Shown here: positions 1 through 64,000 of the stretch, in pieces | Numbering within the stretch: the stretch's first letter is position 1 | How the letters are laid out: each line of letters opens with the position of its first letter | Virus record (IMG/VR): IMGVR_UViG_3300023179_000038 | Coordinates: 1-64,000 of that record | DNA length: 64,000 bases | Reading direction: 5' to 3' (one strand) | Source: a virus | The notes under the pieces: model-generated | The model's input: the letters and a program-made list of their open reading frames with translations, nothing else | Told to the model about the DNA's origin: nothing | Database searches by the model: none | Translations under genes and position numbers: made by a program

Positions 1-1
1 T

Positions 2-274
2 AAGCCAGATAAAGATACTAAGGGTGCTGTAAAGAAATGGGAAAACAAGGTAGATATTATCAATGACATCTACACTGGTGAATATAACGGAATGATTTCT
101 GGTAATGCGTGGGGTGCGTTCAATGCGCTAACTGAGCGTTTAGACTGGTATCGTTCTGCTCGTGGTGGCAATAATGAAAGTATTCTTGCTTCTGCTTCTG
201 GATTTGACCCTGCTATCAATGCAGAAAAAAATCGCTTACTAAAAGTTGTTCAAAATACTTTGCAACTAATCTAG
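2..274 (+). CDS. DUF932-family phage protein, C-terminal part (5' truncated by window)
   Basis: Frame is open from base 2. The GNAWGAFNALTERLDW motif resembles the DUF932 C-terminus. Confidence 0.7.
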   Translation, partial: KPDKDTKGAVKKWENKVDIINDIYTGEYNGMISGNAWGAFNALTERLDWYRSARGGNNESILASASGFDPAINAEKNRLLKVVQNTLQLI

Positions 275-280
275 TAAATA

Positions 281-308
281 AAATCCTGAGCATGATTTAA
301 AACTGCTC
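281..308 (+). ncRNA. Compact H-type pseudoknot motif, copy 1
   Basis: AAATC-CT-GAGCA-T-GATTT-AAAAC-TGCTC gives stem1 AAATC/GATTT and stem2 GAGCA/TGCTC. A second copy lies at 12165-12195. Confidence 0.55.
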
Positions 309-312
309 CGCT

Positions 313-386
313 GGTCCCATAGATCAATTGGTTAGATCGTTACCCTGTCACGGTAAAGGCTACGGGTTCAAGTCCCGTTGGGATCG
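313..386 (+). tRNA. tRNA-Asp(GTC)
   Basis: Acceptor GGTCCCA/TGGGATC, anticodon arm TTACC-CTGTCAC-GGTAA, T-loop TTCAAGT. No encoded CCA. Confidence 0.95.
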
Positions 387-439
387 CAAGCGGATCGGGG
401 TTACAAAAATGTTATCATTTTGTTTTATTAAGAGGGGAT

Positions 440-468
440 TTGCATTTTCCCCATTCTTGATGTAAAAT
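440..468 (+). promoter_or_regulatory. Sigma70/SigA-type promoter, leaderless
   Basis: TTGCAT-17bp-TAAAAT, with ATG 7 nt downstream at 476. Confidence 0.6.
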
Positions 469-475
469 TAATATT

Positions 476-637
476 ATGACCACAACCTACAAACCTTACA
501 CCATAGACGAACTAGTAACTACAATATACGAAGATAACTTCTCACATCTAGATTTTATGGATAACATGGGTGGAGAAGATTGCGATTGCCGTATCCATAT
601 GACTCTTAATACTATTTTAGAATATTGGGGTGAATAA
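476..637 (+). CDS. Hypothetical 53-aa protein (MTTTYKPYTIDEL...)
   Basis: Read manually. It follows the promoter, and its stop overlaps the next start (TAATG). Confidence 0.65.
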   Translation: MTTTYKPYTIDELVTTIYEDNFSHLDFMDNMGGEDCDCRIHMTLNTILEYWGE

Positions 638-813
638 TGCTAGGCTACACCTATAGCGATATACAAGCCTTTGGTAATAGTTTGACTTGGGCTATTGATA
701 CCGCCAAAAACCAGGGGGATGAACAAAACTATAAACAATTACTAATAGTATGGGACTTCTTTGAAGGTTTACTAGCAGAAGGATACATAGATGAGAACAC
801 ATTCTATGGATAG
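637..813 (+). CDS. Hypothetical 58-aa protein (MLGYTYSDIQ...FFEGLLAEGYI)
   Basis: Read manually. Translationally coupled to the upstream ORF. Confidence 0.65.
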   Translation: MLGYTYSDIQAFGNSLTWAIDTAKNQGDEQNYKQLLIVWDFFEGLLAEGYIDENTFYG

Positions 814-841
814 TATGTAATGTAGATCACCTTACGATACC

Positions 842-870
842 TTGCAAAAATTCGCAGGGCATAGTAAAAT
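842..870 (+). promoter_or_regulatory. Sigma70-type promoter
   Basis: TTGCAA-17bp-TAAAAT upstream of the AAGGAG RBS. Confidence 0.55.
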
Positions 871-898
871 TGTATTAAGAAATCAACAAAGGAGACCC

Positions 899-1456
899 AT
901 GCATACATTACATTACATATCAGTTGAAGCAGATAACAAGCAAGAAGCATTTGATAAGGTTGTGGTGGCCTTATCTCCAAACGAAGACGGATACCGCTTA
1001 GCAGACTGGTCAGATTGGCATGTCGTAGGTGGGGGAAGGTATAGCAGCAATGCAAATAAAGAAAACAACCTTATGGCAGGTTATAACGATGACCCTACTG
1101 ATGTTATTGGCTATGCTGAAGATAAGGAAAAATTCCAAGAAACATTAATTAATGTAGGTAAGTGGAAATCACACGCCATGAACAGGGCAATCAAAGAGTT
1201 CAACTCTGATAAGTTTATTAGTGATATGGTTGACTATGCTTCAGAAGGTGGTAGGTCAGAGTATAACGGTAATACCATAATGAATGCTTATACTGTTAAA
1301 GAAACAGCAACAATGCTAATGGGTGGTTGGATACCTGATAGTGGGTTTTACGACCTTGAGGAAAATATCGCTGAAACTACCTATCTTAAAGAGCGCCTTG
1401 ACAAACCTGAACAGGCTGCACTACAATATCTAGTACCTGTAGATTTCCACTTCTAA
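899..1456 (+). CDS. Hypothetical phage protein (WSDWHVVGGGR motif)
   Basis: Start moved to ATG 899 after AAGGAGACCC. The same RBS context precedes 1465. Confidence 0.8.
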   Translation: MHTLHYISVEADNKQEAFDKVVVALSPNEDGYRLADWSDWHVVGGGRYSSNANKENNLMAGYNDDPTDVIGYAEDKEKFQETLINVGKWKSHAMNRAIKEFNSDKFISDMVDYASEGGRSEYNGNTIMNAYTVKETATMLMGGWIPDSGFYDLEENIAETTYLKERLDKPEQAALQYLVPVDFHF

Positions 1457-1464
1457 GGAGACCC

Positions 1465-1932
1465 ATGAACGATTTTGTAGAACTTACAGAGGATGAATGG
1501 TTTGATACCTTCAAGCCAATCCCAAACCATATAGACGAGAATGCCTCATTCAATGACGGTGAACAAGGCTATATGTTTGAAACCTATGGTAAAGAGTTAG
1601 AGTTTGTCAAAGCACAAAAGCCTAATACTATATGGACATATGGTGACGGAGACGATGGCTCTTATATATGGAGCGGTTGGCATATAGTTAATAGGATTGG
1701 TTACTTTATAAGTACCGTGCCATTTGATGAAACAAAGGACTATCAGATACAGATTAGCAGCAATGATATATATGTTTGTCCTAACTGTAATGAAGAGTGG
1801 GAAGACGAAGTAGCAGCCTTGCATTATGACAAATTTGAGGATTTGGAAAAATGCGCTGGATGTGCTACAGTAGAGGAACTAAAGGAACTAGAAGAAATGG
1901 AGAACCAAGACCTTGGCAAGATGGGAAATTGA
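1465..1932 (+). CDS. Hypothetical acidic protein with C-terminal CxxC...CxxC
   Basis: ORF track; AAGGAG RBS. Confidence 0.8.
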   Translation: MNDFVELTEDEWFDTFKPIPNHIDENASFNDGEQGYMFETYGKELEFVKAQKPNTIWTYGDGDDGSYIWSGWHIVNRIGYFISTVPFDETKDYQIQISSNDIYVCPNCNEEWEDEVAALHYDKFEDLEKCAGCATVEELKELEEMENQDLGKMGN

Positions 1933-2071
1933 AGTAATCTTTGAACCAACAGGAGATTACATGAACTTTGAGTATGAGACTGACACTGAAGACGAAGATA
2001 CTATCTATCGTGAGATAGAAAACCAATTATCAATCGTACCAATTCTAGTTGAGAAGAATGAGGAAGAGTAA
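1913..2071 (+). CDS. Hypothetical 52-aa acidic protein (TTG start, MARWEIEVIFEP...)
   Basis: Fills the gap between genes, has GGAG upstream, and its stop overlaps the next ATG. Confidence 0.55.
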   Translation: MARWEIEVIFEPTGDYMNFEYETDTEDEDTIYREIENQLSIVPILVEKNEEE

Positions 2072-2445
2072 TGGGAGCACGTTGCACATTCATATTTAAA
2101 CAGTCAGAGGATCTTGGTGTAGCGCTATATAGTCACTGGGGTGAATACAGCATGTATGAAGATCTTGCTAAGGCCCTGCAGCATGCTGCTCCACGTAAAG
2201 GAGACCATGAGTACTATACCCGCATGGCTATCAGTTATCTACTAAAGGATTCTATTTTGGATGAGACAGGGTTTGGTCTCTATGCATGTGACCCTAAAAC
2301 ACATATGCAGTATTGCGATCATCCAATATTAATTGACTTGACTAATAACACTATCAGTCATGACAGCATAGAGCACAAAGACATTGACAGTTTTATTAAT
2401 TATAATTTGCCCAGCAGTGTCCTTTCCACTGTGGGGGCCTCATAA
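2071..2445 (+). CDS. Hypothetical phage protein (MGARC...LYSHWG motif)
   Basis: ORF track; coupled start. Confidence 0.8.
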   Translation: MGARCTFIFKQSEDLGVALYSHWGEYSMYEDLAKALQHAAPRKGDHEYYTRMAISYLLKDSILDETGFGLYACDPKTHMQYCDHPILIDLTNNTISHDSIEHKDIDSFINYNLPSSVLSTVGAS

Positions 2446-2446
2446 A

Positions 2447-2627
2447 TAGCAAAGGTTGGGGTAACCTTTTGCTAATATAAAGAAGGAGCGTATGGGTCAC
2501 CTCCTTCAAGGGGACGTAGGTCAAAGTCACAACTTGCGTCCCCACCAAATTTTTGGTATACTAGGATTGGAGCACAAGCAATTCTAATGCCTATGGTATG
2601 GTCTAATGCTTGTGCTTCATGCTTTTT
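2447..2627 (+). ncRNA. Candidate structured RNA locus (four consecutive hairpins)
   Basis: Stems at 2447-2474, 2482-2507, 2510-2543 and 2569-2618. G-U pairs occur in stems 3 and 4, and a T-run follows the last stem. Confidence 0.5.
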
Positions 2628-2644
2628 ATTGATATAATGATTGG

Positions 2645-2863
2645 GTGCTAATGAGACGAAGACATAGACTTACAGATGAAGAAAAGGTTGCTATAAAAAT
2701 ATCAAACCTTGTCTGTGATTTAAGGACAGACTTAGAGCAGGTTGGTGTTTATTTTTATCAATTAGCACCACTGGTAGCATATAATCGCTTACAGGTTATA
2801 GCGGAAAGTGCGAAGGCACAGAAAGAGAGTAGCAATGGAATCAATCAATACCCCTTATTCTGA
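2645..2863 (+). CDS. Hypothetical protein
   Basis: GTG start 6 nt after TATAAT (2633-2638). Confidence 0.7.
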   Translation: MLMRRRHRLTDEEKVAIKISNLVCDLRTDLEQVGVYFYQLAPLVAYNRLQVIAESAKAQKESSNGINQYPLF

Positions 2864-3098
2864 AGTATGTTCTATTTTGGCAGAGTTGTGGTTATCATAT
2901 AAAGAAGATGAGAACTTTGAAGATTTTATTGAATACAATGATATTGGTTTGCCATTAGCATTTGCTATAGCAGAAGGAATTGTTTCTAGTTCTCCTGTAG
3001 CAGAAGAATATATCAAAGAAACTTGGATCCTATTTTTAAAGGGTTTGAATATTGAGGATAAAGGTTTTAGATCCCTTGATGAGGTTTTGGGCCTATAA
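2835..3098 (+). CDS. Hypothetical acidic protein (FIEYNDIGLPLA motif)
   Basis: ORF track; start moved to MESIN at ATG 2835. Confidence 0.75.
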   Translation: MESINTPYSEVCSILAELWLSYKEDENFEDFIEYNDIGLPLAFAIAEGIVSSSPVAEEYIKETWILFLKGLNIEDKGFRSLDEVLGL

Positions 3099-3244
3099 CA
3101 TTTTGAGCGGGGCCGATGCAAATAACTTATCAAACCATCATATTACGATATCATTATATTTTTCCCAGATTGTAGCATTACGATATCATATTAAAAATCC
3201 CAAACCTTTCAAACCTTATAATTAAATAGTGTTATACTTTCAAT

Positions 3245-3457
3245 ATGAGCCCAAGACATTTTTCTAGACAAGCATATCCAAAAATGGCAAGAGAAGAAGA
3301 TGAAGGTTTAGCGCAAGTGTTTACTACCTTTACTTCTATTATAGGTTTGGGTAGGTATTTTTCTACTAATCCCGCCTCAAAAATGTCTAATAGTATTATA
3401 GAAGATACCGATCTGGCGGGGGATCATAAGGTAGACCACTCTTCTCTTTATAAATAA
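3245..3457 (+). CDS. Hypothetical protein
   Basis: ORF track; TATACT a few nt upstream of the ATG. Confidence 0.5.
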   Translation: MSPRHFSRQAYPKMAREEDEGLAQVFTTFTSIIGLGRYFSTNPASKMSNSIIEDTDLAGDHKVDHSSLYK

Positions 3458-3495
3458 GCATATTAACAAACCTTTCTATCTGATATAATCTTTAT

Positions 3496-3627
3496 ATGTC
3501 AAACCTTATATGTCCAAAAAAAGTCAAATGCCATTTCTGTGATAGAGATGCTTTATATGTATCTGATTATGAAGGTTTGATAATAGATACTTGTATTAAG
3601 CATTTTAAGTATTTGTATTCTGGCTGA
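3496..3627 (+). CDS. 43-aa CxxC...CxxH zinc-binding microprotein
   Basis: MSNLICPKKVKCHFCDRDALYVSDYEGLIIDTCIKHFKYLYSG; TATAAT-6nt-ATG. Confidence 0.55.
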   Translation: MSNLICPKKVKCHFCDRDALYVSDYEGLIIDTCIKHFKYLYSG

Positions 3628-4070
3628 TCCCGCCTGGTAATGTAAAATAGTTTAATAAAACATTACGAAACGGTATAAAAACCCCCAAATTCTTACCCCC
3701 ATAATAAATACCAAACCTTTTAATCTTTTTTTATTATTTTTTAAATATTATTTAAATTTTTTATAAAGTTTTGTACATTTTTCCTGCAATTTTGTACAAA
3801 TTTTATAGGGGTTTTTAGGGTAAAAAGGTTTGAAATCAAGCATTGATTCTTGACAAACCATGGTTTTGAAGGTATAATGCATGCCCCATATGAAGATAGG
3901 AAGGTTTGGGGATAGGAGGTTTGGCCGTCAGACATTACGATGCCCCCTTTAAAAGCGCCCAATTACCCACTATCCTCCACTTTACTCCACTTTAACCCCA
4001 TATAGAAATATCATCAGTAAGATTTTTATGTGAACAAACCACCCATCCAAACATACTGTATAATTAAAAT

Positions 4071-4160
4071 ATGATAAAAATCTTATGCTATAAATGTGGA
4101 GTTATCTATCAAACCCCATATGGATCAACCCATCAATGTCCAAGGTGCGAAAGCAAATAA
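4071..4160 (+). CDS. 29-aa zinc-ribbon microprotein
   Basis: MIKILCYKCGVIYQTPYGSTHQCPRCESK; TATAAT-6nt-ATG; stop overlaps the next ATG. Confidence 0.55.
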   Translation: MIKILCYKCGVIYQTPYGSTHQCPRCESK

Positions 4161-4324
4161 TGTCACTTGAAAATGATATTAAGGATATCCTATTTAAAAT
4201 TGGCCAGGAAGTAATTATTCATAAAATAGATTCAGATAACACCATACTAGAAATAGATTACGATAAGTTTACTGTAGAGATTATGGAGTTATTTAAGAAT
4301 TATTTGCAGGGGACAAAGATTTAA
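4160..4324 (+). CDS. Hypothetical 54-aa protein (MSLENDIKDIL...)
   Basis: TAATG coupling suggests a start at 4160 rather than 4094. Confidence 0.65.
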   Translation: MSLENDIKDILFKIGQEVIIHKIDSDNTILEIDYDKFTVEIMELFKNYLQGTKI

Positions 4325-4622
4325 TCGCCCTATTGACCATACGTATCAAACCACGTTTCTTGACTTTTCTGGCATTAAATGTCTCCGTGTATCCAGATTG
4401 AGGCATATGCCCCTTATTGAGATAATGTCCGTATTTCTCTCTTAATGTATTTAGTACTATAGATTCGACTCTTTTGGCATCCCCCCGATTTTTGAAATAC
4501 CAATATGCTACTAATTTCCATCCCTTGGTCCTATGTTGGCGATATCTCCTACCAGATATATCTCCAATACCTATTTTGATAGCATCAAATTCTTTGTGAT
4601 AAATAATATATAAAATACACAT
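4293..4622 (-). CDS. GIY-YIG superfamily (T5orf172-like) nuclease domain protein
   Basis: ILYII...IKIG...RYRQH...VE pattern; leaderless promoter. Confidence 0.65.
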   Translation of the reverse strand: MCILYIIYHKEFDAIKIGIGDISGRRYRQHRTKGWKLVAYWYFKNRGDAKRVESIVLNTLREKYGHYLNKGHMPQSGYTETFNARKVKKRGLIRMVNRAIKSLSPANNS

Positions 4623-4658
4623 ATTGACATTATATCGGTGGTTTGGTATGATATATAG

Positions 4659-4847
4659 ATGATAGATCTTAGAGGTATTCCTACTCCTATCTGCCCTTGC
4701 TGTGGTTCACATGTTTTGCGTATATCCGCAACCTTTGATCCTGAGACATATGATATAGCCGCATACCTGTTGCATGATGCAACCTGTGGCCAATGTGGAT
4801 GCTTGATAACTGCTCCTACTCCTTTAGATCATCCATCCGCTATTTGA
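4659..4847 (+). CDS. Small zinc-binding protein (CPCCG...CGQCG)
   Basis: Two CxxC-type motifs; TATGAT upstream. Confidence 0.7.
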   Translation: MIDLRGIPTPICPCCGSHVLRISATFDPETYDIAAYLLHDATCGQCGCLITAPTPLDHPSAI

Positions 4848-4872
4848 CTTTACTCTGCAACAGATCTATAAT
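4844..4872 (+). promoter_or_regulatory. Sigma70-type promoter, leaderless
   Basis: TTGACT-17bp-TATAAT-6nt-ATG. Confidence 0.7.
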
Positions 4873-4878
4873 TGATAT

Positions 4879-5046
4879 ATGCAGACAAAGATAGAGATTA
4901 ATCCTGCTACAGGTCAATGGCGATTTTACGATTGTGAACTTAAGGTTTATTCATTAAAAGAATGGCCTCAAAGAATAGATGCTATCAAAGAGTCAAGCAA
5001 ATATATGAAAAAACATAGACTAAGATATACTAAAAAGCGTAAATAA
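4879..5046 (+). CDS. Hypothetical 55-aa basic protein (MQTKIEINPATGQW...)
   Basis: Read manually. It follows the promoter and abuts the next gene. Confidence 0.6.
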   Translation: MQTKIEINPATGQWRFYDCELKVYSLKEWPQRIDAIKESSKYMKKHRLRYTKKRK

Positions 5047-5529
5047 ATGCAAACATTCCTACCATATAAAGATTATGAAAAGTCTGCAGAAACCCTGGAT
5101 AATAAACGACTTAACAAACAAATTTTAGAAGGTTATCAAATACTTAAAATATTATCTGGTGCATCCCCTTCTGGTGCTTGGAGAAATCATCCAGCAGTTC
5201 TTATGTGGAAGAGATCAGAAAAACATCTTATGAGATATATTGACCACATGGTTTCAGAAGCCAATTATCGTGGCATTAAGACTGAGAACAATGTTGCAAA
5301 CCTTAAAACCCTCAAGGAAAACTTTAGCCATAGATGGGGAGATATCAAACCTATTTGGTCTAAGTCCGAACATGTAGATCGTGTTATTACTACTCATAAG
5401 GCTAATTTGTATAGGAAGGACTCTGAGTTATACCCTCAATTTTATATGGCCAAAAGTAGTGAGTTTAATGAGCCTTGTTGTGATAAATGTTTATATTATT
5501 GGGCTACGCATGTGGAGAGAAATAAATGA
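5047..5529 (+). CDS. Pyrimidine-dimer DNA glycosylase family (DenV-related, MSMEG_6728-like)
   Basis: MQTFLPY...LDNKRLNKQILE...WRNHPAVLMW signature. Confidence 0.85.
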   Translation: MQTFLPYKDYEKSAETLDNKRLNKQILEGYQILKILSGASPSGAWRNHPAVLMWKRSEKHLMRYIDHMVSEANYRGIKTENNVANLKTLKENFSHRWGDIKPIWSKSEHVDRVITTHKANLYRKDSELYPQFYMAKSSEFNEPCCDKCLYYWATHVERNK

Positions 5530-5627
5530 AAATAGTGATTTGTCCTGAATGTAAGAAAGAGTGGGAGTTTAGGTCAGGCTTTGCCCATTACTCTCTATAT
5601 AGGCATATTAAGAATAATCACAAATAG
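5526..5627 (+). CDS. 33-aa C2H2-like zinc finger microprotein
   Basis: MKIVICPECKKEWEFRSGFAHYSLYRHIKNNHK; ATGA overlap with the upstream gene. Confidence 0.55.
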   Translation: MKIVICPECKKEWEFRSGFAHYSLYRHIKNNHK

Positions 5628-5704
5628 TGCAACGGTAGTTGCATTGGATGGTTTATATTTCTATTTTGCGCCGAACTTAAATTTTTGTAGTGTATAATAG
5701 AAAG

Positions 5705-6313
5705 ATGCCATATACAGTTAATAATATACCAGTTGGTCACAATCCAGATGAAATTGAAAGACTAGAATCGTATAACCAATTTTTTGAAAAAGTTGGAAGT
5801 TCATCAGAAAACATTAAACTAATACCAAACTTTTTATCCGAAGATGAGATTAAGTATTTACTTGATAGTATTAGTGAAAACAGAAAACTTAGTTTTGAAT
5901 CACAAAAAGATGATTTAGGCAACGCTATAAATTGGATGCATATTTATACTGGCATAGAAGATAAGTTTAAAATTAAAGATAGGATAAAAACTGAAATAAT
6001 TAATGCCTATGGATTCAATAAAATAAGACCAAAAGAGTTTCAACTCAGTGTAGCAAAATGGGAAAAGGGAACCAAATTAAATCTACATGTAGATGACTTA
6101 GGTTATGTTACAAACAATCATATACCTACCCTTATTTATTTAAATGATGATTACGAAGGTGGCGAAATTAGTTTTGCTACACACGATATTACCATAAAGC
6201 CTAAAGTTGGAGATCTTTTAATATTCCCTGGAAATATGCACTACGCACATGAAGTCAAAGAAATACTTTCTGGAACAAGATATACCTTGCCAACCTGGTT
6301 TACAATTGTATAG
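5705..6313 (+). CDS. 2OG-Fe(II) oxygenase, prolyl-4-hydroxylase-like
   Basis: HVD...YLNDDYEGGE...HEV...RY motif; TATAAT-6nt-ATG. Confidence 0.9.
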   Translation: MPYTVNNIPVGHNPDEIERLESYNQFFEKVGSSSENIKLIPNFLSEDEIKYLLDSISENRKLSFESQKDDLGNAINWMHIYTGIEDKFKIKDRIKTEIINAYGFNKIRPKEFQLSVAKWEKGTKLNLHVDDLGYVTNNHIPTLIYLNDDYEGGEISFATHDITIKPKVGDLLIFPGNMHYAHEVKEILSGTRYTLPTWFTIV

Positions 6314-6327
6314 GGTATAACTAAATA

Positions 6328-6591
6328 ATGATAGAAAATGTATCAGAACAACCTAGAAAAAAAAGAAAACTTCTTGATGGATCTGAGGTAAATGATTACG
6401 ATTATCCTATTGATATTATCGTACATACCAAGGCTCCTGGTAAATGGAAGTTAATAGATCTTGAAACTGGTCAAGAATATCTTGGATCAGAAATATCTCA
6501 TGAAACATTTGGAGAAATACTAAGAATAAAAGTGGCAAAGTCTAAAATAGGTTCTTGGTTTAAAACTAAAGGAAAAGTAAAAAAACAATGA
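6328..6591 (+). CDS. Hypothetical protein
   Basis: ORF track; coupled to the next gene. Confidence 0.75.
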   Translation: MIENVSEQPRKKRKLLDGSEVNDYDYPIDIIVHTKAPGKWKLIDLETGQEYLGSEISHETFGEILRIKVAKSKIGSWFKTKGKVKKQ

Positions 6592-7451
6592 ATAATCGTA
6601 AACCTATAACATTTCATTGGATGTGGAGAAGACACTGGCAGATAAGCGATAGTATTGAAAATTTAGACTTTGATGGAATTCTTCGTATGGCACAAGAACT
6701 AGATGATGCAAATGTTAAGTCTGTATTGCTTCCATATGGTCCAGGTGGTATTGATTTTTCTTTAGTTATAAAAGAAGCATTAGAAAAAACAAATCAGTTA
6801 ATTATGACAATTGCTTTACCTGCATATGGGACAAGTCCAGATTATGCTGCTAAGATTTGTGAAACGTTAAATCGTTTTGCACCTGGAAGAATTGGAGTAA
6901 ATCTGGTTGCTGGAAGGTGGGGCGATGAAGGCAACGGTCCTTCTGAAAAACTAGTTATAGATCATTATATGCACGATTCAAGTTTGATTGATACTTTAGA
7001 AAAAAGAGTAGCAATATCAGCAGTTTGGATGGACAATATAATGGATTTAATGAAACGTCATAGACACAAAACACATATGGCAGTGGTTGGTTCTTCAGAC
7101 ACAACAATTAACATAGCAAATAAACATTGTGAATATATCTATGTTGATGATAATTTAGTATATAGAGATCAATTTAAAAAAATTAATCTTAATAAAGTAA
7201 AACCCATACTCATTATTGATCCACTTATTATTAATAATCCAGAAGATGAACATAATGTTAAATATGACAAAAATGCACCAGTAAGAAAGCAGCATCATCA
7301 CGTAAAGGGTTCAATGCTAGATGTTATTAGACAAATAAGAGAACTATCACAAAGGTTTGAGATATATGACTTTATGATTCATACTGATCAAGCAGATATA
7401 AGTCAGTTATTAAAATTAGTAAAGGAGTTTAACGAATATGGAGATATCTGA
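6588..7451 (+). CDS. Luciferase-like (LLM) monooxygenase-family protein, divergent
   Basis: P.YAAKICETLNRFAPGRIGVNLVAG resembles the LLM TLD..S.GR..N.V.G motif. Confidence 0.65.
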   Translation: MNNRKPITFHWMWRRHWQISDSIENLDFDGILRMAQELDDANVKSVLLPYGPGGIDFSLVIKEALEKTNQLIMTIALPAYGTSPDYAAKICETLNRFAPGRIGVNLVAGRWGDEGNGPSEKLVIDHYMHDSSLIDTLEKRVAISAVWMDNIMDLMKRHRHKTHMAVVGSSDTTINIANKHCEYIYVDDNLVYRDQFKKINLNKVKPILIIDPLIINNPEDEHNVKYDKNAPVRKQHHHVKGSMLDVIRQIRELSQRFEIYDFMIHTDQADISQLLKLVKEFNEYGDI

Positions 7452-7980
7452 AAAAACTAAAGAAAAATTTAATATAATTGGCAGTAATCTAAATAATATA
7501 AAAGTTTTTAATAATTATCTTAGTGTAAATGAATGCAATAGCATTATAAAACTAATTAAATTTACAAAAACAAGTAATGTTAGACCACTTCAGTCTGAAG
7601 CCTTATCTTTAATATATTATGACTCGCTTGCATTGCCAGAAAAGTATGTGCCTGGAGTACACTCTATGCTAGAAAAAGAATATGGTGTTAAAGTAAAGCC
7701 AAGGCATTCTCGTTTTGCTGAGTGGAGACATAATAATAGCAACACAGTCCCTATTGATGACATGGGGTCTAAAGACTCTAACCATATGGCAGGTTGGATA
7801 TATCTTAATGATAATTATGAGGGTGGAGAACTTTCTTTTATTAATCAAAATATGTCTTTTAAGCCTAAGACGGGAGATCTTGTTATGTTCCCTGGAAATA
7901 TGCACTATTGGTACAATGTAAACCCTGCAAATGGATCAAGATATATTATGCCTATTTGGTTTGATTTTATTAATGAGTAA
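7438..7980 (+). CDS. 2OG-Fe(II) oxygenase paralog lacking both iron-ligand histidines
   Basis: YLNDNYEGGE and FPGNMHY are conserved, but HxD is PID and the distal His is Tyr. Confidence 0.8.
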   Translation: MEISEKTKEKFNIIGSNLNNIKVFNNYLSVNECNSIIKLIKFTKTSNVRPLQSEALSLIYYDSLALPEKYVPGVHSMLEKEYGVKVKPRHSRFAEWRHNNSNTVPIDDMGSKDSNHMAGWIYLNDNYEGGELSFINQNMSFKPKTGDLVMFPGNMHYWYNVNPANGSRYIMPIWFDFINE

Positions 7981-7985
7981 ATGTT

Positions 7986-8543
7986 ATGAAACCAATCATT
8001 ATAAGTTTTCCAAGATCTGGACAAAGTTATTTACATAAAACTCTTGGTAATGCATTTAAAAAAAACTTTGGTTTTTCTCATTTAAATAATCCTACAAAAA
8101 TGAATGAATTAAACAATTACGATTATTTAATAGCATTAGTTCGTAATCCAATTGATTCAATATCTTCTATTGTTGCAATGAACTTAGAATTTAATAAAGA
8201 TTTAGAAATAAATAATTCAATAAATTATCAAATAAAAGAATATATAAAGTTTTATTCTTTTGCTTTAGAAAATGCAGATACTTTTATAGATTTTAATAGC
8301 ATAGCAAACAATATTGATAAAGTTATTGAATATGTTTCAATAGTAACTAATTATGCTATTTTAAATAATAAGCCAAAAAATAATATCATACAAGATCTTC
8401 CAGATTATAATTTTTTAAAAACTTCTAAAAAAACAGAAAAATATAACGACATAGTTTTTTCTGTAAAAAATAAAGATTTAAATGAATGTTTTAAATTATA
8501 TCAAAATGCATTAGAGAGATGTGTAAAAATAGATGAAATATAA
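7986..8543 (+). CDS. Sulfotransferase-like P-loop protein
   Basis: 5'-PSB-like SFPRSGQSYL and 3'-PB-like VRNPIDSISS. Confidence 0.7.
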   Translation: MKPIIISFPRSGQSYLHKTLGNAFKKNFGFSHLNNPTKMNELNNYDYLIALVRNPIDSISSIVAMNLEFNKDLEINNSINYQIKEYIKFYSFALENADTFIDFNSIANNIDKVIEYVSIVTNYAILNNKPKNNIIQDLPDYNFLKTSKKTEKYNDIVFSVKNKDLNECFKLYQNALERCVKIDEI

Positions 8544-9135
8544 AGATTTGTTTGTTAAAAGTTATGCTAGATCTGCTAGTAATTTTATAATTTATAATAC
8601 TGTACAAATTGTTCCCAATATTAATATTCATAAAAAATCATGGCAAGAACTAAATAAAGATATTTATAACTCTGTTACTGTTTCAATTCTAAGAGACCCA
8701 AAGGATGCAATAATTTCAGACATATCTATGAGTATCTATGATATGCAATACGACATTGATCAGGTTATTAAATTAGACTATAAAAAATCTATTGATTCTT
8801 TTAAAGAATATATAGCGTTATTAAATAAAAATATAAATAGAATTATCCCTTTTACATTTGAGCAAATTACTGAAAATTCAAAAGAAACTTTTAAAATATT
8901 TTTACAAGAATGTGGACATTATGAAGATTTTAACTTTCCTAATGCTAAAATAAAGCAAAAAAATTTAAATAATAAATTAATGAATAAACGACAGATTTTT
9001 TTACCTTCATCAAAAAATTTAGAAATATATAGTAAAATTTCAAATTATATAAATAATGATATTTTTAATTCTGTTTTTGATGAATACAATGAGTGTAAGT
9101 TAAATATATACAAGCGCCAACTTGATTTTTTATAG
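8533..9135 (+). CDS. Sulfotransferase-like protein, divergent
   Basis: SYARSASNFI and LRDPKDAIIS. Confidence 0.6.
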   Translation: MKYKDLFVKSYARSASNFIIYNTVQIVPNINIHKKSWQELNKDIYNSVTVSILRDPKDAIISDISMSIYDMQYDIDQVIKLDYKKSIDSFKEYIALLNKNINRIIPFTFEQITENSKETFKIFLQECGHYEDFNFPNAKIKQKNLNNKLMNKRQIFLPSSKNLEIYSKISNYINNDIFNSVFDEYNECKLNIYKRQLDFL

Positions 9136-9142
9136 CAAAGAC

Positions 9143-9213
9143 GATATAATCAAATATGACTTTTTTAACAAAAGATATCTTAAGTTTTTATGAGTTTAAT
9201 CAAAAAAATAACT
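9143..9213 (+). repeat. 71-bp inverted repeat, copy A
   Basis: 70/71 identical to the reverse complement of 25007-25077. Covers the -10 box and first 19 codons. Confidence 0.9.
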
Positions 9214-10169
9214 GGTATCTAACAAAATTTTTTACAAACACTTCCAATATTGGTCTCTATCCTCCATACGCTCAAAATGTTATTGATAAATATCCAAATG
9301 GTAAATCAAACATTAGCATAGTTGATGAACATAATACATACGAAATTAACAACTTTGGTTTTCGTGGAAAAATTGACAAAGATGCAGATGTACTTGGGGT
9401 TGGTTGTTCTATAACTTTTGGCATTGGTGTTCCAGAATCAGTAAGGTGGACAAATTTTTTAAGCAATAGTCTTAATAAAAATGTTATAAATTTAGGAAGT
9501 CCTGGTGCATCTGTAGAAATGATTTGTAATAATATTATTAAGTATTCTTTAACAACTAAAATACCAAAAGAAATTTTTTGTTTATTTCCAGATTTTTTTA
9601 GAAATATGGTTGTAGTAGATAAAGAATTTTATAAATCAAAAATGATAAAAGACAATGATGTAGAAAGTGATTATTTACAATATACATTTTGTAATCCTAT
9701 AGTAGATGTTTATAAAGAATCTCTTTTTATGGAAATAGAAGATCAAAAAAATATAGAAGACTCAATTTCCCCACATCAATTAATTTTAAATTCTATAAAT
9801 TTTATTTATAATTTAGAATCATTTTGTTTTACAAACAACATTAAATTATATTGGACGACATGGGATATACCAACTGCTATGATTATGAATAAATTGGTTA
9901 ATCTTAAAAATTTTAAATTAAAAAATTACACACCTTTTTATTCGCCCAATCTAAAAACAAAATATCGTGGACATACCTTAGATTGTATTTTAGACCATGA
10001 ATCTGAATTTAAAGATAGTTTATTTTGGCATAAAGGGTCTGATTATTCTATAATAAATAATAAAAAAAATTTAAAAAATGCTCATCCAGGAATTCATTTT
10101 CACTACCATATTGCAGATTTCTTTTATAATTTATATAAAAAAAATGCTATCCAAGTCCCCATCGTCTAG
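9156..10169 (+). CDS. SGNH/GDSL-like hydrolase-fold protein (paralog A)
   Basis: N.FGFRG, GCSITFG, NLGSPG and C-terminal HPG..H motifs. Confidence 0.65.
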   Translation: MTFLTKDILSFYEFNQKNNWYLTKFFTNTSNIGLYPPYAQNVIDKYPNGKSNISIVDEHNTYEINNFGFRGKIDKDADVLGVGCSITFGIGVPESVRWTNFLSNSLNKNVINLGSPGASVEMICNNIIKYSLTTKIPKEIFCLFPDFFRNMVVVDKEFYKSKMIKDNDVESDYLQYTFCNPIVDVYKESLFMEIEDQKNIEDSISPHQLILNSINFIYNLESFCFTNNIKLYWTTWDIPTAMIMNKLVNLKNFKLKNYTPFYSPNLKTKYRGHTLDCILDHESEFKDSLFWHKGSDYSIINNKKNLKNAHPGIHFHYHIADFFYNLYKKNAIQVPIV

Positions 10170-10227
10170 TGGCCTAGGACGTCGCCCTTTCACGGCGTTA
10201 ACACGGGTTCAAATCCCGTTGGGGACG
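10155..10227 (+). tRNA. tRNA-Glu(TTC)
   Basis: Acceptor GTCCCCA/TGGGGAC, anticodon loop CTTTCAC, T-loop TTCAAAT. Confidence 0.95.
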
Positions 10228-10279
10228 CAATATTATAATAAGGTAAAATACAGCATATAATTGTAACTGGAGAATATAA

Positions 10280-10951
10280 ATGAATGATAATTATATAGAA
10301 CGTAATCAAATTGACACTTATTCTAAAAACTTGTCAGAAGGTAAAATTCATGTAGCAACATTTCCAAGAACGGGATCTACATATCTCTGGTGGATATTTC
10401 ATATTTCTTTTGGAAAAAATGTTTATAAAACTCACATTGTTAATGAACCACCAGGAAATGATATTGCAAATCTGCCAAGAGACTATTATTGGAAAATGAA
10501 TAAAATTTTTTTTAAAGATGAAGACTATGTAGTTAATATATTAAGAGATCCCATTGACACGGTCTCATCAATGTTAGTTCAAGAATATTTCTACTTAAAA
10601 AATAAAGTTGATTTAGAAAAATATATAGATGATAACGTTGAAAGTCGTATAAGGCAATATAATATTTTTCATCATAATGTCCCAAAACTTTGCGAACTTA
10701 TATTAAATTATGAAGATATAAATTTATATAGGAATAAAATTGTAAATCATATTAGTAAAGAAACTGGTAAAAAAATTATAAGCACTGACTATAAATATTC
10801 TATAAAAGATAACGTAAGTACTAGTTTTTTAAAATCTTCAAAAGTTTTTGATAACTATAACTTTGTGCGAGAGCAGGCTTCTAATCGTAATCTTGTTGAT
10901 TCATATAGCATATATAATAATTTATTAAAAAAATGTAAAAATTTTAAATAG
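10280..10951 (+). CDS. Sulfotransferase-like P-loop protein
   Basis: TFPRTGSTYL, KTH and LRDPIDTVSS motifs. Confidence 0.75.
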   Translation: MNDNYIERNQIDTYSKNLSEGKIHVATFPRTGSTYLWWIFHISFGKNVYKTHIVNEPPGNDIANLPRDYYWKMNKIFFKDEDYVVNILRDPIDTVSSMLVQEYFYLKNKVDLEKYIDDNVESRIRQYNIFHHNVPKLCELILNYEDINLYRNKIVNHISKETGKKIISTDYKYSIKDNVSTSFLKSSKVFDNYNFVREQASNRNLVDSYSIYNNLLKKCKNFK

Positions 10952-11107
10952 TTAAAACTTTTTATTTTTTTTGCTGTATTCTCCATATTTACCAAGCACT
11001 GTCTTAATAGTTCCATCTTTTCTTAGACGAACAACCATTCCATTTTTAATTTGAATAGGATTGAATTTATAATTTTTATAATATGAACCAGATGATTTTT
11101 TTGACAT
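10952..11107 (-). CDS. Hypothetical 51-aa basic protein (MSKKSSG...RLRKDGTIK)
   Basis: Read manually. Exactly fills the gap between 10951 and 11108. Confidence 0.65.
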   Translation of the reverse strand: MSKKSSGSYYKNYKFNPIQIKNGMVVRLRKDGTIKTVLGKYGEYSKKNKKF

Positions 11108-12142
11108 TTAATAACTTAACCTATATCTATTTGTATTTTTAACTGTTTTACCAAAATCGGCAAACAATGCTTTATCTTTTTCTGCATTCACAATACGACG
11201 TGACCATGCAAAGCCAGCATCCCCACCCCATGCTAACCACATAATGTACCCATTGGAAGGATTTGACTGATTACCCCAATCTTTCCCCTTTTTATCTACC
11301 TCATGACGAGAAAAATAAGAATACATTCTTTTAACAGTGCTAAGAGATAAAGTTTCTCCTCTTGCTAATTGTCCTGCACGAGTCCAACCTACTGCAGTTC
11401 CTGCACCTTTTGCTTTACCCTGTTCTTTAAATCTAATTGCTTTACGTGCTGCTGCACGAGCACCTGCTGGTGGAGAGTATCCTTCTGCTTTTGATACAAA
11501 ATCTGTTTCATAAACAACAGTATCATCATCTTCCCATAGATCATCTGCTTTTGCTGCAGGAACACAGTTTGGAACCATTTTTCCATTCTTTCCTGGCTTC
11601 ATTCCACGCTGAACATAACCATCCCAACATGGCGCTTTCTTTTCTATCTCATCTGGACAGCATCCGTCTATCTTTTCATATATCATTTCGCCAGCCATTG
11701 TTATTTCCATATCTTGTAATTTTGGTTCTTGTGGTAGTGGATCAATTGGGATCATTAATGACATCATGCATGCAGAGTATTCTCTTGTTGCCTTCCAGTA
11801 TCCATCTTCTTCTTGTTCAAATAATTGAATAAGTACCGCTGGATTTTCAGCAGTTGCTTCTAGGGTATATTCTCCTCCAGGAACTCCAAGCATTCCCTCT
11901 CTCATTACATGAACAACTTGTCCAATATGAAATTCATCTCCACCATGAGAAGTGAGAGCAAAGTCGCCTTCTTTAAGATCTGTCATTGCCTTTCCTATAT
12001 TTCCTTCAGAAAGATTTATAGCGTATATCTGCGCTGTTGCAGCAGCACGAGTCTTATGACATCCCATAACCTCGCCTGTGTTTTTTAAAGCAGGATATCC
12101 AGAGCACCCATATGAACCTTTAGCACCTACATGATACGGCAT
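11108..12142 (-). CDS. Modular conserved phage protein, possibly head-associated
   Basis: Modules MPY...GCH.T...A..Q..A, CWDGY...VPNCVP and GT.VGW.RA.QLA...RM.SYFSRH...W..WGG recur in phage proteins. Confidence 0.75.
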   Translation of the reverse strand: MPYHVGAKGSYGCSGYPALKNTGEVMGCHKTRAAATAQIYAINLSEGNIGKAMTDLKEGDFALTSHGGDEFHIGQVVHVMREGMLGVPGGEYTLEATAENPAVLIQLFEQEEDGYWKATREYSACMMSLMIPIDPLPQEPKLQDMEITMAGEMIYEKIDGCCPDEIEKKAPCWDGYVQRGMKPGKNGKMVPNCVPAAKADDLWEDDDTVVYETDFVSKAEGYSPPAGARAAARKAIRFKEQGKAKGAGTAVGWTRAGQLARGETLSLSTVKRMYSYFSRHEVDKKGKDWGNQSNPSNGYIMWLAWGGDAGFAWSRRIVNAEKDKALFADFGKTVKNTNRYRLSY

Positions 12143-12164
12143 ACTATCATTATAGCATAAAAAA

Positions 12165-12262
12165 GAGCAGTTTTTACAGTCATGCTCAGGACTATTCCAG
12201 TTATTTAGTGGTCGCTGTCTCCCCCGACCTATCTGCGACTTCTCAGTGACGAGATGCAGATA
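12165..12262 (-). ncRNA. Structured RNA after hsp20: two hairpins plus pseudoknot copy 2
   Basis: TATCTGC/GCAGATA and GGTCG/CGACC stems, then ATAGTC-CT-GAGCA-T-GACTGT-AAAAAC-TGCTC followed by a T-run. Confidence 0.55.
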
Positions 12263-12271
12263 TATATTATA

Positions 12272-12688
12272 TTATTTTATTTTAATTGTTTTTGGTCTTT
12301 TTTCTTCAGGAACAATACGATCAATACTAATATTAAGCATTCCATCCTTTAGATCAGCACCAGTTACTTCCATGTATTCACCAAGAGCAAATGATCGTAT
12401 AAATTTACGACCAGCAATGCCTTTATGAACAATTTCAGCATCAGTTACTTCAACAATTTCTCCCTTAATAATAAGTGTTCCATTATCTACTGAAACATCA
12501 ATATTATCTTTTGTAAAACCCGCTACCGCAATTGATAGTTTATATGTATCTTCATCTAGTTTAAGAAGATCATAAGGAGGGTATGACTGTGAATTTATTT
12601 TATGTGCTGTATTTAAACGGCTTAACTCTCTGTTAAAGCCAATAAAAAAAGGATCATTAAATAGATCCATTGCAAACTGTGTTACCAT
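12272..12688 (-). CDS. hsp20: Small heat-shock protein Hsp20 (IbpA-like)
   Basis: SYPPYD, AVAGF, HKGIA.RKF.RSF.L and DGML motifs. Start moved to MVTQF after the GGGG RBS. Confidence 0.95.
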   Translation of the reverse strand: MVTQFAMDLFNDPFFIGFNRELSRLNTAHKINSQSYPPYDLLKLDEDTYKLSIAVAGFTKDNIDVSVDNGTLIIKGEIVEVTDAEIVHKGIAGRKFIRSFALGEYMEVTGADLKDGMLNISIDRIVPEEKRPKTIKIK

Positions 12689-12690
12689 TT

Positions 12691-12713
12691 TTATTCCCCT
12701 TTCAAGCGAATAA
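12691..12713 (-). promoter_or_regulatory. ROSE-like RNA thermometer hairpin occluding the hsp20 RBS
   Basis: TTATTCGCTT-GAA-AGGGGAATAA. The UCGCU motif pairs with the SD, with one G-G mismatch. Confidence 0.6.
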
Positions 12714-12746
12714 GTTAATTTGCCCCTCATTTGAGCAGGCATAAAT

Positions 12747-12775
12747 ATTATAGCATAGAAAAACAGGCCTGTCAA
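12747..12775 (-). promoter_or_regulatory. Consensus promoter for hsp20
   Basis: TTGACA-17bp-TATAAT with extended TG. Confidence 0.85.
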
Positions 12776-12789
12776 ATAACAAGCCTGTT
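12759..12789 (-). terminator. Intrinsic terminator after the holin-like gene, overlapping the hsp20 -35 box
   Basis: AACAGGC...GCCTGTT stem followed by a T-run. Confidence 0.6.
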
Positions 12790-12800
12790 AATCTTTTTTA

Positions 12801-13067
12801 TTACTTCTTTGCTGCTGCTTTCTTTTTTGCAGGAGCCTTTTTTGCAACAGCACTCTTTGCTGCCTTTGCCACCTCGTCTATAGATGGTAGACGACCAAAC
12901 GCCTTATCATTAGGATTTGCGTACCTCAATGCTACTGGCGCCAAGGCTGCGATTAGTGAGTATGCTAGATCTTTTGGATCTGTTACTCCAGCCATGTATA
13001 GTGTTGCTACACCAGCAAGTACAGATCGTCCGTATGATGCTAGTAGTGCTTTTGTTGATGCGTTCAT
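12801..13067 (-). CDS. Putative holin-like membrane protein with Lys/Ala-rich tail
   Basis: Two hydrophobic segments, NPND.AFG motif and AKKAPAKK tail; GGAGG RBS. Confidence 0.55.
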   Translation of the reverse strand: MNASTKALLASYGRSVLAGVATLYMAGVTDPKDLAYSLIAALAPVALRYANPNDKAFGRLPSIDEVAKAAKSAVAKKAPAKKKAAAKK

Positions 13068-13138
13068 TATTCCTCCTAGGATATAACTGTTTTTAATTTG
13101 AATGCAGCAAAATTTGAGCCACATCCAAAACCTGTTAA

Positions 13139-13543
13139 TCATGTATCTAGTTTACCATACTCTTCGGGCAAGAGTTTTTTAAGTTTTTTATATCCTAAAG
13201 AAATTTTTATCATACCCTCATTTAAATAGGTATCCATAGGGCTGCCATGCTCATCAAAATGTTTAATATATGGCTCAATATCATTAATAAAACTATTTAT
13301 TTCAGATTGCACATTTTCAATATAAAGAAAAGCATCTTGTCTTGATTTTTCTAAAAATGTAATAAAATTTTGACTATTTTCTATTTTAAGTTTATCTTTA
13401 ATAATTTTTTTGTCTAGTTCTACTTGTATAATGTGATTTTTTAATTTAATAATCTTATAATTCATTGATATTGTTTTCATAATCATAAAAATAAAAAAAG
13501 ATGCAGAAATAAAAAAAATAAAAAACTCTAAAATACTTTTCAT
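13139..13543 (-). CDS. Hypothetical protein with N-terminal TM
   Basis: ORF track. Confidence 0.75.
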   Translation of the reverse strand: MKSILEFFIFFISASFFIFMIMKTISMNYKIIKLKNHIIQVELDKKIIKDKLKIENSQNFITFLEKSRQDAFLYIENVQSEINSFINDIEPYIKHFDEHGSPMDTYLNEGMIKISLGYKKLKKLLPEEYGKLDT

Positions 13544-13776
13544 TTTTCTGCATCTCTTACTAATAAAACAATGGCTCCATTATCCTCTAATGCCTTTTTT
13601 ATTCTTACCATATACTCTACAGCACGACGCTTATCTTCATCAGCCAAACTCATAAAAGACTTTTCTGAAGCACGGACAGTAATAAAATGATCGTTATCTA
13701 TTATATCTAATGAAAATCCTTTTGGACAAAAATGACTTAATGATCTAAAGGCACGAGCCATTTCAGGTGTATACAT
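13540..13776 (-). CDS. Hypothetical protein
   Basis: ORF track; coupled on both sides. Confidence 0.8.
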   Translation of the reverse strand: MYTPEMARAFRSLSHFCPKGFSLDIIDNDHFITVRASEKSFMSLADEDKRRAVEYMVRIKKALEDNGAIVLLVRDAEK

Positions 13777-13988
13777 TATTTTCTACCCCACTGAATCATA
13801 TTCCATCCACGCTCATGGACATAATATATAAATATTTTTACAACTGTTTCCCAGAATGCAATTGCTCCTGATAATGTGGCATTTTTAGTTATTACATATG
13901 CAACTGCAAAAGAAGATAAAGTACCCCAAATACGATAACTTAATGCCTTTGCAAAAGATCTAGATCTGGTTACTTTCACGAAGGCCAC
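13776..13988 (-). CDS. DUF2061-family membrane protein
   Basis: RS.AKALSYR...YY.HER.W signature; adjacent to cysC. Confidence 0.8.
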   Translation of the reverse strand: MAFVKVTRSRSFAKALSYRIWGTLSSFAVAYVITKNATLSGAIAFWETVVKIFIYYVHERGWNMIQWGRK

Positions 13989-14021
13989 TCCATATTTTTA
14001 ACACTAAGTTTGTCTATTATT

Positions 14022-14783
14022 TTACAAACCAAGTTCTTTGCGCTTTTCAGTAGCCGAAATAGCATGAATATCTGCCCCCAAATCTACTTGTTCAATCTTA
14101 TATCCTACATCACGACCATATACAATATTAGTAATGTTTGGTAAACGCAATACCATTGCACCATTCATAAACTCATCTTTAGCAATATACTCTTTTACCT
14201 GATCAAATGTAAGTGGATCTTTTTCACTTGTGTTGTATGTATTACGAACTCCAAGCAATACTTGGTCTGTTCGTTTACCCGCTTCTACATATAAGGCGTG
14301 ATGACCTTCATGCCATGGCTGATATCTACCCAACATAAGTGTTGTAGGTGCAGACCAATCATGTAATTTAAATTGATTAATTATTTGAGTTGATTTTTCA
14401 TTTGCATCCCATTCATGACTAATAAATGCAATGTCATAAGAAAGTGGTACCTCAAACATTTTATTTGTATCTTCAAATCTTCCCTCTTGAATTGTAGCCA
14501 TATACACAAGAATATCTGGTTTGCCAAATGCTGCACGAGTAAGGTCTGTTGGGCACACGAAGTCTACAATAACTGGAGCAACTCCCTGTTTTGCAATAAC
14601 TCTTGCCATCTCTCCCATGCGTCTTGCTTGTTCAATGCGATCTTCTAAGGTAAATCCAAGATCAGAATTAACTGTTGCACGAACTTCATCTGCATTTAAA
14701 TGAATTGCGTTAATTCTTTCTTTTAATGCCTTTGCTAATTCTGTTTTACCAGATCCAGGTAAACCTATAATTTGTATAATCAT
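14022..14783 (-). CDS. cysC: Adenylylsulfate (APS) kinase fused to an HxGH nucleotidyltransferase-like domain
   Basis: GLPGSGKT, NADEVR...DLGF..EDR and C-terminal GRYQPWHEGH. Confidence 0.85.
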   Translation of the reverse strand: MIIQIIGLPGSGKTELAKALKERINAIHLNADEVRATVNSDLGFTLEDRIEQARRMGEMARVIAKQGVAPVIVDFVCPTDLTRAAFGKPDILVYMATIQEGRFEDTNKMFEVPLSYDIAFISHEWDANEKSTQIINQFKLHDWSAPTTLMLGRYQPWHEGHHALYVEAGKRTDQVLLGVRNTYNTSEKDPLTFDQVKEYIAKDEFMNGAMVLRLPNITNIVYGRDVGYKIEQVDLGADIHAISATEKRKELGL

Positions 14784-14785
14784 TA

Positions 14786-15076
14786 TTAATTATTTCCATC
14801 CATTGTTAAAGATTGCCAAACATTTAGCCAATCTTCTTTAGTTTTATGATTATTAAATTCTTTAGAAATTTGTCCAGATTCTAAATAAATTCCTCCCCAA
14901 ACCCCATATTCTTTTGTAGATATTCCCACAGCAAAACATTTTTTAGCAACTGGACAGTCTAAACACATTTTGTCTACGGCAAATCTTAATGATTCTTCAT
15001 TTTCATATTTATCAAAAAAAATATTAGTGTCGTAATTATAGCAGGACGCCTTGTCTTTCCATTTATCTTTATGCAT
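14786..15076 (-). CDS. whiB: WhiB-family Fe-S transcription factor
   Basis: W...A.C...CxxCPV...C...GVWGG. Confidence 0.92.
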   Translation of the reverse strand: MHKDKWKDKASCYNYDTNIFFDKYENEESLRFAVDKMCLDCPVAKKCFAVGISTKEYGVWGGIYLESGQISKEFNNHKTKEDWLNVWQSLTMDGNN

Positions 15077-15077
15077 A

Positions 15078-15287
15078 TTATGTAATAAACTTATCTGGTA
15101 TATCCCAACCTCTTTTGTCAACATTGAAAATTTTTACAATGCTCCATTTACCGTCAACAATTGCACCATATTTAGATGTGCGGGCTTTATTTGATGGATA
15201 AAAACTAACAACTGACCAACCATGCCATTTTAAAAATTTATTTTTTTCTACTATTTTTTCCATTTGTTCTAAACTACTTATAATCAT
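15078..15287 (-). CDS. Hypothetical protein
   Basis: Start moved to MIISS after AGGAG. Confidence 0.75.
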   Translation of the reverse strand: MIISSLEQMEKIVEKNKFLKWHGWSVVSFYPSNKARTSKYGAIVDGKWSIVKIFNVDKRGWDIPDKFIT

Positions 15288-15294
15288 TTTTCTC

Positions 15295-15645
15295 CTAGTA
15301 TCTAAATATTCCAACTTCTATATTGTTTAACTGAGCCTCAGATACAAGATTAGAAACTGGTTCATTTGGCTTTGATAAAAATATAAAATAATTAAATTCT
15401 TTTATGTTTTCTTTTATCCAACTTGGTGGAACTTTATAACTTTTTATTTTCTTTTTTCTGTTTTTCATTCCCTTTTCAGAAACGTTAACAAATTCCATAA
15501 CCATAGAATTTATATTAACTGGACCTGCTGAATAAATATAAAAATAGGGATCTTCATTATGCATCATAGATAAAGCAACACCCATAGAGCGAAGGAAGGC
15601 TTGATAATCATCAAACCCTTTAGTTCCTTGAACCCCTATTATCAT
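15295..15645 (-). CDS. Hypothetical protein, possibly SLOG/YspA-like
   Basis: N-terminal MII.V.G...F.DY pattern. Confidence 0.55.
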   Translation of the reverse strand: MIIGVQGTKGFDDYQAFLRSMGVALSMMHNEDPYFYIYSAGPVNINSMVMEFVNVSEKGMKNRKKKIKSYKVPPSWIKENIKEFNYFIFLSKPNEPVSNLVSEAQLNNIEVGIFRY

Positions 15646-16039
15646 TTTTTGACCTATCTGTTAATTTATCTACTATAAACAACATCTTATCTAATTCTAC
15701 ACCATCCATACTCATCATGTCAACTACCCTTTTTGTATTAGAGTCTATGTTTTCATTTATCATGTCTGCAACATAAACAGAATTATCCTTTATCCAATAT
15801 GCATTTTCATCAACAATAATAGCCGTTATATTGTGATTATTATGATGATTTAAAGATTGTGATTTTTTTTCTATTTTTTCTATTGCTGGTTTAGTTAAAA
15901 AGGGCTTAACCAGAGCATAGGTGTGTGACTGACTGTTTGTTATTTTAATTTTTTTGACATCAGGAATATTTTTTAGCATTATGTTTGACATAATCCAAAA
16001 TAAAAAATATACCGTTAAAAAACCTAATAAGTATTCCAT
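15620..16039 (-). CDS. Hypothetical protein with N-terminal TM
   Basis: ORF track. Confidence 0.75.
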   Translation of the reverse strand: MEYLLGFLTVYFLFWIMSNIMLKNIPDVKKIKITNSQSHTYALVKPFLTKPAIEKIEKKSQSLNHHNNHNITAIIVDENAYWIKDNSVYVADMINENIDSNTKRVVDMMSMDGVELDKMLFIVDKLTDRSKNDNRGSRN

Positions 16040-16063
16040 AGTGACCTAAGCACTATTATACTA

Positions 16064-16393
16064 CTATTCTGTATTTAGTACCCGCAAAACCTCTCTTAAA
16101 CTGAATTGATTCTCTTTACTAAGTTTTTTTATTTCTTCATTATTATAAGATTTTTCAGTTAATCTAACCATTGGATTTTTTTCGGTTATGTCCATTTCAA
16201 TAAAACCGTTTTCCCATAAAGACATCATCTCTTTGGTAAAATATAGATTTACATCTTTAAATAATTCTGGTTCTTGATATTTTATTTCTTCAGTAAATTT
16301 GTATAACACTTCTCCACTATCAACATCTACTCCAGCAAATTCTAAAAGACCGTTCAATATCATTTCTTCTATTTTAATGTTTTCATTTTCCAC
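16064..16393 (-). CDS. Hypothetical protein
   Basis: ORF track. Confidence 0.75.
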   Translation of the reverse strand: MENENIKIEEMILNGLLEFAGVDVDSGEVLYKFTEEIKYQEPELFKDVNLYFTKEMMSLWENGFIEMDITEKNPMVRLTEKSYNNEEIKKLSKENQFSLREVLRVLNTE

Positions 16394-16790
16394 TTTTTTG
16401 CCTTTGTTTTTTTAATATTTCAAAATCTTTTACTTTAGTATCACCAAGATATCCCCAAGCATAGCCATCGCTGATCATCATATCGTTTATAGATACGGTG
16501 TTGCCATCTACGTATATCCATCCCAAAATACGACCATACTTCTCAGACGAATCCATTTTTTCAGTCTTAATCACCACAGACTTGGCATCCTTGAGATGCT
16601 TTTTTAAATATTCCTTAGACTCAAGTCCAAGAACCTTTTCAGCCTTATCTGATGTGCGTGACTCTGGTGTATCAATACCAGCCAATCTTACACGGGATTG
16701 AAATAAAATATCAAACCCTAAATCAATAAGAACATCGATAGTATCTCCATCTACCACATTCTCTACTTTTCTTACATAATATTCATACAT
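16383..16790 (-). CDS. Thermonuclease (SNase-like) family protein
   Basis: VVDGDTID, RVRLAGIDTPE and KYGRILG motifs. Confidence 0.92.
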   Translation of the reverse strand: MYEYYVRKVENVVDGDTIDVLIDLGFDILFQSRVRLAGIDTPESRTSDKAEKVLGLESKEYLKKHLKDAKSVVIKTEKMDSSEKYGRILGWIYVDGNTVSINDMMISDGYAWGYLGDTKVKDFEILKKQRQKSGK

Positions 16791-16793
16791 TAT

Positions 16794-17021
16794 TTATACC
16801 ATTAATCTTTCTCGCTCATCAACAATGGTGATTGCAAAAGCCATCATTTTTTTGTATCCTTCAGCATCTTCCATGATTTTATTATAATGATGACCACAAA
16901 ATAGTAAATCTCCAGTCAAACCAGTTACCTTGGTTAGTGCCTGTGCATTACAGGCATCGCATCGATCTAATAAAGTAAGCGTCCATTCTTTTTTAACCTT
17001 ATCTTTAATCATTGTAATCAT
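16794..17021 (-). CDS. Small actinobacterial-type zinc-binding protein (DRCDxC...LLFCGHH)
   Basis: LTLLDRCDACNAQA...LLFCGHH...IVDER. Confidence 0.75.
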   Translation of the reverse strand: MITMIKDKVKKEWTLTLLDRCDACNAQALTKVTGLTGDLLFCGHHYNKIMEDAEGYKKMMAFAITIVDERERLMV

Positions 17022-17070
17022 ATTATACTCCTCATTTCTGTTAGTTAAATACGATTTTGTTATATTATTA

Positions 17071-17099
17071 ATTATACATTAAATAGACAGTTTTGTCAA
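17071..17099 (-). promoter_or_regulatory. Consensus promoter
   Basis: TTGACA-17bp-TATAAT. Confidence 0.8.
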
Positions 17100-17103
17100 A
17101 ATA

Positions 17104-17706
17104 CTAAAAACAAGTAATTTTACTGACTTCTTCAGCAATAGTCATTGTAATTCTAGATCTTTCATCTATCACTTTATGAAAGTCTTCATACACAAGTCCG
17201 TTACTATAATGTCTGTAATAATTTCTTCTAAAATGAAAATTACAATAAAATATACTTTCTGAAATTTTATTTATATTTTTTATTGTAGTATGTTTTACCT
17301 TTCCAACAACTAATTTGGTAGGAATAACTTTTACAAAAGCATCAGCAGTACATTGACAAACTGCTTTATAAGAAGCAAATATTTCGCATTTATGACCAAG
17401 CGTTTCTGTAGTTTTTACATTTTTTGCAAATGTTTCTTTTACTCTTTCTGTTTCATCTATTATAAATTCTTCAATATTTTCACCAGGTCTTAAGTATCCG
17501 TTTTTAATTAAATTTACTTCGTAGTAGTAATGATAGTCACATAAAAATTTTTTACCATGTGTTCCTTCTATGTATACAAACGCTGGAGCAACACAAGATG
17601 TAGTGGTATTTTCATTAACTTTATGCGCTTCTAATGTTGATAAAGGTAAGTTCATTTTTGCATCAAATTGTTGACAGATTTGTCCTTTTGGTATGCTTGT
17701 TATCAT
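17104..17706 (-). CDS. Hypothetical protein with two tandem C..A.AFV...C..H...IDE repeats
   Basis: Internal duplication resembling the neighbouring 75-aa protein. Confidence 0.7.
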   Translation of the reverse strand: MITSIPKGQICQQFDAKMNLPLSTLEAHKVNENTTTSCVAPAFVYIEGTHGKKFLCDYHYYYEVNLIKNGYLRPGENIEEFIIDETERVKETFAKNVKTTETLGHKCEIFASYKAVCQCTADAFVKVIPTKLVVGKVKHTTIKNINKISESIFYCNFHFRRNYYRHYSNGLVYEDFHKVIDERSRITMTIAEEVSKITCF

Positions 17707-17888
17707 TTTTTTCTATTATCTGTCGAATAAAATCCACTCCCATTAAAAAGTGCTCCCACATTAGAATATACACGAACTAAAGGTCCGTTGCAAGTTTCAC
17801 ATTTATATCCAGGATCGTTATCGTTAATAGATCTTTCCTTAGTATATCTTTTTGCACATGGCATACAGTCATACTCGTACAATGCCAT
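17703..17888 (-). CDS. FmdB-family zinc-ribbon protein
   Basis: YEYDC..C...C..C...RVYS...F.GSGFYSTD. Confidence 0.88.
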   Translation of the reverse strand: MALYEYDCMPCAKRYTKERSINDNDPGYKCETCNGPLVRVYSNVGALFNGSGFYSTDNRKK

Positions 17889-17891
17889 TTT

Positions 17892-17996
17892 TTATTTTTT
17901 CTTTGCTTTTACTGTCCAAATTGGAGCGAGAAGATTATCTCCACCCCACTCATAACCAAGCAATTTAACAACAAATTTAATAATCTTAATACGCAT
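17892..17996 (-). CDS. Hypothetical 34-aa protein
   Basis: Read manually; TAATG coupling with the upstream gene. Confidence 0.5.
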   Translation of the reverse strand: MRIKIIKFVVKLLGYEWGGDNLLAPIWTVKAKKK

Positions 17997-18208
17997 TATT
18001 TAACTCCTTTACCAAACTTTGCCCAAACTCTTTCGTGAATGTAATAGCCTATTGCTTCCCATCCAATATAAATTAGTGCACCAAGACTTGCATACTCCCA
18101 TTCTCCTGTAAACAAATAGATTACGCCAGCAACACCAATAAGATGAAATGTTTCCCAACTTAATGTTTTGATTATACTTTTTTTGTTTGATTCCATTTTA
18201 TCCTCCAT
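17996..18208 (-). CDS. DUF2061-like membrane protein (second copy)
   Basis: KSIIKTLSW...YYIHERVW. Confidence 0.7.
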   Translation of the reverse strand: MEDKMESNKKSIIKTLSWETFHLIGVAGVIYLFTGEWEYASLGALIYIGWEAIGYYIHERVWAKFGKGVK

Positions 18209-18232
18209 AGACTATACATAAATTATACCAGG

Positions 18233-19657
18233 TTATCTTGTAATTATAAAGTTGTATTCTTTTTCCCATGCCTGAATATCTATTTCATCATTAAGCAACG
18301 GCTGTCCTTTAATATTAAGACTAGTATTAAGAAGAATTGGAACACCTGTTAATGTATACCAATTTGACAACACTTTATGTAATCCTTGATGTTGAATCTT
18401 ATTTACAGTTTGAACTCTAGATGTTCCGTCTCTATGAACTACTGATGGTATTTTGTCTGGTTGTAAACACTTAACAGCATACTGCATGTATGGTGAATCA
18501 AAATCCATATCAAACCATTTGTCTGCATACTCTTCAAGCACTACTGGGGCAAAAGGTCTAAACAATTCTCTTTTTTTAATTTTATTTACCTGATCTTTAA
18601 TGTTTGGATCTCTTGGGTCTGCTAGAATACTTCTATTTCCCAACGCTCTTGGTCCATACTCTGCTCTTCCAGTCGCTACCGCTACAATTTTATTTTTAAT
18701 TAATTTATTTATTATTTCAGATGCTGGATATTGTCCACCAAGATCAAAACCTAAATATGGTGATTGCCAATCTAAATGTTCTCCGTATAGTGCTGCTGCT
18801 GCACCCAAAGATGATCCAGCATCTCCAGGGTTTGGCATAATCCATACATCATCAAATATATCCCACAACATTGTGTTGGCTGAACAATTTAATGCACAGC
18901 CACCCATAAACACTAATTCATTCTTACCTGTAATTTTTTTAGCGTGAATCATAAAATCAAATAGTCTTAATTCATATACCTTTTGAACTGCTGCTGCAAT
19001 ATCAAACTTATCCTGCTCTGTTATTTCTTGTTCCCAGTCATGTATTCCTTTGTGAAAATTATATGATTGATAATATATTGAAGGAAAATAAGATGAAACT
19101 TTTTGATAATATTTTTTCCAGTCACCATACGCAGCCATACCCATCATAATATATTCTTCTTGGTTTGGCATCAATCCAACTAATTTAGTAAATGCGGAAT
19201 AAAATAGTCCAAAACTAAATGGATAATTTATTTTTTCTTTTAAGATAATTGAAGATCGCTCTCCAATCCAAATTGTAGATGTATTATATTCTCCAATTGA
19301 ATCTAACACTACAATAACGGCGTCATCAAATTTGCTTGTATAATACCCTGCTGCTGCATGGGAATAGTGGTGTTTAAATGATATTTTTGGAATATTATCT
19401 AAATGAAAGCGTGGCTTCCAATCTCCTAAACCACCCCTAAAAAGCAGCCTAGAGGCTTTTAAAAGGGGTTTCTCATAGTAGGCAACATAATCGGGCATGC
19501 CATATTGCAAAGCATCTTTTATTAAACTATCATTGAGGTACCAGTCATTTTTTTGTTTGCTATATCGCTCTGCATGACCAGCAAATAATATTTTATTATT
19601 TTCAATTAGTGATACTGAAGCGTCATGAGATGTTTCATTAATACCAAGAATTCGCAT
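18233..19657 (-). CDS. Carbamoyltransferase (NodU/CmcH family)
   Basis: HDAS, ERYSK.KND, HHYSHAA, GGCALN, EYGPRALGNRSILADP, FRPFAP and LNTSLN motifs. Confidence 0.95.
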   Translation of the reverse strand: MRILGINETSHDASVSLIENNKILFAGHAERYSKQKNDWYLNDSLIKDALQYGMPDYVAYYEKPLLKASRLLFRGGLGDWKPRFHLDNIPKISFKHHYSHAAAGYYTSKFDDAVIVVLDSIGEYNTSTIWIGERSSIILKEKINYPFSFGLFYSAFTKLVGLMPNQEEYIMMGMAAYGDWKKYYQKVSSYFPSIYYQSYNFHKGIHDWEQEITEQDKFDIAAAVQKVYELRLFDFMIHAKKITGKNELVFMGGCALNCSANTMLWDIFDDVWIMPNPGDAGSSLGAAAALYGEHLDWQSPYLGFDLGGQYPASEIINKLIKNKIVAVATGRAEYGPRALGNRSILADPRDPNIKDQVNKIKKRELFRPFAPVVLEEYADKWFDMDFDSPYMQYAVKCLQPDKIPSVVHRDGTSRVQTVNKIQHQGLHKVLSNWYTLTGVPILLNTSLNIKGQPLLNDEIDIQAWEKEYNFIITR

Positions 19658-20322
19658 TATTCTTCTCCAGTTGATTCTCTTTTATTTGCAAAAGAAATGT
19701 TGTGATACCAATTTGGCAAAGCATATCTAGGCCCTTTTGTAACTGGATAAACTTCGTGTACATATAAAAAATTTGATGGGAAAAATAAAATACTACCAGC
19801 CTCTGGCTTAAATTTTAAATTAGAATGTTTAAATTCAATTTCTCCACCCTCATAGTCATCATTCAAATATAACAATACAGACAAAACCCTACTACTTATT
19901 CCCTGATCTTGATGTGCTGGAAGATGTCCTGATTCATTGTATTTTAATAGGTGCATTGTTTTTTCTCTTGATTTAATATTTTTTGCAGCAAACGGATAAA
20001 TTTCTGTTGAGTAATGGTTTAATGTAATATCTAATGAACCAAAAAGTTCGGAAGAAATATGTTTTTGTTCTTCTAAATAAATATCATCAAGTGGTATATC
20101 TTCAACTTGTGGTATAAATTTCTGCAAACAAAAATTTAATTTATTACTTCCTTCGCCATATGTCCAAGGAATCCAGGGCCTTACAATTGTTTTTTTATAA
20201 TTTTCAGGAAAAGAAAGAAATTTTTCATTTAATAACTCAATTTTATTAATTAGTTCATCAGGGTTATTTACAATATTTTTGTAATAAACCATGCCAAGAT
20301 CAAGTATTTTATATTCTAACAT
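19657..20322 (-). CDS. 2OG-Fe(II) oxygenase, P4H-like
   Basis: HQD, YLNDDYEGGE, HEV, RY. Confidence 0.9.
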   Translation of the reverse strand: MLEYKILDLGMVYYKNIVNNPDELINKIELLNEKFLSFPENYKKTIVRPWIPWTYGEGSNKLNFCLQKFIPQVEDIPLDDIYLEEQKHISSELFGSLDITLNHYSTEIYPFAAKNIKSREKTMHLLKYNESGHLPAHQDQGISSRVLSVLLYLNDDYEGGEIEFKHSNLKFKPEAGSILFFPSNFLYVHEVYPVTKGPRYALPNWYHNISFANKRESTGEE

Positions 20323-20382
20323 TAGTATATAAACCTATTTTGATCTTTATTTTTTTTCATTTGTCTTAATATAAAATATGTT

Positions 20383-20988
20383 TTAATTTTTTTTATTATG
20401 TTTTTCATAATATAATGCCTCCCATCTTAAATTTTTATTTTCTTCAATAAAATCTGGATCTGCATGTTCTGGAATGCTAGTGTGCATATAAAGCGCCGTG
20501 TGCCTATGCCCTTCTGTAATTTCTGTTATACCATGAATGTATTCTGATCCAGCACTTGGAAAAAAAACCGCAGAGTATTGTTTTGGCCTATATATAAAAT
20601 CTTGATTTGGAAAATAAATTTCTCCTCCATTATATTCTGAAGAATCATTTAAATATATAATTGTGCTCCACTCAATAAATGGCTCTGGGCCTTGTGCATC
20701 TATATGCAAATCTCCTTTTGTTCCTTTAGTCCAATGAGATCCAAATGCTTTAAAGGTGTATATTGGATTAACAAAACCATTCAATTCTCTGTGCTTTTCA
20801 TTTGCAAAAATAGAATATTTTCTTAATATACTAATAACATTTTTATTATATGGAAAGGCGGTACCACCGTATCTTTTTTTGTAATATTCTGGATATGGGT
20901 TTGTTTCACTTGGATTTAATTGCTCATCAATCAAAATTTTTGCATCTTCTTTACCTATAAAGTTATCAATTACATTAATTCTGTGCAC
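20383..20988 (-). CDS. 2OG-Fe(II) oxygenase, P4H-like
   Basis: HID, YLND..Y.GGE, HGI, R. Confidence 0.9.
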   Translation of the reverse strand: MHRINVIDNFIGKEDAKILIDEQLNPSETNPYPEYYKKRYGGTAFPYNKNVISILRKYSIFANEKHRELNGFVNPIYTFKAFGSHWTKGTKGDLHIDAQGPEPFIEWSTIIYLNDSSEYNGGEIYFPNQDFIYRPKQYSAVFFPSAGSEYIHGITEITEGHRHTALYMHTSIPEHADPDFIEENKNLRWEALYYEKHNKKN

Positions 20989-21048
20989 AAGTTCCTCCGT
21001 TGCTAAATATAAATTTGATCGATGTGCCTATCTCGTTATTCTATTATA

Positions 21049-21873
21049 CTATAAAACTTCAATTTTATTATATCCAGAATGAAATTTTAATGTATTAGCG
21101 TTATCAATTGATATACGCACATCTGAATATGGAACATCATTTATCTGATATGGCAATTTTGGAATAGTAGACACCTTTATTTTATGAAAACTTTCAAATA
21201 AATCATTATTTAAATTATTAACAATATCAATCATGTCATTATATCCATGCGTTTTGGAATATGGATAATACATAATGTCCTGATCTATATTTTTTATTTT
21301 ATAGAATGTAGAATTCATAGAAAATATTTTGATTCCTTTATTAAGAGAAAGAATTGAGGCAAAAAGTTCTTGTCCATAATGTTTAAGACAATTTAACTGA
21401 TTTAAAAAAATTGAATCTTTTTGTTTTAAAAAAATTAAATCCATGTCAATCAAATTTGACTCTAATATTACATCGTTATACTTTTTATTAAATACAAGAT
21501 TGTTATTTTTTACTGATATATTTTTAAAAAAATTTCCAGATATAATTGTATTTTCTTTTAATGATTTAATAAGTAGGCTATCCCACTCATTAGTAAGTGA
21601 TATATTTGGTGACAGTTCTAAAAAATAGTCTGCTCTTTGATCAAACAATACGTGTTTTCTATAAAATGGTATTCCCTTTGTATCATCCCATGAAATATGT
21701 CGATAAAATGTATTATTTATTGATTTAAAGTTATAAGATCTATCTAATGTGTTTTGATCAAATATATGATAAATAATCTTATTTTCATGACTTTCGTTAT
21801 TTATTATAGAAAGAATGTTTTCTAATAAATCTTTTACCTTATATGAATAAATAAATACATTTATCGAATTCAT
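21049..21873 (-). CDS. Glycosyltransferase, GT-A fold, resembling GT60/Gnt1-type GlcNAc transferases (divergent)
   Basis: I.V.I.SY...L...I...Q...G...R...YFL.L......WD..LI pattern. The DSH motif is degenerate (SPN). Confidence 0.5.
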   Translation of the reverse strand: MNSINVFIYSYKVKDLLENILSIINNESHENKIIYHIFDQNTLDRSYNFKSINNTFYRHISWDDTKGIPFYRKHVLFDQRADYFLELSPNISLTNEWDSLLIKSLKENTIISGNFFKNISVKNNNLVFNKKYNDVILESNLIDMDLIFLKQKDSIFLNQLNCLKHYGQELFASILSLNKGIKIFSMNSTFYKIKNIDQDIMYYPYSKTHGYNDMIDIVNNLNNDLFESFHKIKVSTIPKLPYQINDVPYSDVRISIDNANTLKFHSGYNKIEVL

Positions 21874-21876
21874 TTT

Positions 21877-22536
21877 TTATAATGGGAAATAGTGTTGTTC
21901 ATTTGCATTGCCTCGTAAGGCCTTTAATGGCGTTATATCATATGCAATAGTAATTCGTGGACCTTCCCAATCCCAGTCTGCCATAGCATGTGGATGCCCC
22001 ATCTCAGAGACAACCAATCTATTGTCTATGTTTTTATTTTCAAACTTTTGGTCATCTTTGTTATCAATCTTGTACCATGTTGATGATGGCTCTGCTTTAA
22101 CACAATAGTAACCATGAAAGAATGGTGCCCAAGGGCCACCATGATCATGCCAGTCTAACTTACCCTTGCCCTTATGTGTAATATTAAACCAACCCTGAAT
22201 CATGTATTGTTGTTCTTCAAAGTTTATTCCATAATATTCGCATGCTTCTTTTACGGTTTCTCTAACGCCAATAAAAAGTTTATAAATTTCTTCATTGTAA
22301 AATTGAAACACATTATATTCTTTCCATTTTACAGTTGAAAGGCTACCACTTTCAAGCCAAATCTCTCTTCCATATTCTCCCAATTTGCTTACACCTGGAA
22401 CTTTTGCTTGCTCTATTTGATCATATTTTAGTTCTAAAAATTTAGACAACTTATCTAGGTCATTATCTAAAAACTTTTCAAAAAACTTGTGTGGCTTGTT
22501 ATATCTTTTTGGTGTTAAGTATATTGCATTTTGCAT
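21877..22536 (-). CDS. Putative 2OG-Fe(II) oxygenase (HxH type, TIGR02466-like)
   Basis: QGWFN, WHDH, HGYY, HPH and RITIAYD. Start set at MQNAI. Confidence 0.75.
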   Translation of the reverse strand: MQNAIYLTPKRYNKPHKFFEKFLDNDLDKLSKFLELKYDQIEQAKVPGVSKLGEYGREIWLESGSLSTVKWKEYNVFQFYNEEIYKLFIGVRETVKEACEYYGINFEEQQYMIQGWFNITHKGKGKLDWHDHGGPWAPFFHGYYCVKAEPSSTWYKIDNKDDQKFENKNIDNRLVVSEMGHPHAMADWDWEGPRITIAYDITPLKALRGNANEQHYFPL

Positions 22537-22577
22537 GTTAAGTCCTATCCCCCTAGTTAAATTAATTATATCACTAA

Positions 22578-23315
22578 CTAATACTGCTTTTTTTGCCATG
22601 TTGTTTTTTTATAGTGTGCGGTTATATGTGTCCTTCTTTTTTCTTCTCTTTCTTTATTTTGCCAATATTTTTCTTCAGATACATCTATGTCCAGTTCCCA
22701 ATCTTCCCTTTTGATAGGAATCATCTGAAATAAAGGCGTACCTTTTGGGATTATTCCAACAAATCCACGTTTTAAAAAAAATGGGATAAATGTTGGAAGA
22801 CCCCAAATGTCTGTATCAACTATAGCAGAAGAACAGTAAAATGGCAAATCATATCTATTTAATGGTGTTGTAAATAGCAAAGAATATCCAGGTGGCGTTT
22901 CTTGATACCAGGTCATTTTCCAACCAAACTGAATGGGATAGCATTCTTTTGGTATTGGTATGTCTACTTTGGGTCTTGTATCAATAATGTGATCATTACT
23001 TTTCCAACTTATAGAAGGTTTTTCGTTATCATTTATATCAATAAAAATATCTTCTGGTAATAAATACATATAGCCAGAAATTAAAGCATCTAAAAATGGT
23101 GGGCATAACTTTGTTGCTACATCCGAACCATCTTGCCCTCTATCATTTACTGGGTGTAAAAACCTTATATTATTGCTAGATGCACCATTATATCCAGCCA
23201 AATCTTTATACCAGTCTGGAATTACTTTTAATGCCTGCACTGGTGGATTTTGATATGAATTACTATTTTGTGATTGTGAGGTTGTAGAAAAAGTTATTTT
23301 TTTTCTATTTTTCAT
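22578..23315 (-). CDS. Conserved phage protein often found beside 2OG oxygenases (KxCP.F.D....GY; TPPGYS; VDTD)
   Basis: Motif recognition; possibly DUF6065/dUTPase-like fold. Confidence 0.65.
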   Translation of the reverse strand: MKNRKKITFSTTSQSQNSNSYQNPPVQALKVIPDWYKDLAGYNGASSNNIRFLHPVNDRGQDGSDVATKLCPPFLDALISGYMYLLPEDIFIDINDNEKPSISWKSNDHIIDTRPKVDIPIPKECYPIQFGWKMTWYQETPPGYSLLFTTPLNRYDLPFYCSSAIVDTDIWGLPTFIPFFLKRGFVGIIPKGTPLFQMIPIKREDWELDIDVSEEKYWQNKEREEKRRTHITAHYKKTTWQKKQY

Positions 23316-23967
23316 GTAATATCCGCTTCGCTAATTTTTTATCTTTAATAATTATATCACATATAGGGCTTTCTACATTTATTATGCCAAATATATCTCC
23401 GTTAAATTCTTTTATATGTTCTCCAGTATTTTTAATAAAAAAATGAATAAATCCTACATCCCATATGTCTTTATCTCTGTTTATTTTATTAAATACAATA
23501 GTATCGCTATGAATAAAAAATACAGAGTTAGGTACTTCTTGTATTTTTGCCTCAACATCTGCATCAACTATCCATGGAATATAAAACTTATACATTGCGT
23601 CAAACGTTCCAATAGGTGCTTTTACATCTAAGTTTGATGGGTAAAATTGTCTTTGCATAACTTTGTCTAGTGCATATATTCCATTTGGTTTTTTTTCAAA
23701 CCATATTTCTGCATGTGTTTTATATCTTAAAATAACTGTATCTTTTTCACAAATTATTTCTGGCTTATAAGAAAAAATTTTTGCATACTCATTTGCTGGT
23801 TTTAATACTTTATCTGAATAACCATTATCGAGTAAGGTTTTAGAAAGTTTCCATTTATCATATTGCAAAATATTATCTTTGCATATTTCACTAAACGTTT
23901 TTAGTTCAGAATTAACCCAATACTCTGAGCCAATTCTTCTTCTGTTTAAAAAATTGTTTAAGTCCAT
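23305..23967 (-). CDS. Hypothetical protein
   Basis: ORF track; overlaps the next gene. Confidence 0.75.
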   Translation of the reverse strand: MDLNNFLNRRRIGSEYWVNSELKTFSEICKDNILQYDKWKLSKTLLDNGYSDKVLKPANEYAKIFSYKPEIICEKDTVILRYKTHAEIWFEKKPNGIYALDKVMQRQFYPSNLDVKAPIGTFDAMYKFYIPWIVDADVEAKIQEVPNSVFFIHSDTIVFNKINRDKDIWDVGFIHFFIKNTGEHIKEFNGDIFGIINVESPICDIIIKDKKLAKRILHEK

Positions 23968-23994
23968 ATATCTATTTTACCAAAACACAACTTG

Positions 23995-24067
23995 CTGGTC
24001 TAGCAGGTCTCGATCCTGCGACATCTCGATTAACAGTCGAGTGTTCTACCAACTGAACTATAGACCA
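23995..24067 (-). tRNA. tRNA-Asn(GTT)
   Basis: Acceptor TGGTCTA/TAGACCA, anticodon arm CTCGA-CTGTTAA-TCGAG, atypical T-loop ATCGAGA. Confidence 0.92.
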
Positions 24068-24068
24068 A

Positions 24069-25064
24069 TTATTTAACTGTGGATAACTCATAAAAAAATT
24101 CTGCAATATGATAGTGAAAATGGATTCCTGGATGAGCACGATCTGATGTTTTTTTATAATTTACAATAGAGTAATCAGATCCTTTTGTCCAGCATATATT
24201 GTCTTTAAATTCAGAATTATGAAATGAATCACATTGTGTTGCTACAAAATTATCAAGATTTTTTGGCTTATCTTTTGACATAAAAGGTACAAAATTTTTT
24301 AATTTAAAGTCTTTAAGTTTTATTAATTTTTCCATAATAAAAGAACTTGGAAGGTCCCATGTTGTCCAGTATAATTTTATATTATTTGACAAACAAAATG
24401 ATTCTAAAATATAAATATTATTTACAGCATTTAAAATTAATTGATGTGGAGAAATCGAGTCTTCTATATATTTTTGATCTTCTATTTTCATAAAAATAGA
24501 ATTTTTGTATAACTCAACTGTTGGGCTACAAAACGTAAGTTGTAGTATATTTTTTTGTTCAATTCTTTTGTCTGGTATTTTTGGCTTATAAAATTCTCTA
24601 TCTACTACAACCATACGTCTAAAAAAATCTGGAAATAAACAAAAAACTTCTTTTGGCATTTTATTATTCATGCAATATTGAATAATATTATTACAAATAG
24701 TTTCTACAGATCCTCCAGGATTGCCCAAGTTCATAACATCTTTATTGGCTAGATTTCCTAAAAAATTTGTCCATCTTCCCTCTTCTGGAACTCCAATACC
24801 AAAGGTAATAGAGCAACCTGATGCAAGAATATCTGAATCTTCATAAACTTTTCCCCGTAAGCCAAGGCTATTAATTTTATATGTATTGTATTCATCTATT
24901 GTCCCTGTATAAGGATCACCGCTTGGTTTTGAATATACAACATTTTCAGCATACGGTTGATAAAAACCAACTTCTTTGGTATCTTTATAATATTTTGCTA
25001 AATACGAGTTATTTTTTTGATTAAACTCATAAAAACTTAAGATATCTTTTGTTAAAAAAGCCAT
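24069..25064 (-). CDS. SGNH/GDSL-like hydrolase-fold protein (paralog B)
   Basis: Clear paralog of 9156-10169 (GCSITFGIGVPE, IEDSISPHQLILN, AHPGIHFHYHIA). Confidence 0.65.
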   Translation of the reverse strand: MAFLTKDILSFYEFNQKNNSYLAKYYKDTKEVGFYQPYAENVVYSKPSGDPYTGTIDEYNTYKINSLGLRGKVYEDSDILASGCSITFGIGVPEEGRWTNFLGNLANKDVMNLGNPGGSVETICNNIIQYCMNNKMPKEVFCLFPDFFRRMVVVDREFYKPKIPDKRIEQKNILQLTFCSPTVELYKNSIFMKIEDQKYIEDSISPHQLILNAVNNIYILESFCLSNNIKLYWTTWDLPSSFIMEKLIKLKDFKLKNFVPFMSKDKPKNLDNFVATQCDSFHNSEFKDNICWTKGSDYSIVNYKKTSDRAHPGIHFHYHIAEFFYELSTVK

Positions 25065-25077
25065 ATTTGATTATATC
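25007..25077 (-). repeat. 71-bp inverted repeat, copy B
   Basis: 70/71 identical to 9143-9213. Confidence 0.9.
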
Positions 25078-25081
25078 ATAT

Positions 25082-25882
25082 TCATATCTTGTAATTATAT
25101 TCTTTAACAAAATTTAAAATTTCTTTAATATCTTTTTTATTCCAAACAGAAAACCAAGCAGAAAACATTATTTGTGTAATTCCTTTGCTTCTAAGTTTGT
25201 CTATTATGATAGTCAATTGATCATAAGTAAATTTTACATACTCTGAAGGGATTTCTATAACTCCTTCATATCCATTTAAATTATCTAACTCTTCTTGTGT
25301 TTTTCTTATAATTGGTTTAAAATACATCATAACTTGCTTATCTAATATTTGTTTATCTGATATATTGTATTGATTGTTTATATACTGATGATATGGAATT
25401 ATTATTTTGTTATTATATTTTGATGCAGTTTCAAAAGTAAAATTATTAGTTACCGATACATAGTAGTCTGGTTTTTCTTCTTGTGGTATTTGGCTTAATA
25501 AGTCAATATATTCTATAAAGTGATTAGATTTTTTTGTGTTTGACTTGTTTGTTATTGGACCTAAAGTTTTAGACATTTTTTGTTCTGTAAAAACTTTATT
25601 ACCAGATACTAAATTTATTTGTAGCCTATTTTCTTTAGAAATTTCCTTAATAGATTTATCTATTTTAACTAAATACTCTGGTGACAAAACATATGGCCTA
25701 ATAGCAACCATATATTTAATTTTTTTATGAATATCAAGATCTCTCGCTATTTTTGTAAAAAAATCAGAGCGCAATGGGTTATAAGGAAAAAGATTTCCAG
25801 TAAAGCCAATATCTTCCATTTGAGTGAGTAGATTGAAATCTTGATTAATTAAATAAAAATCTATATTATTTAAAGTCATCAC
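25082..25882 (-). CDS. Luciferase-like monooxygenase-family protein, divergent
   Basis: IKYMVAIRPYVLSP.Y...RLQINLVSG resembles SsuD-type LLM motifs. Confidence 0.7.
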   Translation of the reverse strand: MMTLNNIDFYLINQDFNLLTQMEDIGFTGNLFPYNPLRSDFFTKIARDLDIHKKIKYMVAIRPYVLSPEYLVKIDKSIKEISKENRLQINLVSGNKVFTEQKMSKTLGPITNKSNTKKSNHFIEYIDLLSQIPQEEKPDYYVSVTNNFTFETASKYNNKIIIPYHQYINNQYNISDKQILDKQVMMYFKPIIRKTQEELDNLNGYEGVIEIPSEYVKFTYDQLTIIIDKLRSKGITQIMFSAWFSVWNKKDIKEILNFVKEYNYKI

Positions 25883-26424
25883 CTAATTAGTCCAAGTTTT
25901 GGTCTAACTAGATCTGAGCCAGCAAATTTAAACCATAATGTGGCAGAATATCTTTCTTTGTCAGTATTTTGAAGCACTTCATGCCAATAATCAGCATTGC
26001 TAGGAAATGTAATAAAACTATTAGCCTTTGGTTTAATCTTTAAATTATGATCCATAAAATTAATTTCTCCACCACCATAGTCATCATTAAGATAATATAT
26101 TGCTGCAAAATCTCCTGCTGTATCTGCATGTTCGTTCATTTTGTAATCTTTTTCAAATTTAACTAAAGGCACCTGTCTATTTTTAAAAGGATAAAGATCT
26201 GCATTATAAAGTTTTGTACATTTTTCGTAAGCAAGTAAAAAAACTTTATCCAATAAATTAATGATTTCTTTTGGCATTGCGTTAGGTGAAAGCGTTTTGA
26301 CTCCCCAAGGCTGTGTATCCCAAGAATCAACGCTTTGTGCATAATCAAGCAATTTTTTATGATCTTCTTTAGATAAAATTTTTTCTGTAACCTGTATATT
26401 ATTTACAGAATTTCCTATTGTCAT
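25879..26424 (-). CDS. 2OG-Fe(II) oxygenase, P4H-like
   Basis: HAD, YLNDDYGGGE, HEV, RY. Confidence 0.9.
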   Translation of the reverse strand: MTIGNSVNNIQVTEKILSKEDHKKLLDYAQSVDSWDTQPWGVKTLSPNAMPKEIINLLDKVFLLAYEKCTKLYNADLYPFKNRQVPLVKFEKDYKMNEHADTAGDFAAIYYLNDDYGGGEINFMDHNLKIKPKANSFITFPSNADYWHEVLQNTDKERYSATLWFKFAGSDLVRPKLGLIR

Positions 26425-26427
26425 TTT

Positions 26428-27030
26428 TTAATTATACCATTCTGATTTTTTATTAAATGTAGACCCAGTAAACTGAAACCACATAGTAGAACTATATCTG
26501 TCACCTTCAGTAATTTCGAGGACTTCATGCAAATAATTTTCATTTCCAGGAAAAATTATTAGGCTATTGGCTTTTGGTTTAATCTTTAAATTATGATCTG
26601 GAAAATTAATTTCTCCACCACTATAATCATCATTGATATAATATATTGACGCAATGTGGTTTCCTTCAAACGATGAGGTATCTACATGTGGAACTAAATA
26701 AAAATTTTTTGTAAATTTAACTAAATGTGGCGCAGTTTTCCAAAAAGGATTAAGATCTACACGGTAAAAATCTATAGAATTTTTGCGAGCAAGTTCAAAT
26801 ATACCATCTAATATTTCAAAAATTTCTTTTGATAAGTCTTGTGATTCAATAGTCAAAGCATCCCATGGCTGTTCTGTCCAACATTGAGCATTTTTTGCAT
26901 AATCAAGCAATTGTTTGTGATCTTCTTTAGACAGCACATTTTCTATGTAATGTATATTGTCTGTAGAATTACCTATTTTTAAAATATTTTTTATGTAAAC
27001 TTCATCTTTTTTAGATGGATCAGTAATCAT
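26428..27030 (-). CDS. 2OG-Fe(II) oxygenase, P4H-like (tandem paralog of 25879-26424)
   Basis: HVD, YINDDYSGGE, HEV, RYS; shared LSKEDHK.LLDYA and DHNLKIKPKANS. Confidence 0.9.
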   Translation of the reverse strand: MITDPSKKDEVYIKNILKIGNSTDNIHYIENVLSKEDHKQLLDYAKNAQCWTEQPWDALTIESQDLSKEIFEILDGIFELARKNSIDFYRVDLNPFWKTAPHLVKFTKNFYLVPHVDTSSFEGNHIASIYYINDDYSGGEINFPDHNLKIKPKANSLIIFPGNENYLHEVLEITEGDRYSSTMWFQFTGSTFNKKSEWYN

Positions 27031-27049
27031 ATATATATTCTACCATAAG

Positions 27050-27122
27050 TACCCTTGAATGGATTCGAACCATTGCTTGTACGATTTTAAATCGTGTGCC
27101 TCTACCACTGGGCTACAAGGGT
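27050..27122 (-). tRNA. tRNA-Leu(TAA), short variable loop
   Basis: Acceptor ACCCTTG/CAAGGGT, anticodon loop TTTAAAA, T-loop TTCGAAT, 73 nt. Confidence 0.88.
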
Positions 27123-27131
27123 TGTTATTTT

Positions 27132-27914
27132 TTAATTAGAAAAAATTGTAACTGCTCCTGACGATGTAACTAGTGTTTTTGAATTTGCTGCAACTGCTGC
27201 TGAGGCTGCCGAAGTAGAAAACTCAATAGATACTCCATTAATAAGACCTTTCATAGTTGAAAGTTTTTCAGGTGTTGATAAATTTGTTAAAATGTCAACA
27301 TTTCCAGACTTATATGTATTGCCATATAAGTATGAACCAACAGACACAACCTCTGATACGCATGCTGGAAAATCAATTGGCTTTGTTGAATTATTTCCTG
27401 CTGAAGCATATACCTGAATACCCTTTAGATTAAGAGAGATAACAGAAGACTTTACCTTATCAAAACCTGTTTGCGGTGTGTATGGTGCTGATGCTGGAGG
27501 AAAACACTGTCCAGCCAACTTTGGTGTAGTGTTGTTTATGTATCTTGAGAATGATACTGCAGATACAGCATTAGAATTGCTATTTACAAAATCTAAAGCA
27601 TTAATAAATCCATGAAGGTTAACATCAGTAGCAATACCCATTTTGCTTACTGGCGCTGCCTGAATTAAAACCAATGTTGCAGATGGATTTTGCTGACGAG
27701 CAATAAGTGCCATCTGTGTTCCATGATCTTTATTTGATACTGTTTTGTTCACACAACGATCTGACGCAACACAAACAAACTCAACACTTCCAGTAATTTG
27801 TGATAGGTTGAATGCATCGTCAATAATGACAATTCGCTCACCTACCGCTGCTTGTGATTGAATTGGTACTATAACTGAAAACAATACTGCTAATAGTGCT
27901 ACGATCTTTTTCAT
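27132..27914 (-). CDS. Secreted S8 (subtilisin-like) peptidase-family protein
   Basis: Signal peptide MKKIVALLAV...SQA; IVIIDD, HGTQM, SAGN and STSAA motifs. Confidence 0.75.
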   Translation of the reverse strand: MKKIVALLAVLFSVIVPIQSQAAVGERIVIIDDAFNLSQITGSVEFVCVASDRCVNKTVSNKDHGTQMALIARQQNPSATLVLIQAAPVSKMGIATDVNLHGFINALDFVNSNSNAVSAVSFSRYINNTTPKLAGQCFPPASAPYTPQTGFDKVKSSVISLNLKGIQVYASAGNNSTKPIDFPACVSEVVSVGSYLYGNTYKSGNVDILTNLSTPEKLSTMKGLINGVSIEFSTSAASAAVAANSKTLVTSSGAVTIFSN

Positions 27915-27931
27915 TTTATTCCTTTTTATTT

Positions 27932-28135
27932 TTACGATATCATCAATCTGATGACATGACAACATGGGTCGCCACCTGCTTCCCATTCTTCTTGTTCTTC
28001 CTCACTCATGTATTCGTATCCATCATCATGAGTATTGCAATAGGGTGGTGTTACCCAACCCCTTTCAATACCATTTTCAAGCCAGATGCCAAACTCTTGC
28101 TCTTCTGGAGACAAATCATCAAGTATTTGATTCAT
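27932..28135 (-). CDS. Hypothetical protein (C.THD...GGDPCCHV.R)
   Basis: ORF track; TATAAT upstream. Confidence 0.75.
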   Translation of the reverse strand: MNQILDDLSPEEQEFGIWLENGIERGWVTPPYCNTHDDGYEYMSEEEQEEWEAGGDPCCHVIRLMIS

Positions 28136-28150
28136 ATATTAATTATATCC

Positions 28151-28675
28151 TTAAATGCTTACTACGTCAATTGGCCCCATACAAGAAGGGCTAAACTTAA
28201 TGGCAGCATTTACTGCGCCCATAACTCTTTTACGTGCATCTTTAGATTTTTCAGTAGCGTTTAGATATCCATAAGCATATTCTGCTCCAGATCCCATCGC
28301 TAAATAATTTAAATTATACTTAGATAAAGACATATCAACTGCATTGTGTTCATATATTTGACCTTTAATGCAAATAATTAATCCAAGATCAGCCTCTTTG
28401 CCAGTGTCAACCCACCAATCACTATAAAAATTTCTTAATTGTTTAATAAACTTGGTTTGCATAAATTTATCTAAATCTTTTATATCTGGAACATATGGAT
28501 TAAAGTTGTATCTAATTCGTTCTCCATCTAATGCCCCTGCATATCCAAGCAAGTATGGACCAAGTTTCCAAACTTTTGGCGCTGTTAAGGAAAGTATTGT
28601 GTTGTCGTCAGATGCGCCACGATCTCCAGCCATATATATTTTATTTTCATGACGGACTACAGCCAAAACAGTCAT
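28151..28675 (-). CDS. Ntn-hydrolase, HslV/proteasome-beta-like
   Basis: N-terminal MT, AGD, AMGSG..YA.G motifs. Confidence 0.8.
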   Translation of the reverse strand: MTVLAVVRHENKIYMAGDRGASDDNTILSLTAPKVWKLGPYLLGYAGALDGERIRYNFNPYVPDIKDLDKFMQTKFIKQLRNFYSDWWVDTGKEADLGLIICIKGQIYEHNAVDMSLSKYNLNYLAMGSGAEYAYGYLNATEKSKDARKRVMGAVNAAIKFSPSCMGPIDVVSI

Positions 28676-28702
28676 ACAGATCCCCTTAAGATATATATTT
28701 TA

Positions 28703-28731
28703 AGTATAGCAAATAGTTATTGCTTAGTCAA
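28703..28731 (-). promoter_or_regulatory. Sigma70-type promoter
   Basis: TTGACT-17bp-TATACT with extended TG. Confidence 0.7.
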
Positions 28732-28737
28732 ACACCT

Positions 28738-29313
28738 TTATTTAATTACTTGGCCACACTCTGAGCATGTTTTAGATTTATTTTGAGATTTTTTAGTGAT
28801 ATTTTTAGCAGTAGATCCAAATTTAGGTCTACCAAACCCTACAATAGAAATCATTATACCTTTTTTATTTTTCTTATAGGCACGAAGTTTTTTACAAACC
28901 TCTCCACCATTTCTTTGACTACCTTTAGGGTCACCAGAAGTATTACCTTCAATGCACCAAACAGTTCCATCTTCATTATCTTTGACAACAATACCTACGT
29001 GAGATATTCTATCTACACCATCTGATGGAAAATCAAAATATGCAACATCTCCTGGCTCTGGATCAGCAATATCTCCATCAATCCATTGTCCAGATTTTTT
29101 AAATGCTGCTGCCCCACCTGGCGTATAAACTGTATTAGGAACTTTTACTCCTGCCTCATTAGCGCACCACATAACAAATGAACCACACCATGGCTGAAAA
29201 TTTGCTTTTGTAAATGCACCATATTTAGTTTCATTATCTTTAGGACCTTCAACGGTTCCAATTTCATTTTTGGCTACTTCAACAAATTTTTCTGCTGTTC
29301 CCTGATCTGCCAT
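28738..29313 (-). CDS. CHAP-domain peptidoglycan hydrolase (endolysin)
   Basis: PWCGSFV.W, PGDV, SHVGIV and IEGNT motifs. Confidence 0.88.
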   Translation of the reverse strand: MADQGTAEKFVEVAKNEIGTVEGPKDNETKYGAFTKANFQPWCGSFVMWCANEAGVKVPNTVYTPGGAAAFKKSGQWIDGDIADPEPGDVAYFDFPSDGVDRISHVGIVVKDNEDGTVWCIEGNTSGDPKGSQRNGGEVCKKLRAYKKNKKGIMISIVGFGRPKFGSTAKNITKKSQNKSKTCSECGQVIK

Positions 29314-29315
29314 GA

Positions 29316-29720
29316 TTACTTATCCCAATTAGTATCGACTGGTTGTTCTTCTGGCATTGCACCATCTGGCTTGGCAAGTCTCCGTGCCTTTGCCTCATCA
29401 ATCTCTGCCTCTAATTTTTTATCTGCTTGTGTATTTTTTGCATCTACTTCTTTGTTAGCAATTTGTGCTGCCATTACATCTTTAGCGCCTGATTGTCCAA
29501 TTAAAATACCAGCAAGTGTTCCCGTAATAAATGTTGCTACGCTTCCAAGAACATTAAAAAACATTTTATCATTTTCTGATTGACCAGTTAATGGCTGTTC
29601 AACAAAAATTAAAGCATACAAAATACCCATTGTCGTAAAAAATAATATTGATCCTAAAGTTAGACCCAAAATAAATTTAAGCAAGCCATCTAATTCTGCC
29701 TGTGTTCTTCTTTTAGCCAT
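29316..29720 (-). CDS. Two-TM membrane protein, possible holin
   Basis: Two hydrophobic helices; directly upstream of the lysin. Confidence 0.55.
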   Translation of the reverse strand: MAKRRTQAELDGLLKFILGLTLGSILFFTTMGILYALIFVEQPLTGQSENDKMFFNVLGSVATFITGTLAGILIGQSGAKDVMAAQIANKEVDAKNTQADKKLEAEIDEAKARRLAKPDGAMPEEQPVDTNWDK

Positions 29721-29898
29721 TGTCAGTTTCCTTTACTAAATCTTTAGTGCAAGTTCCAGTTGATTCACATACTGGAGGATTACACACTGCTTCCTTCCAT
29801 TTTGCTGGTTCTTGACATTCATATCTGTATCGACTTGAGCAGCCTGAAAGGCCTACTACAAGTATACCGCAAAGAACTAGGGTCGTCAATTTTTTCAT
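29713..29898 (-). CDS. Small Cys-rich lipoprotein
   Basis: Lipobox LSGC; RYRYECQ.P..W...C.PP.C...G.C. Confidence 0.75.
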   Translation of the reverse strand: MKKLTTLVLCGILVVGLSGCSSRYRYECQEPAKWKEAVCNPPVCESTGTCTKDLVKETDNG

Positions 29899-29933
29899 AT
29901 TGACATTATACTATATTTTAGAAAAATTTTATT

Positions 29934-30119
29934 TTATTCTTCTTTTTCGGCTTTTTCTCTTATGCCTATAGTCATAAACCATAAGGCTACTGAGGCTAAA
30001 GTTACATAACCAACGACAGTTTTAGCACTACCTTCAAGCACTACCCAGGCTACAAAAAATCCTAGAAATGTAAAGTTTTCGCTAAGAATTGCCATGATTC
30101 TTTTTTTTATCCAGTTCAT
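29934..30119 (-). CDS. Small two-TM membrane protein
   Basis: ORF track; hydrophobic. Confidence 0.7.
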   Translation of the reverse strand: MNWIKKRIMAILSENFTFLGFFVAWVVLEGSAKTVVGYVTLASVALWFMTIGIREKAEKEE

Positions 30120-30120
30120 A

Positions 30121-32637
30121 TTACCCCCTTATCCTTAATATTGAACTACCAAGAATTATTTGTCCAACCAAAACGGCTGCTACAAGAACTTCCTTCGCAT
30201 CCTGTCTTTCTTGTGGTGACATATCAGCACCTATATTTGCAAGTGCTTTAAATACTTCGCATTTTTGTTCTTCTGTCAAACCTTCAATAGCCTCATCTGG
30301 ATTAAAACATCCAATAATGGCTCCTGCTAATGCAGCAGGGGATTCTAATGTTAATAACGCTGAAGCAACCTCTGCTGTAATGACTACAGGATTGCCATTA
30401 GCATCTTCTCTAACTTCTACTGGTATTTGTGGTGGAAGATCACGATATTCAAGTCCCGCTGCTACAATGGCTGATGCTTCAACTGGAGCACCATCTGCTG
30501 CTGTAATTAATGCATCAGATAATAAATCTTTTTCTGCTAAAGTTAATTTTCCATCTTCTGCTAATACATCTGCTAAATTTGCCACCTCTGAATTTGTTAT
30601 TTTTCCATCAGCAGATAATGCTTCTAGTATTGCCTCAGCATCTGAAGCAGTTATGTTTCCATCTGCAATTAAGTCTGAAACTGCCTCTTGTATTTCTTCA
30701 ACAGATAAGGTATCATTATCTTGTGAGTCTTCTTGATCAGTACCCTCGTTTTCTTCAGGAGTATTATCTTGTTCGTCGTTGGATGAAGAGTCATCAGATT
30801 CAGGTGTATCCGTATCTTGAGATTCATCACCTTCAGAAGATTCATCACTCTCATCAGGCGATGGCTCTGGCTCTGTACTATCCCATTCATCTGGAGTGGT
30901 CTCGTCTGGTTGAGTTTGTTCGTTGTTATCAACAGGGTCATAAGAAGGAGCAGAACCTCCACCAGTAGTTATATTTGAACTTTGTTGTGCGGGTATAGAA
31001 ATAACAGTCTCAGTATATTGACTTACAGGTCCAGACCAGTTAGCAACTCTAATAGTATAGGTAGCACCTTCTGTCAAACCAGTTAACTGAATAAATTCTG
31101 GTGCACCATCAGTATTTAAAGTTTGACCTTCGTATGGATTCTCTGCATTTGGATCATCAGTTATTACTTGATAGAACCAAGTGTTTGCTGTATACCCTTC
31201 TGGTAACTCAGGAGCAATAGTTACTGTTGTTCCCTCAACAACTGGTTCTGCTAGTATTGGAGCGGGAGTAGGAATATTATTATTAATAACAGAAATTAAT
31301 TGATTTGCTTTAGTGTTTAGTGTTGATTCAATAGATGTTTTTGTTGATACCGCTGAATTTATGGTATTAGTTAAAGATGTTGTGTTAATAGCATTTATAT
31401 TAGATGTATTTGTTGCGTTCTGTGCAACTACTGGACTTAGACTTGCATTTAGTTGAAATATAGTTGCATTTGCAGCATCAACTGCTGCTTGAACTGAGGC
31501 ATTATTTGGATCTACTATAGGAGTAAAATTTGGACCCTGACTTATTTGCCCATTAAATCCAGCACCGTTATTTGTATCAGTAATATTCGTTACTGAACCT
31601 CCTGCTGTTTCTCTATAATTAAATCTAGCGCCACCTGGAATTGGTCCAATTGCAGAAACATCTGCCATCCATGCACCATTGTTTGGATTTACATCAGCAT
31701 TAAATCTAATTTGAACCATTTGTGTTGAAGCATCTTGTTGTGGAAATGGTCTAACATCCCATGCAATATCTAATGAAGAGCCTGTTGTTGCATATGTAAT
31801 TCCAGTTCCTGTACTCCATGTTGTCCAGTCCCACCCTGCAATAGAAATTGACGGGGCATTTGGAGTTGAGTAGTAATTTGCACCTTCATTTACACCAAAA
31901 GTAATTGTTGCATTAGATCCAACATAAACATTATTGTATAAGTTTCCGCCCATTAATAAACCAAAAGGTAAGTTCATTTGAACACCAGCATCATCTACAC
32001 CAGCCAAAACGTTTGTGCTTGCTCCAATAGTTGCTTGTAAAGCATTTACCGCATTTTGTGCATTGTCAATTGCAATATTTGCTTGAGTTAATTCTGTTTG
32101 TGCGTTTGCCTGTGCTGCTACCGCCTCTGCCTTAGCAAGTCCTGCTTCTGATACTGCTGTTTGAGCCTGAGTAATTTGTGTTCCTAAATTGGTTATGGCT
32201 GTCGTTGCAACAACTACGGTATCTTTTGCATCTTGTACTGTCTGAGAACTTTGATCTATGGGGGTAACTGATAAATCAACATTATTGATAGTATTAATAG
32301 ATGTCTGAACATCATTTACTGCTGAATTAGCAATTGATATTTTTGATGATATTTCTGCAACAATAGGTTGGGCTTGAGACAGTTCGGTTTGTGCTTGTGA
32401 TACCTCTACTGCAGCATTGTTTGTGGCTGTAATGGCCTGTTGAACCTCTGTAGTAGCCGTTGCAAGGGCGCTGTTGACTGCTTGTTGAGCAGGACTAACA
32501 ATGACCTGTTCTTGGTTTTCTGTAGCGCCAGCGCTATCTGGTGCCATAATTCCAAATACTGTTATAACTAGGCTTGAGCCAATAAAAAATAGCAGTCTTT
32601 TCTTTATTTTACTCAATTGTGTATGGGTCAACTCCAA
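30121..32637 (-). CDS. Large exported membrane-anchored protein (coiled coil, beta domain, FN3-like domain, acidic linker)
   Basis: Signal-like N-terminus, Ala/Gln-rich coils, LTGLTEGATYTIRVAN (FN3-like), D/E-rich linker and hydrophobic C-terminus. Confidence 0.75.
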   Translation of the reverse strand: MELTHTQLSKIKKRLLFFIGSSLVITVFGIMAPDSAGATENQEQVIVSPAQQAVNSALATATTEVQQAITATNNAAVEVSQAQTELSQAQPIVAEISSKISIANSAVNDVQTSINTINNVDLSVTPIDQSSQTVQDAKDTVVVATTAITNLGTQITQAQTAVSEAGLAKAEAVAAQANAQTELTQANIAIDNAQNAVNALQATIGASTNVLAGVDDAGVQMNLPFGLLMGGNLYNNVYVGSNATITFGVNEGANYYSTPNAPSISIAGWDWTTWSTGTGITYATTGSSLDIAWDVRPFPQQDASTQMVQIRFNADVNPNNGAWMADVSAIGPIPGGARFNYRETAGGSVTNITDTNNGAGFNGQISQGPNFTPIVDPNNASVQAAVDAANATIFQLNASLSPVVAQNATNTSNINAINTTSLTNTINSAVSTKTSIESTLNTKANQLISVINNNIPTPAPILAEPVVEGTTVTIAPELPEGYTANTWFYQVITDDPNAENPYEGQTLNTDGAPEFIQLTGLTEGATYTIRVANWSGPVSQYTETVISIPAQQSSNITTGGGSAPSYDPVDNNEQTQPDETTPDEWDSTEPEPSPDESDESSEGDESQDTDTPESDDSSSNDEQDNTPEENEGTDQEDSQDNDTLSVEEIQEAVSDLIADGNITASDAEAILEALSADGKITNSEVANLADVLAEDGKLTLAEKDLLSDALITAADGAPVEASAIVAAGLEYRDLPPQIPVEVREDANGNPVVITAEVASALLTLESPAALAGAIIGCFNPDEAIEGLTEEQKCEVFKALANIGADMSPQERQDAKEVLVAAVLVGQIILGSSILRIRG

Positions 32638-32694
32638 TTTTAAAATTATAAATGTATTATATCATTAATTATATAATAATTGATTTTTAATAAT

Positions 32695-32726
32695 AAAAAA
32701 AGAGGGTAGAAGTTAATCTACCCTCT
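32695..32726 (-). terminator. Intrinsic terminator
   Basis: 10-bp stem AGAGGGTAGA/TCTACCCTCT followed by a T-run on the - strand. Confidence 0.8.
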
Positions 32727-32742
32727 AATTTATAGAAGTTAA

Positions 32743-34431
32743 TTACTTTTTCTTATATCCTGTAGGACATACTGGTGCAATGGCAGTAACTTTCTTAGTT
32801 AACTTACCCTTAACACAAGTAATTGTTTTCTTAGGAGCAATCATTAATTGAAGTTGCTCAATTTGTTTTGTAATAGATGCAATAAGTGCTACGATTCCAT
32901 TTAGAACCTCAGCATTACTAATTGCTCCATCAGCAATCTTATAAGAAACAGTCTTTGCTGAATCTGTTGCAACATATGCTGGAAGATCAACGATCAAATT
33001 ATATGAACCATTGACATTACCAACAGTAAACTTATATGTCTTAACACCTTGAGCAAATGTATCTGCTGATGTTGGGGCAGCAACTGCTGTCAGTCCACCA
33101 CCAGAAATAGCAACGTTAGATCCTACTGTAGCAGTATCAGCAACCTTTGCACCATTAATATCTGTTGCAGAAATTGTCAATGTAGCAATTTCTCCTGGAA
33201 CATAAGAGTTCTTGTCAAGAGATGCTGTGTACTTATTTACACCAAGACCGCAAGCAGCAATAAATTCATTTGAATAAATTTCTGACAGGTCTGAAAGGAC
33301 GTGCTTGATTCGTACAACAGATGATCCTGATGTAGAAGCACATGTCCAACCACCAGTTGCAACAGCAGTAGCAGATGATGATCCGCCTACTGAAACTGCA
33401 GTAACTTGTGATGTGTACTTAGTTGTATCAGCAGTTGGAGTAATACCAGCCAACTGATTTCCAGCAGCATCATTAACTACAAAGTCATAGGTTCCTGTAC
33501 GTGCTCCACCAGATAACGCAATGTCAACTCCTGTTACAGATATTGACGCTGGACGACCTGTAAAAGTAACACTCTTGGTTGCAAGAACTGTTCCATTAAA
33601 TGTAATGGTAATTGTAGTTGATAATGGTTTGTTTGCATTAGCAGTACCTTGAGTTACATAAAGTACTCCTGATACGCCAGTTTTGGCTGCAGAAGATACC
33701 TGAACTGAAGGTGCTGCATCAAAATTAACAACTGCGCCGTTTGTAGCGGTTGCTTGTATAACACCAGATGTAGATAGTTGTGCAGCATAAGCATCCATTG
33801 CACGAATATTTACATATGCTGTTCCACCATCTGAAACTGTTGTTGAACCAGCAACATCAACACTAGATGTTAGTGTTCCTGCTGTTGATGTATCTTGTAC
33901 ACGAACATAAGAATCTGCTACAGACAATACATTTGTCTTTGCAGTTGTTCCTGCATAAATTGTTTTAATATCAATTGTAGAAGTGGTTGATCCAACCTTC
34001 TTCTTTTGTGTTACAGTTACAGTGCCCGCACCATTAACAGTTAATTTAACATTTGTTGGTAAATTTACTGCTGTTGATGTTGTTGCTGTAAATGTAAACA
34101 ACTTACCCAAATTAGTTAATGTAACACCAGTTGGGTTTGAGCCTGCTGCTGTGTAATCAGTAAATGTTGCAGGACCAGAAATTTCCAACGTAACATTGTC
34201 ATCTGCTGTTGCAGCCAAAGTATCGCTTGTAGTTAATACAACAACTGCATTAACTCCAGATTCTGCCTTGGTTGTGTCTGCTAATACTGTTACTCCACGA
34301 GCACCACTTGCAAGTGTATCTGATAAAACGTATCCGTTAGATACCGCTGCAGATGCTTGAGGAACAGCAATTAAAAATGTGCTTGCTACGGCTGCAGCCA
34401 TAACTGAAGCAATCTTCTTAAATGAATTCAT
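32743..34431 (-). CDS. Secreted Ala/Thr/Ser-rich Ig-like surface (S-layer-like) protein
   Basis: Signal peptide (...ASA), beta-rich body and C-terminal TITCVKGKLTKKV...CP.GYKKK. Confidence 0.75.
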   Translation of the reverse strand: MNSFKKIASVMAAAVASTFLIAVPQASAAVSNGYVLSDTLASGARGVTVLADTTKAESGVNAVVVLTTSDTLAATADDNVTLEISGPATFTDYTAAGSNPTGVTLTNLGKLFTFTATTSTAVNLPTNVKLTVNGAGTVTVTQKKKVGSTTSTIDIKTIYAGTTAKTNVLSVADSYVRVQDTSTAGTLTSSVDVAGSTTVSDGGTAYVNIRAMDAYAAQLSTSGVIQATATNGAVVNFDAAPSVQVSSAAKTGVSGVLYVTQGTANANKPLSTTITITFNGTVLATKSVTFTGRPASISVTGVDIALSGGARTGTYDFVVNDAAGNQLAGITPTADTTKYTSQVTAVSVGGSSSATAVATGGWTCASTSGSSVVRIKHVLSDLSEIYSNEFIAACGLGVNKYTASLDKNSYVPGEIATLTISATDINGAKVADTATVGSNVAISGGGLTAVAAPTSADTFAQGVKTYKFTVGNVNGSYNLIVDLPAYVATDSAKTVSYKIADGAISNAEVLNGIVALIASITKQIEQLQLMIAPKKTITCVKGKLTKKVTAIAPVCPTGYKKK

Positions 34432-34447
34432 TTTTCTCCTTATATTT

Positions 34448-36229
34448 TTATATTAAATTGAATCTATCCAAATAGTCTTTTACGTCATCTGGCATAGGCT
34501 TATATTGTATCACGTTTTCAGGTAGGTCGTCAACTCGCTTTGGTCTATCTTTGAATGTATGAACCTCAATTTCTTGATTAATATTTTTGGGGGTAAAACT
34601 AATAGCCCCAAATACTGCACCACAAACTGCATCTGCCAAGTCTTTAGATTTTTTACGTGGATGATCCACTTTTTTATCATTAATAATTTTTAATTCAGCA
34701 AGTTCTTCTAGCAATAAAGGTATCATTGGCATAGCAAGTCTTTCTTCATACACCAACATAGCAAAATCTTCGTAATGTTTTTTAGCAACAGAAATAGTCT
34801 CAGTTTTTATTCCTACAGATTTTAATTCATTTTGTATATCAAAAGACTGCCATCTATCAAATGACACCAATCCAATATTAAAGCCACTTCTTCTTAAATT
34901 AATTATCCAATTTTTAACATCACTTAAATTGACTGGACCCTCAACTTTTGGTTCCCACCAAGCAACTGCATCAACTACAACAATTGGTGCTACCTGTTGA
35001 TAATCTTTTAATACTTGAACACTTACCCACTTATCAACATGAGCAATTGCGACTGCACATTTATCATGTTTTTGTGCAAGGTCAGCGTGAATATAATATA
35101 TTTTTTCTGGATCTGGCTTAAAAGAATTATCAAACCTTTTTGAATTATCTAATGGATTTCTTAGTGACATGCATAACTCTAACTTTTCTCTTTGTTTAAA
35201 AAAAGCATCTGATGAATAAGTTGGTTTGCAGGCAAATCTCATCATTGCATCCCCTAAGTCAGTAAAAAATGATAACTTAAAATCTTCTATATTCCTAGTA
35301 GGATTAACTTCCCATGTTGGTTTTTTTAATGCAAATATTCCTGGAAATTTATATGATAATATATTATCTTCATCCCAAGATATTTCAAAAGTATTGTCTG
35401 GTTGTTCTTCTGGTAATGCTGGATTAATTATAAACTTATGTGTTTTTTGAATAACTTCTTTTTCTGCTATAACATCTTCATATCTTTTTGATATAAAATC
35501 TCCGACATATCTAGGAAAAGATAATAAAGCAACCTTTCCTAAATCTGGAAAACGAGAATCTACTGAACCACGAAATGCTTTATAAATATTTTCAGCAGTT
35601 TTACCTTGTTCGTTTCCTGTTCCCACTTCTGAAGCAAAACCAGAAATTTCATCCAGTACGGCAAGAATTAGATTTAATCCTTCGTGTGATTCTCTTTCTG
35701 AATGTCCAGAATAAACTGTAATTGATTTATTAAATTCAATACTGTCTGCTTTTGCATAAAACTTGCCAGCAAACCATGGAGATGACTCTATTTTAGTTTT
35801 AAAACCTTTAAAAAAAACATTCTTTGCTTGTTGAGCATTGATTGCCACATTAATGATATCAATTGCATCTCCAGATGGTTTTCCAAAATACCTGGCTGGA
35901 TCTTTTAAACATAATAATTTGTATACTAAATATGCACATCCTACGGTAGATGTAAAGTCTTTTCCGCTACCCTTTCCTAATTGAAGAATGATTTCATTTT
36001 TAGTATATTTCTTATAATATGCACTTCCATCATTTTCACCCATCAATGTTTCTAAATCTTTTTGATAATAAATCTGACTCATTGCTTCTACAATACTGTA
36101 CTGTATTGCTGAAAGAGGTGGCTGATTTAAAAAATTTTCTGACTCTACAAAAGTTTTTACATCTACTGGAGTTTCTTCAAAAACATCATCATTTAAAGCC
36201 TCAATAAAATCATTAAACATTGTGGACAA
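34448..36229 (-). CDS. terL: Terminase large subunit
   Basis: Walker A GKGSGKD, Walker B AVLDE, nuclease HADLA...FD...DHP...KDLADA. Confidence 0.9.
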   Translation of the reverse strand: MSTMFNDFIEALNDDVFEETPVDVKTFVESENFLNQPPLSAIQYSIVEAMSQIYYQKDLETLMGENDGSAYYKKYTKNEIILQLGKGSGKDFTSTVGCAYLVYKLLCLKDPARYFGKPSGDAIDIINVAINAQQAKNVFFKGFKTKIESSPWFAGKFYAKADSIEFNKSITVYSGHSERESHEGLNLILAVLDEISGFASEVGTGNEQGKTAENIYKAFRGSVDSRFPDLGKVALLSFPRYVGDFISKRYEDVIAEKEVIQKTHKFIINPALPEEQPDNTFEISWDEDNILSYKFPGIFALKKPTWEVNPTRNIEDFKLSFFTDLGDAMMRFACKPTYSSDAFFKQREKLELCMSLRNPLDNSKRFDNSFKPDPEKIYYIHADLAQKHDKCAVAIAHVDKWVSVQVLKDYQQVAPIVVVDAVAWWEPKVEGPVNLSDVKNWIINLRRSGFNIGLVSFDRWQSFDIQNELKSVGIKTETISVAKKHYEDFAMLVYEERLAMPMIPLLLEELAELKIINDKKVDHPRKKSKDLADAVCGAVFGAISFTPKNINQEIEVHTFKDRPKRVDDLPENVIQYKPMPDDVKDYLDRFNLI

Positions 36230-36746
36230 CGGTTATGACCTCATTTTCTTTAGCAATTTCAGAAAGTTTTTTCATAATCTTATTTCTTATTTCTGGATGT
36301 TCACTAGCAATATCTTTTAATATTTCTATTAATGCTTGTTGACGTTTTTCAATTTCAACCATCTCTTCAGCAAGTTCTTTATTTTCTAAAAGACCAGCCT
36401 TTTGTAGCATTTCAATTCTAGATTTTTCAATATCTACAACTAACTTTATTCCTTGGGTTTTTGCAGACAGATTATTTGTTAAACTTGCTTCATCAATTAC
36501 TTCATATGCCCTTGTAATTAACTTACCATAATGTGCATCCATTGATGCTAGTGCTTCTTTTGCTCTTGCACGAATAGCATCATTTGCAGATGCCATAACC
36601 TTCCACTCATTAATTAATGCAACAACACGAGTGCGTGGTATATCTAATTCCTTAGATATTTTTGTTGGATCATTACCCTTTAAGTATTCTTCAACAACTT
36701 TATTAACTTCATCTAAATGATCAATTAATTGTTTTTCAGTTGACAT
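36213..36746 (-). CDS. HTH protein, probable terminase small subunit
   Basis: N-terminal HTH (ISKELDIPRTRV), helical body, overlaps the terL start. Confidence 0.55.
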   Translation of the reverse strand: MSTEKQLIDHLDEVNKVVEEYLKGNDPTKISKELDIPRTRVVALINEWKVMASANDAIRARAKEALASMDAHYGKLITRAYEVIDEASLTNNLSAKTQGIKLVVDIEKSRIEMLQKAGLLENKELAEEMVEIEKRQQALIEILKDIASEHPEIRNKIMKKLSEIAKENEVITVVHNV

Positions 36747-37074
36747 TTTCTTCCTTTGCCACCTTTAATAAAATTAAATAGCCAATTAAATCATCAATAT
36801 CGTTATCGCCAACGTATTCTGTGCCTTTCATTAAACGACTTAATTTATCATCAATTCTTACCTTAAGTTGTTCTACAGGATCTGATTTACTAAAAATTCT
36901 AATAGGATCTAGTGCAGAGTCTCCGTATGCAATATTTTTATCAATTAACATTTGTGCAATTGAATGGCAAGCCTGCCAAATTTTATTTCCAGATGGTGCT
37001 GAAATAGAATGTAAATAAAGATCGTCACAATTAAAATCTCTTACATCTTCAAATACTGGATTCAGTTTCATCAT
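36736..37074 (-). CDS. DUF1599 / nucleotide-modification-associated domain 1-like protein
   Basis: KN.AYGDS...VRIDDKLSRL...D..DLIGY. Confidence 0.7.
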   Translation of the reverse strand: MMKLNPVFEDVRDFNCDDLYLHSISAPSGNKIWQACHSIAQMLIDKNIAYGDSALDPIRIFSKSDPVEQLKVRIDDKLSRLMKGTEYVGDNDIDDLIGYLILLKVAKEENVN

Positions 37075-37183
37075 CCTCCCATTCAAATGCTTCTGGTATT
37101 CCTTTGAGTGCAGTAATAACATAGGTAACCCCAACAGCCCCCATAACACCAAGTGCTATTAATATTTTTTTTGTTTTACTCAT
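37049..37183 (-). CDS. Small TM protein (44 aa)
   Basis: MSKTKKILIALGV...; ATGA coupling. Confidence 0.55.
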   Translation of the reverse strand: MSKTKKILIALGVMGAVGVTYVITALKGIPEAFEWEDDETESSI

Positions 37184-37335
37184 CTTTTTGATTTCCTTAA
37201 TCCAAATTTTGCAAGATATACATAGATTGTTTCTACGCTTGCCCCGCATTCTTTAGCAATATCTTGTGCAGACTTTTTATCCATAAGATATCTCTTACGA
37301 AGCCAAGTTTCACTTGTATATAGTTTAGCAGCCAT
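37180..37335 (-). CDS. 51-aa HTH protein
   Basis: MAAKLYTSETWLRKRY...DIAKECGASVETIYVYL; read manually. Confidence 0.7.
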   Translation of the reverse strand: MAAKLYTSETWLRKRYLMDKKSAQDIAKECGASVETIYVYLAKFGLRKSKR

Positions 37336-37337
37336 AA

Positions 37338-37913
37338 CTACTCTTTGTCAAGTCCAATTGATTTATCCCAGTTATTAATAGCCCAATGACCAATAGCAAC
37401 TGCATCTGCCACATCATAATCTTCAATGTTTTTATCATACAATATGTTCAATAACTTTATTGTTCTTTTCTTTCTAAAATCTCTTTCATATGCCTTGTAC
37501 CAGGATGCAGATTTTCCAGGATTACTACTTCTAATTGCTAACTGCTCTTCTTTATTTAATTTCTTGTTTCCTAAATAATTTTGCCAAGTTATTGGTGATA
37601 CTTTTCCAATTGTTTTTATATTGGACAGGCCTGCCCCCCCTATAATGCCACCCTGAACCAATGCAAGATCTGCTGCAGTTTTTGGAGAATTCATGAAAAC
37701 TGTATGTTCAATAACAACAGCATTTATATTTTGATAATGATCAAATAATGCCTTTGTCTTTTTTGTTGCATCTTGAACTTTTTCATATATACTATTTCCA
37801 TCAAAATTTATTTTTCCATATTGAAATATTTTATCATTTGAGTATATGCAAAAAGCAAGATTGTTTGTGCTGGCATCAATAGAAAATATATTATAATTTT
37901 TATTGTTTGTCAT
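37338..37913 (-). CDS. RuvC-like Holliday junction resolvase
   Basis: SIDAST, VVIE and D.ADA.AIG catalytic pattern. Confidence 0.75.
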   Translation of the reverse strand: MTNNKNYNIFSIDASTNNLAFCIYSNDKIFQYGKINFDGNSIYEKVQDATKKTKALFDHYQNINAVVIEHTVFMNSPKTAADLALVQGGIIGGAGLSNIKTIGKVSPITWQNYLGNKKLNKEEQLAIRSSNPGKSASWYKAYERDFRKKRTIKLLNILYDKNIEDYDVADAVAIGHWAINNWDKSIGLDKE

Positions 37914-38184
37914 TAATTATATCCTTTATATTCTTTAATGCTTTATTGACATCCTTTGGATTTATTTGACAAAAATTGCACAAAACCTCATCATTGTATA
38001 TGGACAAAGGATTGTTACATGATTTACATTTTCTTTCTTTACCTTTACGTTTTTGCCTTCTTACAATACTATATCTTGCAGCAATTTTTTCTTTTGTTGC
38101 CTGATCTCTGCACTCAACAGAACAATATATCTGATAGGATATTGATGTTATAAAATCATTATTACACCAACTACAGTTCTTCAT
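37900..38184 (-). CDS. Zinc-finger protein
   Basis: CSWC, YCSVEC, CKSC, CNFC. Confidence 0.75.
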   Translation of the reverse strand: MKNCSWCNNDFITSISYQIYCSVECRDQATKEKIAARYSIVRRQKRKGKERKCKSCNNPLSIYNDEVLCNFCQINPKDVNKALKNIKDIINDKQ

Positions 38185-39031
38185 CTTTCAATAACTCCAG
38201 TGGTTTAATTTTTATGCTTCCTTCTTCCGCCTCAGAACATGCTTTTTGAATTGGACAAACCTTACATATCTTAGAATTTGATCTATATGTTTTTTGTGGA
38301 ATAGTTTGTTTTTCCCACGCACTTCTAACCAACCTCATCCAATCAAATGCTTGATCTAACCACTTTAAATAATGATTGTTTATTTTTACAGGTAAAACTA
38401 ACAACTCGTGATTATTTTTGTTTTCATAAATTATTACACCTTTATCTTTTTTCAAAATTTTCATGTACATAAGTAATTGCATTAGGTGTCCAGTTTTAGG
38501 TTTACGACTAACCTTTTTATATTCAAAGCCATCATTAGGCATTGTTTTTATTTCGCCAAGAATTGTTTCATTGTTATAATTTAACATAACATCGCCATAC
38601 CCACTGATTGGTGGATCTTGATATTTAATTTTAAACTCTAATGCTGGATGTATTTGTTTTTTATATTTGCTAGGCTCTGAATCAAATTCCATTCCCTCTT
38701 GCAATATGCCAGAATTCAGTATTGCATCTTGAATTCTATCGTGACCAAGAGTTCCTTGAGTTCTATTTGCCACCCCATATGCATCTGAGTTATCATAAAA
38801 TACTGCACCATCAAATGCTAGATACCAATATCTTGCACACTCTCCCGCCCCATAAACTATACTAGATGGGGCAAAGGTTGTCTTTTTTTGAAACTTTGGC
38901 TTAAGATTAGCAATATATCCAGATTGTATTTTTTCTGCCAACCCATCAGAAAAGGATAAGGACTCTGCTGATTGGTCAGCATTATTGTTTGAATCTTTTA
39001 ACATTATACTTTTTAATAAATTTTTTGTCAT
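38171..39031 (-). CDS. Cas4-like / PD-(D/E)XK exonuclease
   Basis: C.R, G...H, GD...EIKT, QL..Y and CxxCP...C motifs. Confidence 0.85.
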   Translation of the reverse strand: MTKNLLKSIMLKDSNNNADQSAESLSFSDGLAEKIQSGYIANLKPKFQKKTTFAPSSIVYGAGECARYWYLAFDGAVFYDNSDAYGVANRTQGTLGHDRIQDAILNSGILQEGMEFDSEPSKYKKQIHPALEFKIKYQDPPISGYGDVMLNYNNETILGEIKTMPNDGFEYKKVSRKPKTGHLMQLLMYMKILKKDKGVIIYENKNNHELLVLPVKINNHYLKWLDQAFDWMRLVRSAWEKQTIPQKTYRSNSKICKVCPIQKACSEAEEGSIKIKPLELLKDEEL

Positions 39032-39065
39032 ATTAACTCGTCTCTATTACTATAAGTATAGCAGA

Positions 39066-39371
39066 TTAGCGTGTAATATATTTCAATGCAGACACTAGAT
39101 TGTTAAGTGATTCTGCTGCAGTGTAATAAAGGTTTTTTTTACCACGATCTGACTTGTCTACATTTGCCATCCAGGTTGCTTTAAAAGCCATCTTTGCTGC
39201 AATTGCTTGAAGTCTTACAATCTCTATGTGAACAACATTGATTGGAATATCTGGTTTAATAATAACCTTGGCAATAAATGTAAGAGCAGTAGTTAATTCT
39301 TCATCCTGCATATACTCTGCAATTTCAGACAAACCATTAACCATGCTTATAGTTGTTTCATTATTATCCAT
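39066..39371 (-). CDS. Hypothetical conserved protein
   Basis: ORF track. Confidence 0.8.
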   Translation of the reverse strand: MDNNETTISMVNGLSEIAEYMQDEELTTALTFIAKVIIKPDIPINVVHIEIVRLQAIAAKMAFKATWMANVDKSDRGKKNLYYTAAESLNNLVSALKYITR

Positions 39372-40062
39372 TTAATCTCCCAAACGTATTGTTTATTTTA
39401 TTTTCTTTAAAATATTTATTTGTCATTTCATTAAGATATTTAACTCTTTCTTTTCGTGCTTCTTCATTTCTTGACTCTAGATTTAAATTGTAATAATCTT
39501 GTAAATTAGAAAAGTGACAAGTTAACATTTTTACTTTATCGTCAATATTAAACTTTTGTTTTTCTCTCCAATGCAAGATACCAGCCCCCCAAAAAACTAA
39601 TAAATCCATGTACTCTAAAACAAACTTTTCTCCTTCTACAAATATTGGCCAATCTATTGTTTTGTCTAATTGATAATCAAAAGTTATTTTTGAATAATAG
39701 TTATCAGAGTCATAATGAAATGGAAGTTCTGATGTATCGTTTTTTCCAAAATCTGCACCAGAATATTCTAAATAACTGTTGTGAGTCATTACAACCTCTT
39801 CTCCACAAAGATTAGAAGCAATATTTTCAAGTTTCTTTTTAATATGATCTGGATAAACTAACTCTATATGCATCCTACCAAGATTATTTAAAATAATTTT
39901 TTGATAAAACTCATTGTCTCCATTGTAAGATTTAGCAGAATTAATTACATTTTGCATTTCTTCTACATCAGATTCTGATAAAACATTTTTAATTATTTGT
40001 GCTTTAAAATTATTTTTTGCAGCAAAAGGCTTTGCGTATTTGTTTATATAATTGCTTTCCAT
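39364..40062 (-). CDS. 2OG-Fe(II) oxygenase-like protein
   Basis: LPFHYD, WPIFVEG, HWR. Start set at MESNY. Confidence 0.7.
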   Translation of the reverse strand: MESNYINKYAKPFAAKNNFKAQIIKNVLSESDVEEMQNVINSAKSYNGDNEFYQKIILNNLGRMHIELVYPDHIKKKLENIASNLCGEEVVMTHNSYLEYSGADFGKNDTSELPFHYDSDNYYSKITFDYQLDKTIDWPIFVEGEKFVLEYMDLLVFWGAGILHWREKQKFNIDDKVKMLTCHFSNLQDYYNLNLESRNEEARKERVKYLNEMTNKYFKENKINNTFGRLNG

Positions 40063-40063
40063 A

Positions 40064-40609
40064 TTATTTTTCCTCTGTTTTAGCAAACTTAACTAATAAA
40101 ACTTTTTCAAAATCTGAATCAGACATTTTAATTATTGGTCTGTGATGATTTTGATTTACGGCATCAAAAACAACTGCTGAATTGTTTTTTAAAACAAAAC
40201 TTTCATTTTCTACAAATATTGGCCAAACAACATTTGTCTCTATGCAATAATCAATAATAACTGTATGAGACCCATGACCAGTATCTTTGTGAGGCATTAA
40301 CTTAGGATTTCCATACTTGTTCCTGTATTCTAGGTATGCCGTACTACCAACATAATGATAGTCAGTCCAGTTGTTTTCGATTACAATTTTTTTAAATTGA
40401 TCTAAGCATTCGTCTGATAGTGGTAAGTTTTGAATAAGAAGTCGACCTAAAGGTTTTATCCAAATTTTTAATGGATCTGTAATAGTTTTGTCATACCCTA
40501 TGTCTGTAAAATTCAAAGATTTAGAATAGTAATCAACTGAATCTTTTATTTCTTGAATACTTTTTTGGGTTAAGACATTTTCTACATACACATTATTAAA
40601 ATTAAACAT
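40064..40609 (-). CDS. 2OG-Fe(II) oxygenase-like protein
   Basis: LMPHKD, WPIFVE, HHR; paralog of the previous gene. Confidence 0.7.
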   Translation of the reverse strand: MFNFNNVYVENVLTQKSIQEIKDSVDYYSKSLNFTDIGYDKTITDPLKIWIKPLGRLLIQNLPLSDECLDQFKKIVIENNWTDYHYVGSTAYLEYRNKYGNPKLMPHKDTGHGSHTVIIDYCIETNVVWPIFVENESFVLKNNSAVVFDAVNQNHHRPIIKMSDSDFEKVLLVKFAKTEEK

Positions 40610-40633
40610 TTATGCTCCTCTTATTATACATAA

Positions 40634-40921
40634 TTATACACTATCTTCAACAATTTGTTCTAAAATACTCATCTCAATTATAGCAAGTCTGACTTTAGAA
40701 TTACCCTCGCCCATTACTACAACAATTGCTGGATCTTTGCCATTTTTTATAGCATCGGTTGTTGCCTTAGCCCATACTTCTTTGTTTAAAGTAAAAGACT
40801 TTCCAACCTCTTTAAAGTCTACAGTAAAATTTTCCCAAGATGCATCACCTTTATGTGTTCCACGTCCTGAGTTTTTATGCTGTTTAGCACCCATTCTTTT
40901 GCTTTCACTCTTCTCTGTCAT
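40634..40921 (-). CDS. Small PD-(D/E)XK nuclease / resolvase-like protein
   Basis: NSGRG..KGDA.....VDFK. Confidence 0.6.
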   Translation of the reverse strand: MTEKSESKRMGAKQHKNSGRGTHKGDASWENFTVDFKEVGKSFTLNKEVWAKATTDAIKNGKDPAIVVVMGEGNSKVRLAIIEMSILEQIVEDSV

Positions 40922-41093
40922 TTTTTTTCTTTGTCTTATATCCTATTTTAAAAAGTTGTATTTTAGATAAATGTTTATTAGAGCACATCCAAGAGGCTAT
41001 TCCTGTTTCCATGTAGACTCTAACAGTTTTAACTTCTTCGTTACAGTTTTTGCATGGAAACTTTCCTGGATATACACTAAACTTATTAGACAC
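40905..41093 (-). CDS. Small zinc-binding protein
   Basis: CKNC...C..KH. Confidence 0.7.
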   Translation of the reverse strand: MSNKFSVYPGKFPCKNCNEEVKTVRVYMETGIASWMCSNKHLSKIQLFKIGYKTKKKNDREE

Positions 41094-42099
41094 AACTTAA
41101 TCTATCTTTTAATTTATTTTGTAATTCTATGTCTTCTTTTATTTTATTTATAATTCCATCTCTTCCTTGTACCTTTGTACCGTCATCTAATTGATACCAT
41201 GCACCAGTTCTATTAAGAAGACCACTTGCTTCTGCGGTATCAACTAGATCGCCTATTACATCAACACCAAGATCATCACCCCTAAAATAAAAATCATACT
41301 CACCAGATTGGAAGCCTGGAGAAGTTTTTGAAAACTGTAATTCCCATCTAACTTTTCTGCCAATTTTTTCTTCAATTAATTTGTCTCCTACTTTAATTTT
41401 TCCTTTAATTGCTTGATTGTCTGATTCAGAAGAAAACAATTTTATAACACAAGATGAATAAAATTTTGTTGCTTGACCGCCAGATGGTTGCTGACTAGTG
41501 TACATTGCATTAATGTTATTTCTTGATTGTGAAATTAACACTAAGAGAGTTGGTTTTACTTTATTGTTTGCATAATTTAGCATTTTCCAAGCATTACTAA
41601 AGTCACGAGATTCTGCTCCAATTTGTTTTGTATTTTCTAGAGCCTTCATTTCATCTGTATCTTTTTCAAAATAAATTGCTGGTAGCATTGATGTAATAGA
41701 GTCAACTACAATTAAATCAACTCCAGCATTCATTAATCCAACACCAACATCAACCATATCGCTAATAGTTCTTGCCTGTGAGTAAATAAGTTTTTCTGGA
41801 TCTACCCCTAACTGTCTTGCCCAGTCTTCAGAATAAGACATTTCTGAGTCAATCCAAGCACAAATTTTTCCTTTCGCCTGTGCAAGTGCAATCATCTGAA
41901 GACACATTGATGACTTTGCAGAAGATTTGCTTCCCCAAATAAGAACTTGCCGACCATATGGAAGTCCACCACCAAGCGCTTTATTAAGACCAAAACTTGG
42001 CGTTGGCTGATATTCAAAATTTACACCAACCCCACTGCCCAAACGTTTTCTTAATTTTGGATCTAATTGTGCTAATACATCCTCTATGCTAACCGACAT
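41086..42099 (-). CDS. recA: RecA/UvsX-like recombinase
   Basis: LG.GGLP.GR, GSKSSAKS, IDSE, VVDS, GG.A.KFYSS and GAWY motifs. Confidence 0.92.
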   Translation of the reverse strand: MSVSIEDVLAQLDPKLRKRLGSGVGVNFEYQPTPSFGLNKALGGGLPYGRQVLIWGSKSSAKSSMCLQMIALAQAKGKICAWIDSEMSYSEDWARQLGVDPEKLIYSQARTISDMVDVGVGLMNAGVDLIVVDSITSMLPAIYFEKDTDEMKALENTKQIGAESRDFSNAWKMLNYANNKVKPTLLVLISQSRNNINAMYTSQQPSGGQATKFYSSCVIKLFSSESDNQAIKGKIKVGDKLIEEKIGRKVRWELQFSKTSPGFQSGEYDFYFRGDDLGVDVIGDLVDTAEASGLLNRTGAWYQLDDGTKVQGRDGIINKIKEDIELQNKLKDRLSCV

Positions 42100-45000
42100 T
42101 AATATCCTCCAGAATTATTGTTCCATCTTTTGTTTTACCAAAAGAAAATCTATAAGAATTTCCTTCTTGTACATGCATGTATGCTTTAGGAAATGATGTT
42201 GGAAATACAGTGACTGAGTGTAACTCTCTTGATGTATCTGCCAAAGTTAATGATGCCATTTTTTTCCCAGTCTTTGTAATCCTTGGTTTAAAAGAAACTA
42301 CAAACATTTCGTCTTCTTTATACGGCAATTGTTTATAACTTAAAAATTTAACCAATGCATTTGAAGATCCTTTTATTTCGTCCACAGGAATTGCAGAAAC
42401 AATCCTATTATCATTACAAAGAACCAAATAAGTGCGACCCGTCTCAATAGTGGTGTTTTCATCATCAAATATGCCCACAGACCCAGTTTTGTCCAAAATT
42501 TCAACTCTTGACCATCCTTTTCCTCTTTTAATTGACTTTATCATTCCCATTAAAATAAAAGATCCCTTTTCTTCAAAATCACAAACATCCTGAATAAAGG
42601 CATAATAGTGTGATGGAATCGTTATGTTAAATTCTGGAAGATTTAAATATTCATAAATATTTTGCTTAATCTCTTCATCGTTTCTCGGATTGTCTGGAAA
42701 AGTTGCTGCGCCAATTAAACGCATTGCTGCTAGTGCACGACTATTAACGCCACTACCCTTTGTAAATGTAAACTCTTCAAGTTCTTTATAAGATTTAAAT
42801 GGTCTTGCTTGTATATATTTACTTGCAATGTTATTTGATATATATTTTATATTGGTTAATCCAAACCTAATTCCTTTTCCTTCAATTTTAAAATCTAAAT
42901 CAGAATCATTAATGTGTGGAAGTTTAATAGATATACCCATACGTTTTGCTTCAATTAGATATTCTGTACGACCATCTTTATCTTTTTCATTTTTGAGAAG
43001 AGCAAACATAAATTCAAGTGGGTAATAATATTTTAGCCACGCCGTCCAATACGAGAGAGTAGAGTAAGCAACTGCGTGGCTCTTGTTAAACGAGTACCCC
43101 GCATGTGCTTCGAAATCATGCCATAGATCACGAGCCTGATTAGGAGTAATATAGGCAGAAGCACCAGCAATAAAACGTTCTTTATAAATGTCAAACTCTT
43201 TTGCATCTTTTTTCTTTCCAATAATTTTACGAACTTTGTCAGCATCAGACATTGACATTCCGCCTAAATGAACGCAAGCCTGCATAACCTGTTCTTGATA
43301 TAGGATACATCCATATGTATCATCGGTAAATTCTTTTAGGACTTGATGAATGTATGACACATTTTGTTTACCATGTTTACGAGCAATATAATCCTTACCA
43401 ATAGTATTCATGGCTCCTGGACGAACCAAAGCGTTAGAGGCTGCCAGTTCATCAAAATTCTTTACGCCCATTTTAACTAAAAGGTTTGTATATGGCGTTG
43501 CTTCACATTGAAATACACCCTTTGTATATCCATCGGAAAGCATTTCATAAACTTTTGAATCTTTCATATCAAGTGACAATAAGTCAATGTCTTTATAGTG
43601 ATTTTCTTTTATCATGGCAATTGTATCCTGGATTACACTTAAAGTTTTTAAACCAAGAGCATCAATTTTAATAAGACCAATTTTTTCAGCCTCTTCCATA
43701 TTAACTCCAACAACTGGGATCCTTTCGTCTGATCCAGGAGAAGATCGAGTTTCTAATGGAGCGTATTTAAATATTGGATTTTTACTAGTTACAACTCCAG
43801 CAGCATGAATACCAGTTCCCCTAATACGACCACGAAGTTGTTCTCCGTAAACTTCTACTTCTGGATATTTCTCTCTAAACCACTCTGTTGTTTTTGATCT
43901 ACAAAACTCATCCCAAGTATCAACTAATTTCAAAACCTTATTAACATCTGTTAATGGAATATCTAATATTCTTGCAACATCTCTTACAACACCCTTATCC
44001 TTAAACTCTAAAAAAGTTGCAATAGAAGCAACATGCCTATACTGCCTAACTAAATAATCCTTTACTTCATCACGACGTGTGTCTTGAATATCTGTATCAA
44101 TGTCAGGAAAATCATTGCGTTCTGGATTAATAAAACGGAAAAATAATAAACCATGCTCAATTGGATCAATAGTAGTAATTCCAAGTAGGTAACAAACTAA
44201 AGAGCCAGCAGATGATCCACGACCTGGACCTACAAGAATTCCTTCTTTCTTTGCCCAGTTAATCATATTGCTCACTACAAGGAAATATGGTGAAAATTTT
44301 TTGTTACGAATAACCTCTAACTCTTCATCAAGCCTTTGCTCATATATATCATTGCCAAGCCAATTACTATTAAGTCTATATTTTTCAAGACCTGCAAATG
44401 CTAGGCTTGCTAACTCTTGATCTGGATTTTTATATTGAACTGGAAGAAGGTTTAGTCCATCTTGAATGTTGTAATCTTCTACCGTATCTGCTAATAACAA
44501 TGTGTTTGAGTATATATCTTCTCTATCAATACCCTGTTTTTGCATATCGGATTTTATTTCTTCATAAGAAAGCAAATGAATATTAAATTTATTAAATGTA
44601 ATATCACGATCAACACCATAAAGATAATCAAGTCTTTCCATCATATCTTTTTTCTTTTTAGACTTTTCATATGATGACTCTTTATTAATTTTTGCATGTG
44701 TATTTAAAAGCAGTTTAAATTCTTGGATTTCTTTTTGAGAAGTATCTGAGTGGTGACAGTCTGGGGTTACTATGGCCTTTATTTTAAATTCATCTGCAAG
44801 TTCAAGCAAATAATTATTTATTTCTGCAGTATTGTGTGGCATTACTTCAATATAATAATCACTGCCAAAATTATCTTTAAACCATTTAATATATTTTTTA
44901 GCAATAGCAAACTCTTGCTCTTCTAATGCTTTAACTAAAACGCTACTTGGACATGCAGATGTTACTATAATTCCTTCTTTATATTTTTCTAATATTGCAA

Positions 45001-45376
45001 AATCAAATCTTGGCTTTTTAAAGAATCCATCAGTCCATGAAATTTCACTAATTTTATTTAAATTTTCCAAACCTTTTTGATTCTTGGCTAGAAGGATAAT
45101 ATGATTATAAACAAGATCTTGTTGACCTTCTCTTTCAGACTTATCTCTTTTATCAGATATGTCTGCACACATATATCCCTCTAGGCCTAGAATTGGCTTT
45201 ACACCTTTTGCTTTTGCAATGCGGTACAGTTCCCGATGCCCAGATAATGTTCCGTGATCCGTGATAGCCAATGCTGGCATACCAAGTTCAACTGCTCGGT
45301 CTATATATTCTTCTGGAGTAGCAACACCATCAAACAATGAGTAGTGAGTGTGTACGTGTAAGCCTACGTAACTCAT
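42089..45376 (-). CDS. dnaE: DNA polymerase III alpha subunit
   Basis: PHP HVHTHYS, GRGSSAGS, FPDIDTD, HAAGVV, KIDALGL and FNKSH. No intein seen. Confidence 0.97.
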   Translation of the reverse strand: MSYVGLHVHTHYSLFDGVATPEEYIDRAVELGMPALAITDHGTLSGHRELYRIAKAKGVKPILGLEGYMCADISDKRDKSEREGQQDLVYNHIILLAKNQKGLENLNKISEISWTDGFFKKPRFDFAILEKYKEGIIVTSACPSSVLVKALEEQEFAIAKKYIKWFKDNFGSDYYIEVMPHNTAEINNYLLELADEFKIKAIVTPDCHHSDTSQKEIQEFKLLLNTHAKINKESSYEKSKKKKDMMERLDYLYGVDRDITFNKFNIHLLSYEEIKSDMQKQGIDREDIYSNTLLLADTVEDYNIQDGLNLLPVQYKNPDQELASLAFAGLEKYRLNSNWLGNDIYEQRLDEELEVIRNKKFSPYFLVVSNMINWAKKEGILVGPGRGSSAGSLVCYLLGITTIDPIEHGLLFFRFINPERNDFPDIDTDIQDTRRDEVKDYLVRQYRHVASIATFLEFKDKGVVRDVARILDIPLTDVNKVLKLVDTWDEFCRSKTTEWFREKYPEVEVYGEQLRGRIRGTGIHAAGVVTSKNPIFKYAPLETRSSPGSDERIPVVGVNMEEAEKIGLIKIDALGLKTLSVIQDTIAMIKENHYKDIDLLSLDMKDSKVYEMLSDGYTKGVFQCEATPYTNLLVKMGVKNFDELAASNALVRPGAMNTIGKDYIARKHGKQNVSYIHQVLKEFTDDTYGCILYQEQVMQACVHLGGMSMSDADKVRKIIGKKKDAKEFDIYKERFIAGASAYITPNQARDLWHDFEAHAGYSFNKSHAVAYSTLSYWTAWLKYYYPLEFMFALLKNEKDKDGRTEYLIEAKRMGISIKLPHINDSDLDFKIEGKGIRFGLTNIKYISNNIASKYIQARPFKSYKELEEFTFTKGSGVNSRALAAMRLIGAATFPDNPRNDEEIKQNIYEYLNLPEFNITIPSHYYAFIQDVCDFEEKGSFILMGMIKSIKRGKGWSRVEILDKTGSVGIFDDENTTIETGRTYLVLCNDNRIVSAIPVDEIKGSSNALVKFLSYKQLPYKEDEMFVVSFKPRITKTGKKMASLTLADTSRELHSVTVFPTSFPKAYMHVQEGNSYRFSFGKTKDGTIILEDINVG

Positions 45377-45377
45377 C

Positions 45378-46034
45378 TTACCAATCTGCGTTGGTTGATG
45401 AAGTTATAGATGGAGTATCAAACCCCAAATAGAATGCCTCTTGTTCAGCATAAGGTATTTTCTTTAATGCTAACTCGAGTGGATAAGGTTTAATTTCTGA
45501 CCAATTAAATGGTTCTGTGTCTGGTGCACCTGGAATGGTTGTATAACTTGTTTCAGTACCTTGGCCATTACGCTTTACCTTCCATACTACATTTGATATG
45601 CTACCAGTTTCAAGTGCATACTCACGAATTGTGTTAAATGCTGACTGCTTGCTTACACCCATTGACCAAATAGCCACATATGGTGCTTCAATGCCATCAT
45701 CAACTAGAACGTTGCAATAAAAACGAAGACGTGCTCGCCAGCCAGCCTTTGGATCTTTTCTATGCATTTCTTCTGCCCAGTCACGACCTTCTGATTCCAT
45801 TGTGTCTACAGCCTTGCGTCTGTAATCTTTTGGATTTGTATGCTCTTTTACAACTAGAGCAAGACCACGATCTGGATTATAATTTGCTGAGTCTTCGTCT
45901 AATTCTTCAATAAAACGAATTTTTGCAGACTGGCCATCAGCAAGTTTTAGCCATCTTACTTTTGGTGAATTTTCATCATATTTTGGTTTATCGAGCAGGG
46001 CATTTATATTTTTTAGTCCCTTTACTACGCTCAT
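45378..46034 (-). CDS. Single-stranded DNA-binding protein (gp32-like)
   Basis: L.DG.S..IRF, KR.G.G..T.Y motifs; position in the replication module. Confidence 0.7.
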   Translation of the reverse strand: MSVVKGLKNINALLDKPKYDENSPKVRWLKLADGQSAKIRFIEELDEDSANYNPDRGLALVVKEHTNPKDYRRKAVDTMESEGRDWAEEMHRKDPKAGWRARLRFYCNVLVDDGIEAPYVAIWSMGVSKQSAFNTIREYALETGSISNVVWKVKRNGQGTETSYTTIPGAPDTEPFNWSEIKPYPLELALKKIPYAEQEAFYLGFDTPSITSSTNADW

Positions 46035-47557
46035 ACTTTTTCTCCTTCGTTTATTATGTTATCTAGATATTTGTTTAAAGGAATTGATAAGTGTTTTTTG
46101 CTATCTATTTCTTTAACTATTTCAGTATATCGTACTTCTCCTTGTTTGTCAAGAAAACCTTTTATTTTATCTTTATTATAAAGTTCATTTCCAACATACA
46201 CAGTAATCCAATTTGACCAACTAAAAATTTTTCCTGGCGTATCAATGAAACTAGATAAAGAAATATCATTTACTCCTTCTTTTAATAACTTAGTTATTGT
46301 TTCTGGCATTTTATTGTTTATTGTAAAATTTTTCCAAAAATCTGTATTAGTTTTATTAGTTACATAATGTAAATATAAAAAGTCTAAAATATCTCTGTTT
46401 TTAGTTGACATTTTTTGATTATATTTTTGTACTATACTTAAATCTTTATTTATAAGATAAGTCTCAATGTCGTTGTCTAAAAATTTTTCAATTGCTCCTG
46501 TTGCATGAAGAATTGCAGTTCCTTCAAGAGGTTCAAAAAATCCTGCAGATAATCCAACAGCCAGGCAGTTTTTTATCCATGGATTAGAATAGTATCCAGA
46601 TTTAAACTTAAACTTGTTTACAATTTTTACATTTGAACCAAATTTTTTATTAATTTCTGCAATGGCTTGATCTTCTGATAAATATTTAGAATCATAAACA
46701 TATCCACAGCCCCATCGATGTTGTAATGGTGTCTTCCAATTCCAACCAAAATCCATTGCTATTGCTTCACTATATGGTTGTATTTTTTTCATATCCATAA
46801 AAAATGCTATTGCCGAATCGCAAGGAAGAGAATCTTGTGTATTTACCCACTCTGCATTGTAGTGCTTACCAATAAACATTCTTTTAAATCCAGTTGAATC
46901 AATTAAAAAATCACACAAGATAGTCTCTCCGTTAGCAATGACATACTCTATCTCATTATTTATATTTGTTGAAAATGAATCAACTACTGCATCAACTACC
47001 CTAATGCCACGCAAAACAGCATATTTGTTAAAAAACTGTACTAATTTTTTTGCATCAATATGCCAAGAATGAGCATCAGGAATAACATTACCATATTCGT
47101 TTATAACTGTTTGTAAATTAATTTTATCTAAGTTTGTATCTCTATCTATTGCATATGCAATGGTTGATGCAAAATCTTTCCTACTATCTATCTTAAACTG
47201 TTTATAATTATAATTTTCTAGAGTTTGTTTTGTCTTAGCCAAATGTTTAAAATATGATAGTGTCGATGTGTCTGTGTAATCACAGAATGGATGAAAATAT
47301 TTTTCTTTGTCTTTTCCCCAACCAACAAACATTAATCCATTTTTTACAGTTGCCCCAGTGTATTTAACAAACTCCTCAATTGGCAAATCAAGTTTTTTTA
47401 ATGTCTGGGCAAACACTGGAGTAGTTCCTTCTCCTGCTCCAAGAATACCAATTTTGCTGCTGTCAATAAGTGTGATATTCCATTCTGGATGTTTATGCTG
47501 AATCTGCAAAGCACTCATGTACCCTGCAGACCCACCACCGACAACAACTATTTTCAT
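46031..47557 (-). CDS. Flavin-dependent halogenase (tryptophan halogenase family)
   Basis: GGGSAG, GAGEGT, ATVK, GWNWKTPL (WxWxIP variant) and FFEPLEGT. Confidence 0.9.
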   Translation of the reverse strand: MKIVVVGGGSAGYMSALQIQHKHPEWNITLIDSSKIGILGAGEGTTPVFAQTLKKLDLPIEEFVKYTGATVKNGLMFVGWGKDKEKYFHPFCDYTDTSTLSYFKHLAKTKQTLENYNYKQFKIDSRKDFASTIAYAIDRDTNLDKINLQTVINEYGNVIPDAHSWHIDAKKLVQFFNKYAVLRGIRVVDAVVDSFSTNINNEIEYVIANGETILCDFLIDSTGFKRMFIGKHYNAEWVNTQDSLPCDSAIAFFMDMKKIQPYSEAIAMDFGWNWKTPLQHRWGCGYVYDSKYLSEDQAIAEINKKFGSNVKIVNKFKFKSGYYSNPWIKNCLAVGLSAGFFEPLEGTAILHATGAIEKFLDNDIETYLINKDLSIVQKYNQKMSTKNRDILDFLYLHYVTNKTNTDFWKNFTINNKMPETITKLLKEGVNDISLSSFIDTPGKIFSWSNWITVYVGNELYNKDKIKGFLDKQGEVRYTEIVKEIDSKKHLSIPLNKYLDNIINEGEKV

Positions 47558-48084
47558 TATTGATTAAAACCTCTTCTATCGTACCCAAATCTATTTATCA
47601 TCTCAGCGGACTCTGCCCATGTATCAGAATTTTCTTCTACTCCGTGACCTTCTACAATTCTGTTAAACATATTAAATGCTGCACAAACAACTATTGCTTC
47701 TTTTAACTGATATTCAGAAAATCCAGAATTTAGAACTGCTTCAACATGTGTGCTATTCAGGCTTGATGGCGCAATGGTCAAAATTTTTACATAATCTAAA
47801 ATACTCTTTAATTTATTTTCTTCATAGTTTCCACTGACTACATCTTCTAACTCTTTTTCGTCTGCACCAACTGAAATTGCAAACATTTTGTGCGATCCAG
47901 TACAAAACTTACATGAGTTTAATGATGATGTAAATGCTGCAATCAACTCTCTATCTTTTGGATCTAAATGTCCAGGCTCTCTTAGTATTTCCTGTGCAAA
48001 AGAAAGTAATGGCATAAACTTGTTTGGCTGTTGCATAAATACATCTGATATGGTTTGTCCGCTTGGAACTGATTGCAATAACAT
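47557..48084 (-). CDS. AhpD/carboxymuconolactone decarboxylase-like peroxidase-related protein
   Basis: RELIAA..S..N.C.FC..SH and FN.FNR motifs. Confidence 0.88.
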   Translation of the reverse strand: MLLQSVPSGQTISDVFMQQPNKFMPLLSFAQEILREPGHLDPKDRELIAAFTSSLNSCKFCTGSHKMFAISVGADEKELEDVVSGNYEENKLKSILDYVKILTIAPSSLNSTHVEAVLNSGFSEYQLKEAIVVCAAFNMFNRIVEGHGVEENSDTWAESAEMINRFGYDRRGFNQ

Positions 48085-49032
48085 TTATTTTCCTATCATT
48101 AGTTGTATTGAATCTGAAAAGTTTGAACTTAGTTTAGCAATATCAGAATCGTCCATATCACCAATATCCTTGTACTTGCTATCCAGGTTTATTACAGAAA
48201 CTCTTGACCCAAGTTTTTCAATAATTTTTGTCTTCATATTTCCACCTGCCTCGTCGTTGTCTGCAATAACAATTATATCATTAAAGTATTTTTTTAATAA
48301 CTCTACCTGACTATTAGATACATTTGCCCCAAGAGTTGCAACCGCTATAAATCCTACTTGATCAAGTCTTATTGCATCAAATGACGACTCTACCACGTAT
48401 ACCCTATCTGCAGTCTTAACTCTATGCAGATTAAAAAGAGTTTTACTTTTTGGTAGTCCTGGCGTATTTTTAAATTGTTTTCCTTCAATAGACCTACCAA
48501 CAAATCCAATTGGCATGCCGTCTGGACTATGAACTGGTATAGTAATCATATCTTGTTTTTCAGAATATCCTATAATAAACTTATTTTTAGAATAATTATT
48601 TATTTTTCTATGAGAAAGATATTCATTTGCCCTTTTAGAAGAAATCAAATTATTATTTAATTTTTTAATTATTGAATCATCAAACTCAATAAATTCTGTT
48701 TTTGTTATTAATTTTTTATTTATATCTTTTTCAAAGTTGTTTTCTGTTTGTTTATTTTTAATAAATCTAATTGATTCAAAATATGTTTTTCCAGATACGT
48801 ACATTATTAATTCAATAATGTCTACAGTGTGATGACAGGAAAAACAAAAAAATCTACCAGTATTTTTATCTACTTCTCCAGCAGGAGTTCTATTATTAGA
48901 ATGAAATGGACAAAATATTATGTAATGAGAATCTACCTCAGACTCAATATTTATTCCTGAATCTGAGAGTACTCTTTCAATTTGTTCTTTTGAATAGGTA
49001 TCGGTTTTGATCCATCGACTCCTAGTATCCAC
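48085..49032 (-). CDS. dnaG: DNA primase (CHC2 zinc finger + TOPRIM)
   Basis: CPFH...CFSC, GR, VES.FD and DNDEAG motifs. Confidence 0.92.
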   Translation of the reverse strand: MDTRSRWIKTDTYSKEQIERVLSDSGINIESEVDSHYIIFCPFHSNNRTPAGEVDKNTGRFFCFSCHHTVDIIELIMYVSGKTYFESIRFIKNKQTENNFEKDINKKLITKTEFIEFDDSIIKKLNNNLISSKRANEYLSHRKINNYSKNKFIIGYSEKQDMITIPVHSPDGMPIGFVGRSIEGKQFKNTPGLPKSKTLFNLHRVKTADRVYVVESSFDAIRLDQVGFIAVATLGANVSNSQVELLKKYFNDIIVIADNDEAGGNMKTKIIEKLGSRVSVINLDSKYKDIGDMDDSDIAKLSSNFSDSIQLMIGK

Positions 49033-49277
49033 TCAGCGCTCTTCTTTCCTGTATATACTCCATAAACTGTTAAACAAAAATTAAATATTTGCTTTGATTC
49101 ATTATATTGTACTGTAAAATCTGGTTCAATGTCAAGTCTTGGAACATATCCAAAAGCCCTCATCTCTAAAATTAAAAATCTAATATATTCTTGTTTTAAT
49201 CTACTAATTGCAGATTCATCGTAAATAGAGCCATCTAGGCTGAATGACTTTATCTTTTTGTGATGATAAGTTTTCAC
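48951..49277 (-). CDS. Hypothetical conserved protein
   Basis: ORF track. Confidence 0.75.
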   Translation of the reverse strand: MKTYHHKKIKSFSLDGSIYDESAISRLKQEYIRFLILEMRAFGYVPRLDIEPDFTVQYNESKQIFNFCLTVYGVYTGKKSAEWILGVDGSKPIPIQKNKLKEYSQIQE

Positions 49278-49300
49278 AAAACATATTATAACTAACTATA

Positions 49301-50521
49301 TTAATTTTCATAATCTTTGTATCTATAGTATCCTTTGTCAAAATCTACCTGCACTAAAAAGTCTCCCATAAAGCCGTTCCTGTTTTTTCTGAATACACAC
49401 TCAATAATATCACTATTGGTTGCACGACCCAAAGCCATAACCCAGTCAGCATCATATGCAATCTGTCTGGACCAAGCAGTTTGTCCAAGTGTTGGGGCAG
49501 TGCTTAGATCTTTTACATCATCAGGAGTTGCAGAAGAAATTGCAATTATAGGAACCTCTTCACTAATAGCCATCAGTTTAAGTTCTCTTGAAAGATTTTT
49601 CATTCTTACAGTTTCATTATCTGATTTTTGATTTGGAGCCATAAGTTGTAAATAATCAACAATCACAAAATCTGGTTTGTATTGATTTATTTTTCCACGA
49701 ATAACTGATGGACTTACTTCTCCACCACTATCATTTGAAATTATATGAAATTCTGGCTTTCCTGATAATTTATTTTTATGCCAATTTTTTAGCATGTCTA
49801 ATTCTATTTCGCCATTACTTAATTTTCTATGAGACCAAAGCCCCTCACCCATAATTGCAAATACACGATTACGAACTTCAGTTTCAGACATTTCAAGACT
49901 TATCACCATTGGGGTTTTACCCTGCTTCCAGGCTTGTACAGCAAAGTAAAGAGCCAGCCAAGATTTTCCAATACCTGGATATGCTAAAAACACTCCAAGT
50001 TGTCCTGCAGTTATTCCAGATGGGAGATAGTTGTCAAATCCTGGTAATCCAGTTTTAATACCAAATTGACCATTCATCTTTTGTTGTTTAATATTTTCAA
50101 AATATGCTATAGCAGATTCTAGATCTGTGGCATCAATATCACGAATTGCAGAAACATTTTTCTTTAATTCAGATGTCTTTGTAATTAATGAAGTTAATGC
50201 GTTAGCACTATTTCCTAACTGAACTTCACTTGCTGCAGATCGCAAAATATTCTTTAAACTATCATTTAAATATTCTGATTGTAATTCTTGAAGGTGATGC
50301 TTTGTTGCCCCAACTTCATCTATTAAGATAAAGTCTTTAAATTTTTCTGAAACTAAGGATGGTGGAGGAACAGATCCGTTATTATTAAAATATAAATTGA
50401 TAAAATTCCATATATCGTTATGAGTGTGAAGCATGCTCTCTATATTAGATTGCAACAAAACGCCAATTTGTTTATCTTTTAATACCGCCGAAATTAATCT
50501 TGCCTCTACGTTATTCATCAA
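49301..50521 (-). CDS. dnaB: Replicative helicase, DnaB-like
   Basis: AYPGIGKS, SLEMS, VDYLQLM, DAD and KNRNG motifs. Confidence 0.93.
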   Translation of the reverse strand: MMNNVEARLISAVLKDKQIGVLLQSNIESMLHTHNDIWNFINLYFNNNGSVPPPSLVSEKFKDFILIDEVGATKHHLQELQSEYLNDSLKNILRSAASEVQLGNSANALTSLITKTSELKKNVSAIRDIDATDLESAIAYFENIKQQKMNGQFGIKTGLPGFDNYLPSGITAGQLGVFLAYPGIGKSWLALYFAVQAWKQGKTPMVISLEMSETEVRNRVFAIMGEGLWSHRKLSNGEIELDMLKNWHKNKLSGKPEFHIISNDSGGEVSPSVIRGKINQYKPDFVIVDYLQLMAPNQKSDNETVRMKNLSRELKLMAISEEVPIIAISSATPDDVKDLSTAPTLGQTAWSRQIAYDADWVMALGRATNSDIIECVFRKNRNGFMGDFLVQVDFDKGYYRYKDYEN

Positions 50522-50819
50522 TCCACTTCTTTGCTAGTTTTCTACGTTGTAGTCTTTCTTCAATATCCTGCTCTACTTCTATTTTTGCCTGAAATATTCT
50601 CTCTGTATTGTATGAAAAGTAATTCCAAGATGGGTTGCTAGAAACAGAAAAATAATAATCAAGTAAGTCATAACAAGTTTCCAATCCATAAGATTCAATT
50701 ATAGCATCTGAAGACCACTGCTCTGCATTAATATTAAATAAATTTTTAGTATTATATCTTTGAAAATGAAGTTTATTATAACGACTAAGCAAAGACATTC
50801 TATCCTTGCGGGTAGCCAT
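50511..50819 (-). CDS. Hypothetical protein
   Basis: ORF track; overlaps the helicase start. Confidence 0.75.
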   Translation of the reverse strand: MATRKDRMSLLSRYNKLHFQRYNTKNLFNINAEQWSSDAIIESYGLETCYDLLDYYFSVSSNPSWNYFSYNTERIFQAKIEVEQDIEERLQRRKLAKKWIDE

Positions 50820-51031
50820 TATTTTTCTTCTATCTCATACTTTGCTTCTTGAATTTTAGTTGTTAACTTATCTTCAACAAACTTATAAACTCGTTCAAAA
50901 GCCTGATCAATGTTTTCTCCATTACGTCTAGAGTCAACAATCCCTAAATCAATTCTTAATGATTGAAAGTTTCCTAAATTAAGCGTATATCCCAATGTTA
51001 TATTAATTTTTGTATTTTCATTTTCTGTCAT
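50819..51031 (-). CDS. Hypothetical protein (TLNLGNFQSLRID motif)
   Basis: Start moved to MTENE after GGAGG. Confidence 0.8.
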   Translation of the reverse strand: MTENENTKINITLGYTLNLGNFQSLRIDLGIVDSRRNGENIDQAFERVYKFVEDKLTTKIQEAKYEIEEK

Positions 51032-51088
51032 TTTATCCTCCACTAATAGAATATCATTATTCATGATATATGTCAAACATTTTTATAA

Positions 51089-51631
51089 TTATAAACTTTC
51101 TGCCCAAATTGGTATAAACCTTCCATCTTCCGTTTTTGTATATGTAATCATACCATCCCCCATTCTTCTTGTCAACTCAGCCCTACTTGGAGTTATATCG
51201 TTAGTAATTAATTTATCGGCTCTTGGACGACCAATATGATACGTTGCTAAGATATCTCTAATTTCAAATACTTGTGATTCAGAATAATACGACCTAACCT
51301 GCCAGCCAGTTTTTCCCCCAACCTGAGAGCCAGTTGGAAATGGAATTATTCTTCGTTTCATAAGGGATGGCATATACTTTTTGTGTCGATTTATCAAATC
51401 AGCAGTTTGTCCCACAGTGTATGCTCTTTCTCTATTTCTTTTAAAATCTGAAATAAGACAACTTTCAATTCTATCCTTATTAATATTATAAAGAGAAATA
51501 ATATTATTTGATCTATTTATATGATGTATCCTAACCAAATCTTTATTTAAAAACCAAACTTTTTTATTTCCAGGAATTACAGGTAGGACATTGTAATCTT
51601 CGCTCGAAACTTTTCCTTTTCTAGTAGCCAT
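51089..51631 (-). CDS. MerR-like HTH DNA-binding protein
   Basis: YTVGQTADLINR...R.YYSE pattern. Confidence 0.55.
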   Translation of the reverse strand: MATRKGKVSSEDYNVLPVIPGNKKVWFLNKDLVRIHHINRSNNIISLYNINKDRIESCLISDFKRNRERAYTVGQTADLINRHKKYMPSLMKRRIIPFPTGSQVGGKTGWQVRSYYSESQVFEIRDILATYHIGRPRADKLITNDITPSRAELTRRMGDGMITYTKTEDGRFIPIWAESL

Positions 51632-51768
51632 TGTCCTTCTGTCGATTCGTTAGGTGGATGAAAAAATCTTCTAGATCCACAATATAAACAGTAAATTTCA
51701 ATATGCTCTACTGTAGTGTATTGCCGATCTATAAACATTTTTTTTTTACATTTTTTACATAAAATCAT
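51577..51768 (-). CDS. Small zinc-ribbon protein
   Basis: CKKC...CLYCG. Confidence 0.7.
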   Translation of the reverse strand: MILCKKCKKKMFIDRQYTTVEHIEIYCLYCGSRRFFHPPNESTEGQWLLEKEKFRAKITMSYL

Positions 51769-52211
51769 TAGTTTGGTACACCAACAACTATTAAATTTAC
51801 AGCAACAGAAACATCTCCAGTATTGTTAAATCTAATTACACCCTCTACCTTTGAAGTTGTTATTGATTTTAAAACAACTGTAACATCTTTACCAGCATCA
51901 GTACCGCCAACGTTTATTGGTGTAGCAGTTACTACTGGCGTATACTTAAAATCTGTCGGAAAGTCATAAGTAAATGGAGATTCTTGTCCTTTTGTTCTTG
52001 TTGAACTAATTACAACATCTATATATCCGCCAATAATTCTAGCCTCTGAAGCCTTAAGATTTTGACGTCCAATTCCTGGAGCATCAACAGAAACATACTT
52101 ATTATTTGAAAAAGATGTTTGAGACGATATATCGTTAATTGCATTTGCAAGTTCGTAGATGTATGATACATCCAGTGGCTGGCCTCTTTCTGGTAACGGT
52201 ATTTTTGCCAT
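51768..52211 (-). CDS. Putative virion/tail-associated protein
   Basis: Beta-rich with F...PVVTAT; end of the tail cluster. Confidence 0.55.
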   Translation of the reverse strand: MAKIPLPERGQPLDVSYIYELANAINDISSQTSFSNNKYVSVDAPGIGRQNLKASEARIIGGYIDVVISSTRTKGQESPFTYDFPTDFKYTPVVTATPINVGGTDAGKDVTVVLKSITTSKVEGVIRFNNTGDVSVAVNLIVVGVPN

Positions 52212-52229
52212 GATTAATCTATTATACCA

Positions 52230-52664
52230 CTAAACATTTACTTGATTTGATTCAAATAATGTAGCCCCTGAAAATCTTTCCTTGGGAAAGGTTGGTACTT
52301 GTACGGCAATTCTAAAATGATTTGCCCCCTCTTTAATAATTGTTGAATAACTAGTAGTAAACACGGTAGAAACAAATTCCCAAGGATCACTATTCCATTT
52401 AAGATAAATATCAAATTCAGACCTTATGTTATTTGATGGATTCCAAACAACATTAATCATGTCATGAGATTGTTCAACAGCAACACGATAATCTATCGTA
52501 TCTGGGCTTGATGCTGCAATTTTATAGTTTGGTGACCAATGAGAAGTTCTGTTTTTATCTTCTGTAATAACTCTATATTTGACAATATATTCTTGATCTG
52601 TTCCATAAAATTCTGGAAGGTCTTTTTTAACTATGACTATCTTTTTAATATTTGAATCTGACAT
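52230..52664 (-). CDS. Putative tail protein
   Basis: Position in the tail cluster. Confidence 0.55.
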   Translation of the reverse strand: MSDSNIKKIVIVKKDLPEFYGTDQEYIVKYRVITEDKNRTSHWSPNYKIAASSPDTIDYRVAVEQSHDMINVVWNPSNNIRSEFDIYLKWNSDPWEFVSTVFTTSYSTIIKEGANHFRIAVQVPTFPKERFSGATLFESNQVNV

Positions 52665-53803
52665 TATTGAACATCCAAAGCAAACCTAAACTCAATATAG
52701 TTTGTTGTGTTTGCAGATTTAATAATAGTTTCGGCATTGTTATTTTTAATAACGGAATACCCAGTTAAACCATATAAAGGATTATTTGTGCTATTATTTT
52801 CTAATCTAATAGCATCTAAACATACATAAAAATTATCTGTTGGAGAACCATTATCAGTTATACAAGCATAAATCTTTACAACATCAACGCTGCTCCAAGT
52901 AAATCCAGTGCTTTTATAAAGTTCTTGTAACTGTTTTGTTGCAACAACATATCTACTATTTGAAAAATTGTGTTGATTTGTATCTGTTCCATTATTAAGA
53001 TTAACTTCAAACCTTGCCCATTGCCCATTAGGATCATTATGAATATCAGATGATGCAAATTCTAGCATAATTCTTACATTGTCTGGAACCGCAGTTGAAC
53101 TTCCATTTTTATTTATTACTGTAAAAGAAAGCCTGATGTCATCTGTTGGAGAATTTCTATTAAAATCTAATATCGCTCCAGTTAAATGAATGTGTTCAGA
53201 ATTTTGACCAACAACAATATGGTTATTAGAGTCAATTGTTAACTCAGAAGAATCTCCACTCATTACTATTGTGTTATTAAAAAAACGACATCTTTCATAT
53301 CTTTGAATTCTTTCTGTATTTGTAAAAATTCTATTATCTGAGTTTGTTTGAAATACACTGTATGGTTGATTAATAATATTATTGTTGTCTGATCCATCTA
53401 GCGGAGAGTAAACAATTGGAATTTCTGTTGCAGCAGTATTTGTGTGATGTTCCCAATTTTCATCTTGTGTAAATGCATAAATAGATTTACTATCATATGC
53501 GCCAGCCTGAGAGTTTGCGCCTGCTGAAAAAACTCCGACTTCACTAATTTCATATCTTTCTTCGCTTGGTAGTTCTGCCGTTAAAACAATTTTTGATATA
53601 CCATCTTCTGTTACATATCCACGAGACGTAATTGGGACACGAAACATTTCAAAATCTAACCTATCTTTGCCTGAATAGTCTCCCAGGATAGCATCAGACG
53701 TTAGTGGCTTTGCTCCACAACCAACTGCAATATAAGAGGCATATGCTGGTGCTTGACCAATCAAGTATTTTGCTAAAATATTTTTACCAGTATTAGTTAT
53801 CAT
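52664..53803 (-). CDS. Putative tail/baseplate protein
   Basis: MITN.GK..LA...IAVG.G...ISEVGVF pattern typical of tail proteins. Confidence 0.65.
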   Translation of the reverse strand: MITNTGKNILAKYLIGQAPAYASYIAVGCGAKPLTSDAILGDYSGKDRLDFEMFRVPITSRGYVTEDGISKIVLTAELPSEERYEISEVGVFSAGANSQAGAYDSKSIYAFTQDENWEHHTNTAATEIPIVYSPLDGSDNNNIINQPYSVFQTNSDNRIFTNTERIQRYERCRFFNNTIVMSGDSSELTIDSNNHIVVGQNSEHIHLTGAILDFNRNSPTDDIRLSFTVINKNGSSTAVPDNVRIMLEFASSDIHNDPNGQWARFEVNLNNGTDTNQHNFSNSRYVVATKQLQELYKSTGFTWSSVDVVKIYACITDNGSPTDNFYVCLDAIRLENNSTNNPLYGLTGYSVIKNNNAETIIKSANTTNYIEFRFALDVQ

Positions 53804-53805
53804 TA

Positions 53806-54405
53806 TTATTCCACCTCATATATTGTACCATTATAAATTTTTCCACCTACTAAGATTTGAACCTCTATCTGCTCATCCCCTTGTAAATTTATTATATCAA
53901 TAATAAGATTTCCTGTAGCCTCATCTATATACACTGTCTTACAATTTGGTCCAGTTCCGCAATTAGGTATTTTTTCTGATAGTTTTATTGGAAATTTATT
54001 AAAATATTCTTCTGATGTATTTTGAAGAGATAAAACATTTTGTGGATTATATTTAAAATATATGCTGCTAAGATTTTTAATTGGTTGATATATAACATTT
54101 TGTCCATTAATAATATCTGTTCTAGCAATATTTATTAATTCTTGACCACCAATATTTTCAAATATTAGGTCTGTCATTAATTCAACTGGAACATCTTCTT
54201 CTGATATTATTATATCTGGTCTTGCTGTTTTTATACTTTGAGATTGTGCTGAATAATTTGTAGTTTGTCCTTGCATTCCAGAAGCAGCAAGAAGAGTTGG
54301 AGATATTGCTTGAACATTAGAATTAGCAGAGGTTGTACTAATTGATGCTGATTGATTAAATATTACATCTGGCGTTGTTGGATAATCAGAATAATTAAAT
54401 ACCAT
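53806..54405 (-). CDS. Putative tail protein
   Basis: Position in the tail cluster. Confidence 0.55.
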   Translation of the reverse strand: MVFNYSDYPTTPDVIFNQSASISTTSANSNVQAISPTLLAASGMQGQTTNYSAQSQSIKTARPDIIISEEDVPVELMTDLIFENIGGQELINIARTDIINGQNVIYQPIKNLSSIYFKYNPQNVLSLQNTSEEYFNKFPIKLSEKIPNCGTGPNCKTVYIDEATGNLIIDIINLQGDEQIEVQILVGGKIYNGTIYEVE

Positions 54406-54406
54406 C

Positions 54407-57400
54407 TTACACTACCTCACTTAAATATACTCTTGTTTCTGGTCCATTTGTATTTCTAATATATTCAATATTATACACTACAAATCTTGAGTCTTTAGCA
54501 GATATCTCGTTAGTTTCACTTGAATCTTTATAGTCTATCTCAACTATATCTCCTAATTGTAAGTGTGGCGTTCCAAAAGTTTGAACCCCAACAGACTTTC
54601 TTGGTTTCATAATTTTTGAAATTACCCAAGACATTACTTCCTGTGCATCATCTTGTGTTTGAATATATGGAGCATCTATATAAAAATCTTTTTTACCATA
54701 AGTCATTCTGCTTGCCTTTATGTCGTCATATTGCTTATTAAATATTAATGGTGATTTTATTAATAAATTATTATTAAACTTTGGATTAGAAAAATCGCTA
54801 TTTTGAGAAAAATATTCATCTACGCTATAATTATGTTCTGATTCTTGAGTAAATGTTACTCCCTGTATTCTTAAATAATTTCCACTTGTTGAATCAAGAT
54901 TAAGAGATGTATCAGTTGAATTAAAAATTAAAAATTCTGCACCATAAGATCCAGCCCTAAATCCAGAAATTGCATATCCTTTTAATTTGTTAAATGTTGG
55001 AGATATTATTGCATATAGCGCTGGATATGCTTTATCATATCTAATATTAAAATATGCTGCTTCTCTCATAATAGTTCCAAATTCCTCAAAATAAATATTG
55101 TATTTTGGAGTATTGTTTGGATCTATTCCAGATAAATATGTGGACTGCACAATACCACTCATAGAATATTTTCTAAAAGATTCATTTGCATCAATCTCAG
55201 AATCATTGATTGCAGTCATTACTGGAGTATCTAGCGCAAAAACTGTATTTTGACTATAATTGTTTGTTAAAGCATAAATATTTTCAAACATACATCTTGC
55301 AGATCCACGAACAAAAAGAGCCATATTGTTGTAAATTGGTAGTGGATCTTTATCATCAACTATAGCAATGATCTTATTGTTAATATATAAATAAAATCTT
55401 CTAATTGTTCCAATATTTTGATATTCTACTGCCAAGTCATATACTGTTGGATTTTCTTCTCCAACCATCCTATACTGACCAGTAAAATTACCATCATCCA
55501 CAATAATGTTTGATAATCCACCCCACAACTTTATTGGAATTGCATCTCCTTGTTTAATGGTAGTTCCCGATACATCAGAAGCACTTCTCTTTATTTTATA
55601 AAAAATAACGTTATGTAAATTTTCTGCAGAAGTATTATAGTTATTAATGTTATTTTCTGTTAATGCTAAAATTTCAAAATAATATCCTACGTTTGTTGAT
55701 GGATTTATCATGACGGCCATTCCTCCAGAACCACCGCTAATATTAATATTTTGATCTGGAGTATTTCCAGTAACAACGAAATATGTTGTAGAACCAATAG
55801 GAGTTTGACCTCTATTTTCGTTGTTTTCAATTTTTCCAACAATTCTCATTCTGGTACCAAAGTGTTTAAATCTATCATCTAATGGCTTATTGACATATGA
55901 AATAAAATCAATTCCATTTTGAGTTGTAGTAAATGATGGTCCACTAATAACTAATGCAGATGATTGAATAGTTCCAGACTGTGTAGATAGTATAGAATTA
56001 GATGTAACTTCGTCCTTATATGAAAGTGTTAAAAAGTTTTTAATTGTTCCAGACCTTATTGACTGCTTTGCCAATTCATTGCTTACTCCCGCTGCTAAGT
56101 TATCAACTGGCATACTTAAAGATTGAGACTGTAAATCTTCTGTTGAAGATAGTGAAAATAATAAATCAGATTTCATGCTGCAGCCACGAACATTTAAATT
56201 ATTAGACCAATATTGATTTATACCTGCATTATGAAAAGTAATACTTGTTCCAAATTGTGCACGACCATGTTTTTCAACATCGCCATTTTTTAATCTTGTT
56301 ATTTCATTGATATTTTCATAAAAAGGTTTAGCATAGATTCTTATAAGACCCGTTGGATATATTTTCCCATTATGTCGTAACTTAGAAAAATAATTTTGAT
56401 AATCTTGTGTGCTTGTTATCCATACATTGCCATAATCAGTAATGCTGTACTCAACAGCATCATATTTAATTACTTCTCCATTAGCATAAAAATATCCGTT
56501 ATACCTTGTAATCCAGTAAACACCTTCTCCTAAATCCATAGTATTATTTATTATTTTATGGTTTGACACAGATGGAACTAAATTGTTAAGATCAGAATTT
56601 AGGGGTATTGCACTTAAAATATAATCTGATTGCCTGCCACTACTATCATTTATGGATTTTGTATTTTCTGTACCTTCAACTTCCCAAAGTAATGATGGCT
56701 TATATATCCAAGTTTTTTCTTTATCAATTAAACTTGCCTGTCTTATTGAGCCATAAGTTTTTTGAATATACTTTGTTTTATATTTAATTAATCCATCATT
56801 AAAAACTTCTGTATTTTGTGAAGCAATACCAACAATATTTGAAATATTACTTGAAATAGTTTTATTTTTAACAACACCGTCTTTTTCAATATCTTTTGAT
56901 CCATAAAAAACAATATCTGTATTTCTTTGATCTGTTGTTGGCATTATATAGTTTTTGCTCATACACACAAAATTATTGTATTCATCAAAAAACATAGCAG
57001 TTTGAGTTGATCTTGCTAAATCATTTAATATTTCTGCAACTGTTTTATCGGGTGGAATAAAGAAAAATGGAATAATACTTTCTTTTTCAAAATTTATTCT
57101 TTTAAAAATATAATTAGAAAAACCTATTGAATCTAATAACATAGATATTGCACTACTAACAGAAACGTTTGTTAATAAAATTTGTGGTGCAATTAATGAC
57201 TCTAAGTAAAAAAACATATCTCGTAATTGAATAGATACTGTTCGTGATCTATTATCTGTTGCTGGAAACCCTTCAGTATACATAGTTTTGATAGGGATAA
57301 AATAACTAGATTGTTCCTCATCTGTAATGATTTCATAAAACTTTATTTGAATATTTTTTGTAATAAAATCTTTTATTATGCTATTTAAGTTATTTGTATT

Positions 57401-58762
57401 AAATGCTTGATCATAATCAAACAACGTAAGTGATCCAGTAGATGCTAAAAGTTGACCGACTGGCAAACCAGATATACCAATATCCGATCCAATCTTATTT
57501 AAAGCAAAATTAATTGTTTTTTCTGATAGATCTACACATAGTCTTGGAGATAGTTCAATTAAATCAAAAGTTGAATTTATCTTAGTCATAGTATCAACGA
57601 CAATACGTAATCCATAAATATAAGAAAATTCACGATATTTTGTTAAACCATCTTGTGTATTAACATAGGATATTGGAGATGTTGTGTCTGTTACAAAATT
57701 AGTTAGCCTATCTATGGTTTCTTCTTGTAAATACCACCCATATGTTGGTGTAAATTTTTCATACAAACTTCCAGTCCATATATGATACTCTCCCAAAGAA
57801 GTTTCTGAATTTTTTATTAAATAAGCATATCCGTTAATACTTTTTTCAGGCAGTAGGGTCTCTGAAGAAAATTCATCTGCTTTTATAAAAATGTTTTTAT
57901 ATTTTTCTGGAATTATAAGACCATAAGCAAGTTCAACATAGCCGTCAGATTTTATAATTGGAGTTCCATCATTTCTAACTGAAGAGTTGTTAAAATTAAT
58001 TATATCAACCCAATTATTGTTGCTATCCAAATATTGGATTTTCCATTTTTTAGGAGTACTTTTATTTTCATTTTGATAAAATGGATCAGAAAATGTTTTA
58101 CCCAAACTTGTGAAAGTTCCTAAATTTGTATCTCCAATATGTGTTTGCATTTTTACTATTATTCTATTTGCTGGAACTTTTTCTTTATAAACAACAAATG
58201 GTGAAGCATCAGAAATATACGAATTTCCATTTAAATTAAAATTTGAAATACCATACTCTAATCCATCTTCTGTTCGATAAGATGTCCAATATTTAAATAA
58301 ATCATTTTTATCAGACATATAATATCTAGGTCGATTAAACATGCTCGGATTTGAATGATGAAAATATTTTCCTGAAATAAAAGTTGCCTTATTAATTCCA
58401 GATCTTGGTCTAAACCTATTAAAACAATCCTCTAAAGAATATAACAACTTTTGTTTTTCTTTTTTAGATATTAAAAACATAGGAGTTGAATTATCTTCTG
58501 GACTTATACCGCCATCTATTTTAACGTCAGCATCTGTTGCATTAGTATAAAAATTTCCAATATCATTAATATCAAATGTTAAAGATGGTAGTCTATATTT
58601 TGAATCAGGGTCTGAGTCTATTGCTAATGGCCTATATCTATAATTTCCAACCTTTAATATGTTATTTGGAATGTTCATATTCCACTCTGCAATAACTGCA
58701 GATTGAGTCCTAATAACTTCAGAGTTATCTAAATATTCTTTTAATTTTTCGTCTTGAAACAA
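54407..58762 (-). CDS. Large minor tail / tail-tip protein
   Basis: 1451 aa, downstream of the tape measure, C-terminal P.LQLGDIV motif. Confidence 0.7.
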   Translation of the reverse strand: MFQDEKLKEYLDNSEVIRTQSAVIAEWNMNIPNNILKVGNYRYRPLAIDSDPDSKYRLPSLTFDINDIGNFYTNATDADVKIDGGISPEDNSTPMFLISKKEKQKLLYSLEDCFNRFRPRSGINKATFISGKYFHHSNPSMFNRPRYYMSDKNDLFKYWTSYRTEDGLEYGISNFNLNGNSYISDASPFVVYKEKVPANRIIVKMQTHIGDTNLGTFTSLGKTFSDPFYQNENKSTPKKWKIQYLDSNNNWVDIINFNNSSVRNDGTPIIKSDGYVELAYGLIIPEKYKNIFIKADEFSSETLLPEKSINGYAYLIKNSETSLGEYHIWTGSLYEKFTPTYGWYLQEETIDRLTNFVTDTTSPISYVNTQDGLTKYREFSYIYGLRIVVDTMTKINSTFDLIELSPRLCVDLSEKTINFALNKIGSDIGISGLPVGQLLASTGSLTLFDYDQAFNTNNLNSIIKDFITKNIQIKFYEIITDEEQSSYFIPIKTMYTEGFPATDNRSRTVSIQLRDMFFYLESLIAPQILLTNVSVSSAISMLLDSIGFSNYIFKRINFEKESIIPFFFIPPDKTVAEILNDLARSTQTAMFFDEYNNFVCMSKNYIMPTTDQRNTDIVFYGSKDIEKDGVVKNKTISSNISNIVGIASQNTEVFNDGLIKYKTKYIQKTYGSIRQASLIDKEKTWIYKPSLLWEVEGTENTKSINDSSGRQSDYILSAIPLNSDLNNLVPSVSNHKIINNTMDLGEGVYWITRYNGYFYANGEVIKYDAVEYSITDYGNVWITSTQDYQNYFSKLRHNGKIYPTGLIRIYAKPFYENINEITRLKNGDVEKHGRAQFGTSITFHNAGINQYWSNNLNVRGCSMKSDLLFSLSSTEDLQSQSLSMPVDNLAAGVSNELAKQSIRSGTIKNFLTLSYKDEVTSNSILSTQSGTIQSSALVISGPSFTTTQNGIDFISYVNKPLDDRFKHFGTRMRIVGKIENNENRGQTPIGSTTYFVVTGNTPDQNINISGGSGGMAVMINPSTNVGYYFEILALTENNINNYNTSAENLHNVIFYKIKRSASDVSGTTIKQGDAIPIKLWGGLSNIIVDDGNFTGQYRMVGEENPTVYDLAVEYQNIGTIRRFYLYINNKIIAIVDDKDPLPIYNNMALFVRGSARCMFENIYALTNNYSQNTVFALDTPVMTAINDSEIDANESFRKYSMSGIVQSTYLSGIDPNNTPKYNIYFEEFGTIMREAAYFNIRYDKAYPALYAIISPTFNKLKGYAISGFRAGSYGAEFLIFNSTDTSLNLDSTSGNYLRIQGVTFTQESEHNYSVDEYFSQNSDFSNPKFNNNLLIKSPLIFNKQYDDIKASRMTYGKKDFYIDAPYIQTQDDAQEVMSWVISKIMKPRKSVGVQTFGTPHLQLGDIVEIDYKDSSETNEISAKDSRFVVYNIEYIRNTNGPETRVYLSEVV

Positions 58763-58763
58763 A

Positions 58764-59420
58764 TTAAACCTCTTCCAAGGTTAATGATATGTTCCAAAAA
58801 TCATGATTATTTCCGCCACGTTTTACTACCGTATATTGAAAATTTGTAAAAAACATTTCTATTAATTCATTATATTTTGATAAATGAGTAAAGGCATCTT
58901 CATCTTTGCCAAAATTTGCATAATTATCATAAGATAAATAAACCCAAAATGAACCAGTGTTGTTTTGATACCAATCTAAAAGTTCTACTCCACCAGCACC
59001 GCCGTCAGTTGTATATTGTTCATCTGGTGAGTTAGGTCTTCCATATCCAGAAACTGACGGTATGCCAGTTGTAGAGTTAAAGTCTGGCAAAGTATAAAAA
59101 GATCTAGAAGGCAGCATGTTCCAAGATACTTCAATAGTATTTTTATCAGCAATATGATATGATCTCATACGACCATTTACCATTCTTTCTCTTTTTTCTA
59201 TTCTCATTGGACGAAAATCTATAGGTGATCTATTATCGTCTGAGAGTATTAAAAATTGATCAAAAAGATTTTCATTAGTTTCTGACCCAGTATCTGAGCC
59301 AATCTCAAGCCCAACTGGAAGATAGTATCCATCAGACAAAGTTCCAGCATTTTTGGACCAAAGCATTGCTTGTGGTCTTTGATATTTTTTTCTTCCCGAT
59401 AAATATTCACTTGATGCCAT
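58764..59420 (-). CDS. Putative distal tail protein
   Basis: Directly after the tape measure; RMVNG.MR...W..SL.LEEV. Confidence 0.6.
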   Translation of the reverse strand: MASSEYLSGRKKYQRPQAMLWSKNAGTLSDGYYLPVGLEIGSDTGSETNENLFDQFLILSDDNRSPIDFRPMRIEKRERMVNGRMRSYHIADKNTIEVSWNMLPSRSFYTLPDFNSTTGIPSVSGYGRPNSPDEQYTTDGGAGGVELLDWYQNNTGSFWVYLSYDNYANFGKDEDAFTHLSKYNELIEMFFTNFQYTVVKRGGNNHDFWNISLTLEEV

Positions 59421-62400
59421 TAAATTCTACCACTCCTTATTCTTAAAGAATCTATCTGCCTTATCTTAGACATTACAGTGTTTGCAATTTGTTCTGGATT
59501 TGCATCAGACCTTACATTAACACTTAAATTATAATTATAAACTGAGTTTCCGTCATATGTTCCGTTATTGATAGCCTTCATTTTGTCTACACCAAAAGAA
59601 TCTACAGCATATCTACTCATCACAAATTCTCCTGGTGTTAACATTGCTGGTACTGTATCTGTTCCACGAGCAAATCCACCAGAAACAAAATACTTAGGAA
59701 CTATACCTCCATTTGCTCTTCCAAACCACCCACTAAATGTATTTGTGAGAGCATTTTTTACTGTTGAAACTGGATTAGTAACTATATTTTTAACTGCCGT
59801 CGCAACATTAGATATTCCTGTTGATACAGACTTTGCCACATTTGATACACCAGAAGCCACTGACTTAACTGCATTAGATATAGGAGTAGTAACAGTAGAA
59901 ACAACTTTAGATATTGGATTATTAACACCAAGATTCATTCCAATACTTGAAGGGCTTGTTGTAGGAACTATTTTTGTTGATGCACTTGTTACTCCCGATA
60001 ATGGATTATATTTATCTGGACCAGTAAATGTTGGAACTGATGGAACGTTAGTCTGGGTATTTGACATTTGTTGTGTTTGAGGTCCTGAACCTACTTCTGT
60101 TGTTTTAGTTGGAGCATTTCCTGTATTTGTAGTGGTTGACACTACTGGAGGAGTTTCGTCATCTTTTAAAGTTACAATTTTATGATAAGTTACATATGTT
60201 TTATTGTTAAGATCATTCCAATAATTTTTAATACTTTCTACAATTCCTAATGCAGCAAACATTGAATTTTTATATTCATTACTACTTGTTTTTGCTGTAT
60301 CAATTCCATTTTTAATAGATTCCCATTCAGATCTTGATTTATCAAGAACCCTTAAACTATTAATTAGTTCATTTTTTTGAATCTCTGCAAGCCTTATAGA
60401 TTCTCGTGCTGGCTCTAATATTTTTTCTTCTAAAATTAAAATTTGATCTTGAAGGTTTTTTATTTTTTCTTCAATTTGAATTCTTGTATACCCCTGATCA
60501 TTTCTAATTTTTGCAATACTATTTTCTTTTGATTGCTCAAGTGCAGATCTTTGTTGATCTATTGCATTTTGGGCTGATTGAGATCTTGATTCTTGTACCG
60601 CTTTTGCAGCAGCAGCAATATCTCCTTGTGATAAAGCATCAGCAATTGTTAATTGAGATTTTTGTTGTTGAATTATTCTATTGTTTACTTTTTGAATTTG
60701 ATCCAATGCTTTAAATTTGTCTTCATAGGAATCGTTTATTGCTTTTTCCTGATTTTCAATATCTTTAAGTCCATACTCCCAATCATCAATTTGATATTGA
60801 ATTAATGCAATATTATTTTCAGTTTTTTGTATTAAATCTTTATTGTTTCTGGTATCTATGTCAAATTTTAATTCTATAGATTTTTCCTTAGCATCAAAGG
60901 CTTCCATGGCTTTACCAAAACCTTCATCAAATAAACCTTGCATAAAGTCTATTGTCTTTATTTGTTGTGCAAGCCTTATTGCAAACTGACTACCGCCCTG
61001 TTCTCCCGCTTCATACAGTGCTTTTAATATTGGATCTGAAATTATTGCTCTGGCTTCTTTAAATCCAAAACTATTTTTTATTGACTGCGTAATAATTTCA
61101 TCTTGATTGGCTTCTTCTATTGCTTTATTTGCATCTTCAATAGCCGTGCTTCTTTTTTCTTGTTTAATAAAATCATTATATAGCACTATCATTTTTTGAA
61201 GTTCTGCTTTATTTTTACTAGTAGCAATCATTGCCCTAAATGATTTATCGGCAATTAATTCGTATGCTTTACCAACTGGAACACCCAATTGAGTTAATTT
61301 TGCATATGCCTTATTTTGATCAACTAATTCTTGTTTTTGTTGTTGTATTGCAGATTGAAAATCTCCAGCAACAACGGAATTTAATGCTTCTTGTATATTA
61401 GTGGCATCCCTTTTTAAAGCAATTATATTTCCTTTGTTGTCAAATTTAAATAATGAATTTTTACGCTTTTCATATTCTTTTGGATCCATTCCAACAATTA
61501 ATTCTATTAGATTTTGTCCAGCACCAATCGATCTTAAATCTTGCTCAATTCCACTGAATGCTGTTATTGTTTTATTACCACCAAATAACTTATCTAGCGC
61601 TTTACGTGAAGATGCCCATCCTTCTGTAACCTTAATTTGATTTAATCTAACATCTTTTAATTTTTTAATAATATCGTCTAACGGAGAAGAACTTACTTTA
61701 GATCCTTCTACAGGAGGTATATTAGATTTTTTATCTGTAGTTACATCCTTAGAAGCAACAGTTACTTTGTATGCTGACTCAGCATAGTAATCTCCTTCGG
61801 TTTTTCCAGGATTTGCTTTAAGCCAATTCTGAATTGCTTCCTTGTTGTTACCCTCCATATTGACCATTGTTGTTAATGTTTGCAGGTACACCTTTTGTTG
61901 CTCTGGAGGTAATGAGTTAAAATATTCTTGATTTGCACGAAGAACCTCTATTTCTTTTGCACCAAGAATTTTTGTTGCAATTTCTAAATCAATCTTACCT
62001 TTTTGAGCGCTAATATAATCTATGGTTTTTTGTAGTTGCGCTGCTGCGATTGGATTATTGCTATAAAAACTTAAGGCAACCCCTACATCAACTACTTGAC
62101 CAGACTTGCTTATCTCAGAAAATAATTTTAGATATTTTTCTGCATCAGCAGCAGTTTTTGTACTAATATCGGCAAGGAATTTAGTTTGTTGCTGCTTTAA
62201 TGGTTTTCCATTTTTATCAACAAACAAACTTGATATAGCAATAGCCTGGTTTGCAAATGCACCACCAAATTTAGTTACAATACTCATAACTTTTTCTAAA
62301 GATTTTTTATCATTACTAAATGTTTCCATTAAGTTAATAATTTGCATTGGGTCCATCTGTCCAGAAGCAACTTGCATTTTTAATGTATATTGAAGTTCTT

Positions 62401-64000
62401 TGGACATACCACTATCATTAATTAAATCTTTAGCCATGGGAACAATGTCTTCCATTGCTGTACCCTTATATTTTTTTGTAATGGCTTTATCTATACCAGT
62501 TTCTAAAGCACCACGAACAGCACTAGAAGATTTTGCATAAGTATTTTGAATATCTGTAATCAATCTTCCGTTTTCAGCAATTAATGTTGCATTTGCTTTT
62601 TCATATTCACCCTGCAATCTAGTTGCTTCCGCAATATCATTTGCTGCCTTTGCATTTTCAATTCTTTTTTCGTATTCTAATCTTAAAGAATCTTGCATTT
62701 CTTGACTTTGTTCTAAAGCCATTTTTTGTATTGCAACATTAGCACCAGATGCTATTCCAAGTTTTTGTTGTTGTCCTTTTTGTGCAAAGTATAATGCTCC
62801 TGCTGAAATAGTTGCACCTATTGCTGCACCTATTGCAGTTCCAACAACTGGCACAACTGATCCTGCTGCTGCTCCTGTTGCTGCTCCACCGAGTATTCCA
62901 CCAGCAATTGCCCCACCAATACCATAACCAGCCATACCAACTTTTGTTTGTGTTTGTGTTAATGCCCCTGGTGCTGCAGCATTCAATATTCCAAATTTTT
63001 GTTGTAAATCTTTTCTTGATTCTTCTACCAATCTTAATCTAAGTTGTAATGGATCCTTCATTAAATTTTCTCCATTAACACCTACTAATTCAATTAATTT
63101 TGCATTAACCTGTATGCCAAAAGAGTAATCGCCCAATTCAGAAGAAATATTTGCTGCAATGCTTCTTGCCTGTGCTGGATTTATTGCTCCTGATGCAATT
63201 CCTGTTGCAAGTTGATTTAACAACTGGTTCTGTGCAGTTTGCCTTCCATTAGTTTTAATAGATTGAGATAGGTTTGAAAGCATTGCCTTGCCACCTTCAG
63301 ATTGAACGTAACTTTCACCAAAAGTTGTTTTTCCTGTTTGAATCTGAAATTGAGAAAGCATTTGTGATCTTCTTCTATCCATAATTTCGCCAGCACGAGC
63401 AGTTCCAGCGAACTCAGAAAGATCCTGAATAGCCTTTTCGCCACTACCCATGGCTTCAGCCATTTTCATTGCGTTGTCTTGTGCTTTATCAAATGCCATA
63501 CGTAATGCAAGTGTTGCTGCCACTACAGCAGTTAAACCAACAGCAAATGCTCCAAGTGGACTTGTGATAAGTGGCAATAGCATTGTTAATGTAATTAATG
63601 GCATCATTAATTTCTGTGCTACCTCGCCAACTTTTCCTGGTGCCATAGACGCAGCCATCATAACCCCAGATGCTGCCATCATTCCAGTTCCAGCACTCAT
63701 TCTATTTCTTCTGACTGAAACATTGTCTTCTTTATTTATACCATTAGCAACCATTCCAGTGATTGTGCTTTGTTTTAATAATCTTTTTTCTTTAATAGCA
63801 TCAAGTCTTTGCTGTTTATCTATTTGTCTACGCAATGATTTTTGCATTGGATCAATAGGACCAGTTCCATAAAGAGCAGTTCTAGATGCAACTGCTTTTT
63901 GTGACTGTGTTCTAGCCCCGTCAACTAGTGCTGTACCTAATTGTTTTCCAGTTATCTTTGCATCATCAATAAATTCTTTTGCTCCAACTACCAGACCCTT
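59420..64000 (-). CDS. Tape measure protein (5' truncated by window)
   Basis: Frame is open to 64000. Gly/Ala hydrophobic segments, coiled coils, 11-aa repeats and C-terminal GTDTVPAMLTPGEFV. Confidence 0.88.
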   Translation of the reverse strand, partial: KGLVVGAKEFIDDAKITGKQLGTALVDGARTQSQKAVASRTALYGTGPIDPMQKSLRRQIDKQQRLDAIKEKRLLKQSTITGMVANGINKEDNVSVRRNRMSAGTGMMAASGVMMAASMAPGKVGEVAQKLMMPLITLTMLLPLITSPLGAFAVGLTAVVAATLALRMAFDKAQDNAMKMAEAMGSGEKAIQDLSEFAGTARAGEIMDRRRSQMLSQFQIQTGKTTFGESYVQSEGGKAMLSNLSQSIKTNGRQTAQNQLLNQLATGIASGAINPAQARSIAANISSELGDYSFGIQVNAKLIELVGVNGENLMKDPLQLRLRLVEESRKDLQQKFGILNAAAPGALTQTQTKVGMAGYGIGGAIAGGILGGAATGAAAGSVVPVVGTAIGAAIGATISAGALYFAQKGQQQKLGIASGANVAIQKMALEQSQEMQDSLRLEYEKRIENAKAANDIAEATRLQGEYEKANATLIAENGRLITDIQNTYAKSSSAVRGALETGIDKAITKKYKGTAMEDIVPMAKDLINDSGMSKELQYTLKMQVASGQMDPMQIINLMETFSNDKKSLEKVMSIVTKFGGAFANQAIAISSLFVDKNGKPLKQQQTKFLADISTKTAADAEKYLKLFSEISKSGQVVDVGVALSFYSNNPIAAAQLQKTIDYISAQKGKIDLEIATKILGAKEIEVLRANQEYFNSLPPEQQKVYLQTLTTMVNMEGNNKEAIQNWLKANPGKTEGDYYAESAYKVTVASKDVTTDKKSNIPPVEGSKVSSSPLDDIIKKLKDVRLNQIKVTEGWASSRKALDKLFGGNKTITAFSGIEQDLRSIGAGQNLIELIVGMDPKEYEKRKNSLFKFDNKGNIIALKRDATNIQEALNSVVAGDFQSAIQQQKQELVDQNKAYAKLTQLGVPVGKAYELIADKSFRAMIATSKNKAELQKMIVLYNDFIKQEKRSTAIEDANKAIEEANQDEIITQSIKNSFGFKEARAIISDPILKALYEAGEQGGSQFAIRLAQQIKTIDFMQGLFDEGFGKAMEAFDAKEKSIELKFDIDTRNNKDLIQKTENNIALIQYQIDDWEYGLKDIENQEKAINDSYEDKFKALDQIQKVNNRIIQQQKSQLTIADALSQGDIAAAAKAVQESRSQSAQNAIDQQRSALEQSKENSIAKIRNDQGYTRIQIEEKIKNLQDQILILEEKILEPARESIRLAEIQKNELINSLRVLDKSRSEWESIKNGIDTAKTSSNEYKNSMFAALGIVESIKNYWNDLNNKTYVTYHKIVTLKDDETPPVVSTTTNTGNAPTKTTEVGSGPQTQQMSNTQTNVPSVPTFTGPDKYNPLSGVTSASTKIVPTTSPSSIGMNLGVNNPISKVVSTVTTPISNAVKSVASGVSNVAKSVSTGISNVATAVKNIVTNPVSTVKNALTNTFSGWFGRANGGIVPKYFVSGGFARGTDTVPAMLTPGEFVMSRYAVDSFGVDKMKAINNGTYDGNSVYNYNLSVNVRSDANPEQIANTVMSKIRQIDSLRIRSGRI

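Follow-up and report, generated by a model that had tools for sequence, protein, structure and literature searches.

A small H-type RNA pseudoknot at gene ends in phages of many bacterial phyla, a candidate 3'-end mark of phage messages

Intrinsic-terminator hairpins and REP or other intercistronic stem-loops block 3' exonucleases in bacteria. At the 3' end of the MALAT1 and MEN-beta transcripts a triple-helical cap is followed by a tRNA-like RNA, which is removed by RNase P. Compact H-type pseudoknots of the luteovirus type, such as that of BWYV, are stimulators of -1 frameshifting. H-type knots can also be substrates of RNase P: when a synthetic knot is given a GCCAC trailer, the RNase P RNAs of bacteria and archaea cleave it between loop-1 base 9 and G10 (PMC12710915). 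In that substrate base 9 is position -1 and G10 position +1, and an added 3' RCCA is needed (PMC12710915). The RNA element described here shares features with each of these systems. It was found in the first 64 kb (64,000 nucleotides, the window in what follows) of a 110,677-bp IMG/VR virus record (IMGVR_UViG_3300023179_000038). A first-pass annotation, made from the sequence of the window, had pointed out a small pseudoknot present twice, with base changes in stem 1 that keep the pairing, and had proposed a functional RNA. The roles suggested were a 3' exonuclease block or processing signal, a ligand-binding aptamer and a decoy for type III toxin-antitoxin systems.

Both copies have exactly the sequences, coordinates and strands that had been claimed for them (table 1). 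The count of two is right for the window, and a third copy of the same record lay outside it. The chance expectation of the full composite pattern within the window is 0.00. Each window copy is indeed intergenic and in the sense of its upstream gene, which encodes a DUF932 protein in one case and Hsp20 in the other, and the described spacing of 4 nt between copy 1 and tRNA-Asp is correct.

Table 1. Coordinates of the pseudoknot copies, their neighbours and related features in other phages.
Feature	Position	Strand	Sequence, parts or source
Pseudoknot copy 1	281-308	+	AAATC-CT-GAGCA-T-GATTT-AAAAC-TGCTC; sequence; 47.5 bits with model R1
Copy 1, parts	stem 1 281-285/294-298; loop 1 286-287; stem 2 288-292/304-308; junction base 293		loop 1 is CU
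Copy 1, A-rich loop 3	299-303	+	
Pseudoknot copy 2	12195-12165	-	ATAGTC-CT-GAGCA-T-GACTGT-AAAAAC-TGCTC; sequence; 44.2 bits with R1
Copy 2, stems	stem 1 12195-12190/12181-12176; stem 2 12187-12183/12169-12165		
Copy 2, loops	loop 1 12189-12188; junction base 12182; loop 3 12175-12170		
Pseudoknot copy 3	110098-110131	+	beyond the window, same record (= L123 1501-1534); covariance-model search
DUF932 gene, 3' end	2..274	+	ORF list; Pfam DUF932, phrog_1221
tRNA-Asp(GUC)	313..387	+	ARAGORN; Rfam tRNA 68.5 bits; no encoded CCA
Terminator-like hairpin 3' of tRNA-Asp	434..451	+	consensus scan and sequence
Hsp20 gene upstream of copy 2	12272..12775	-	Pfam HSP20, E = 1.3e-16
U6 run directly 3' of copy 2	12159..12164	-	sequence
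Extended -10 TGcTATAAT (12157-12149) and ATG (12142-12140)	12140..12157	-	sequence
16-bp hairpin of Mycobacterium phage Patience	JN412589 57302-57359		GGATAGGGGTCAGAGA ... TCTCTGGCCCCTATCC; between gene 86 and tRNA-Gln (L420)
Triple-knot array, L099	5440-5634		non-coding stretch before DUF932
Triple-knot array, L051	7401-7575		after gene end

Copy 1 follows the end of the DUF932 gene, whose last 90 codons lie inside the window. From the stop codon TAG (272-274), directly after which a TAA stands, the order is 6 nt, the knot, 4 nt and tRNA-Asp. The gene, the knot and the tRNA must be co-transcribed, and the hairpin 3' of the tRNA is, to judge from its sequence, the likely true end of this unit; it is followed by a promoter-like site (439-468) and then by a near-leaderless ATG at 476. 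The record itself begins within the DUF932 gene. Since the opposite end of the record (110677) does not hold the remainder of its about 340 codons either, about 0.8 kb has seemingly been lost from the assembly.

The hsp20 gene upstream of copy 2 is preceded by a full-consensus TTGACA-17-TATAAT promoter with TG at 12775-12747 (-), identified by promoter scan. The TTG start in the ORF list, which overlaps this promoter, is probably placed too far upstream. The promoter also overlaps a 12-bp terminator-like hairpin (12747-12789, -) just 5' of hsp20. Two more hairpins are predicted at 12210-12262 (-), between the hsp20 stop and copy 2, and part of this block (GCGAC..AAATAACTGGWATAGTC) is conserved in relatives that bear a copy-2-type knot. 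Copy 2 and its U6 run together have the shape of an intrinsic terminator. Beyond them the extended -10 stands 6 nt before the ATG of an apparently leaderless 344-aa gene. The layout TGnTATAAT, 6-7 nt, ATG recurs in most of 80 relatives fetched through the 344-aa protein; the gene is thus typically leaderless, and copy 2 lies outside its mRNA. Only eight of the 80 have a knot in the copy-2 slot, and in all eight a U-rich run follows it. At 463-478 (+) a gene likewise appears near-leaderless, with an extended -10 (TGnTATAAT or TAAAAT) 6-7 nt before the ATG. At copy 3 the stop of a 55-aa gene is followed by a 5-bp hairpin (TTCCT/AGGAA), the knot and, directly, a TTGAAA-17-TAGGAT promoter. The bases just 3' of copies 1, 2 and 3 are CGCU, UUUU and AACU.

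The motif scan proposed in the first-pass annotation was run on the viral metagenome sequences of IMG/VR. With the pattern CTGAGCA-N5-12-AAAACTGCTC, in which the stem-1 bases are left free, at least 119 contigs matched. The family has the consensus NNNNC-CU-GAGCA-W-GNNNN-(N)AAAC-UGCUC, roughly 28 nt. Although unconstrained in the pattern, stem 1 is formed with at least four consecutive pairs in 128 of the 151 instances among the matches listed. In the same matches the loop-adjacent pair is invariably C-G, and the next three pairs occur as three to six pair types each, with 42-63 double changes each. The compensatory change first noted in stem 1 is a single swap of A-U for G-C, which is weak alone; it is the covariation of these three pairs across relatives that confirms the pairing. 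Stem 2 was approached with a model, R1, which describes stem 1 only and is blind to stem 2; it was used to search the fetched loci and to align the copies. Among its new, lower-scoring matches GAGCA/UGCUC is replaced by AAGCA/UGCUU, GGGCA/UGCCC, GAACA/UGUUC or GAGUA/UACUC, and many R1 matches read GAGUA/UGCUC, keeping a G-U pair. In the R1 alignment four stem-2 pairs show double changes, none with an unpaired cell, and 22 cells carry G-U changes; 96% of all cells are paired, as against 26-38% with slid partners. The two interlocked helices thus both covary, and the H-type pseudoknot is real. It has 4-5 bp in stem 1, 1-2 nt in loop 1, 5-6 bp in stem 2 and one junction base, and the A-rich loop 3 crosses stem 1. 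The 3' arm of stem 1 and loop 3 together measure exactly 10 nt in 118 of 150 distinct copies among the matches listed. In 70% of the copies listed stem 2 is followed by an A, which is able to pair with U9 (65 UA and 8 UG combinations against 26 other).

A minority class has AAAA-G in place of AAAC-U at the junction. The resulting AAAA-GGCUC breaks the A14-U31 pair, for example at L099 5603-5634, L090 4859-4890 and L020 3672-3703. Such a variant class recalls the specificity switches of riboswitches, and preQ1-I has the same topology, with 5 bp in stem 1, a short loop 1 and a tail rich in A. A small-molecule aptamer, a riboswitch-like sensor akin to preQ1-I, is nevertheless highly improbable: the two tail forms swap at orthologous sites, the one-base junction offers no evident pocket, and preQ1 and all other Rfam aptamer families fail to match. 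The aptamer role first suggested also sits badly with several copies per genome, placed after unrelated genes or before tRNAs and mostly lacking an expression platform.

The element acts as RNA of the gene strand. Among the matches listed, 185 of 191 copies lie on the same strand as the surrounding ORFs, and just one of the 191 falls within an ORF of its own strand. Read on the opposite strand, the G-U pairs turn into A-C mismatches, so that the fold exists only on the gene strand. A DNA-level site, which a motif without strand bias would have suggested, is ruled out by the bias and by these strand-specific pairs. A sigma-70 or phage promoter was likewise rejected: both stems covary with G-U pairs, and the phage promoters are separate sigma-70-like sites at variable distance. 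The covariation of two stems, the strand bias, the G-U pairs and the lack of a matching Rfam family together give strong support to the functional, structured RNA that had been proposed.

The Rfam comparison returned no matching family in Rfam 15. At the gathering threshold the whole window yields only four tRNAs, and positions 240-330 searched at E up to 10 give two chance matches of 10-12 bits on the opposite strand. In 14 multi-copy loci Rfam finds tRNAs and one tmRNA-like match only, and no ribozyme family. The tmRNA match, 73 nt at L051 11486-11558, is just at the gathering score, in a G+C-richer knot-bearing contig, and is probably a tRNA-like domain. No description of the family was found in a literature search; it may stand unnamed in a 2023 catalogue of 10,006 phage RNA candidates. 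The knot family is new to Rfam 15 and to the literature searched.

The knots stand at the ends of genes. Counted from the stop codon, the invariant C of stem 1 lies at least 8 nt away in all copies among the matches listed and 8-12 nt away in 39% of them; within this range, spacings of 8, 9, 10, 11 and 12 nt are about equally common, with no frame preference. A recoding signal for frameshifting or readthrough is excluded by this lack of frame preference, by in-frame stops on the 3' side and by a UGA inside the knot in one frame. The median distance to the next ORF start is 122 nt in the matches listed, and the neighbourhood of the knot is depleted of promoter-like sites, which are enriched 100-160 nt farther downstream. 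A sense-strand element right after stops and before the next transcription start has the position of a 3' stabiliser or terminator. The 40 nt upstream of the knot are more structured than controls. The genes upstream are diverse (DUF932, Hsp20, ArdA and others), and those downstream belong to many families. A partner protein encoded beside the element was rejected on account of this diversity on both sides. Some copies lie 10-20 nt ahead of an RBS, and in some relatives three knots form ORF-free arrays with spacers of 62-86 nt and other small hairpins between. A 5' or trans-acting role is compatible with these arrangements too.

Such placement invites the idea that the knot binds or sequesters a conserved protein or the ribosome, for example as an insulator that stops ribosomes on termination or during scanning, or as a decoy aimed at a nuclease or defence protein of the host. 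With its sharp 8-nt lower bound the knot abuts the leading edge of the terminating ribosome, its unpaired bases are very highly conserved, and there are the ORF-free three-copy arrays and the many copies in early regions beside DUF932, ArdA and Hsp20 genes. We consider this unlikely, however, since no protein family travels with the element through its diverse neighbours and many carrier phyla, none of the ten neighbouring proteins here matches a PADLOC model, and plain hairpins can substitute for the knot. The more specific suggestion of a decoy or mimic of a type III antitoxin RNA draws on the similar size of such pseudoknots and on the three copies in a row of a few relatives. It is scarcely credible: copies in this genome are single and dispersed, with no tandem identical repeats, and the arrays elsewhere have unequal spacers and no identical repeats either. 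Of the ten neighbouring proteins searched with PADLOC none is ToxN-like or belongs to another defence system, and Rfam yields no match to a type III antitoxin family. This part of the first-pass proposal is unsupported.

A tRNA is a frequent downstream neighbour. Among the matches listed, 33 copies, copy 1 included, stand 4-14 nt ahead of a tRNA, which is tRNA-Asp in 27 of them, and none stands directly after a tRNA. The arrangement seen at copy 1 recurs in 27 other loci. So short a distance has no room for a promoter, and the polymerase must read through these knots. In the fetched loci 65 of 82 phage tRNA genes, the tRNA-Asp of the window among them, have no encoded CCA; these phages therefore depend on the CCA-adding enzyme of the host.

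The demand for read-through bears on the possibility that the knot works mainly on transcription, as a pause site or an intrinsic terminator of pseudoknot type in which stem 2, forming in the RNA exit channel, replaces the hairpin. A U-run is found within 14 nt 3' of the knot in 23% of the copies among the matches listed, compared with 6.8% of control windows. This is a 3.4-fold enrichment, and T frequency peaks at +4 to +9. Copy 2 has its U6 and then a promoter, in a transcription unit (hsp20) without another terminator-like site, and a classical terminator shape occupies the slot of the knot in 11 of 80 relatives. A primary role in termination is doubtful all the same. Of the copies listed, 77% have no U-run, and those before tRNAs have to be transcribed through. 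Where a U-run is present it usually starts 3-4 nt past the stem and not at once; a stem with an immediate U-run, as intrinsic termination requires, is found at copy 2 and is lacking at copies 1 and 3 and in most of the family.

What else can fill the slot of the knot is seen in 80 loci fetched through the DUF932 protein, irrespective of the knot. In 69 of these a knot comes right after the DUF932 stop. The remaining 11, those with the terminator shape, have a G+C-rich hairpin and a U-run there instead, directly before the tRNA. Two closely related cultured phages repeat the exchange. Mycobacterium phage Labelle has a 49-bit knot, at ON108649.1 56438-56469, 4-5 nt after gene 85. In Mycobacterium phage Patience the orthologous gene ends with the same codons and is followed by a 16-bp hairpin, and no knot occurs anywhere in the genome. 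A plain stable stem-loop can therefore do the job in this slot. The replacement argues against catalysis, and thus against a very small self-cleaving ribozyme that would cut phage transcripts at gene boundaries. Multiple intergenic sense copies, covarying stems and invariant unpaired bases are distributed much as in hammerhead, twister and pistol ribozymes; about 28 nt with some nine unpaired bases is, however, smaller than any known natural self-cleaver, and neither the element nor the 14 multi-copy loci match an Rfam ribozyme family. Self-cleavage is very unlikely. Exchange with hairpins can be taken as the strongest argument, drawn from comparison of sequences, for a structural job, the defining or protecting of a 3' end. 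That the knot has this fold, strand, gene-end position and interchangeability with hairpins is established.

The favoured reading, which stands about an even chance of being right, is that the knot is a 3'-end cap or punctuation mark for phage mRNAs, doubling as a terminator stem where a U-run follows. Among the three roles named in the first-pass annotation, the exonuclease block or processing signal is the best anatomical fit, by adjacency to stop codons and by interchange with hairpins; the nuclease resistance it needs, and any effect on mRNA half-life, we infer only. The proposed mechanism is as follows. (i) In the transcript of a gene or transcription unit the knot would be the structured element that comes last. 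(ii) A 3' end would be made downstream of it. At copy 1, RNase P would cut at the adjacent tRNA and, if it acts here as it is established to do, give the DUF932 message a new 3' end 4 nt past the knot. At copy 2 the end would come from termination at the U-run, and at copy 3 from downstream termination or cleavage. (iii) Exonucleases acting 3' to 5' would trim back to the knot and halt, so that the upstream message is stabilized. (iv) In copies with a U-run behind them, stem 2 probably serves as terminator stem as well. RNA polymerase would pass a knot that lacks a U-run, as it would not pass a G+C-rich hairpin that has one, and would go on to make downstream tRNAs and cistrons. Some observations count against a cap. 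Phages of many phyla keep loop 1, stem 2 and the AAAC tail far more constant than a generic roadblock seems to require, which suggests either a specific partner or an exacting tertiary fold. In Clostridium sp. LS and Lacticaseibacillus songhuajiangensis, both prophage-like contexts, the knot lies just 3' of a terminator-shaped hairpin, and would be reached only by read-through.

Conservation of this kind would be expected if the knot were not a passive roadblock, but a specific signal read by near-universal prokaryotic machinery. We hold this tentatively, as a lesser possibility; RNase P or the enzymes of tRNA 3' ends would be the most plausible readers, and a polymerase terminator or self-cleavage is less plausible. 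In one form of this idea the stacked stems mimic the acceptor/T minihelix of a tRNA. RNase P would cut in loop 1 (U9/G10), or CCA-adding and trimming enzymes would act on the 3' side, and the knot would be a processing site splitting long transcripts. The architecture is nearly that of the synthetic RNase P substrate (PMC12710915), and RNase P is present in every host group seen, which would explain conservation across phyla. As in preferred RNase P substrates, position -1 is U and stem 2 opens with a G:C pair, both near-invariantly, and +1 is A in 70%; C is enriched at +2 and +3. ACC follows 14% of copies against a background of 1.3%, and ACCA 17 of 190, among the matches listed. We nevertheless think a tRNA-acceptor-like handle rather improbable. 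RCC is absent from most copies, including all three here (CGCU, UUUU and AACU), and the A at +1 is equally explained by a U9-A pair that lengthens stem 2. Featureless plain hairpins fill the same slot in relatives, and a cut in loop 1 would wreck the knot and leave the upstream mRNA unprotected.

Carriers are widespread. The cultured ones are Labelle, on Mycobacterium smegmatis, cyanophage S-RIM4 of Synechococcus and Paracoccus phage ParKuw1 (Autographiviridae), and the IMG/VR carrier contigs among the matches listed are assigned to many bacterial phyla. GTDB genome contigs gave 122 pattern matches, most of them chance, of which 29 have a proper stem 1. The 29 are from Saccharibacteria, Lachnospiraceae, Eggerthellaceae, Clostridium sp. 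LS, Lacticaseibacillus, Calothrix, Anaerolineae, Polynucleobacter, Omnitrophica, Atribacterota and one Methanobrevibacter bin; five such genomes have one or two copies each, amid small ORFs typical of mobile elements. The DnaE polymerase of the window phage is closest to those of Streptomyces phages. Streptomyces phage BillNye, its nearest cultured relative by DnaE, has no knot copy, and megablast of the flanks of both copies against cultured phages gave no match. A BLAST match in Javan221 was discarded, as it lies inside a CDS.

The lifetime of each phage operon message is set by RNA structures at gene ends, so far regarded as plain hairpins of local sequence. Here one 28-nt knot with near-invariant loops is common to phages of actinobacteria, cyanobacteria, proteobacteria, firmicutes and candidate-phyla bacteria, and one genome often has several copies. 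As a nuclease-proof cap it would be a compact, portable mRNA stabilizer, useful in synthetic operons. If it is read by a universal enzyme, RNA processing signals would gain a new class, a portable 28-nt 'cut here / end here' mark common to phages of many phyla. The knot can be tested directly in cultured carriers, for instance Labelle on M. smegmatis.

The type III antitoxin RNAs ToxI, CptI and TenpI are likewise small pseudoknotted RNAs with phage connections. The tandem identical repeats, the neighbouring toxin gene and the processing by the toxin that mark these antitoxins are not seen here. The aptamer of the preQ1-I riboswitch (RF00522) is a pseudoknot that is likewise small and of the H type, and its A-rich 3' tail also ends in C-U. 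The present family does not match RF00522, does not lie upstream of queuosine genes, has a one-base junction and occurs in several gene-end copies per genome. BWYV-type frameshift stimulators are of nearly equal size and share the 5-bp stem 1, the loop 1 of 1-2 nt, the A-rich loop in the stem-1 minor groove and a similar spacing from the A-site codon. The knot differs in having no slippery site, frame preference or downstream open frame, and in the UGA that it contains in one frame. The biotin-aptamer and TYMV tRNA-like pseudoknot substrates of RNase P (PMC12710915) are H-type as well, with stem 2 at the 3' side followed by a discriminator-like purine. In contrast to the synthetic substrate, ACC follows about 14% of natural knots and none in this genome, and cleavage of the knot family is putative.

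The arrangement at copy 1 and the 32 others placed before a tRNA, with a message, a compact A-rich tertiary structure and then a tRNA whose removal by RNase P would leave the structure terminal, resembles the 3' ends of MALAT1 and MEN-beta. There the structure is a U-A-U triple helix with a genomic A-tract; here it is a 28-nt H-type pseudoknot, the downstream element is a genuine tRNA, the setting is bacterial or phage and protection is putative. With the 3' stabilizers of bacteria the knot shares its place at gene ends and between cistrons, the sense strand, the occasional arrays and a slot in which it is interchangeable with hairpins. REPs and terminators are plain hairpins of species-specific sequence, whereas the knot keeps near-invariant loops and a near-invariant stem 2 across many phyla.

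Follow-up and report, generated by a model that had tools for sequence, protein, structure and literature searches.

Enzymes that hydroxylate, sulfate, carbamoylate, add sugars or cleave esters are encoded in recurring gene modules of an uncultured phage. At least three such separate modules, rather than one pathway, lie within positions 5690-27030 of the window, a 64,000-nucleotide stretch of a viral genome, and we regard this region as a hyperplastic accessory zone (Table 1). The most likely function, which we put forward tentatively, is a hydroxylate-then-decorate tailoring of phage proteins or of their glycans. An earlier note on this DNA had described two mirrored, tRNA-anchored cassettes (cassette B being the minus-strand one); its gene list was essentially right, as the ORFs and tRNAs lie where it placed them and the families are backed by HMM and structure searches.

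Table 1. Features of the accessory zone and the basis of their assignment
Feature	Position	Strand	Basis or remark
Module I	5690-10951	+	2OG, small protein, LLM, pseudo-2OG, sulfotransferase(s), SGNH
A1, P4H-like 2OG-Fe(II) oxygenase	5690-6313	+	PF13640, E 9e-12
A2, 87-aa protein, basic ends	6328-6591	+	PHROG match only
A3, short luciferase-like (SsuD-like) flavin monooxygenase (LLM)	6588-7451	+	NCBIfam SsuD 2e-8, N-terminal region
A4, pseudo-2OG oxygenase	7438-7980	+	PF13640, 3e-8
A5, mini-sulfotransferase-like, 185 aa	7986-8543	+	PRSG and RNPIDSISS motifs; family profile 1e-6
A6, sulfotransferase-like paralogue	8533-9135	+	Aligns with sulfotransferase family
A7, atypical SGNH-fold hydrolase or transferase	9156-10169	+	GCS replaces GDS; adjoins tRNA-Glu
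tRNA-Glu (UUC)	10155-10228	+	ARAGORN; overlaps 3′ end of A7 ORF
A8, sulfotransferase-like paralogue, 223 aa	10280-10951	+	blastp to A5, 2e-15
DUF2061 small membrane protein	13776-13988	-	Adjoins kinase fusion
APS-kinase-like N-half fused to minimal HxGH nucleotidyltransferase (kinase fusion)	14022-14783	-	PF01583, 2e-14
DUF2061, second copy	17996-18208		Adjoins carbamoyltransferase
NodU/CmcH/TobZ-type O-carbamoyltransferase	18233-19657	-	Carbam_trans_C 1e-52, Carbam_trans_N 5e-36
Module II	19657-23967	-	DUF6065 x2, 2OG_5-like, GT, 2OG x2; often adjoins carbamoyltransferase
B10, P4H-like 2OG oxygenase	19657-20322	-	PF13640, 8e-18
B9, P4H-like 2OG oxygenase	20383-20988	-	blastp to A1, 1e-14
B8, divergent GT-A glycosyltransferase	21049-21873	-	Nearest GT60 (polypeptide GlcNAc-transferases), via homologues
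B7, 2OG-FeII_Oxy_5-like oxygenase	21877-22599	-	ESM Atlas, PF13759 clusters
B6, DUF6065, dUTPase/dCTP-deaminase-like fold	22578-23315	-	Homologues to PF19541; model
B5, distant B6 paralogue	23305-23967	-	hhalign of B5 and B6 families, probability 86%, E 5e-6
tRNA-Asn (GUU)	23994-24067	-	ARAGORN; begins 1 nt past B4 ORF
Third unit	24069-27030	-	2OG-2OG-(LLM)-(SGNH)
B4, SGNH-fold paralogue of A7	24069-25064	-	62% aa identity; inverted DNA repeat with A7
B3, second short SsuD-like LLM	25082-25882	-	NCBIfam SsuD 1e-6; in LLM family profile
B2, P4H-like 2OG oxygenase	25879-26424	-	PF13640, 3e-13
B1, P4H-like 2OG oxygenase, tandem with B2	26428-27030	-	PF13640, 5e-14

Composition of the modules

Seven 2OG oxygenases are supported by our tools, among them a conserved pseudo-enzyme, together with two short SsuD-like flavin monooxygenases, three mini-sulfotransferases, two tRNA-abutting SGNH-fold paralogues, one GT60-like glycosyltransferase (GT), one TobZ-type carbamoyltransferase and one APS-kinase-like fusion. 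Pfam 2OG-FeII_Oxy_3 is matched above cut-off by A1, A4, B10, B2 and B1, the last two being 52% identical (blastp 2e-62). No obvious N-terminal signal peptide was seen by eye in the module enzymes, promoter scans gave matches at chance level only, and module I had no tblastn match among deposited phage genomes.

A1 has an intact HxD...H triad (HVDD and AHEV motifs in the 2OG alignment), and its orthologues, 55-86% identical, stand first in module I of relatives. The oxygenase that the earlier note had called inactive-looking is indeed so: in A4 and all its orthologues, fused ones included, PIDD replaces HxD and the distal His is absent (HYWY motif), with the Arg retained. A4 probably binds the LLM; the A4 reading frame shares 14 nt with that of A3, and in seven loci the two form a single ORF of 475-480 aa. 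A2, a candidate partner or substrate, always lies between A1 and the LLM in module I relatives, and its residues 11-82 are nearly invariant across 10 relatives. The protein has basic ends and carries an invariant acidic D-Y-D-x-P patch, which we take to resemble a tyrosine-sulfation or prolyl-hydroxylation site. The sole match of A2 is a PHROG of unknown function, an ESM Atlas search returned none, and the protein is also found without module I.

The two LLMs give weak matches individually and are 27% identical over 92 aa (blastp), and their family profile matches SsuD (3e-12) and MsuD (8e-11) in the PDB. In three separate subfamilies, 2OG and LLM genes are direct neighbours, and B3 shares 4 nt with the 2OG gene upstream. 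We consider it very improbable that the LLMs serve an auxiliary organosulfur metabolism, freeing sulfite from sulfonates while the cysC-like kinase feeds host sulfur assimilation and no macromolecule is decorated. Their profile is closest to alkanesulfonate, methanesulfonate and dimethylsulfone monooxygenases, and cysC genes of freshwater phage have been reported to be transcribed AMGs (PMC10914622). However, the LLMs are 266-287 aa long against ~380 aa for SsuD, match SsuD and MsuD in the N-terminal ~90 residues only, and have P4H-type domains, separate or fused, as their constant partners rather than a flavin reductase; sulfotransferases, SGNH enzymes, GT and carbamoyltransferase would also be left unexplained.

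The family profile of A5, A6 and A8 matches sulfotransferases (1e-6), and the PRSG 5′-PSB and RDPxDSxxS 3′-PB motifs are reported invariant in the family alignment, although the A6 loop is degenerate (ARSA; R10, H32, RDP and SSK retained); A8 carries PRTG and RDPIDTVSS. A5 is 24-30% identical to its counterparts in relatives where the flanking genes are 80-88% identical, and among the related contigs A6 orthologues occur only in L006 and L021. GC content is 20-25% in the sulfotransferase genes (20% in A5), against 33% for the genome.

The SGNH-like proteins A7 and B4 belong to a family of 258 clusters, none named, and the A7 profile reaches a GDSL structure in the PDB at 0.027. The AlphaFold model, of low confidence (pLDDT 58), matches SGNH/GDSL folds only (Foldseek 2e-5; VIA Z 10-12), mostly carbohydrate esterases; the best VIA match is a RiPP leader peptidase, CgnD of the crocagin pathway (Z 12.3, 206 residues aligned). 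This match and the A2 patch could suggest that a small ribosomal peptide or small-molecule natural product is tailored, the SGNH enzyme being a peptidase akin to CgnD and the precursor being A2 or some other small ORF. The crocagin route likewise employs a carbamoyltransferase and a 2OG dioxygenase with non-catalytic helper proteins (PMC10070186), and for dioxygenase arrays in cyanophages a part in secondary metabolism was proposed by Iyer et al. (PMC2938197). We nevertheless find this improbable: CgnD scores only ~1 Z unit from generic SGNH esterases; A2 is conserved over nearly its full length, unlike a leader-plus-core precursor, occurs without the module and keeps its Tyr in some loci with no visible sulfotransferase; and a backbone synthase, RRE domain or exporter was not seen.

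In module II, B9 carries a HIDA...H motif in the 2OG alignment and is 50-76% identical to its counterparts in relatives. The nearest solved structures to B10 are B. anthracis P4H (6e-6), PiuC, P3H1 and LH3. A Pfam search with B7 gave no match, while ESM Atlas placed it in PF13759 2OG-FeII_Oxy_5 clusters (score 0.96, TM 0.74-0.78), and H151, D152, H153 and H204 are invariant among its homologues. B8 (GC 22%) has no Pfam match itself and a PF11397 search of this genome was empty; 6 of 14 homologues match PF11397/GT60 (best 3e-4) and 2 of 14 match GT2. The two "hypotheticals" of cassette B belong to a dUTPase-fold family (DUF6065). PF19541 is matched by 8 of 20 B6 homologues, Cys71 is invariant, and for the B6 model (pLDDT 82.7) the best 21 VIA matches are all of the dUTPase superfamily (Z 8.2-4.7, then 2.8), with Foldseek concordant. 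B5 is always upstream of B6 in relatives. The carbamoyltransferase matches NovN, TobZ and GdmN (1e-47).

These proteins could also suggest DNA hypermodification by module II and the carbamoyltransferase, in which a pyrimidine methyl, in DNA or in nucleotides, would be hydroxylated and then capped with a sugar or carbamoyl group, the dUTPase-fold proteins acting on the nucleotide pool. B10 has a weak Tet_JBP match (E 0.0016), and the 2OG-GT combination recalls the base J pathway with its JBP and JGT, and phage islands that reportedly pair TET with GT. Moreover, a phage TobZ-type enzyme is a proven 5hmC carbamoyltransferase (PMC8670742). In five complete genomes, however, no thymidylate-synthase or dCMP-hydroxymethylase homologue, ThyX, C5-methyltransferase or canonical dUTPase was found; in the study of the proven enzyme, co-occurrence of this kind was specific to modified contigs. 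The known 5hmC-carbamoylation route is excluded, since both the thymidylate-synthase homologue and the C5-methyltransferase are absent. The oxygenases resemble prolyl/lysyl hydroxylases (6e-6) much more closely than Tet (0.15), the carbamoyltransferase is present regardless of module II, and sulfotransferases and SGNH enzymes are not known to act on DNA, so that we hold DNA hypermodification to be unlikely.

Conservation and assortment among relatives

The source is an uncultured freshwater actinophage from lake water, with a genome of ~110 kb and actinobacteria as hosts. We compared it with five complete relatives, which bring the complete genomes to six, and with about 100 related contigs. 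Of 19 distinct gene orders surrounding the SGNH gene, 15 (15 distinct contigs) keep the module I run in synteny, and the module II block of two DUF6065 genes, 2OG_5, GT and two 2OG genes recurs in about 25 loci. Synteny kept in so many contigs and the single fused ORF of LLM and pseudo-2OG argue for grouping beyond chance, and functional linkage inside the sub-modules, one part of the combinatorial pathway proposed in the earlier note, is supported.

The other part, a single pathway on a common scaffold, is not supported, as modules I and II and the 2OG-2OG-(LLM)-(SGNH) unit assort independently. In G004 both module I and module II are missing, and the carbamoyltransferase and the kinase fusion are retained; G005 lacks module I and the kinase fusion, and its module II lies 50 kb away from the carbamoyltransferase. 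The latter gene is present in all six complete genomes, with or without module II, and in more than 596 related viral stretches (80 loci kept, 74-87% identical), and belongs to the core gene set of this lineage. Modules that come and go separately among relatives are not one fixed pathway.

Nor is the mirrored, tRNA-anchored arrangement supported. The mirror comes down to one inverted gene duplication of the SGNH genes (9138-10134 and 24083-25082; arms 78-81% identical in nucleotides, with a near-identical 71-nt stretch at the 5′ end) plus distant paralogy. The SGNH-tRNA-Asn junction recurs in L010; in relatives the tRNAs usually lie ~1 kb off, in arrays.

The "CysC" placed between the cassettes does have an APS-kinase-like half (its 18 best PDB matches are all APS kinases, best 5e-9), but it is fused to a nucleotidyltransferase whose match is NMNAT (2e-4). 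Most close relatives carry the fusion at 84-92% identity, and its pairing with DUF2061 (PF09834 4e-17 and 8e-12 for the two copies) is kept in relatives. PAPS supply is a possible role; G004 has the fusion and no sulfotransferase.

A plastic, tRNA-rich zone might simply gather unrelated accessory genes, with a separate host or phage target for each module or even each gene and no shared scaffold, an explanation that we find less likely than tailoring. It would fit the independent assortment in the six complete genomes and the genes between the cassettes (WhiB, HSP20, SNase-type nuclease and small unknowns). In L006, the closest relative, all of cassette B is absent at this position and the homologue of the second DUF2061 gene is directly followed by a CHAP endolysin; the B1/B2 pair sits at differing places across relatives, among them between homologues of 12801-13142 and 13139-13543; and module II lies within 8 kb of the carbamoyltransferase in just 10 of 18 well-flanked gene orders. 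Against it stand the strong conservation of gene order inside modules and the two genes fused in some phages, and also the re-association of 2OG, LLM, SGNH and carbamoyltransferase genes in varied arrangements, which suggests related chemistry.

Candidate targets and proposed mechanism

Tailoring of proteins or their glycans is favored by several lines of evidence: the oxygenases are nearest to prolyl/lysyl hydroxylases, not Tet/JBP, the GT to polypeptide GlcNAc-transferases, and the SGNH fold mostly to carbohydrate esterases and also to a RiPP leader peptidase. A third SGNH paralogue lies in the fibre region next to genes for a nucleotide-sugar epimerase and a (PT)n protein. At 100220-100936 the genome encodes a collagen-like protein whose Y position holds Lys, and in cyanophage S-CAM3 the carbamoyltransferase homologue is flanked by tail-fibre genes and accompanied by sugar-nucleotide enzymes. 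For bacterial operons of dioxygenases, sulfotransferases and PAPS synthetases, which carry collagen-like or tail-collar proteins, Iyer et al. (2010) predicted that substrates are "first hydroxylated ... then sulfated"; the same paper describes dioxygenase arrays of cyanophages that include a dUTPase-fold protein (PMC2938197). Several points weigh against this reading: the collagen-like protein and module II do not co-vary (G004 has only the former, G005 only the latter), the kinase fusion and sulfotransferases lack strict co-occurrence, the GT assignment comes from weak homologue matches only, confidence in the SGNH model is low, and the dUTPase-fold proteins and TobZ-type carbamoyltransferase would also fit nucleotide chemistry.

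In the proposed mechanism the enzymes would act in the cytoplasm, as the signal peptide inspection suggests, and the oxygenases would hydroxylate side chains in proteins made by the phage, or glycans attached to them, candidates being the collagen-like, (PT)n and fibre proteins and A2. Module I combines an active P4H-type oxygenase, a short flavin monooxygenase that would cooperate with a catalytically dead 2OG domain, one to three fast-evolving mini-sulfotransferases and an SGNH-fold enzyme, with the gene for the strictly conserved A2 alongside. The hydroxyls would then be capped with sulfate, sugar or carbamoyl, SGNH enzymes would add or remove acyl groups, and the kinase fusion may increase PAPS supply. 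Through the swapping of AT-rich transferase genes, the final decoration may differ from phage to phage.

Gene content of the region

Every ORF and tRNA listed in the earlier note for two cassettes, A on the + strand and B on the − strand, was recovered by ORF and tRNA calling in the window. The record of 110,677 bp is judged 99% complete (IMG/VR) and has a GC content of 33%; genes lie on the + strand from 842 to 10951, and from 11108 to 64000 all are on the − strand, where the structural genes are followed by the CHAP endolysin, cassette B and lastly a block of small genes. Cassette A carries module I, which consists of a 2OG-Fe(II) oxygenase (2OG; A1), an 87-aa protein (A2), a luciferase-like monooxygenase (LLM; A3), a pseudo-2OG (A4), two sulfotransferase-like genes (A5 and A6) and an SGNH gene (A7), and a further sulfotransferase-like gene (A8). 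Cassette B holds a carbamoyltransferase, module II (B5 and B6, the 2OG-like B7, the glycosyltransferase B8, and the oxygenases B9 and B10) and a third unit with an SGNH gene (B4), an LLM (B3) and tandem oxygenases (B2 and B1). The presence of a WhiB gene agrees with an actinobacterial host.

Positions of the features discussed in the text (coordinates of the record)
Feature	Position	Strand	Remarks
A4, pseudo-2OG	7438-7980	+	
A5 and A6, sulfotransferase-like	7986-9135	+	
SGNH duplicate, A7 side	9138-10134	+	
Shared 71-nt stretch, first copy	9143-9213	+	
A8, sulfotransferase-like	10280-10951	+	
DUF2061 membrane protein, first copy	13776-13988	−	70 aa
APS-kinase fusion	14022-14783	−	253 aa
WhiB	14786-15124	−	PF02467, 4.5e-12
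Staphylococcal-nuclease-type gene	16383-16790	−	PF00565, 2.6e-16
Cys-, His-, Tyr-rich protein	17104-17706	−	200 aa
DUF2061 membrane protein, second copy	17996-18208	−	70 aa
Carbamoyltransferase	18233-19657	−	
Module II	19657-23967	−	
B9, 2OG	20383-20988	−	
B8, glycosyltransferase	21049-21873	−	
B7, 2OG-like	21877-22599	−	
B6, DUF6065	22578-23315	−	
Third unit	24069-27030	−	
SGNH duplicate, B4 side	24083-25082	−	
Shared 71-nt stretch, second copy	25007-25077	−	
B3, second LLM	25082-25882	−	
tRNA-Leu(UAA)	27049-27122	−	
Two genes beyond cassette B	27132-28675	−	
Collagen-like protein	100220-100936	−	238 aa; outside the window; L144:16221-16937

The most variable genes (A5 and A6, B8 and B3) have a GC content of 20-24%, against 33% for the genome, which is consistent with rapid turnover or import. 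A megablast search with the entire region returned no GenBank phage, PHROGs returned no function for the ORFs of unknown function, and promoter and terminator scans of the AT-rich DNA of the window gave signals no better than shuffled sequence.

Several side genes were also observed. One copy of the DUF2061 pair always adjoins the APS-kinase fusion and the other lies directly downstream of the carbamoyltransferase; no relevant literature was found on DUF2061 or DUF6065. The staphylococcal-nuclease-type gene sits between the cassettes and is 79-90% identical in most relatives carrying it, and the Cys-, His- and Tyr-rich protein, which has no family match, is patchy in relatives (33-99% identity). 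Cassette B ends in tRNA-Leu(UAA), and the two genes beyond it, with weak subtilase-like and proteasome-like matches, accompany module II and the endolysin in many relatives.

Conserved modules that assort independently

IMG/VR was scanned for contigs carrying the SGNH gene (22 loci) or the carbamoyltransferase gene (80 loci, from more than 596 stretches); five complete relatives (111-119 kb; G001-G005) were fetched, and all window ORFs were mapped onto the relatives. The module I run from 2OG through the 87-aa protein, LLM, pseudo-2OG and sulfotransferase(s) to SGNH was syntenic in 15 of 19 distinct gene orders, and of the four exceptions three are contigs cut within the module. Identity reached 80-89% for the LLM, 80-90% for the 87-aa protein and about 60% for SGNH, and the sulfotransferase slot held one to three genes with 24-30% identity. 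Module II (B5, B6, B7 or a second B6, the glycosyltransferase and two 2OG genes) recurs in about 25 loci; of 18 well-flanked gene orders around the carbamoyltransferase, 10 have it within 8 kb.

Both modules are found in G001-G003. G004 has neither and keeps the APS-kinase fusion and the carbamoyltransferase, here flanked by three distant SGNH-like genes, and in G005 module II lies 50 kb from the carbamoyltransferase, while module I and the kinase fusion are missing. In L006, the nearest relative (91% identity at the SGNH gene), the second DUF2061 gene is followed directly by the endolysin, so that the whole of cassette B is absent at that position. The synteny that the earlier note proposed to look for among relatives is thus found as a conserved order within modules, but the modules assort independently across G001-G005 and L006, and since they separate in G004, G005 and L006, the idea of one pathway in two cassettes is not supported. 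That the region is a mosaic of unrelated accessory genes is a serious alternative, which we rate as rather unlikely.

The SGNH genes and their inverted repeat

The cassettes had also been described as mirrored and tRNA-anchored. Their symmetry comes down to one inverted duplicate of the SGNH gene (78-81% nucleotide identity) and distant paralogy of the other genes, and a tRNA directly follows the SGNH gene only here (tRNA-Glu after A7, tRNA-Asn after B4) and in the related contig L010, tRNA arrays lying about 1 kb downstream elsewhere. The duplicates have in common a 71-nt 5′ stretch with one mismatch, starting GATATAAT, in which a TATAAT box ends 7 nt before the ATG, suggesting either a leaderless-type promoter whose identity gene conversion maintains, or a site of recombination able to invert the ~15-kb segment between the copies.

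A7 and B4 are 62% identical and have a weak GDSL sequence match. The predicted model of A7, with a pLDDT of only 58, matched SGNH enzymes exclusively at E ≤ 0.001 in Foldseek (best 2e-5), and in VIA the same pLDDT 58 model gave Z 10-12.3 over 160-206 aligned residues. A GCS...H pattern is invariant in the family, with Cys84, Ser85 and His310 conserved throughout; block I reads GCS instead of GDS, and there is no Asp three residues before the His (block V DxxH). Among 185,579 species genomes, the SGNH alignment had no more than two matches, both short and confined to blocks I-II, and searches with the SGNH and DUF6065 families returned unnamed metagenomic proteins only. A third SGNH paralogue lies in the fibre region, where its neighbours are a nucleotide-sugar epimerase/dehydratase and a Cys-rich (PT)n protein (96390-97235).

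Most matches of A7 are carbohydrate esterases; a RiPP peptidase, CgnD, is among them and is the best structural match. In the crocagin RiPP pathway, the CgnC 2OG dioxygenase works with the CgnB/E helpers, the SGNH-type peptidase CgnD and the carbamoyltransferase CgnI (PMC10070186), a combination of oxygenase, non-catalytic helpers, SGNH-fold hydrolase and carbamoyltransferase that resembles the one here and acts on a peptide. This precedent and the CgnD match speak for RiPP-like tailoring, but the match ties with ordinary esterases, being not clearly better than generic ones, and the region has no recognizable precursor peptide or CgnB/E-type binder; we consider such tailoring improbable.

Oxygenases and luciferase-like monooxygenases

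Five ORFs matched the P4H-like 2OG family PF13640 at 34.8-65.6 bits (gathering cut-off 27), and B9 is a paralogue of these by blastp. In the alignment, A1, B1, B2, B9 and B10 have the HxD...H iron triad and the 2OG-binding Arg. The suspicion that A4 is inactive was borne out, as the triad is lost in the gene and in all orthologues: the motif reads PIDD, with Pro for the first iron-binding His, and the distal His is replaced by Tyr, while the Asp and Arg are kept. We conclude from these residues that A4 is a conserved pseudo-oxygenase. B7 groups with 2OG-FeII_Oxy_5 clusters by language-model features and predicted structure; it was not matched when this genome was searched with PF13759, its single sequence found nothing useful in PDB, and a relationship to B6 was rejected, as hhalign found none. 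Against solved structures, the best oxygenase matches were Bacillus anthracis P4H (6e-6), P3H1 and LH3, and Tet reached only 0.15, so by sequence the enzymes are much closer to protein prolyl and lysyl hydroxylases than to Tet.

Both LLM-like genes are weak as single sequences; a single sequence scores 15.9 bits against a Pfam cut-off of 27.9. A 13-member family profile matched SsuD (3e-12) and MsuD (8e-11) in PDB over about 90 N-terminal residues only, and profile positions 41-229 matched 3rao at 6e-5. In seven loci the LLM and pseudo-2OG form a single ORF of 475-480 aa, and a 2OG gene immediately precedes the LLM gene in two further, distantly related subfamilies as well.

Sulfotransferases and the APS-kinase fusion

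The three sulfotransferase-like genes form one family, whose 20-member profile matches almost only sulfotransferases in PDB (1e-6). R10, R53, P55 and S61 do not vary among 20 diverse members, P9 and G12 hardly do, and the HMM alignment pairs both the 5′-phosphosulfate loop (PxxGxT/S-type) and the 3′-phosphate RxPxDxxxS motif with SULT2A8, although the 5′ loop is degenerate in A6. An invariant His32 precedes the 3′-phosphate-binding Arg by 21 residues, the same spacing as in SULTs. The proteins are short (185-223 aa), and only profile positions 4-135 align to solved enzymes, which have about 280 aa in full. The family counts 2,447 representative clusters, of which the best 150 had neither annotation nor context.

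The gene taken for CysC does have an APS-kinase-like N-terminal half, but is not a plain CysC, being joined to a small HxGH nucleotidyltransferase. Residues 2-84 align to positions 4-90 of the 152 in PF01583 (2e-14), with the lid half unaligned, the 18 best PDB matches are all APS kinases, and the C-terminal half is nearest to NMNAT (2e-4). The last ~105 residues contain HEGH, a GRD motif and ISAT in this order, which by eye recalls HxxH, GRDHAG and ISGT of ATP sulfurylase as much as NMNAT. The fusion may be a minimal PAPS synthase or a NadR-like enzyme.

Module I and the kinase fusion could together be a self-contained viral sulfation system, a reading that we regard as unlikely. PAPS would come from the phage's own minimal bifunctional enzyme, the fast-evolving mini-sulfotransferases would sulfate Tyr or oxygenase-made hydroxyls on a phage protein, either A2, at its invariant D-Y-D-x-P patch, or a fibre or collagen-like protein, and the LLM/dead-2OG pair would be a new two-domain hydroxylase. 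We know of no virus-encoded sulfation system, and this one, if real, would be the first virus-encoded protein-sulfation pathway. A2 had no match in ESM Atlas. Co-variation of its Tyr24 with the sulfotransferase was rejected as too weak: the residue is Phe in the sulfotransferase-less G004 type, yet Tyr is kept in other loci with no visible sulfotransferase. That the genes serve purely as a sulfur AMG, as the cysC already reported as a freshwater phage AMG might suggest, would leave most of them unexplained and seems highly improbable.

Carbamoyltransferase, glycosyltransferase and dUTPase-fold proteins

The carbamoyltransferase matched Carbam_trans_N (125 bits) and Carbam_trans_C (178 bits), both above their cut-offs, and NovN, TobZ and GdmN at 1e-47 to 1e-45; it is about 100 residues shorter than TobZ and is, by these matches, a firm member of the TobZ/NovN family. 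In the cultured cyanophage S-CAM3, a homologous gene is flanked by tail-fibre genes and accompanied by heptose and nucleotide-sugar enzymes. Six of 14 homologues of B8 match PF11397/GT60 (E down to 3e-4) and two match GT2, and B8 appears nearest to polypeptide GlcNAc-transferases; PF11397 did not match B8 itself or this genome, and neither B8 alone nor its family profile found a relevant relative in PDB.

The two genes of cassette B listed as hypothetical are present but can be assigned, B6 as a DUF6065 member with a predicted dUTPase fold and B5 as its distant paralogue. The B6 model (pLDDT 82.7) matches only the dUTPase/dCTP-deaminase superfamily: in VIA, all 18 chains at Z of at least 5 and the 21 best (Z 8.2-4.7) are dUTPases, dCTP deaminases or viral dUTPase-related proteins, and the next match has Z 2.8. 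The sole dUTPase sequence feature is a motif-III-like GIVDSDIWG seen by eye in the family consensus; PF00692 (dUTPase) found nothing even at E 10, and the B6 profile had no match among PDB sequences. Full-length homologues (~30% identical) were observed in 49 records of haloarchaeal tailed viruses (HF1, HF2, HRTV and HJTV types; H1-H25), where they occur singly, with replication genes on one side and virion genes on the other, which shows that viruses of both bacteria and archaea carry the family.

The nucleotide-enzyme fold of B5 and B6, and a phage TobZ-type enzyme that carbamoylates 5-hydroxymethylcytosine (5hmC), would fit DNA hypermodification. In that system, which has a phage-encoded enzyme of the same TobZ/NodU family, a TS-type dCMP hydroxymethylase homologue marks the modified contigs, and carbamoyltransferases specific for 5hmC are reportedly marked out by W408, G421 and R423 of TobZ (Yang et al. 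2021, PMC8670742). The defining hydroxymethylase is, however, absent from five complete genomes here, as are ThyX, a C5-methyltransferase and a canonical dUTPase; PF00303, PF02511 and PF00145 had no match in the record itself (G000), G001, G002, G004 and G005, in which control profiles did match. The carbamoyltransferase here follows the pattern of the contigs that Yang et al. call "unmodified", and we hold DNA hypermodification to be improbable.

DISCUSSION

The evidence from the oxygenases, glycosyltransferase, SGNH genes, fibre region and S-CAM3, together with the operons of Iyer et al., favors protein or glycan tailoring. We tentatively propose, short of calling it probable, that separate modules hydroxylate and then decorate phage proteins or their attached glycans, in a mechanism whose every step we infer: the oxygenases would create hydroxyls that are then decorated, and the AT-rich, swapped transferases (GC 20-25%) would diversify the product. 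One possible substrate, the collagen-like protein, has 14 G-X-Y triplets (GPQGPEGPQGPKGDKGEKGERGEKGDKGETG...) with Lys at the Y position and a globular C-terminal domain; it is kept in G000-G004 and not in G005, and as a substrate of module II it failed the co-occurrence test. In G004 (81867-90746; L132-L137), nine 2OG-like genes and a DUF6065-like gene adjoin a 457-aa protein with a Pro-Phe polymer (PFFPFFPPFF...) at its end.

Virion glycosylation by mycobacteriophages was reportedly described by Freeman et al. in 2023. Mimivirus has a collagen lysyl hydroxylase and glycosyltransferases (PMC9546862, PMC5802723). Such viruses decorate their own structural proteins with encoded oxygenases and/or glycosyltransferases, and mycobacteriophage hosts are also actinobacterial, but here a virion protein is only a candidate target. 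To our knowledge, neither system has a sulfation, carbamoylation, LLM or SGNH step.

In Synechococcus phage Syn9, ten dioxygenases form an array together with a dUTPase-fold protein that bears a Cys, and there are bacterial operons in which genes for dioxygenases, sulfotransferases and PAPS synthetases accompany those for collagen-like or tail-collar proteins; for these operons hydroxylation followed by sulfation was predicted (Iyer, Abhiman, de Souza and Aravind 2010, PMC2938197). The Cys protein of Syn9 is described much like B6 and B5 (dUTPase fold, invariant Cys71), its function being predicted in both cases, and compared by description, module II likewise combines different 2OG families in tandem, here PF13640-type and PF13759-like oxygenases, with B5/B6. 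Unlike Syn9, which has a cyanobacterial host, our phage has an actinobacterial one and no tryptophan halogenase inside its cassettes, and its modules further contain short LLMs (in part fused to a dead 2OG domain), mini-sulfotransferases, SGNH, a GT60-like glycosyltransferase and a carbamoyltransferase. With the bacterial operons it would share sulfation of an oxygenase-made hydroxyl and a dedicated PAPS supply, and it encodes a collagen-like protein; however, this gene lies ~90 kb off and does not co-vary with the modules, the putative PAPS gene is an APS-kinase/HxGH-nucleotidyltransferase fusion, and the sulfotransferases are ~100 residues shorter than solved ones.

As a concept, phage dioxygenase arrays are already known, and so are the enzyme families, but the same does not hold for module I: tblastn against 50,697 deposited phage genomes gave no match to its LLM, SGNH or sulfotransferase genes. 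In aquatic phages, P4H-type oxygenases belong to the most frequent genes that lack an explanation, with arrays lacking a substrate since 2010, and the lineage is large, as more than 596 viral stretches encode carbamoyltransferase relatives. It offers tractable clues in the LLM/dead-2OG fusion, the tiny conserved partner protein, the collagen-like and (PT)n candidate substrates and the transferases swapped from phage to phage. Should a virion protein or glycan prove to be the target, decoration of actinophage virions would extend to sulfation and carbamoylation, with possible consequences for host recognition, stability and evasion of defences in freshwater bacteria that are among the most abundant, and phage "cysC" genes, now counted as sulfur assimilation in AMG surveys, would be read differently.
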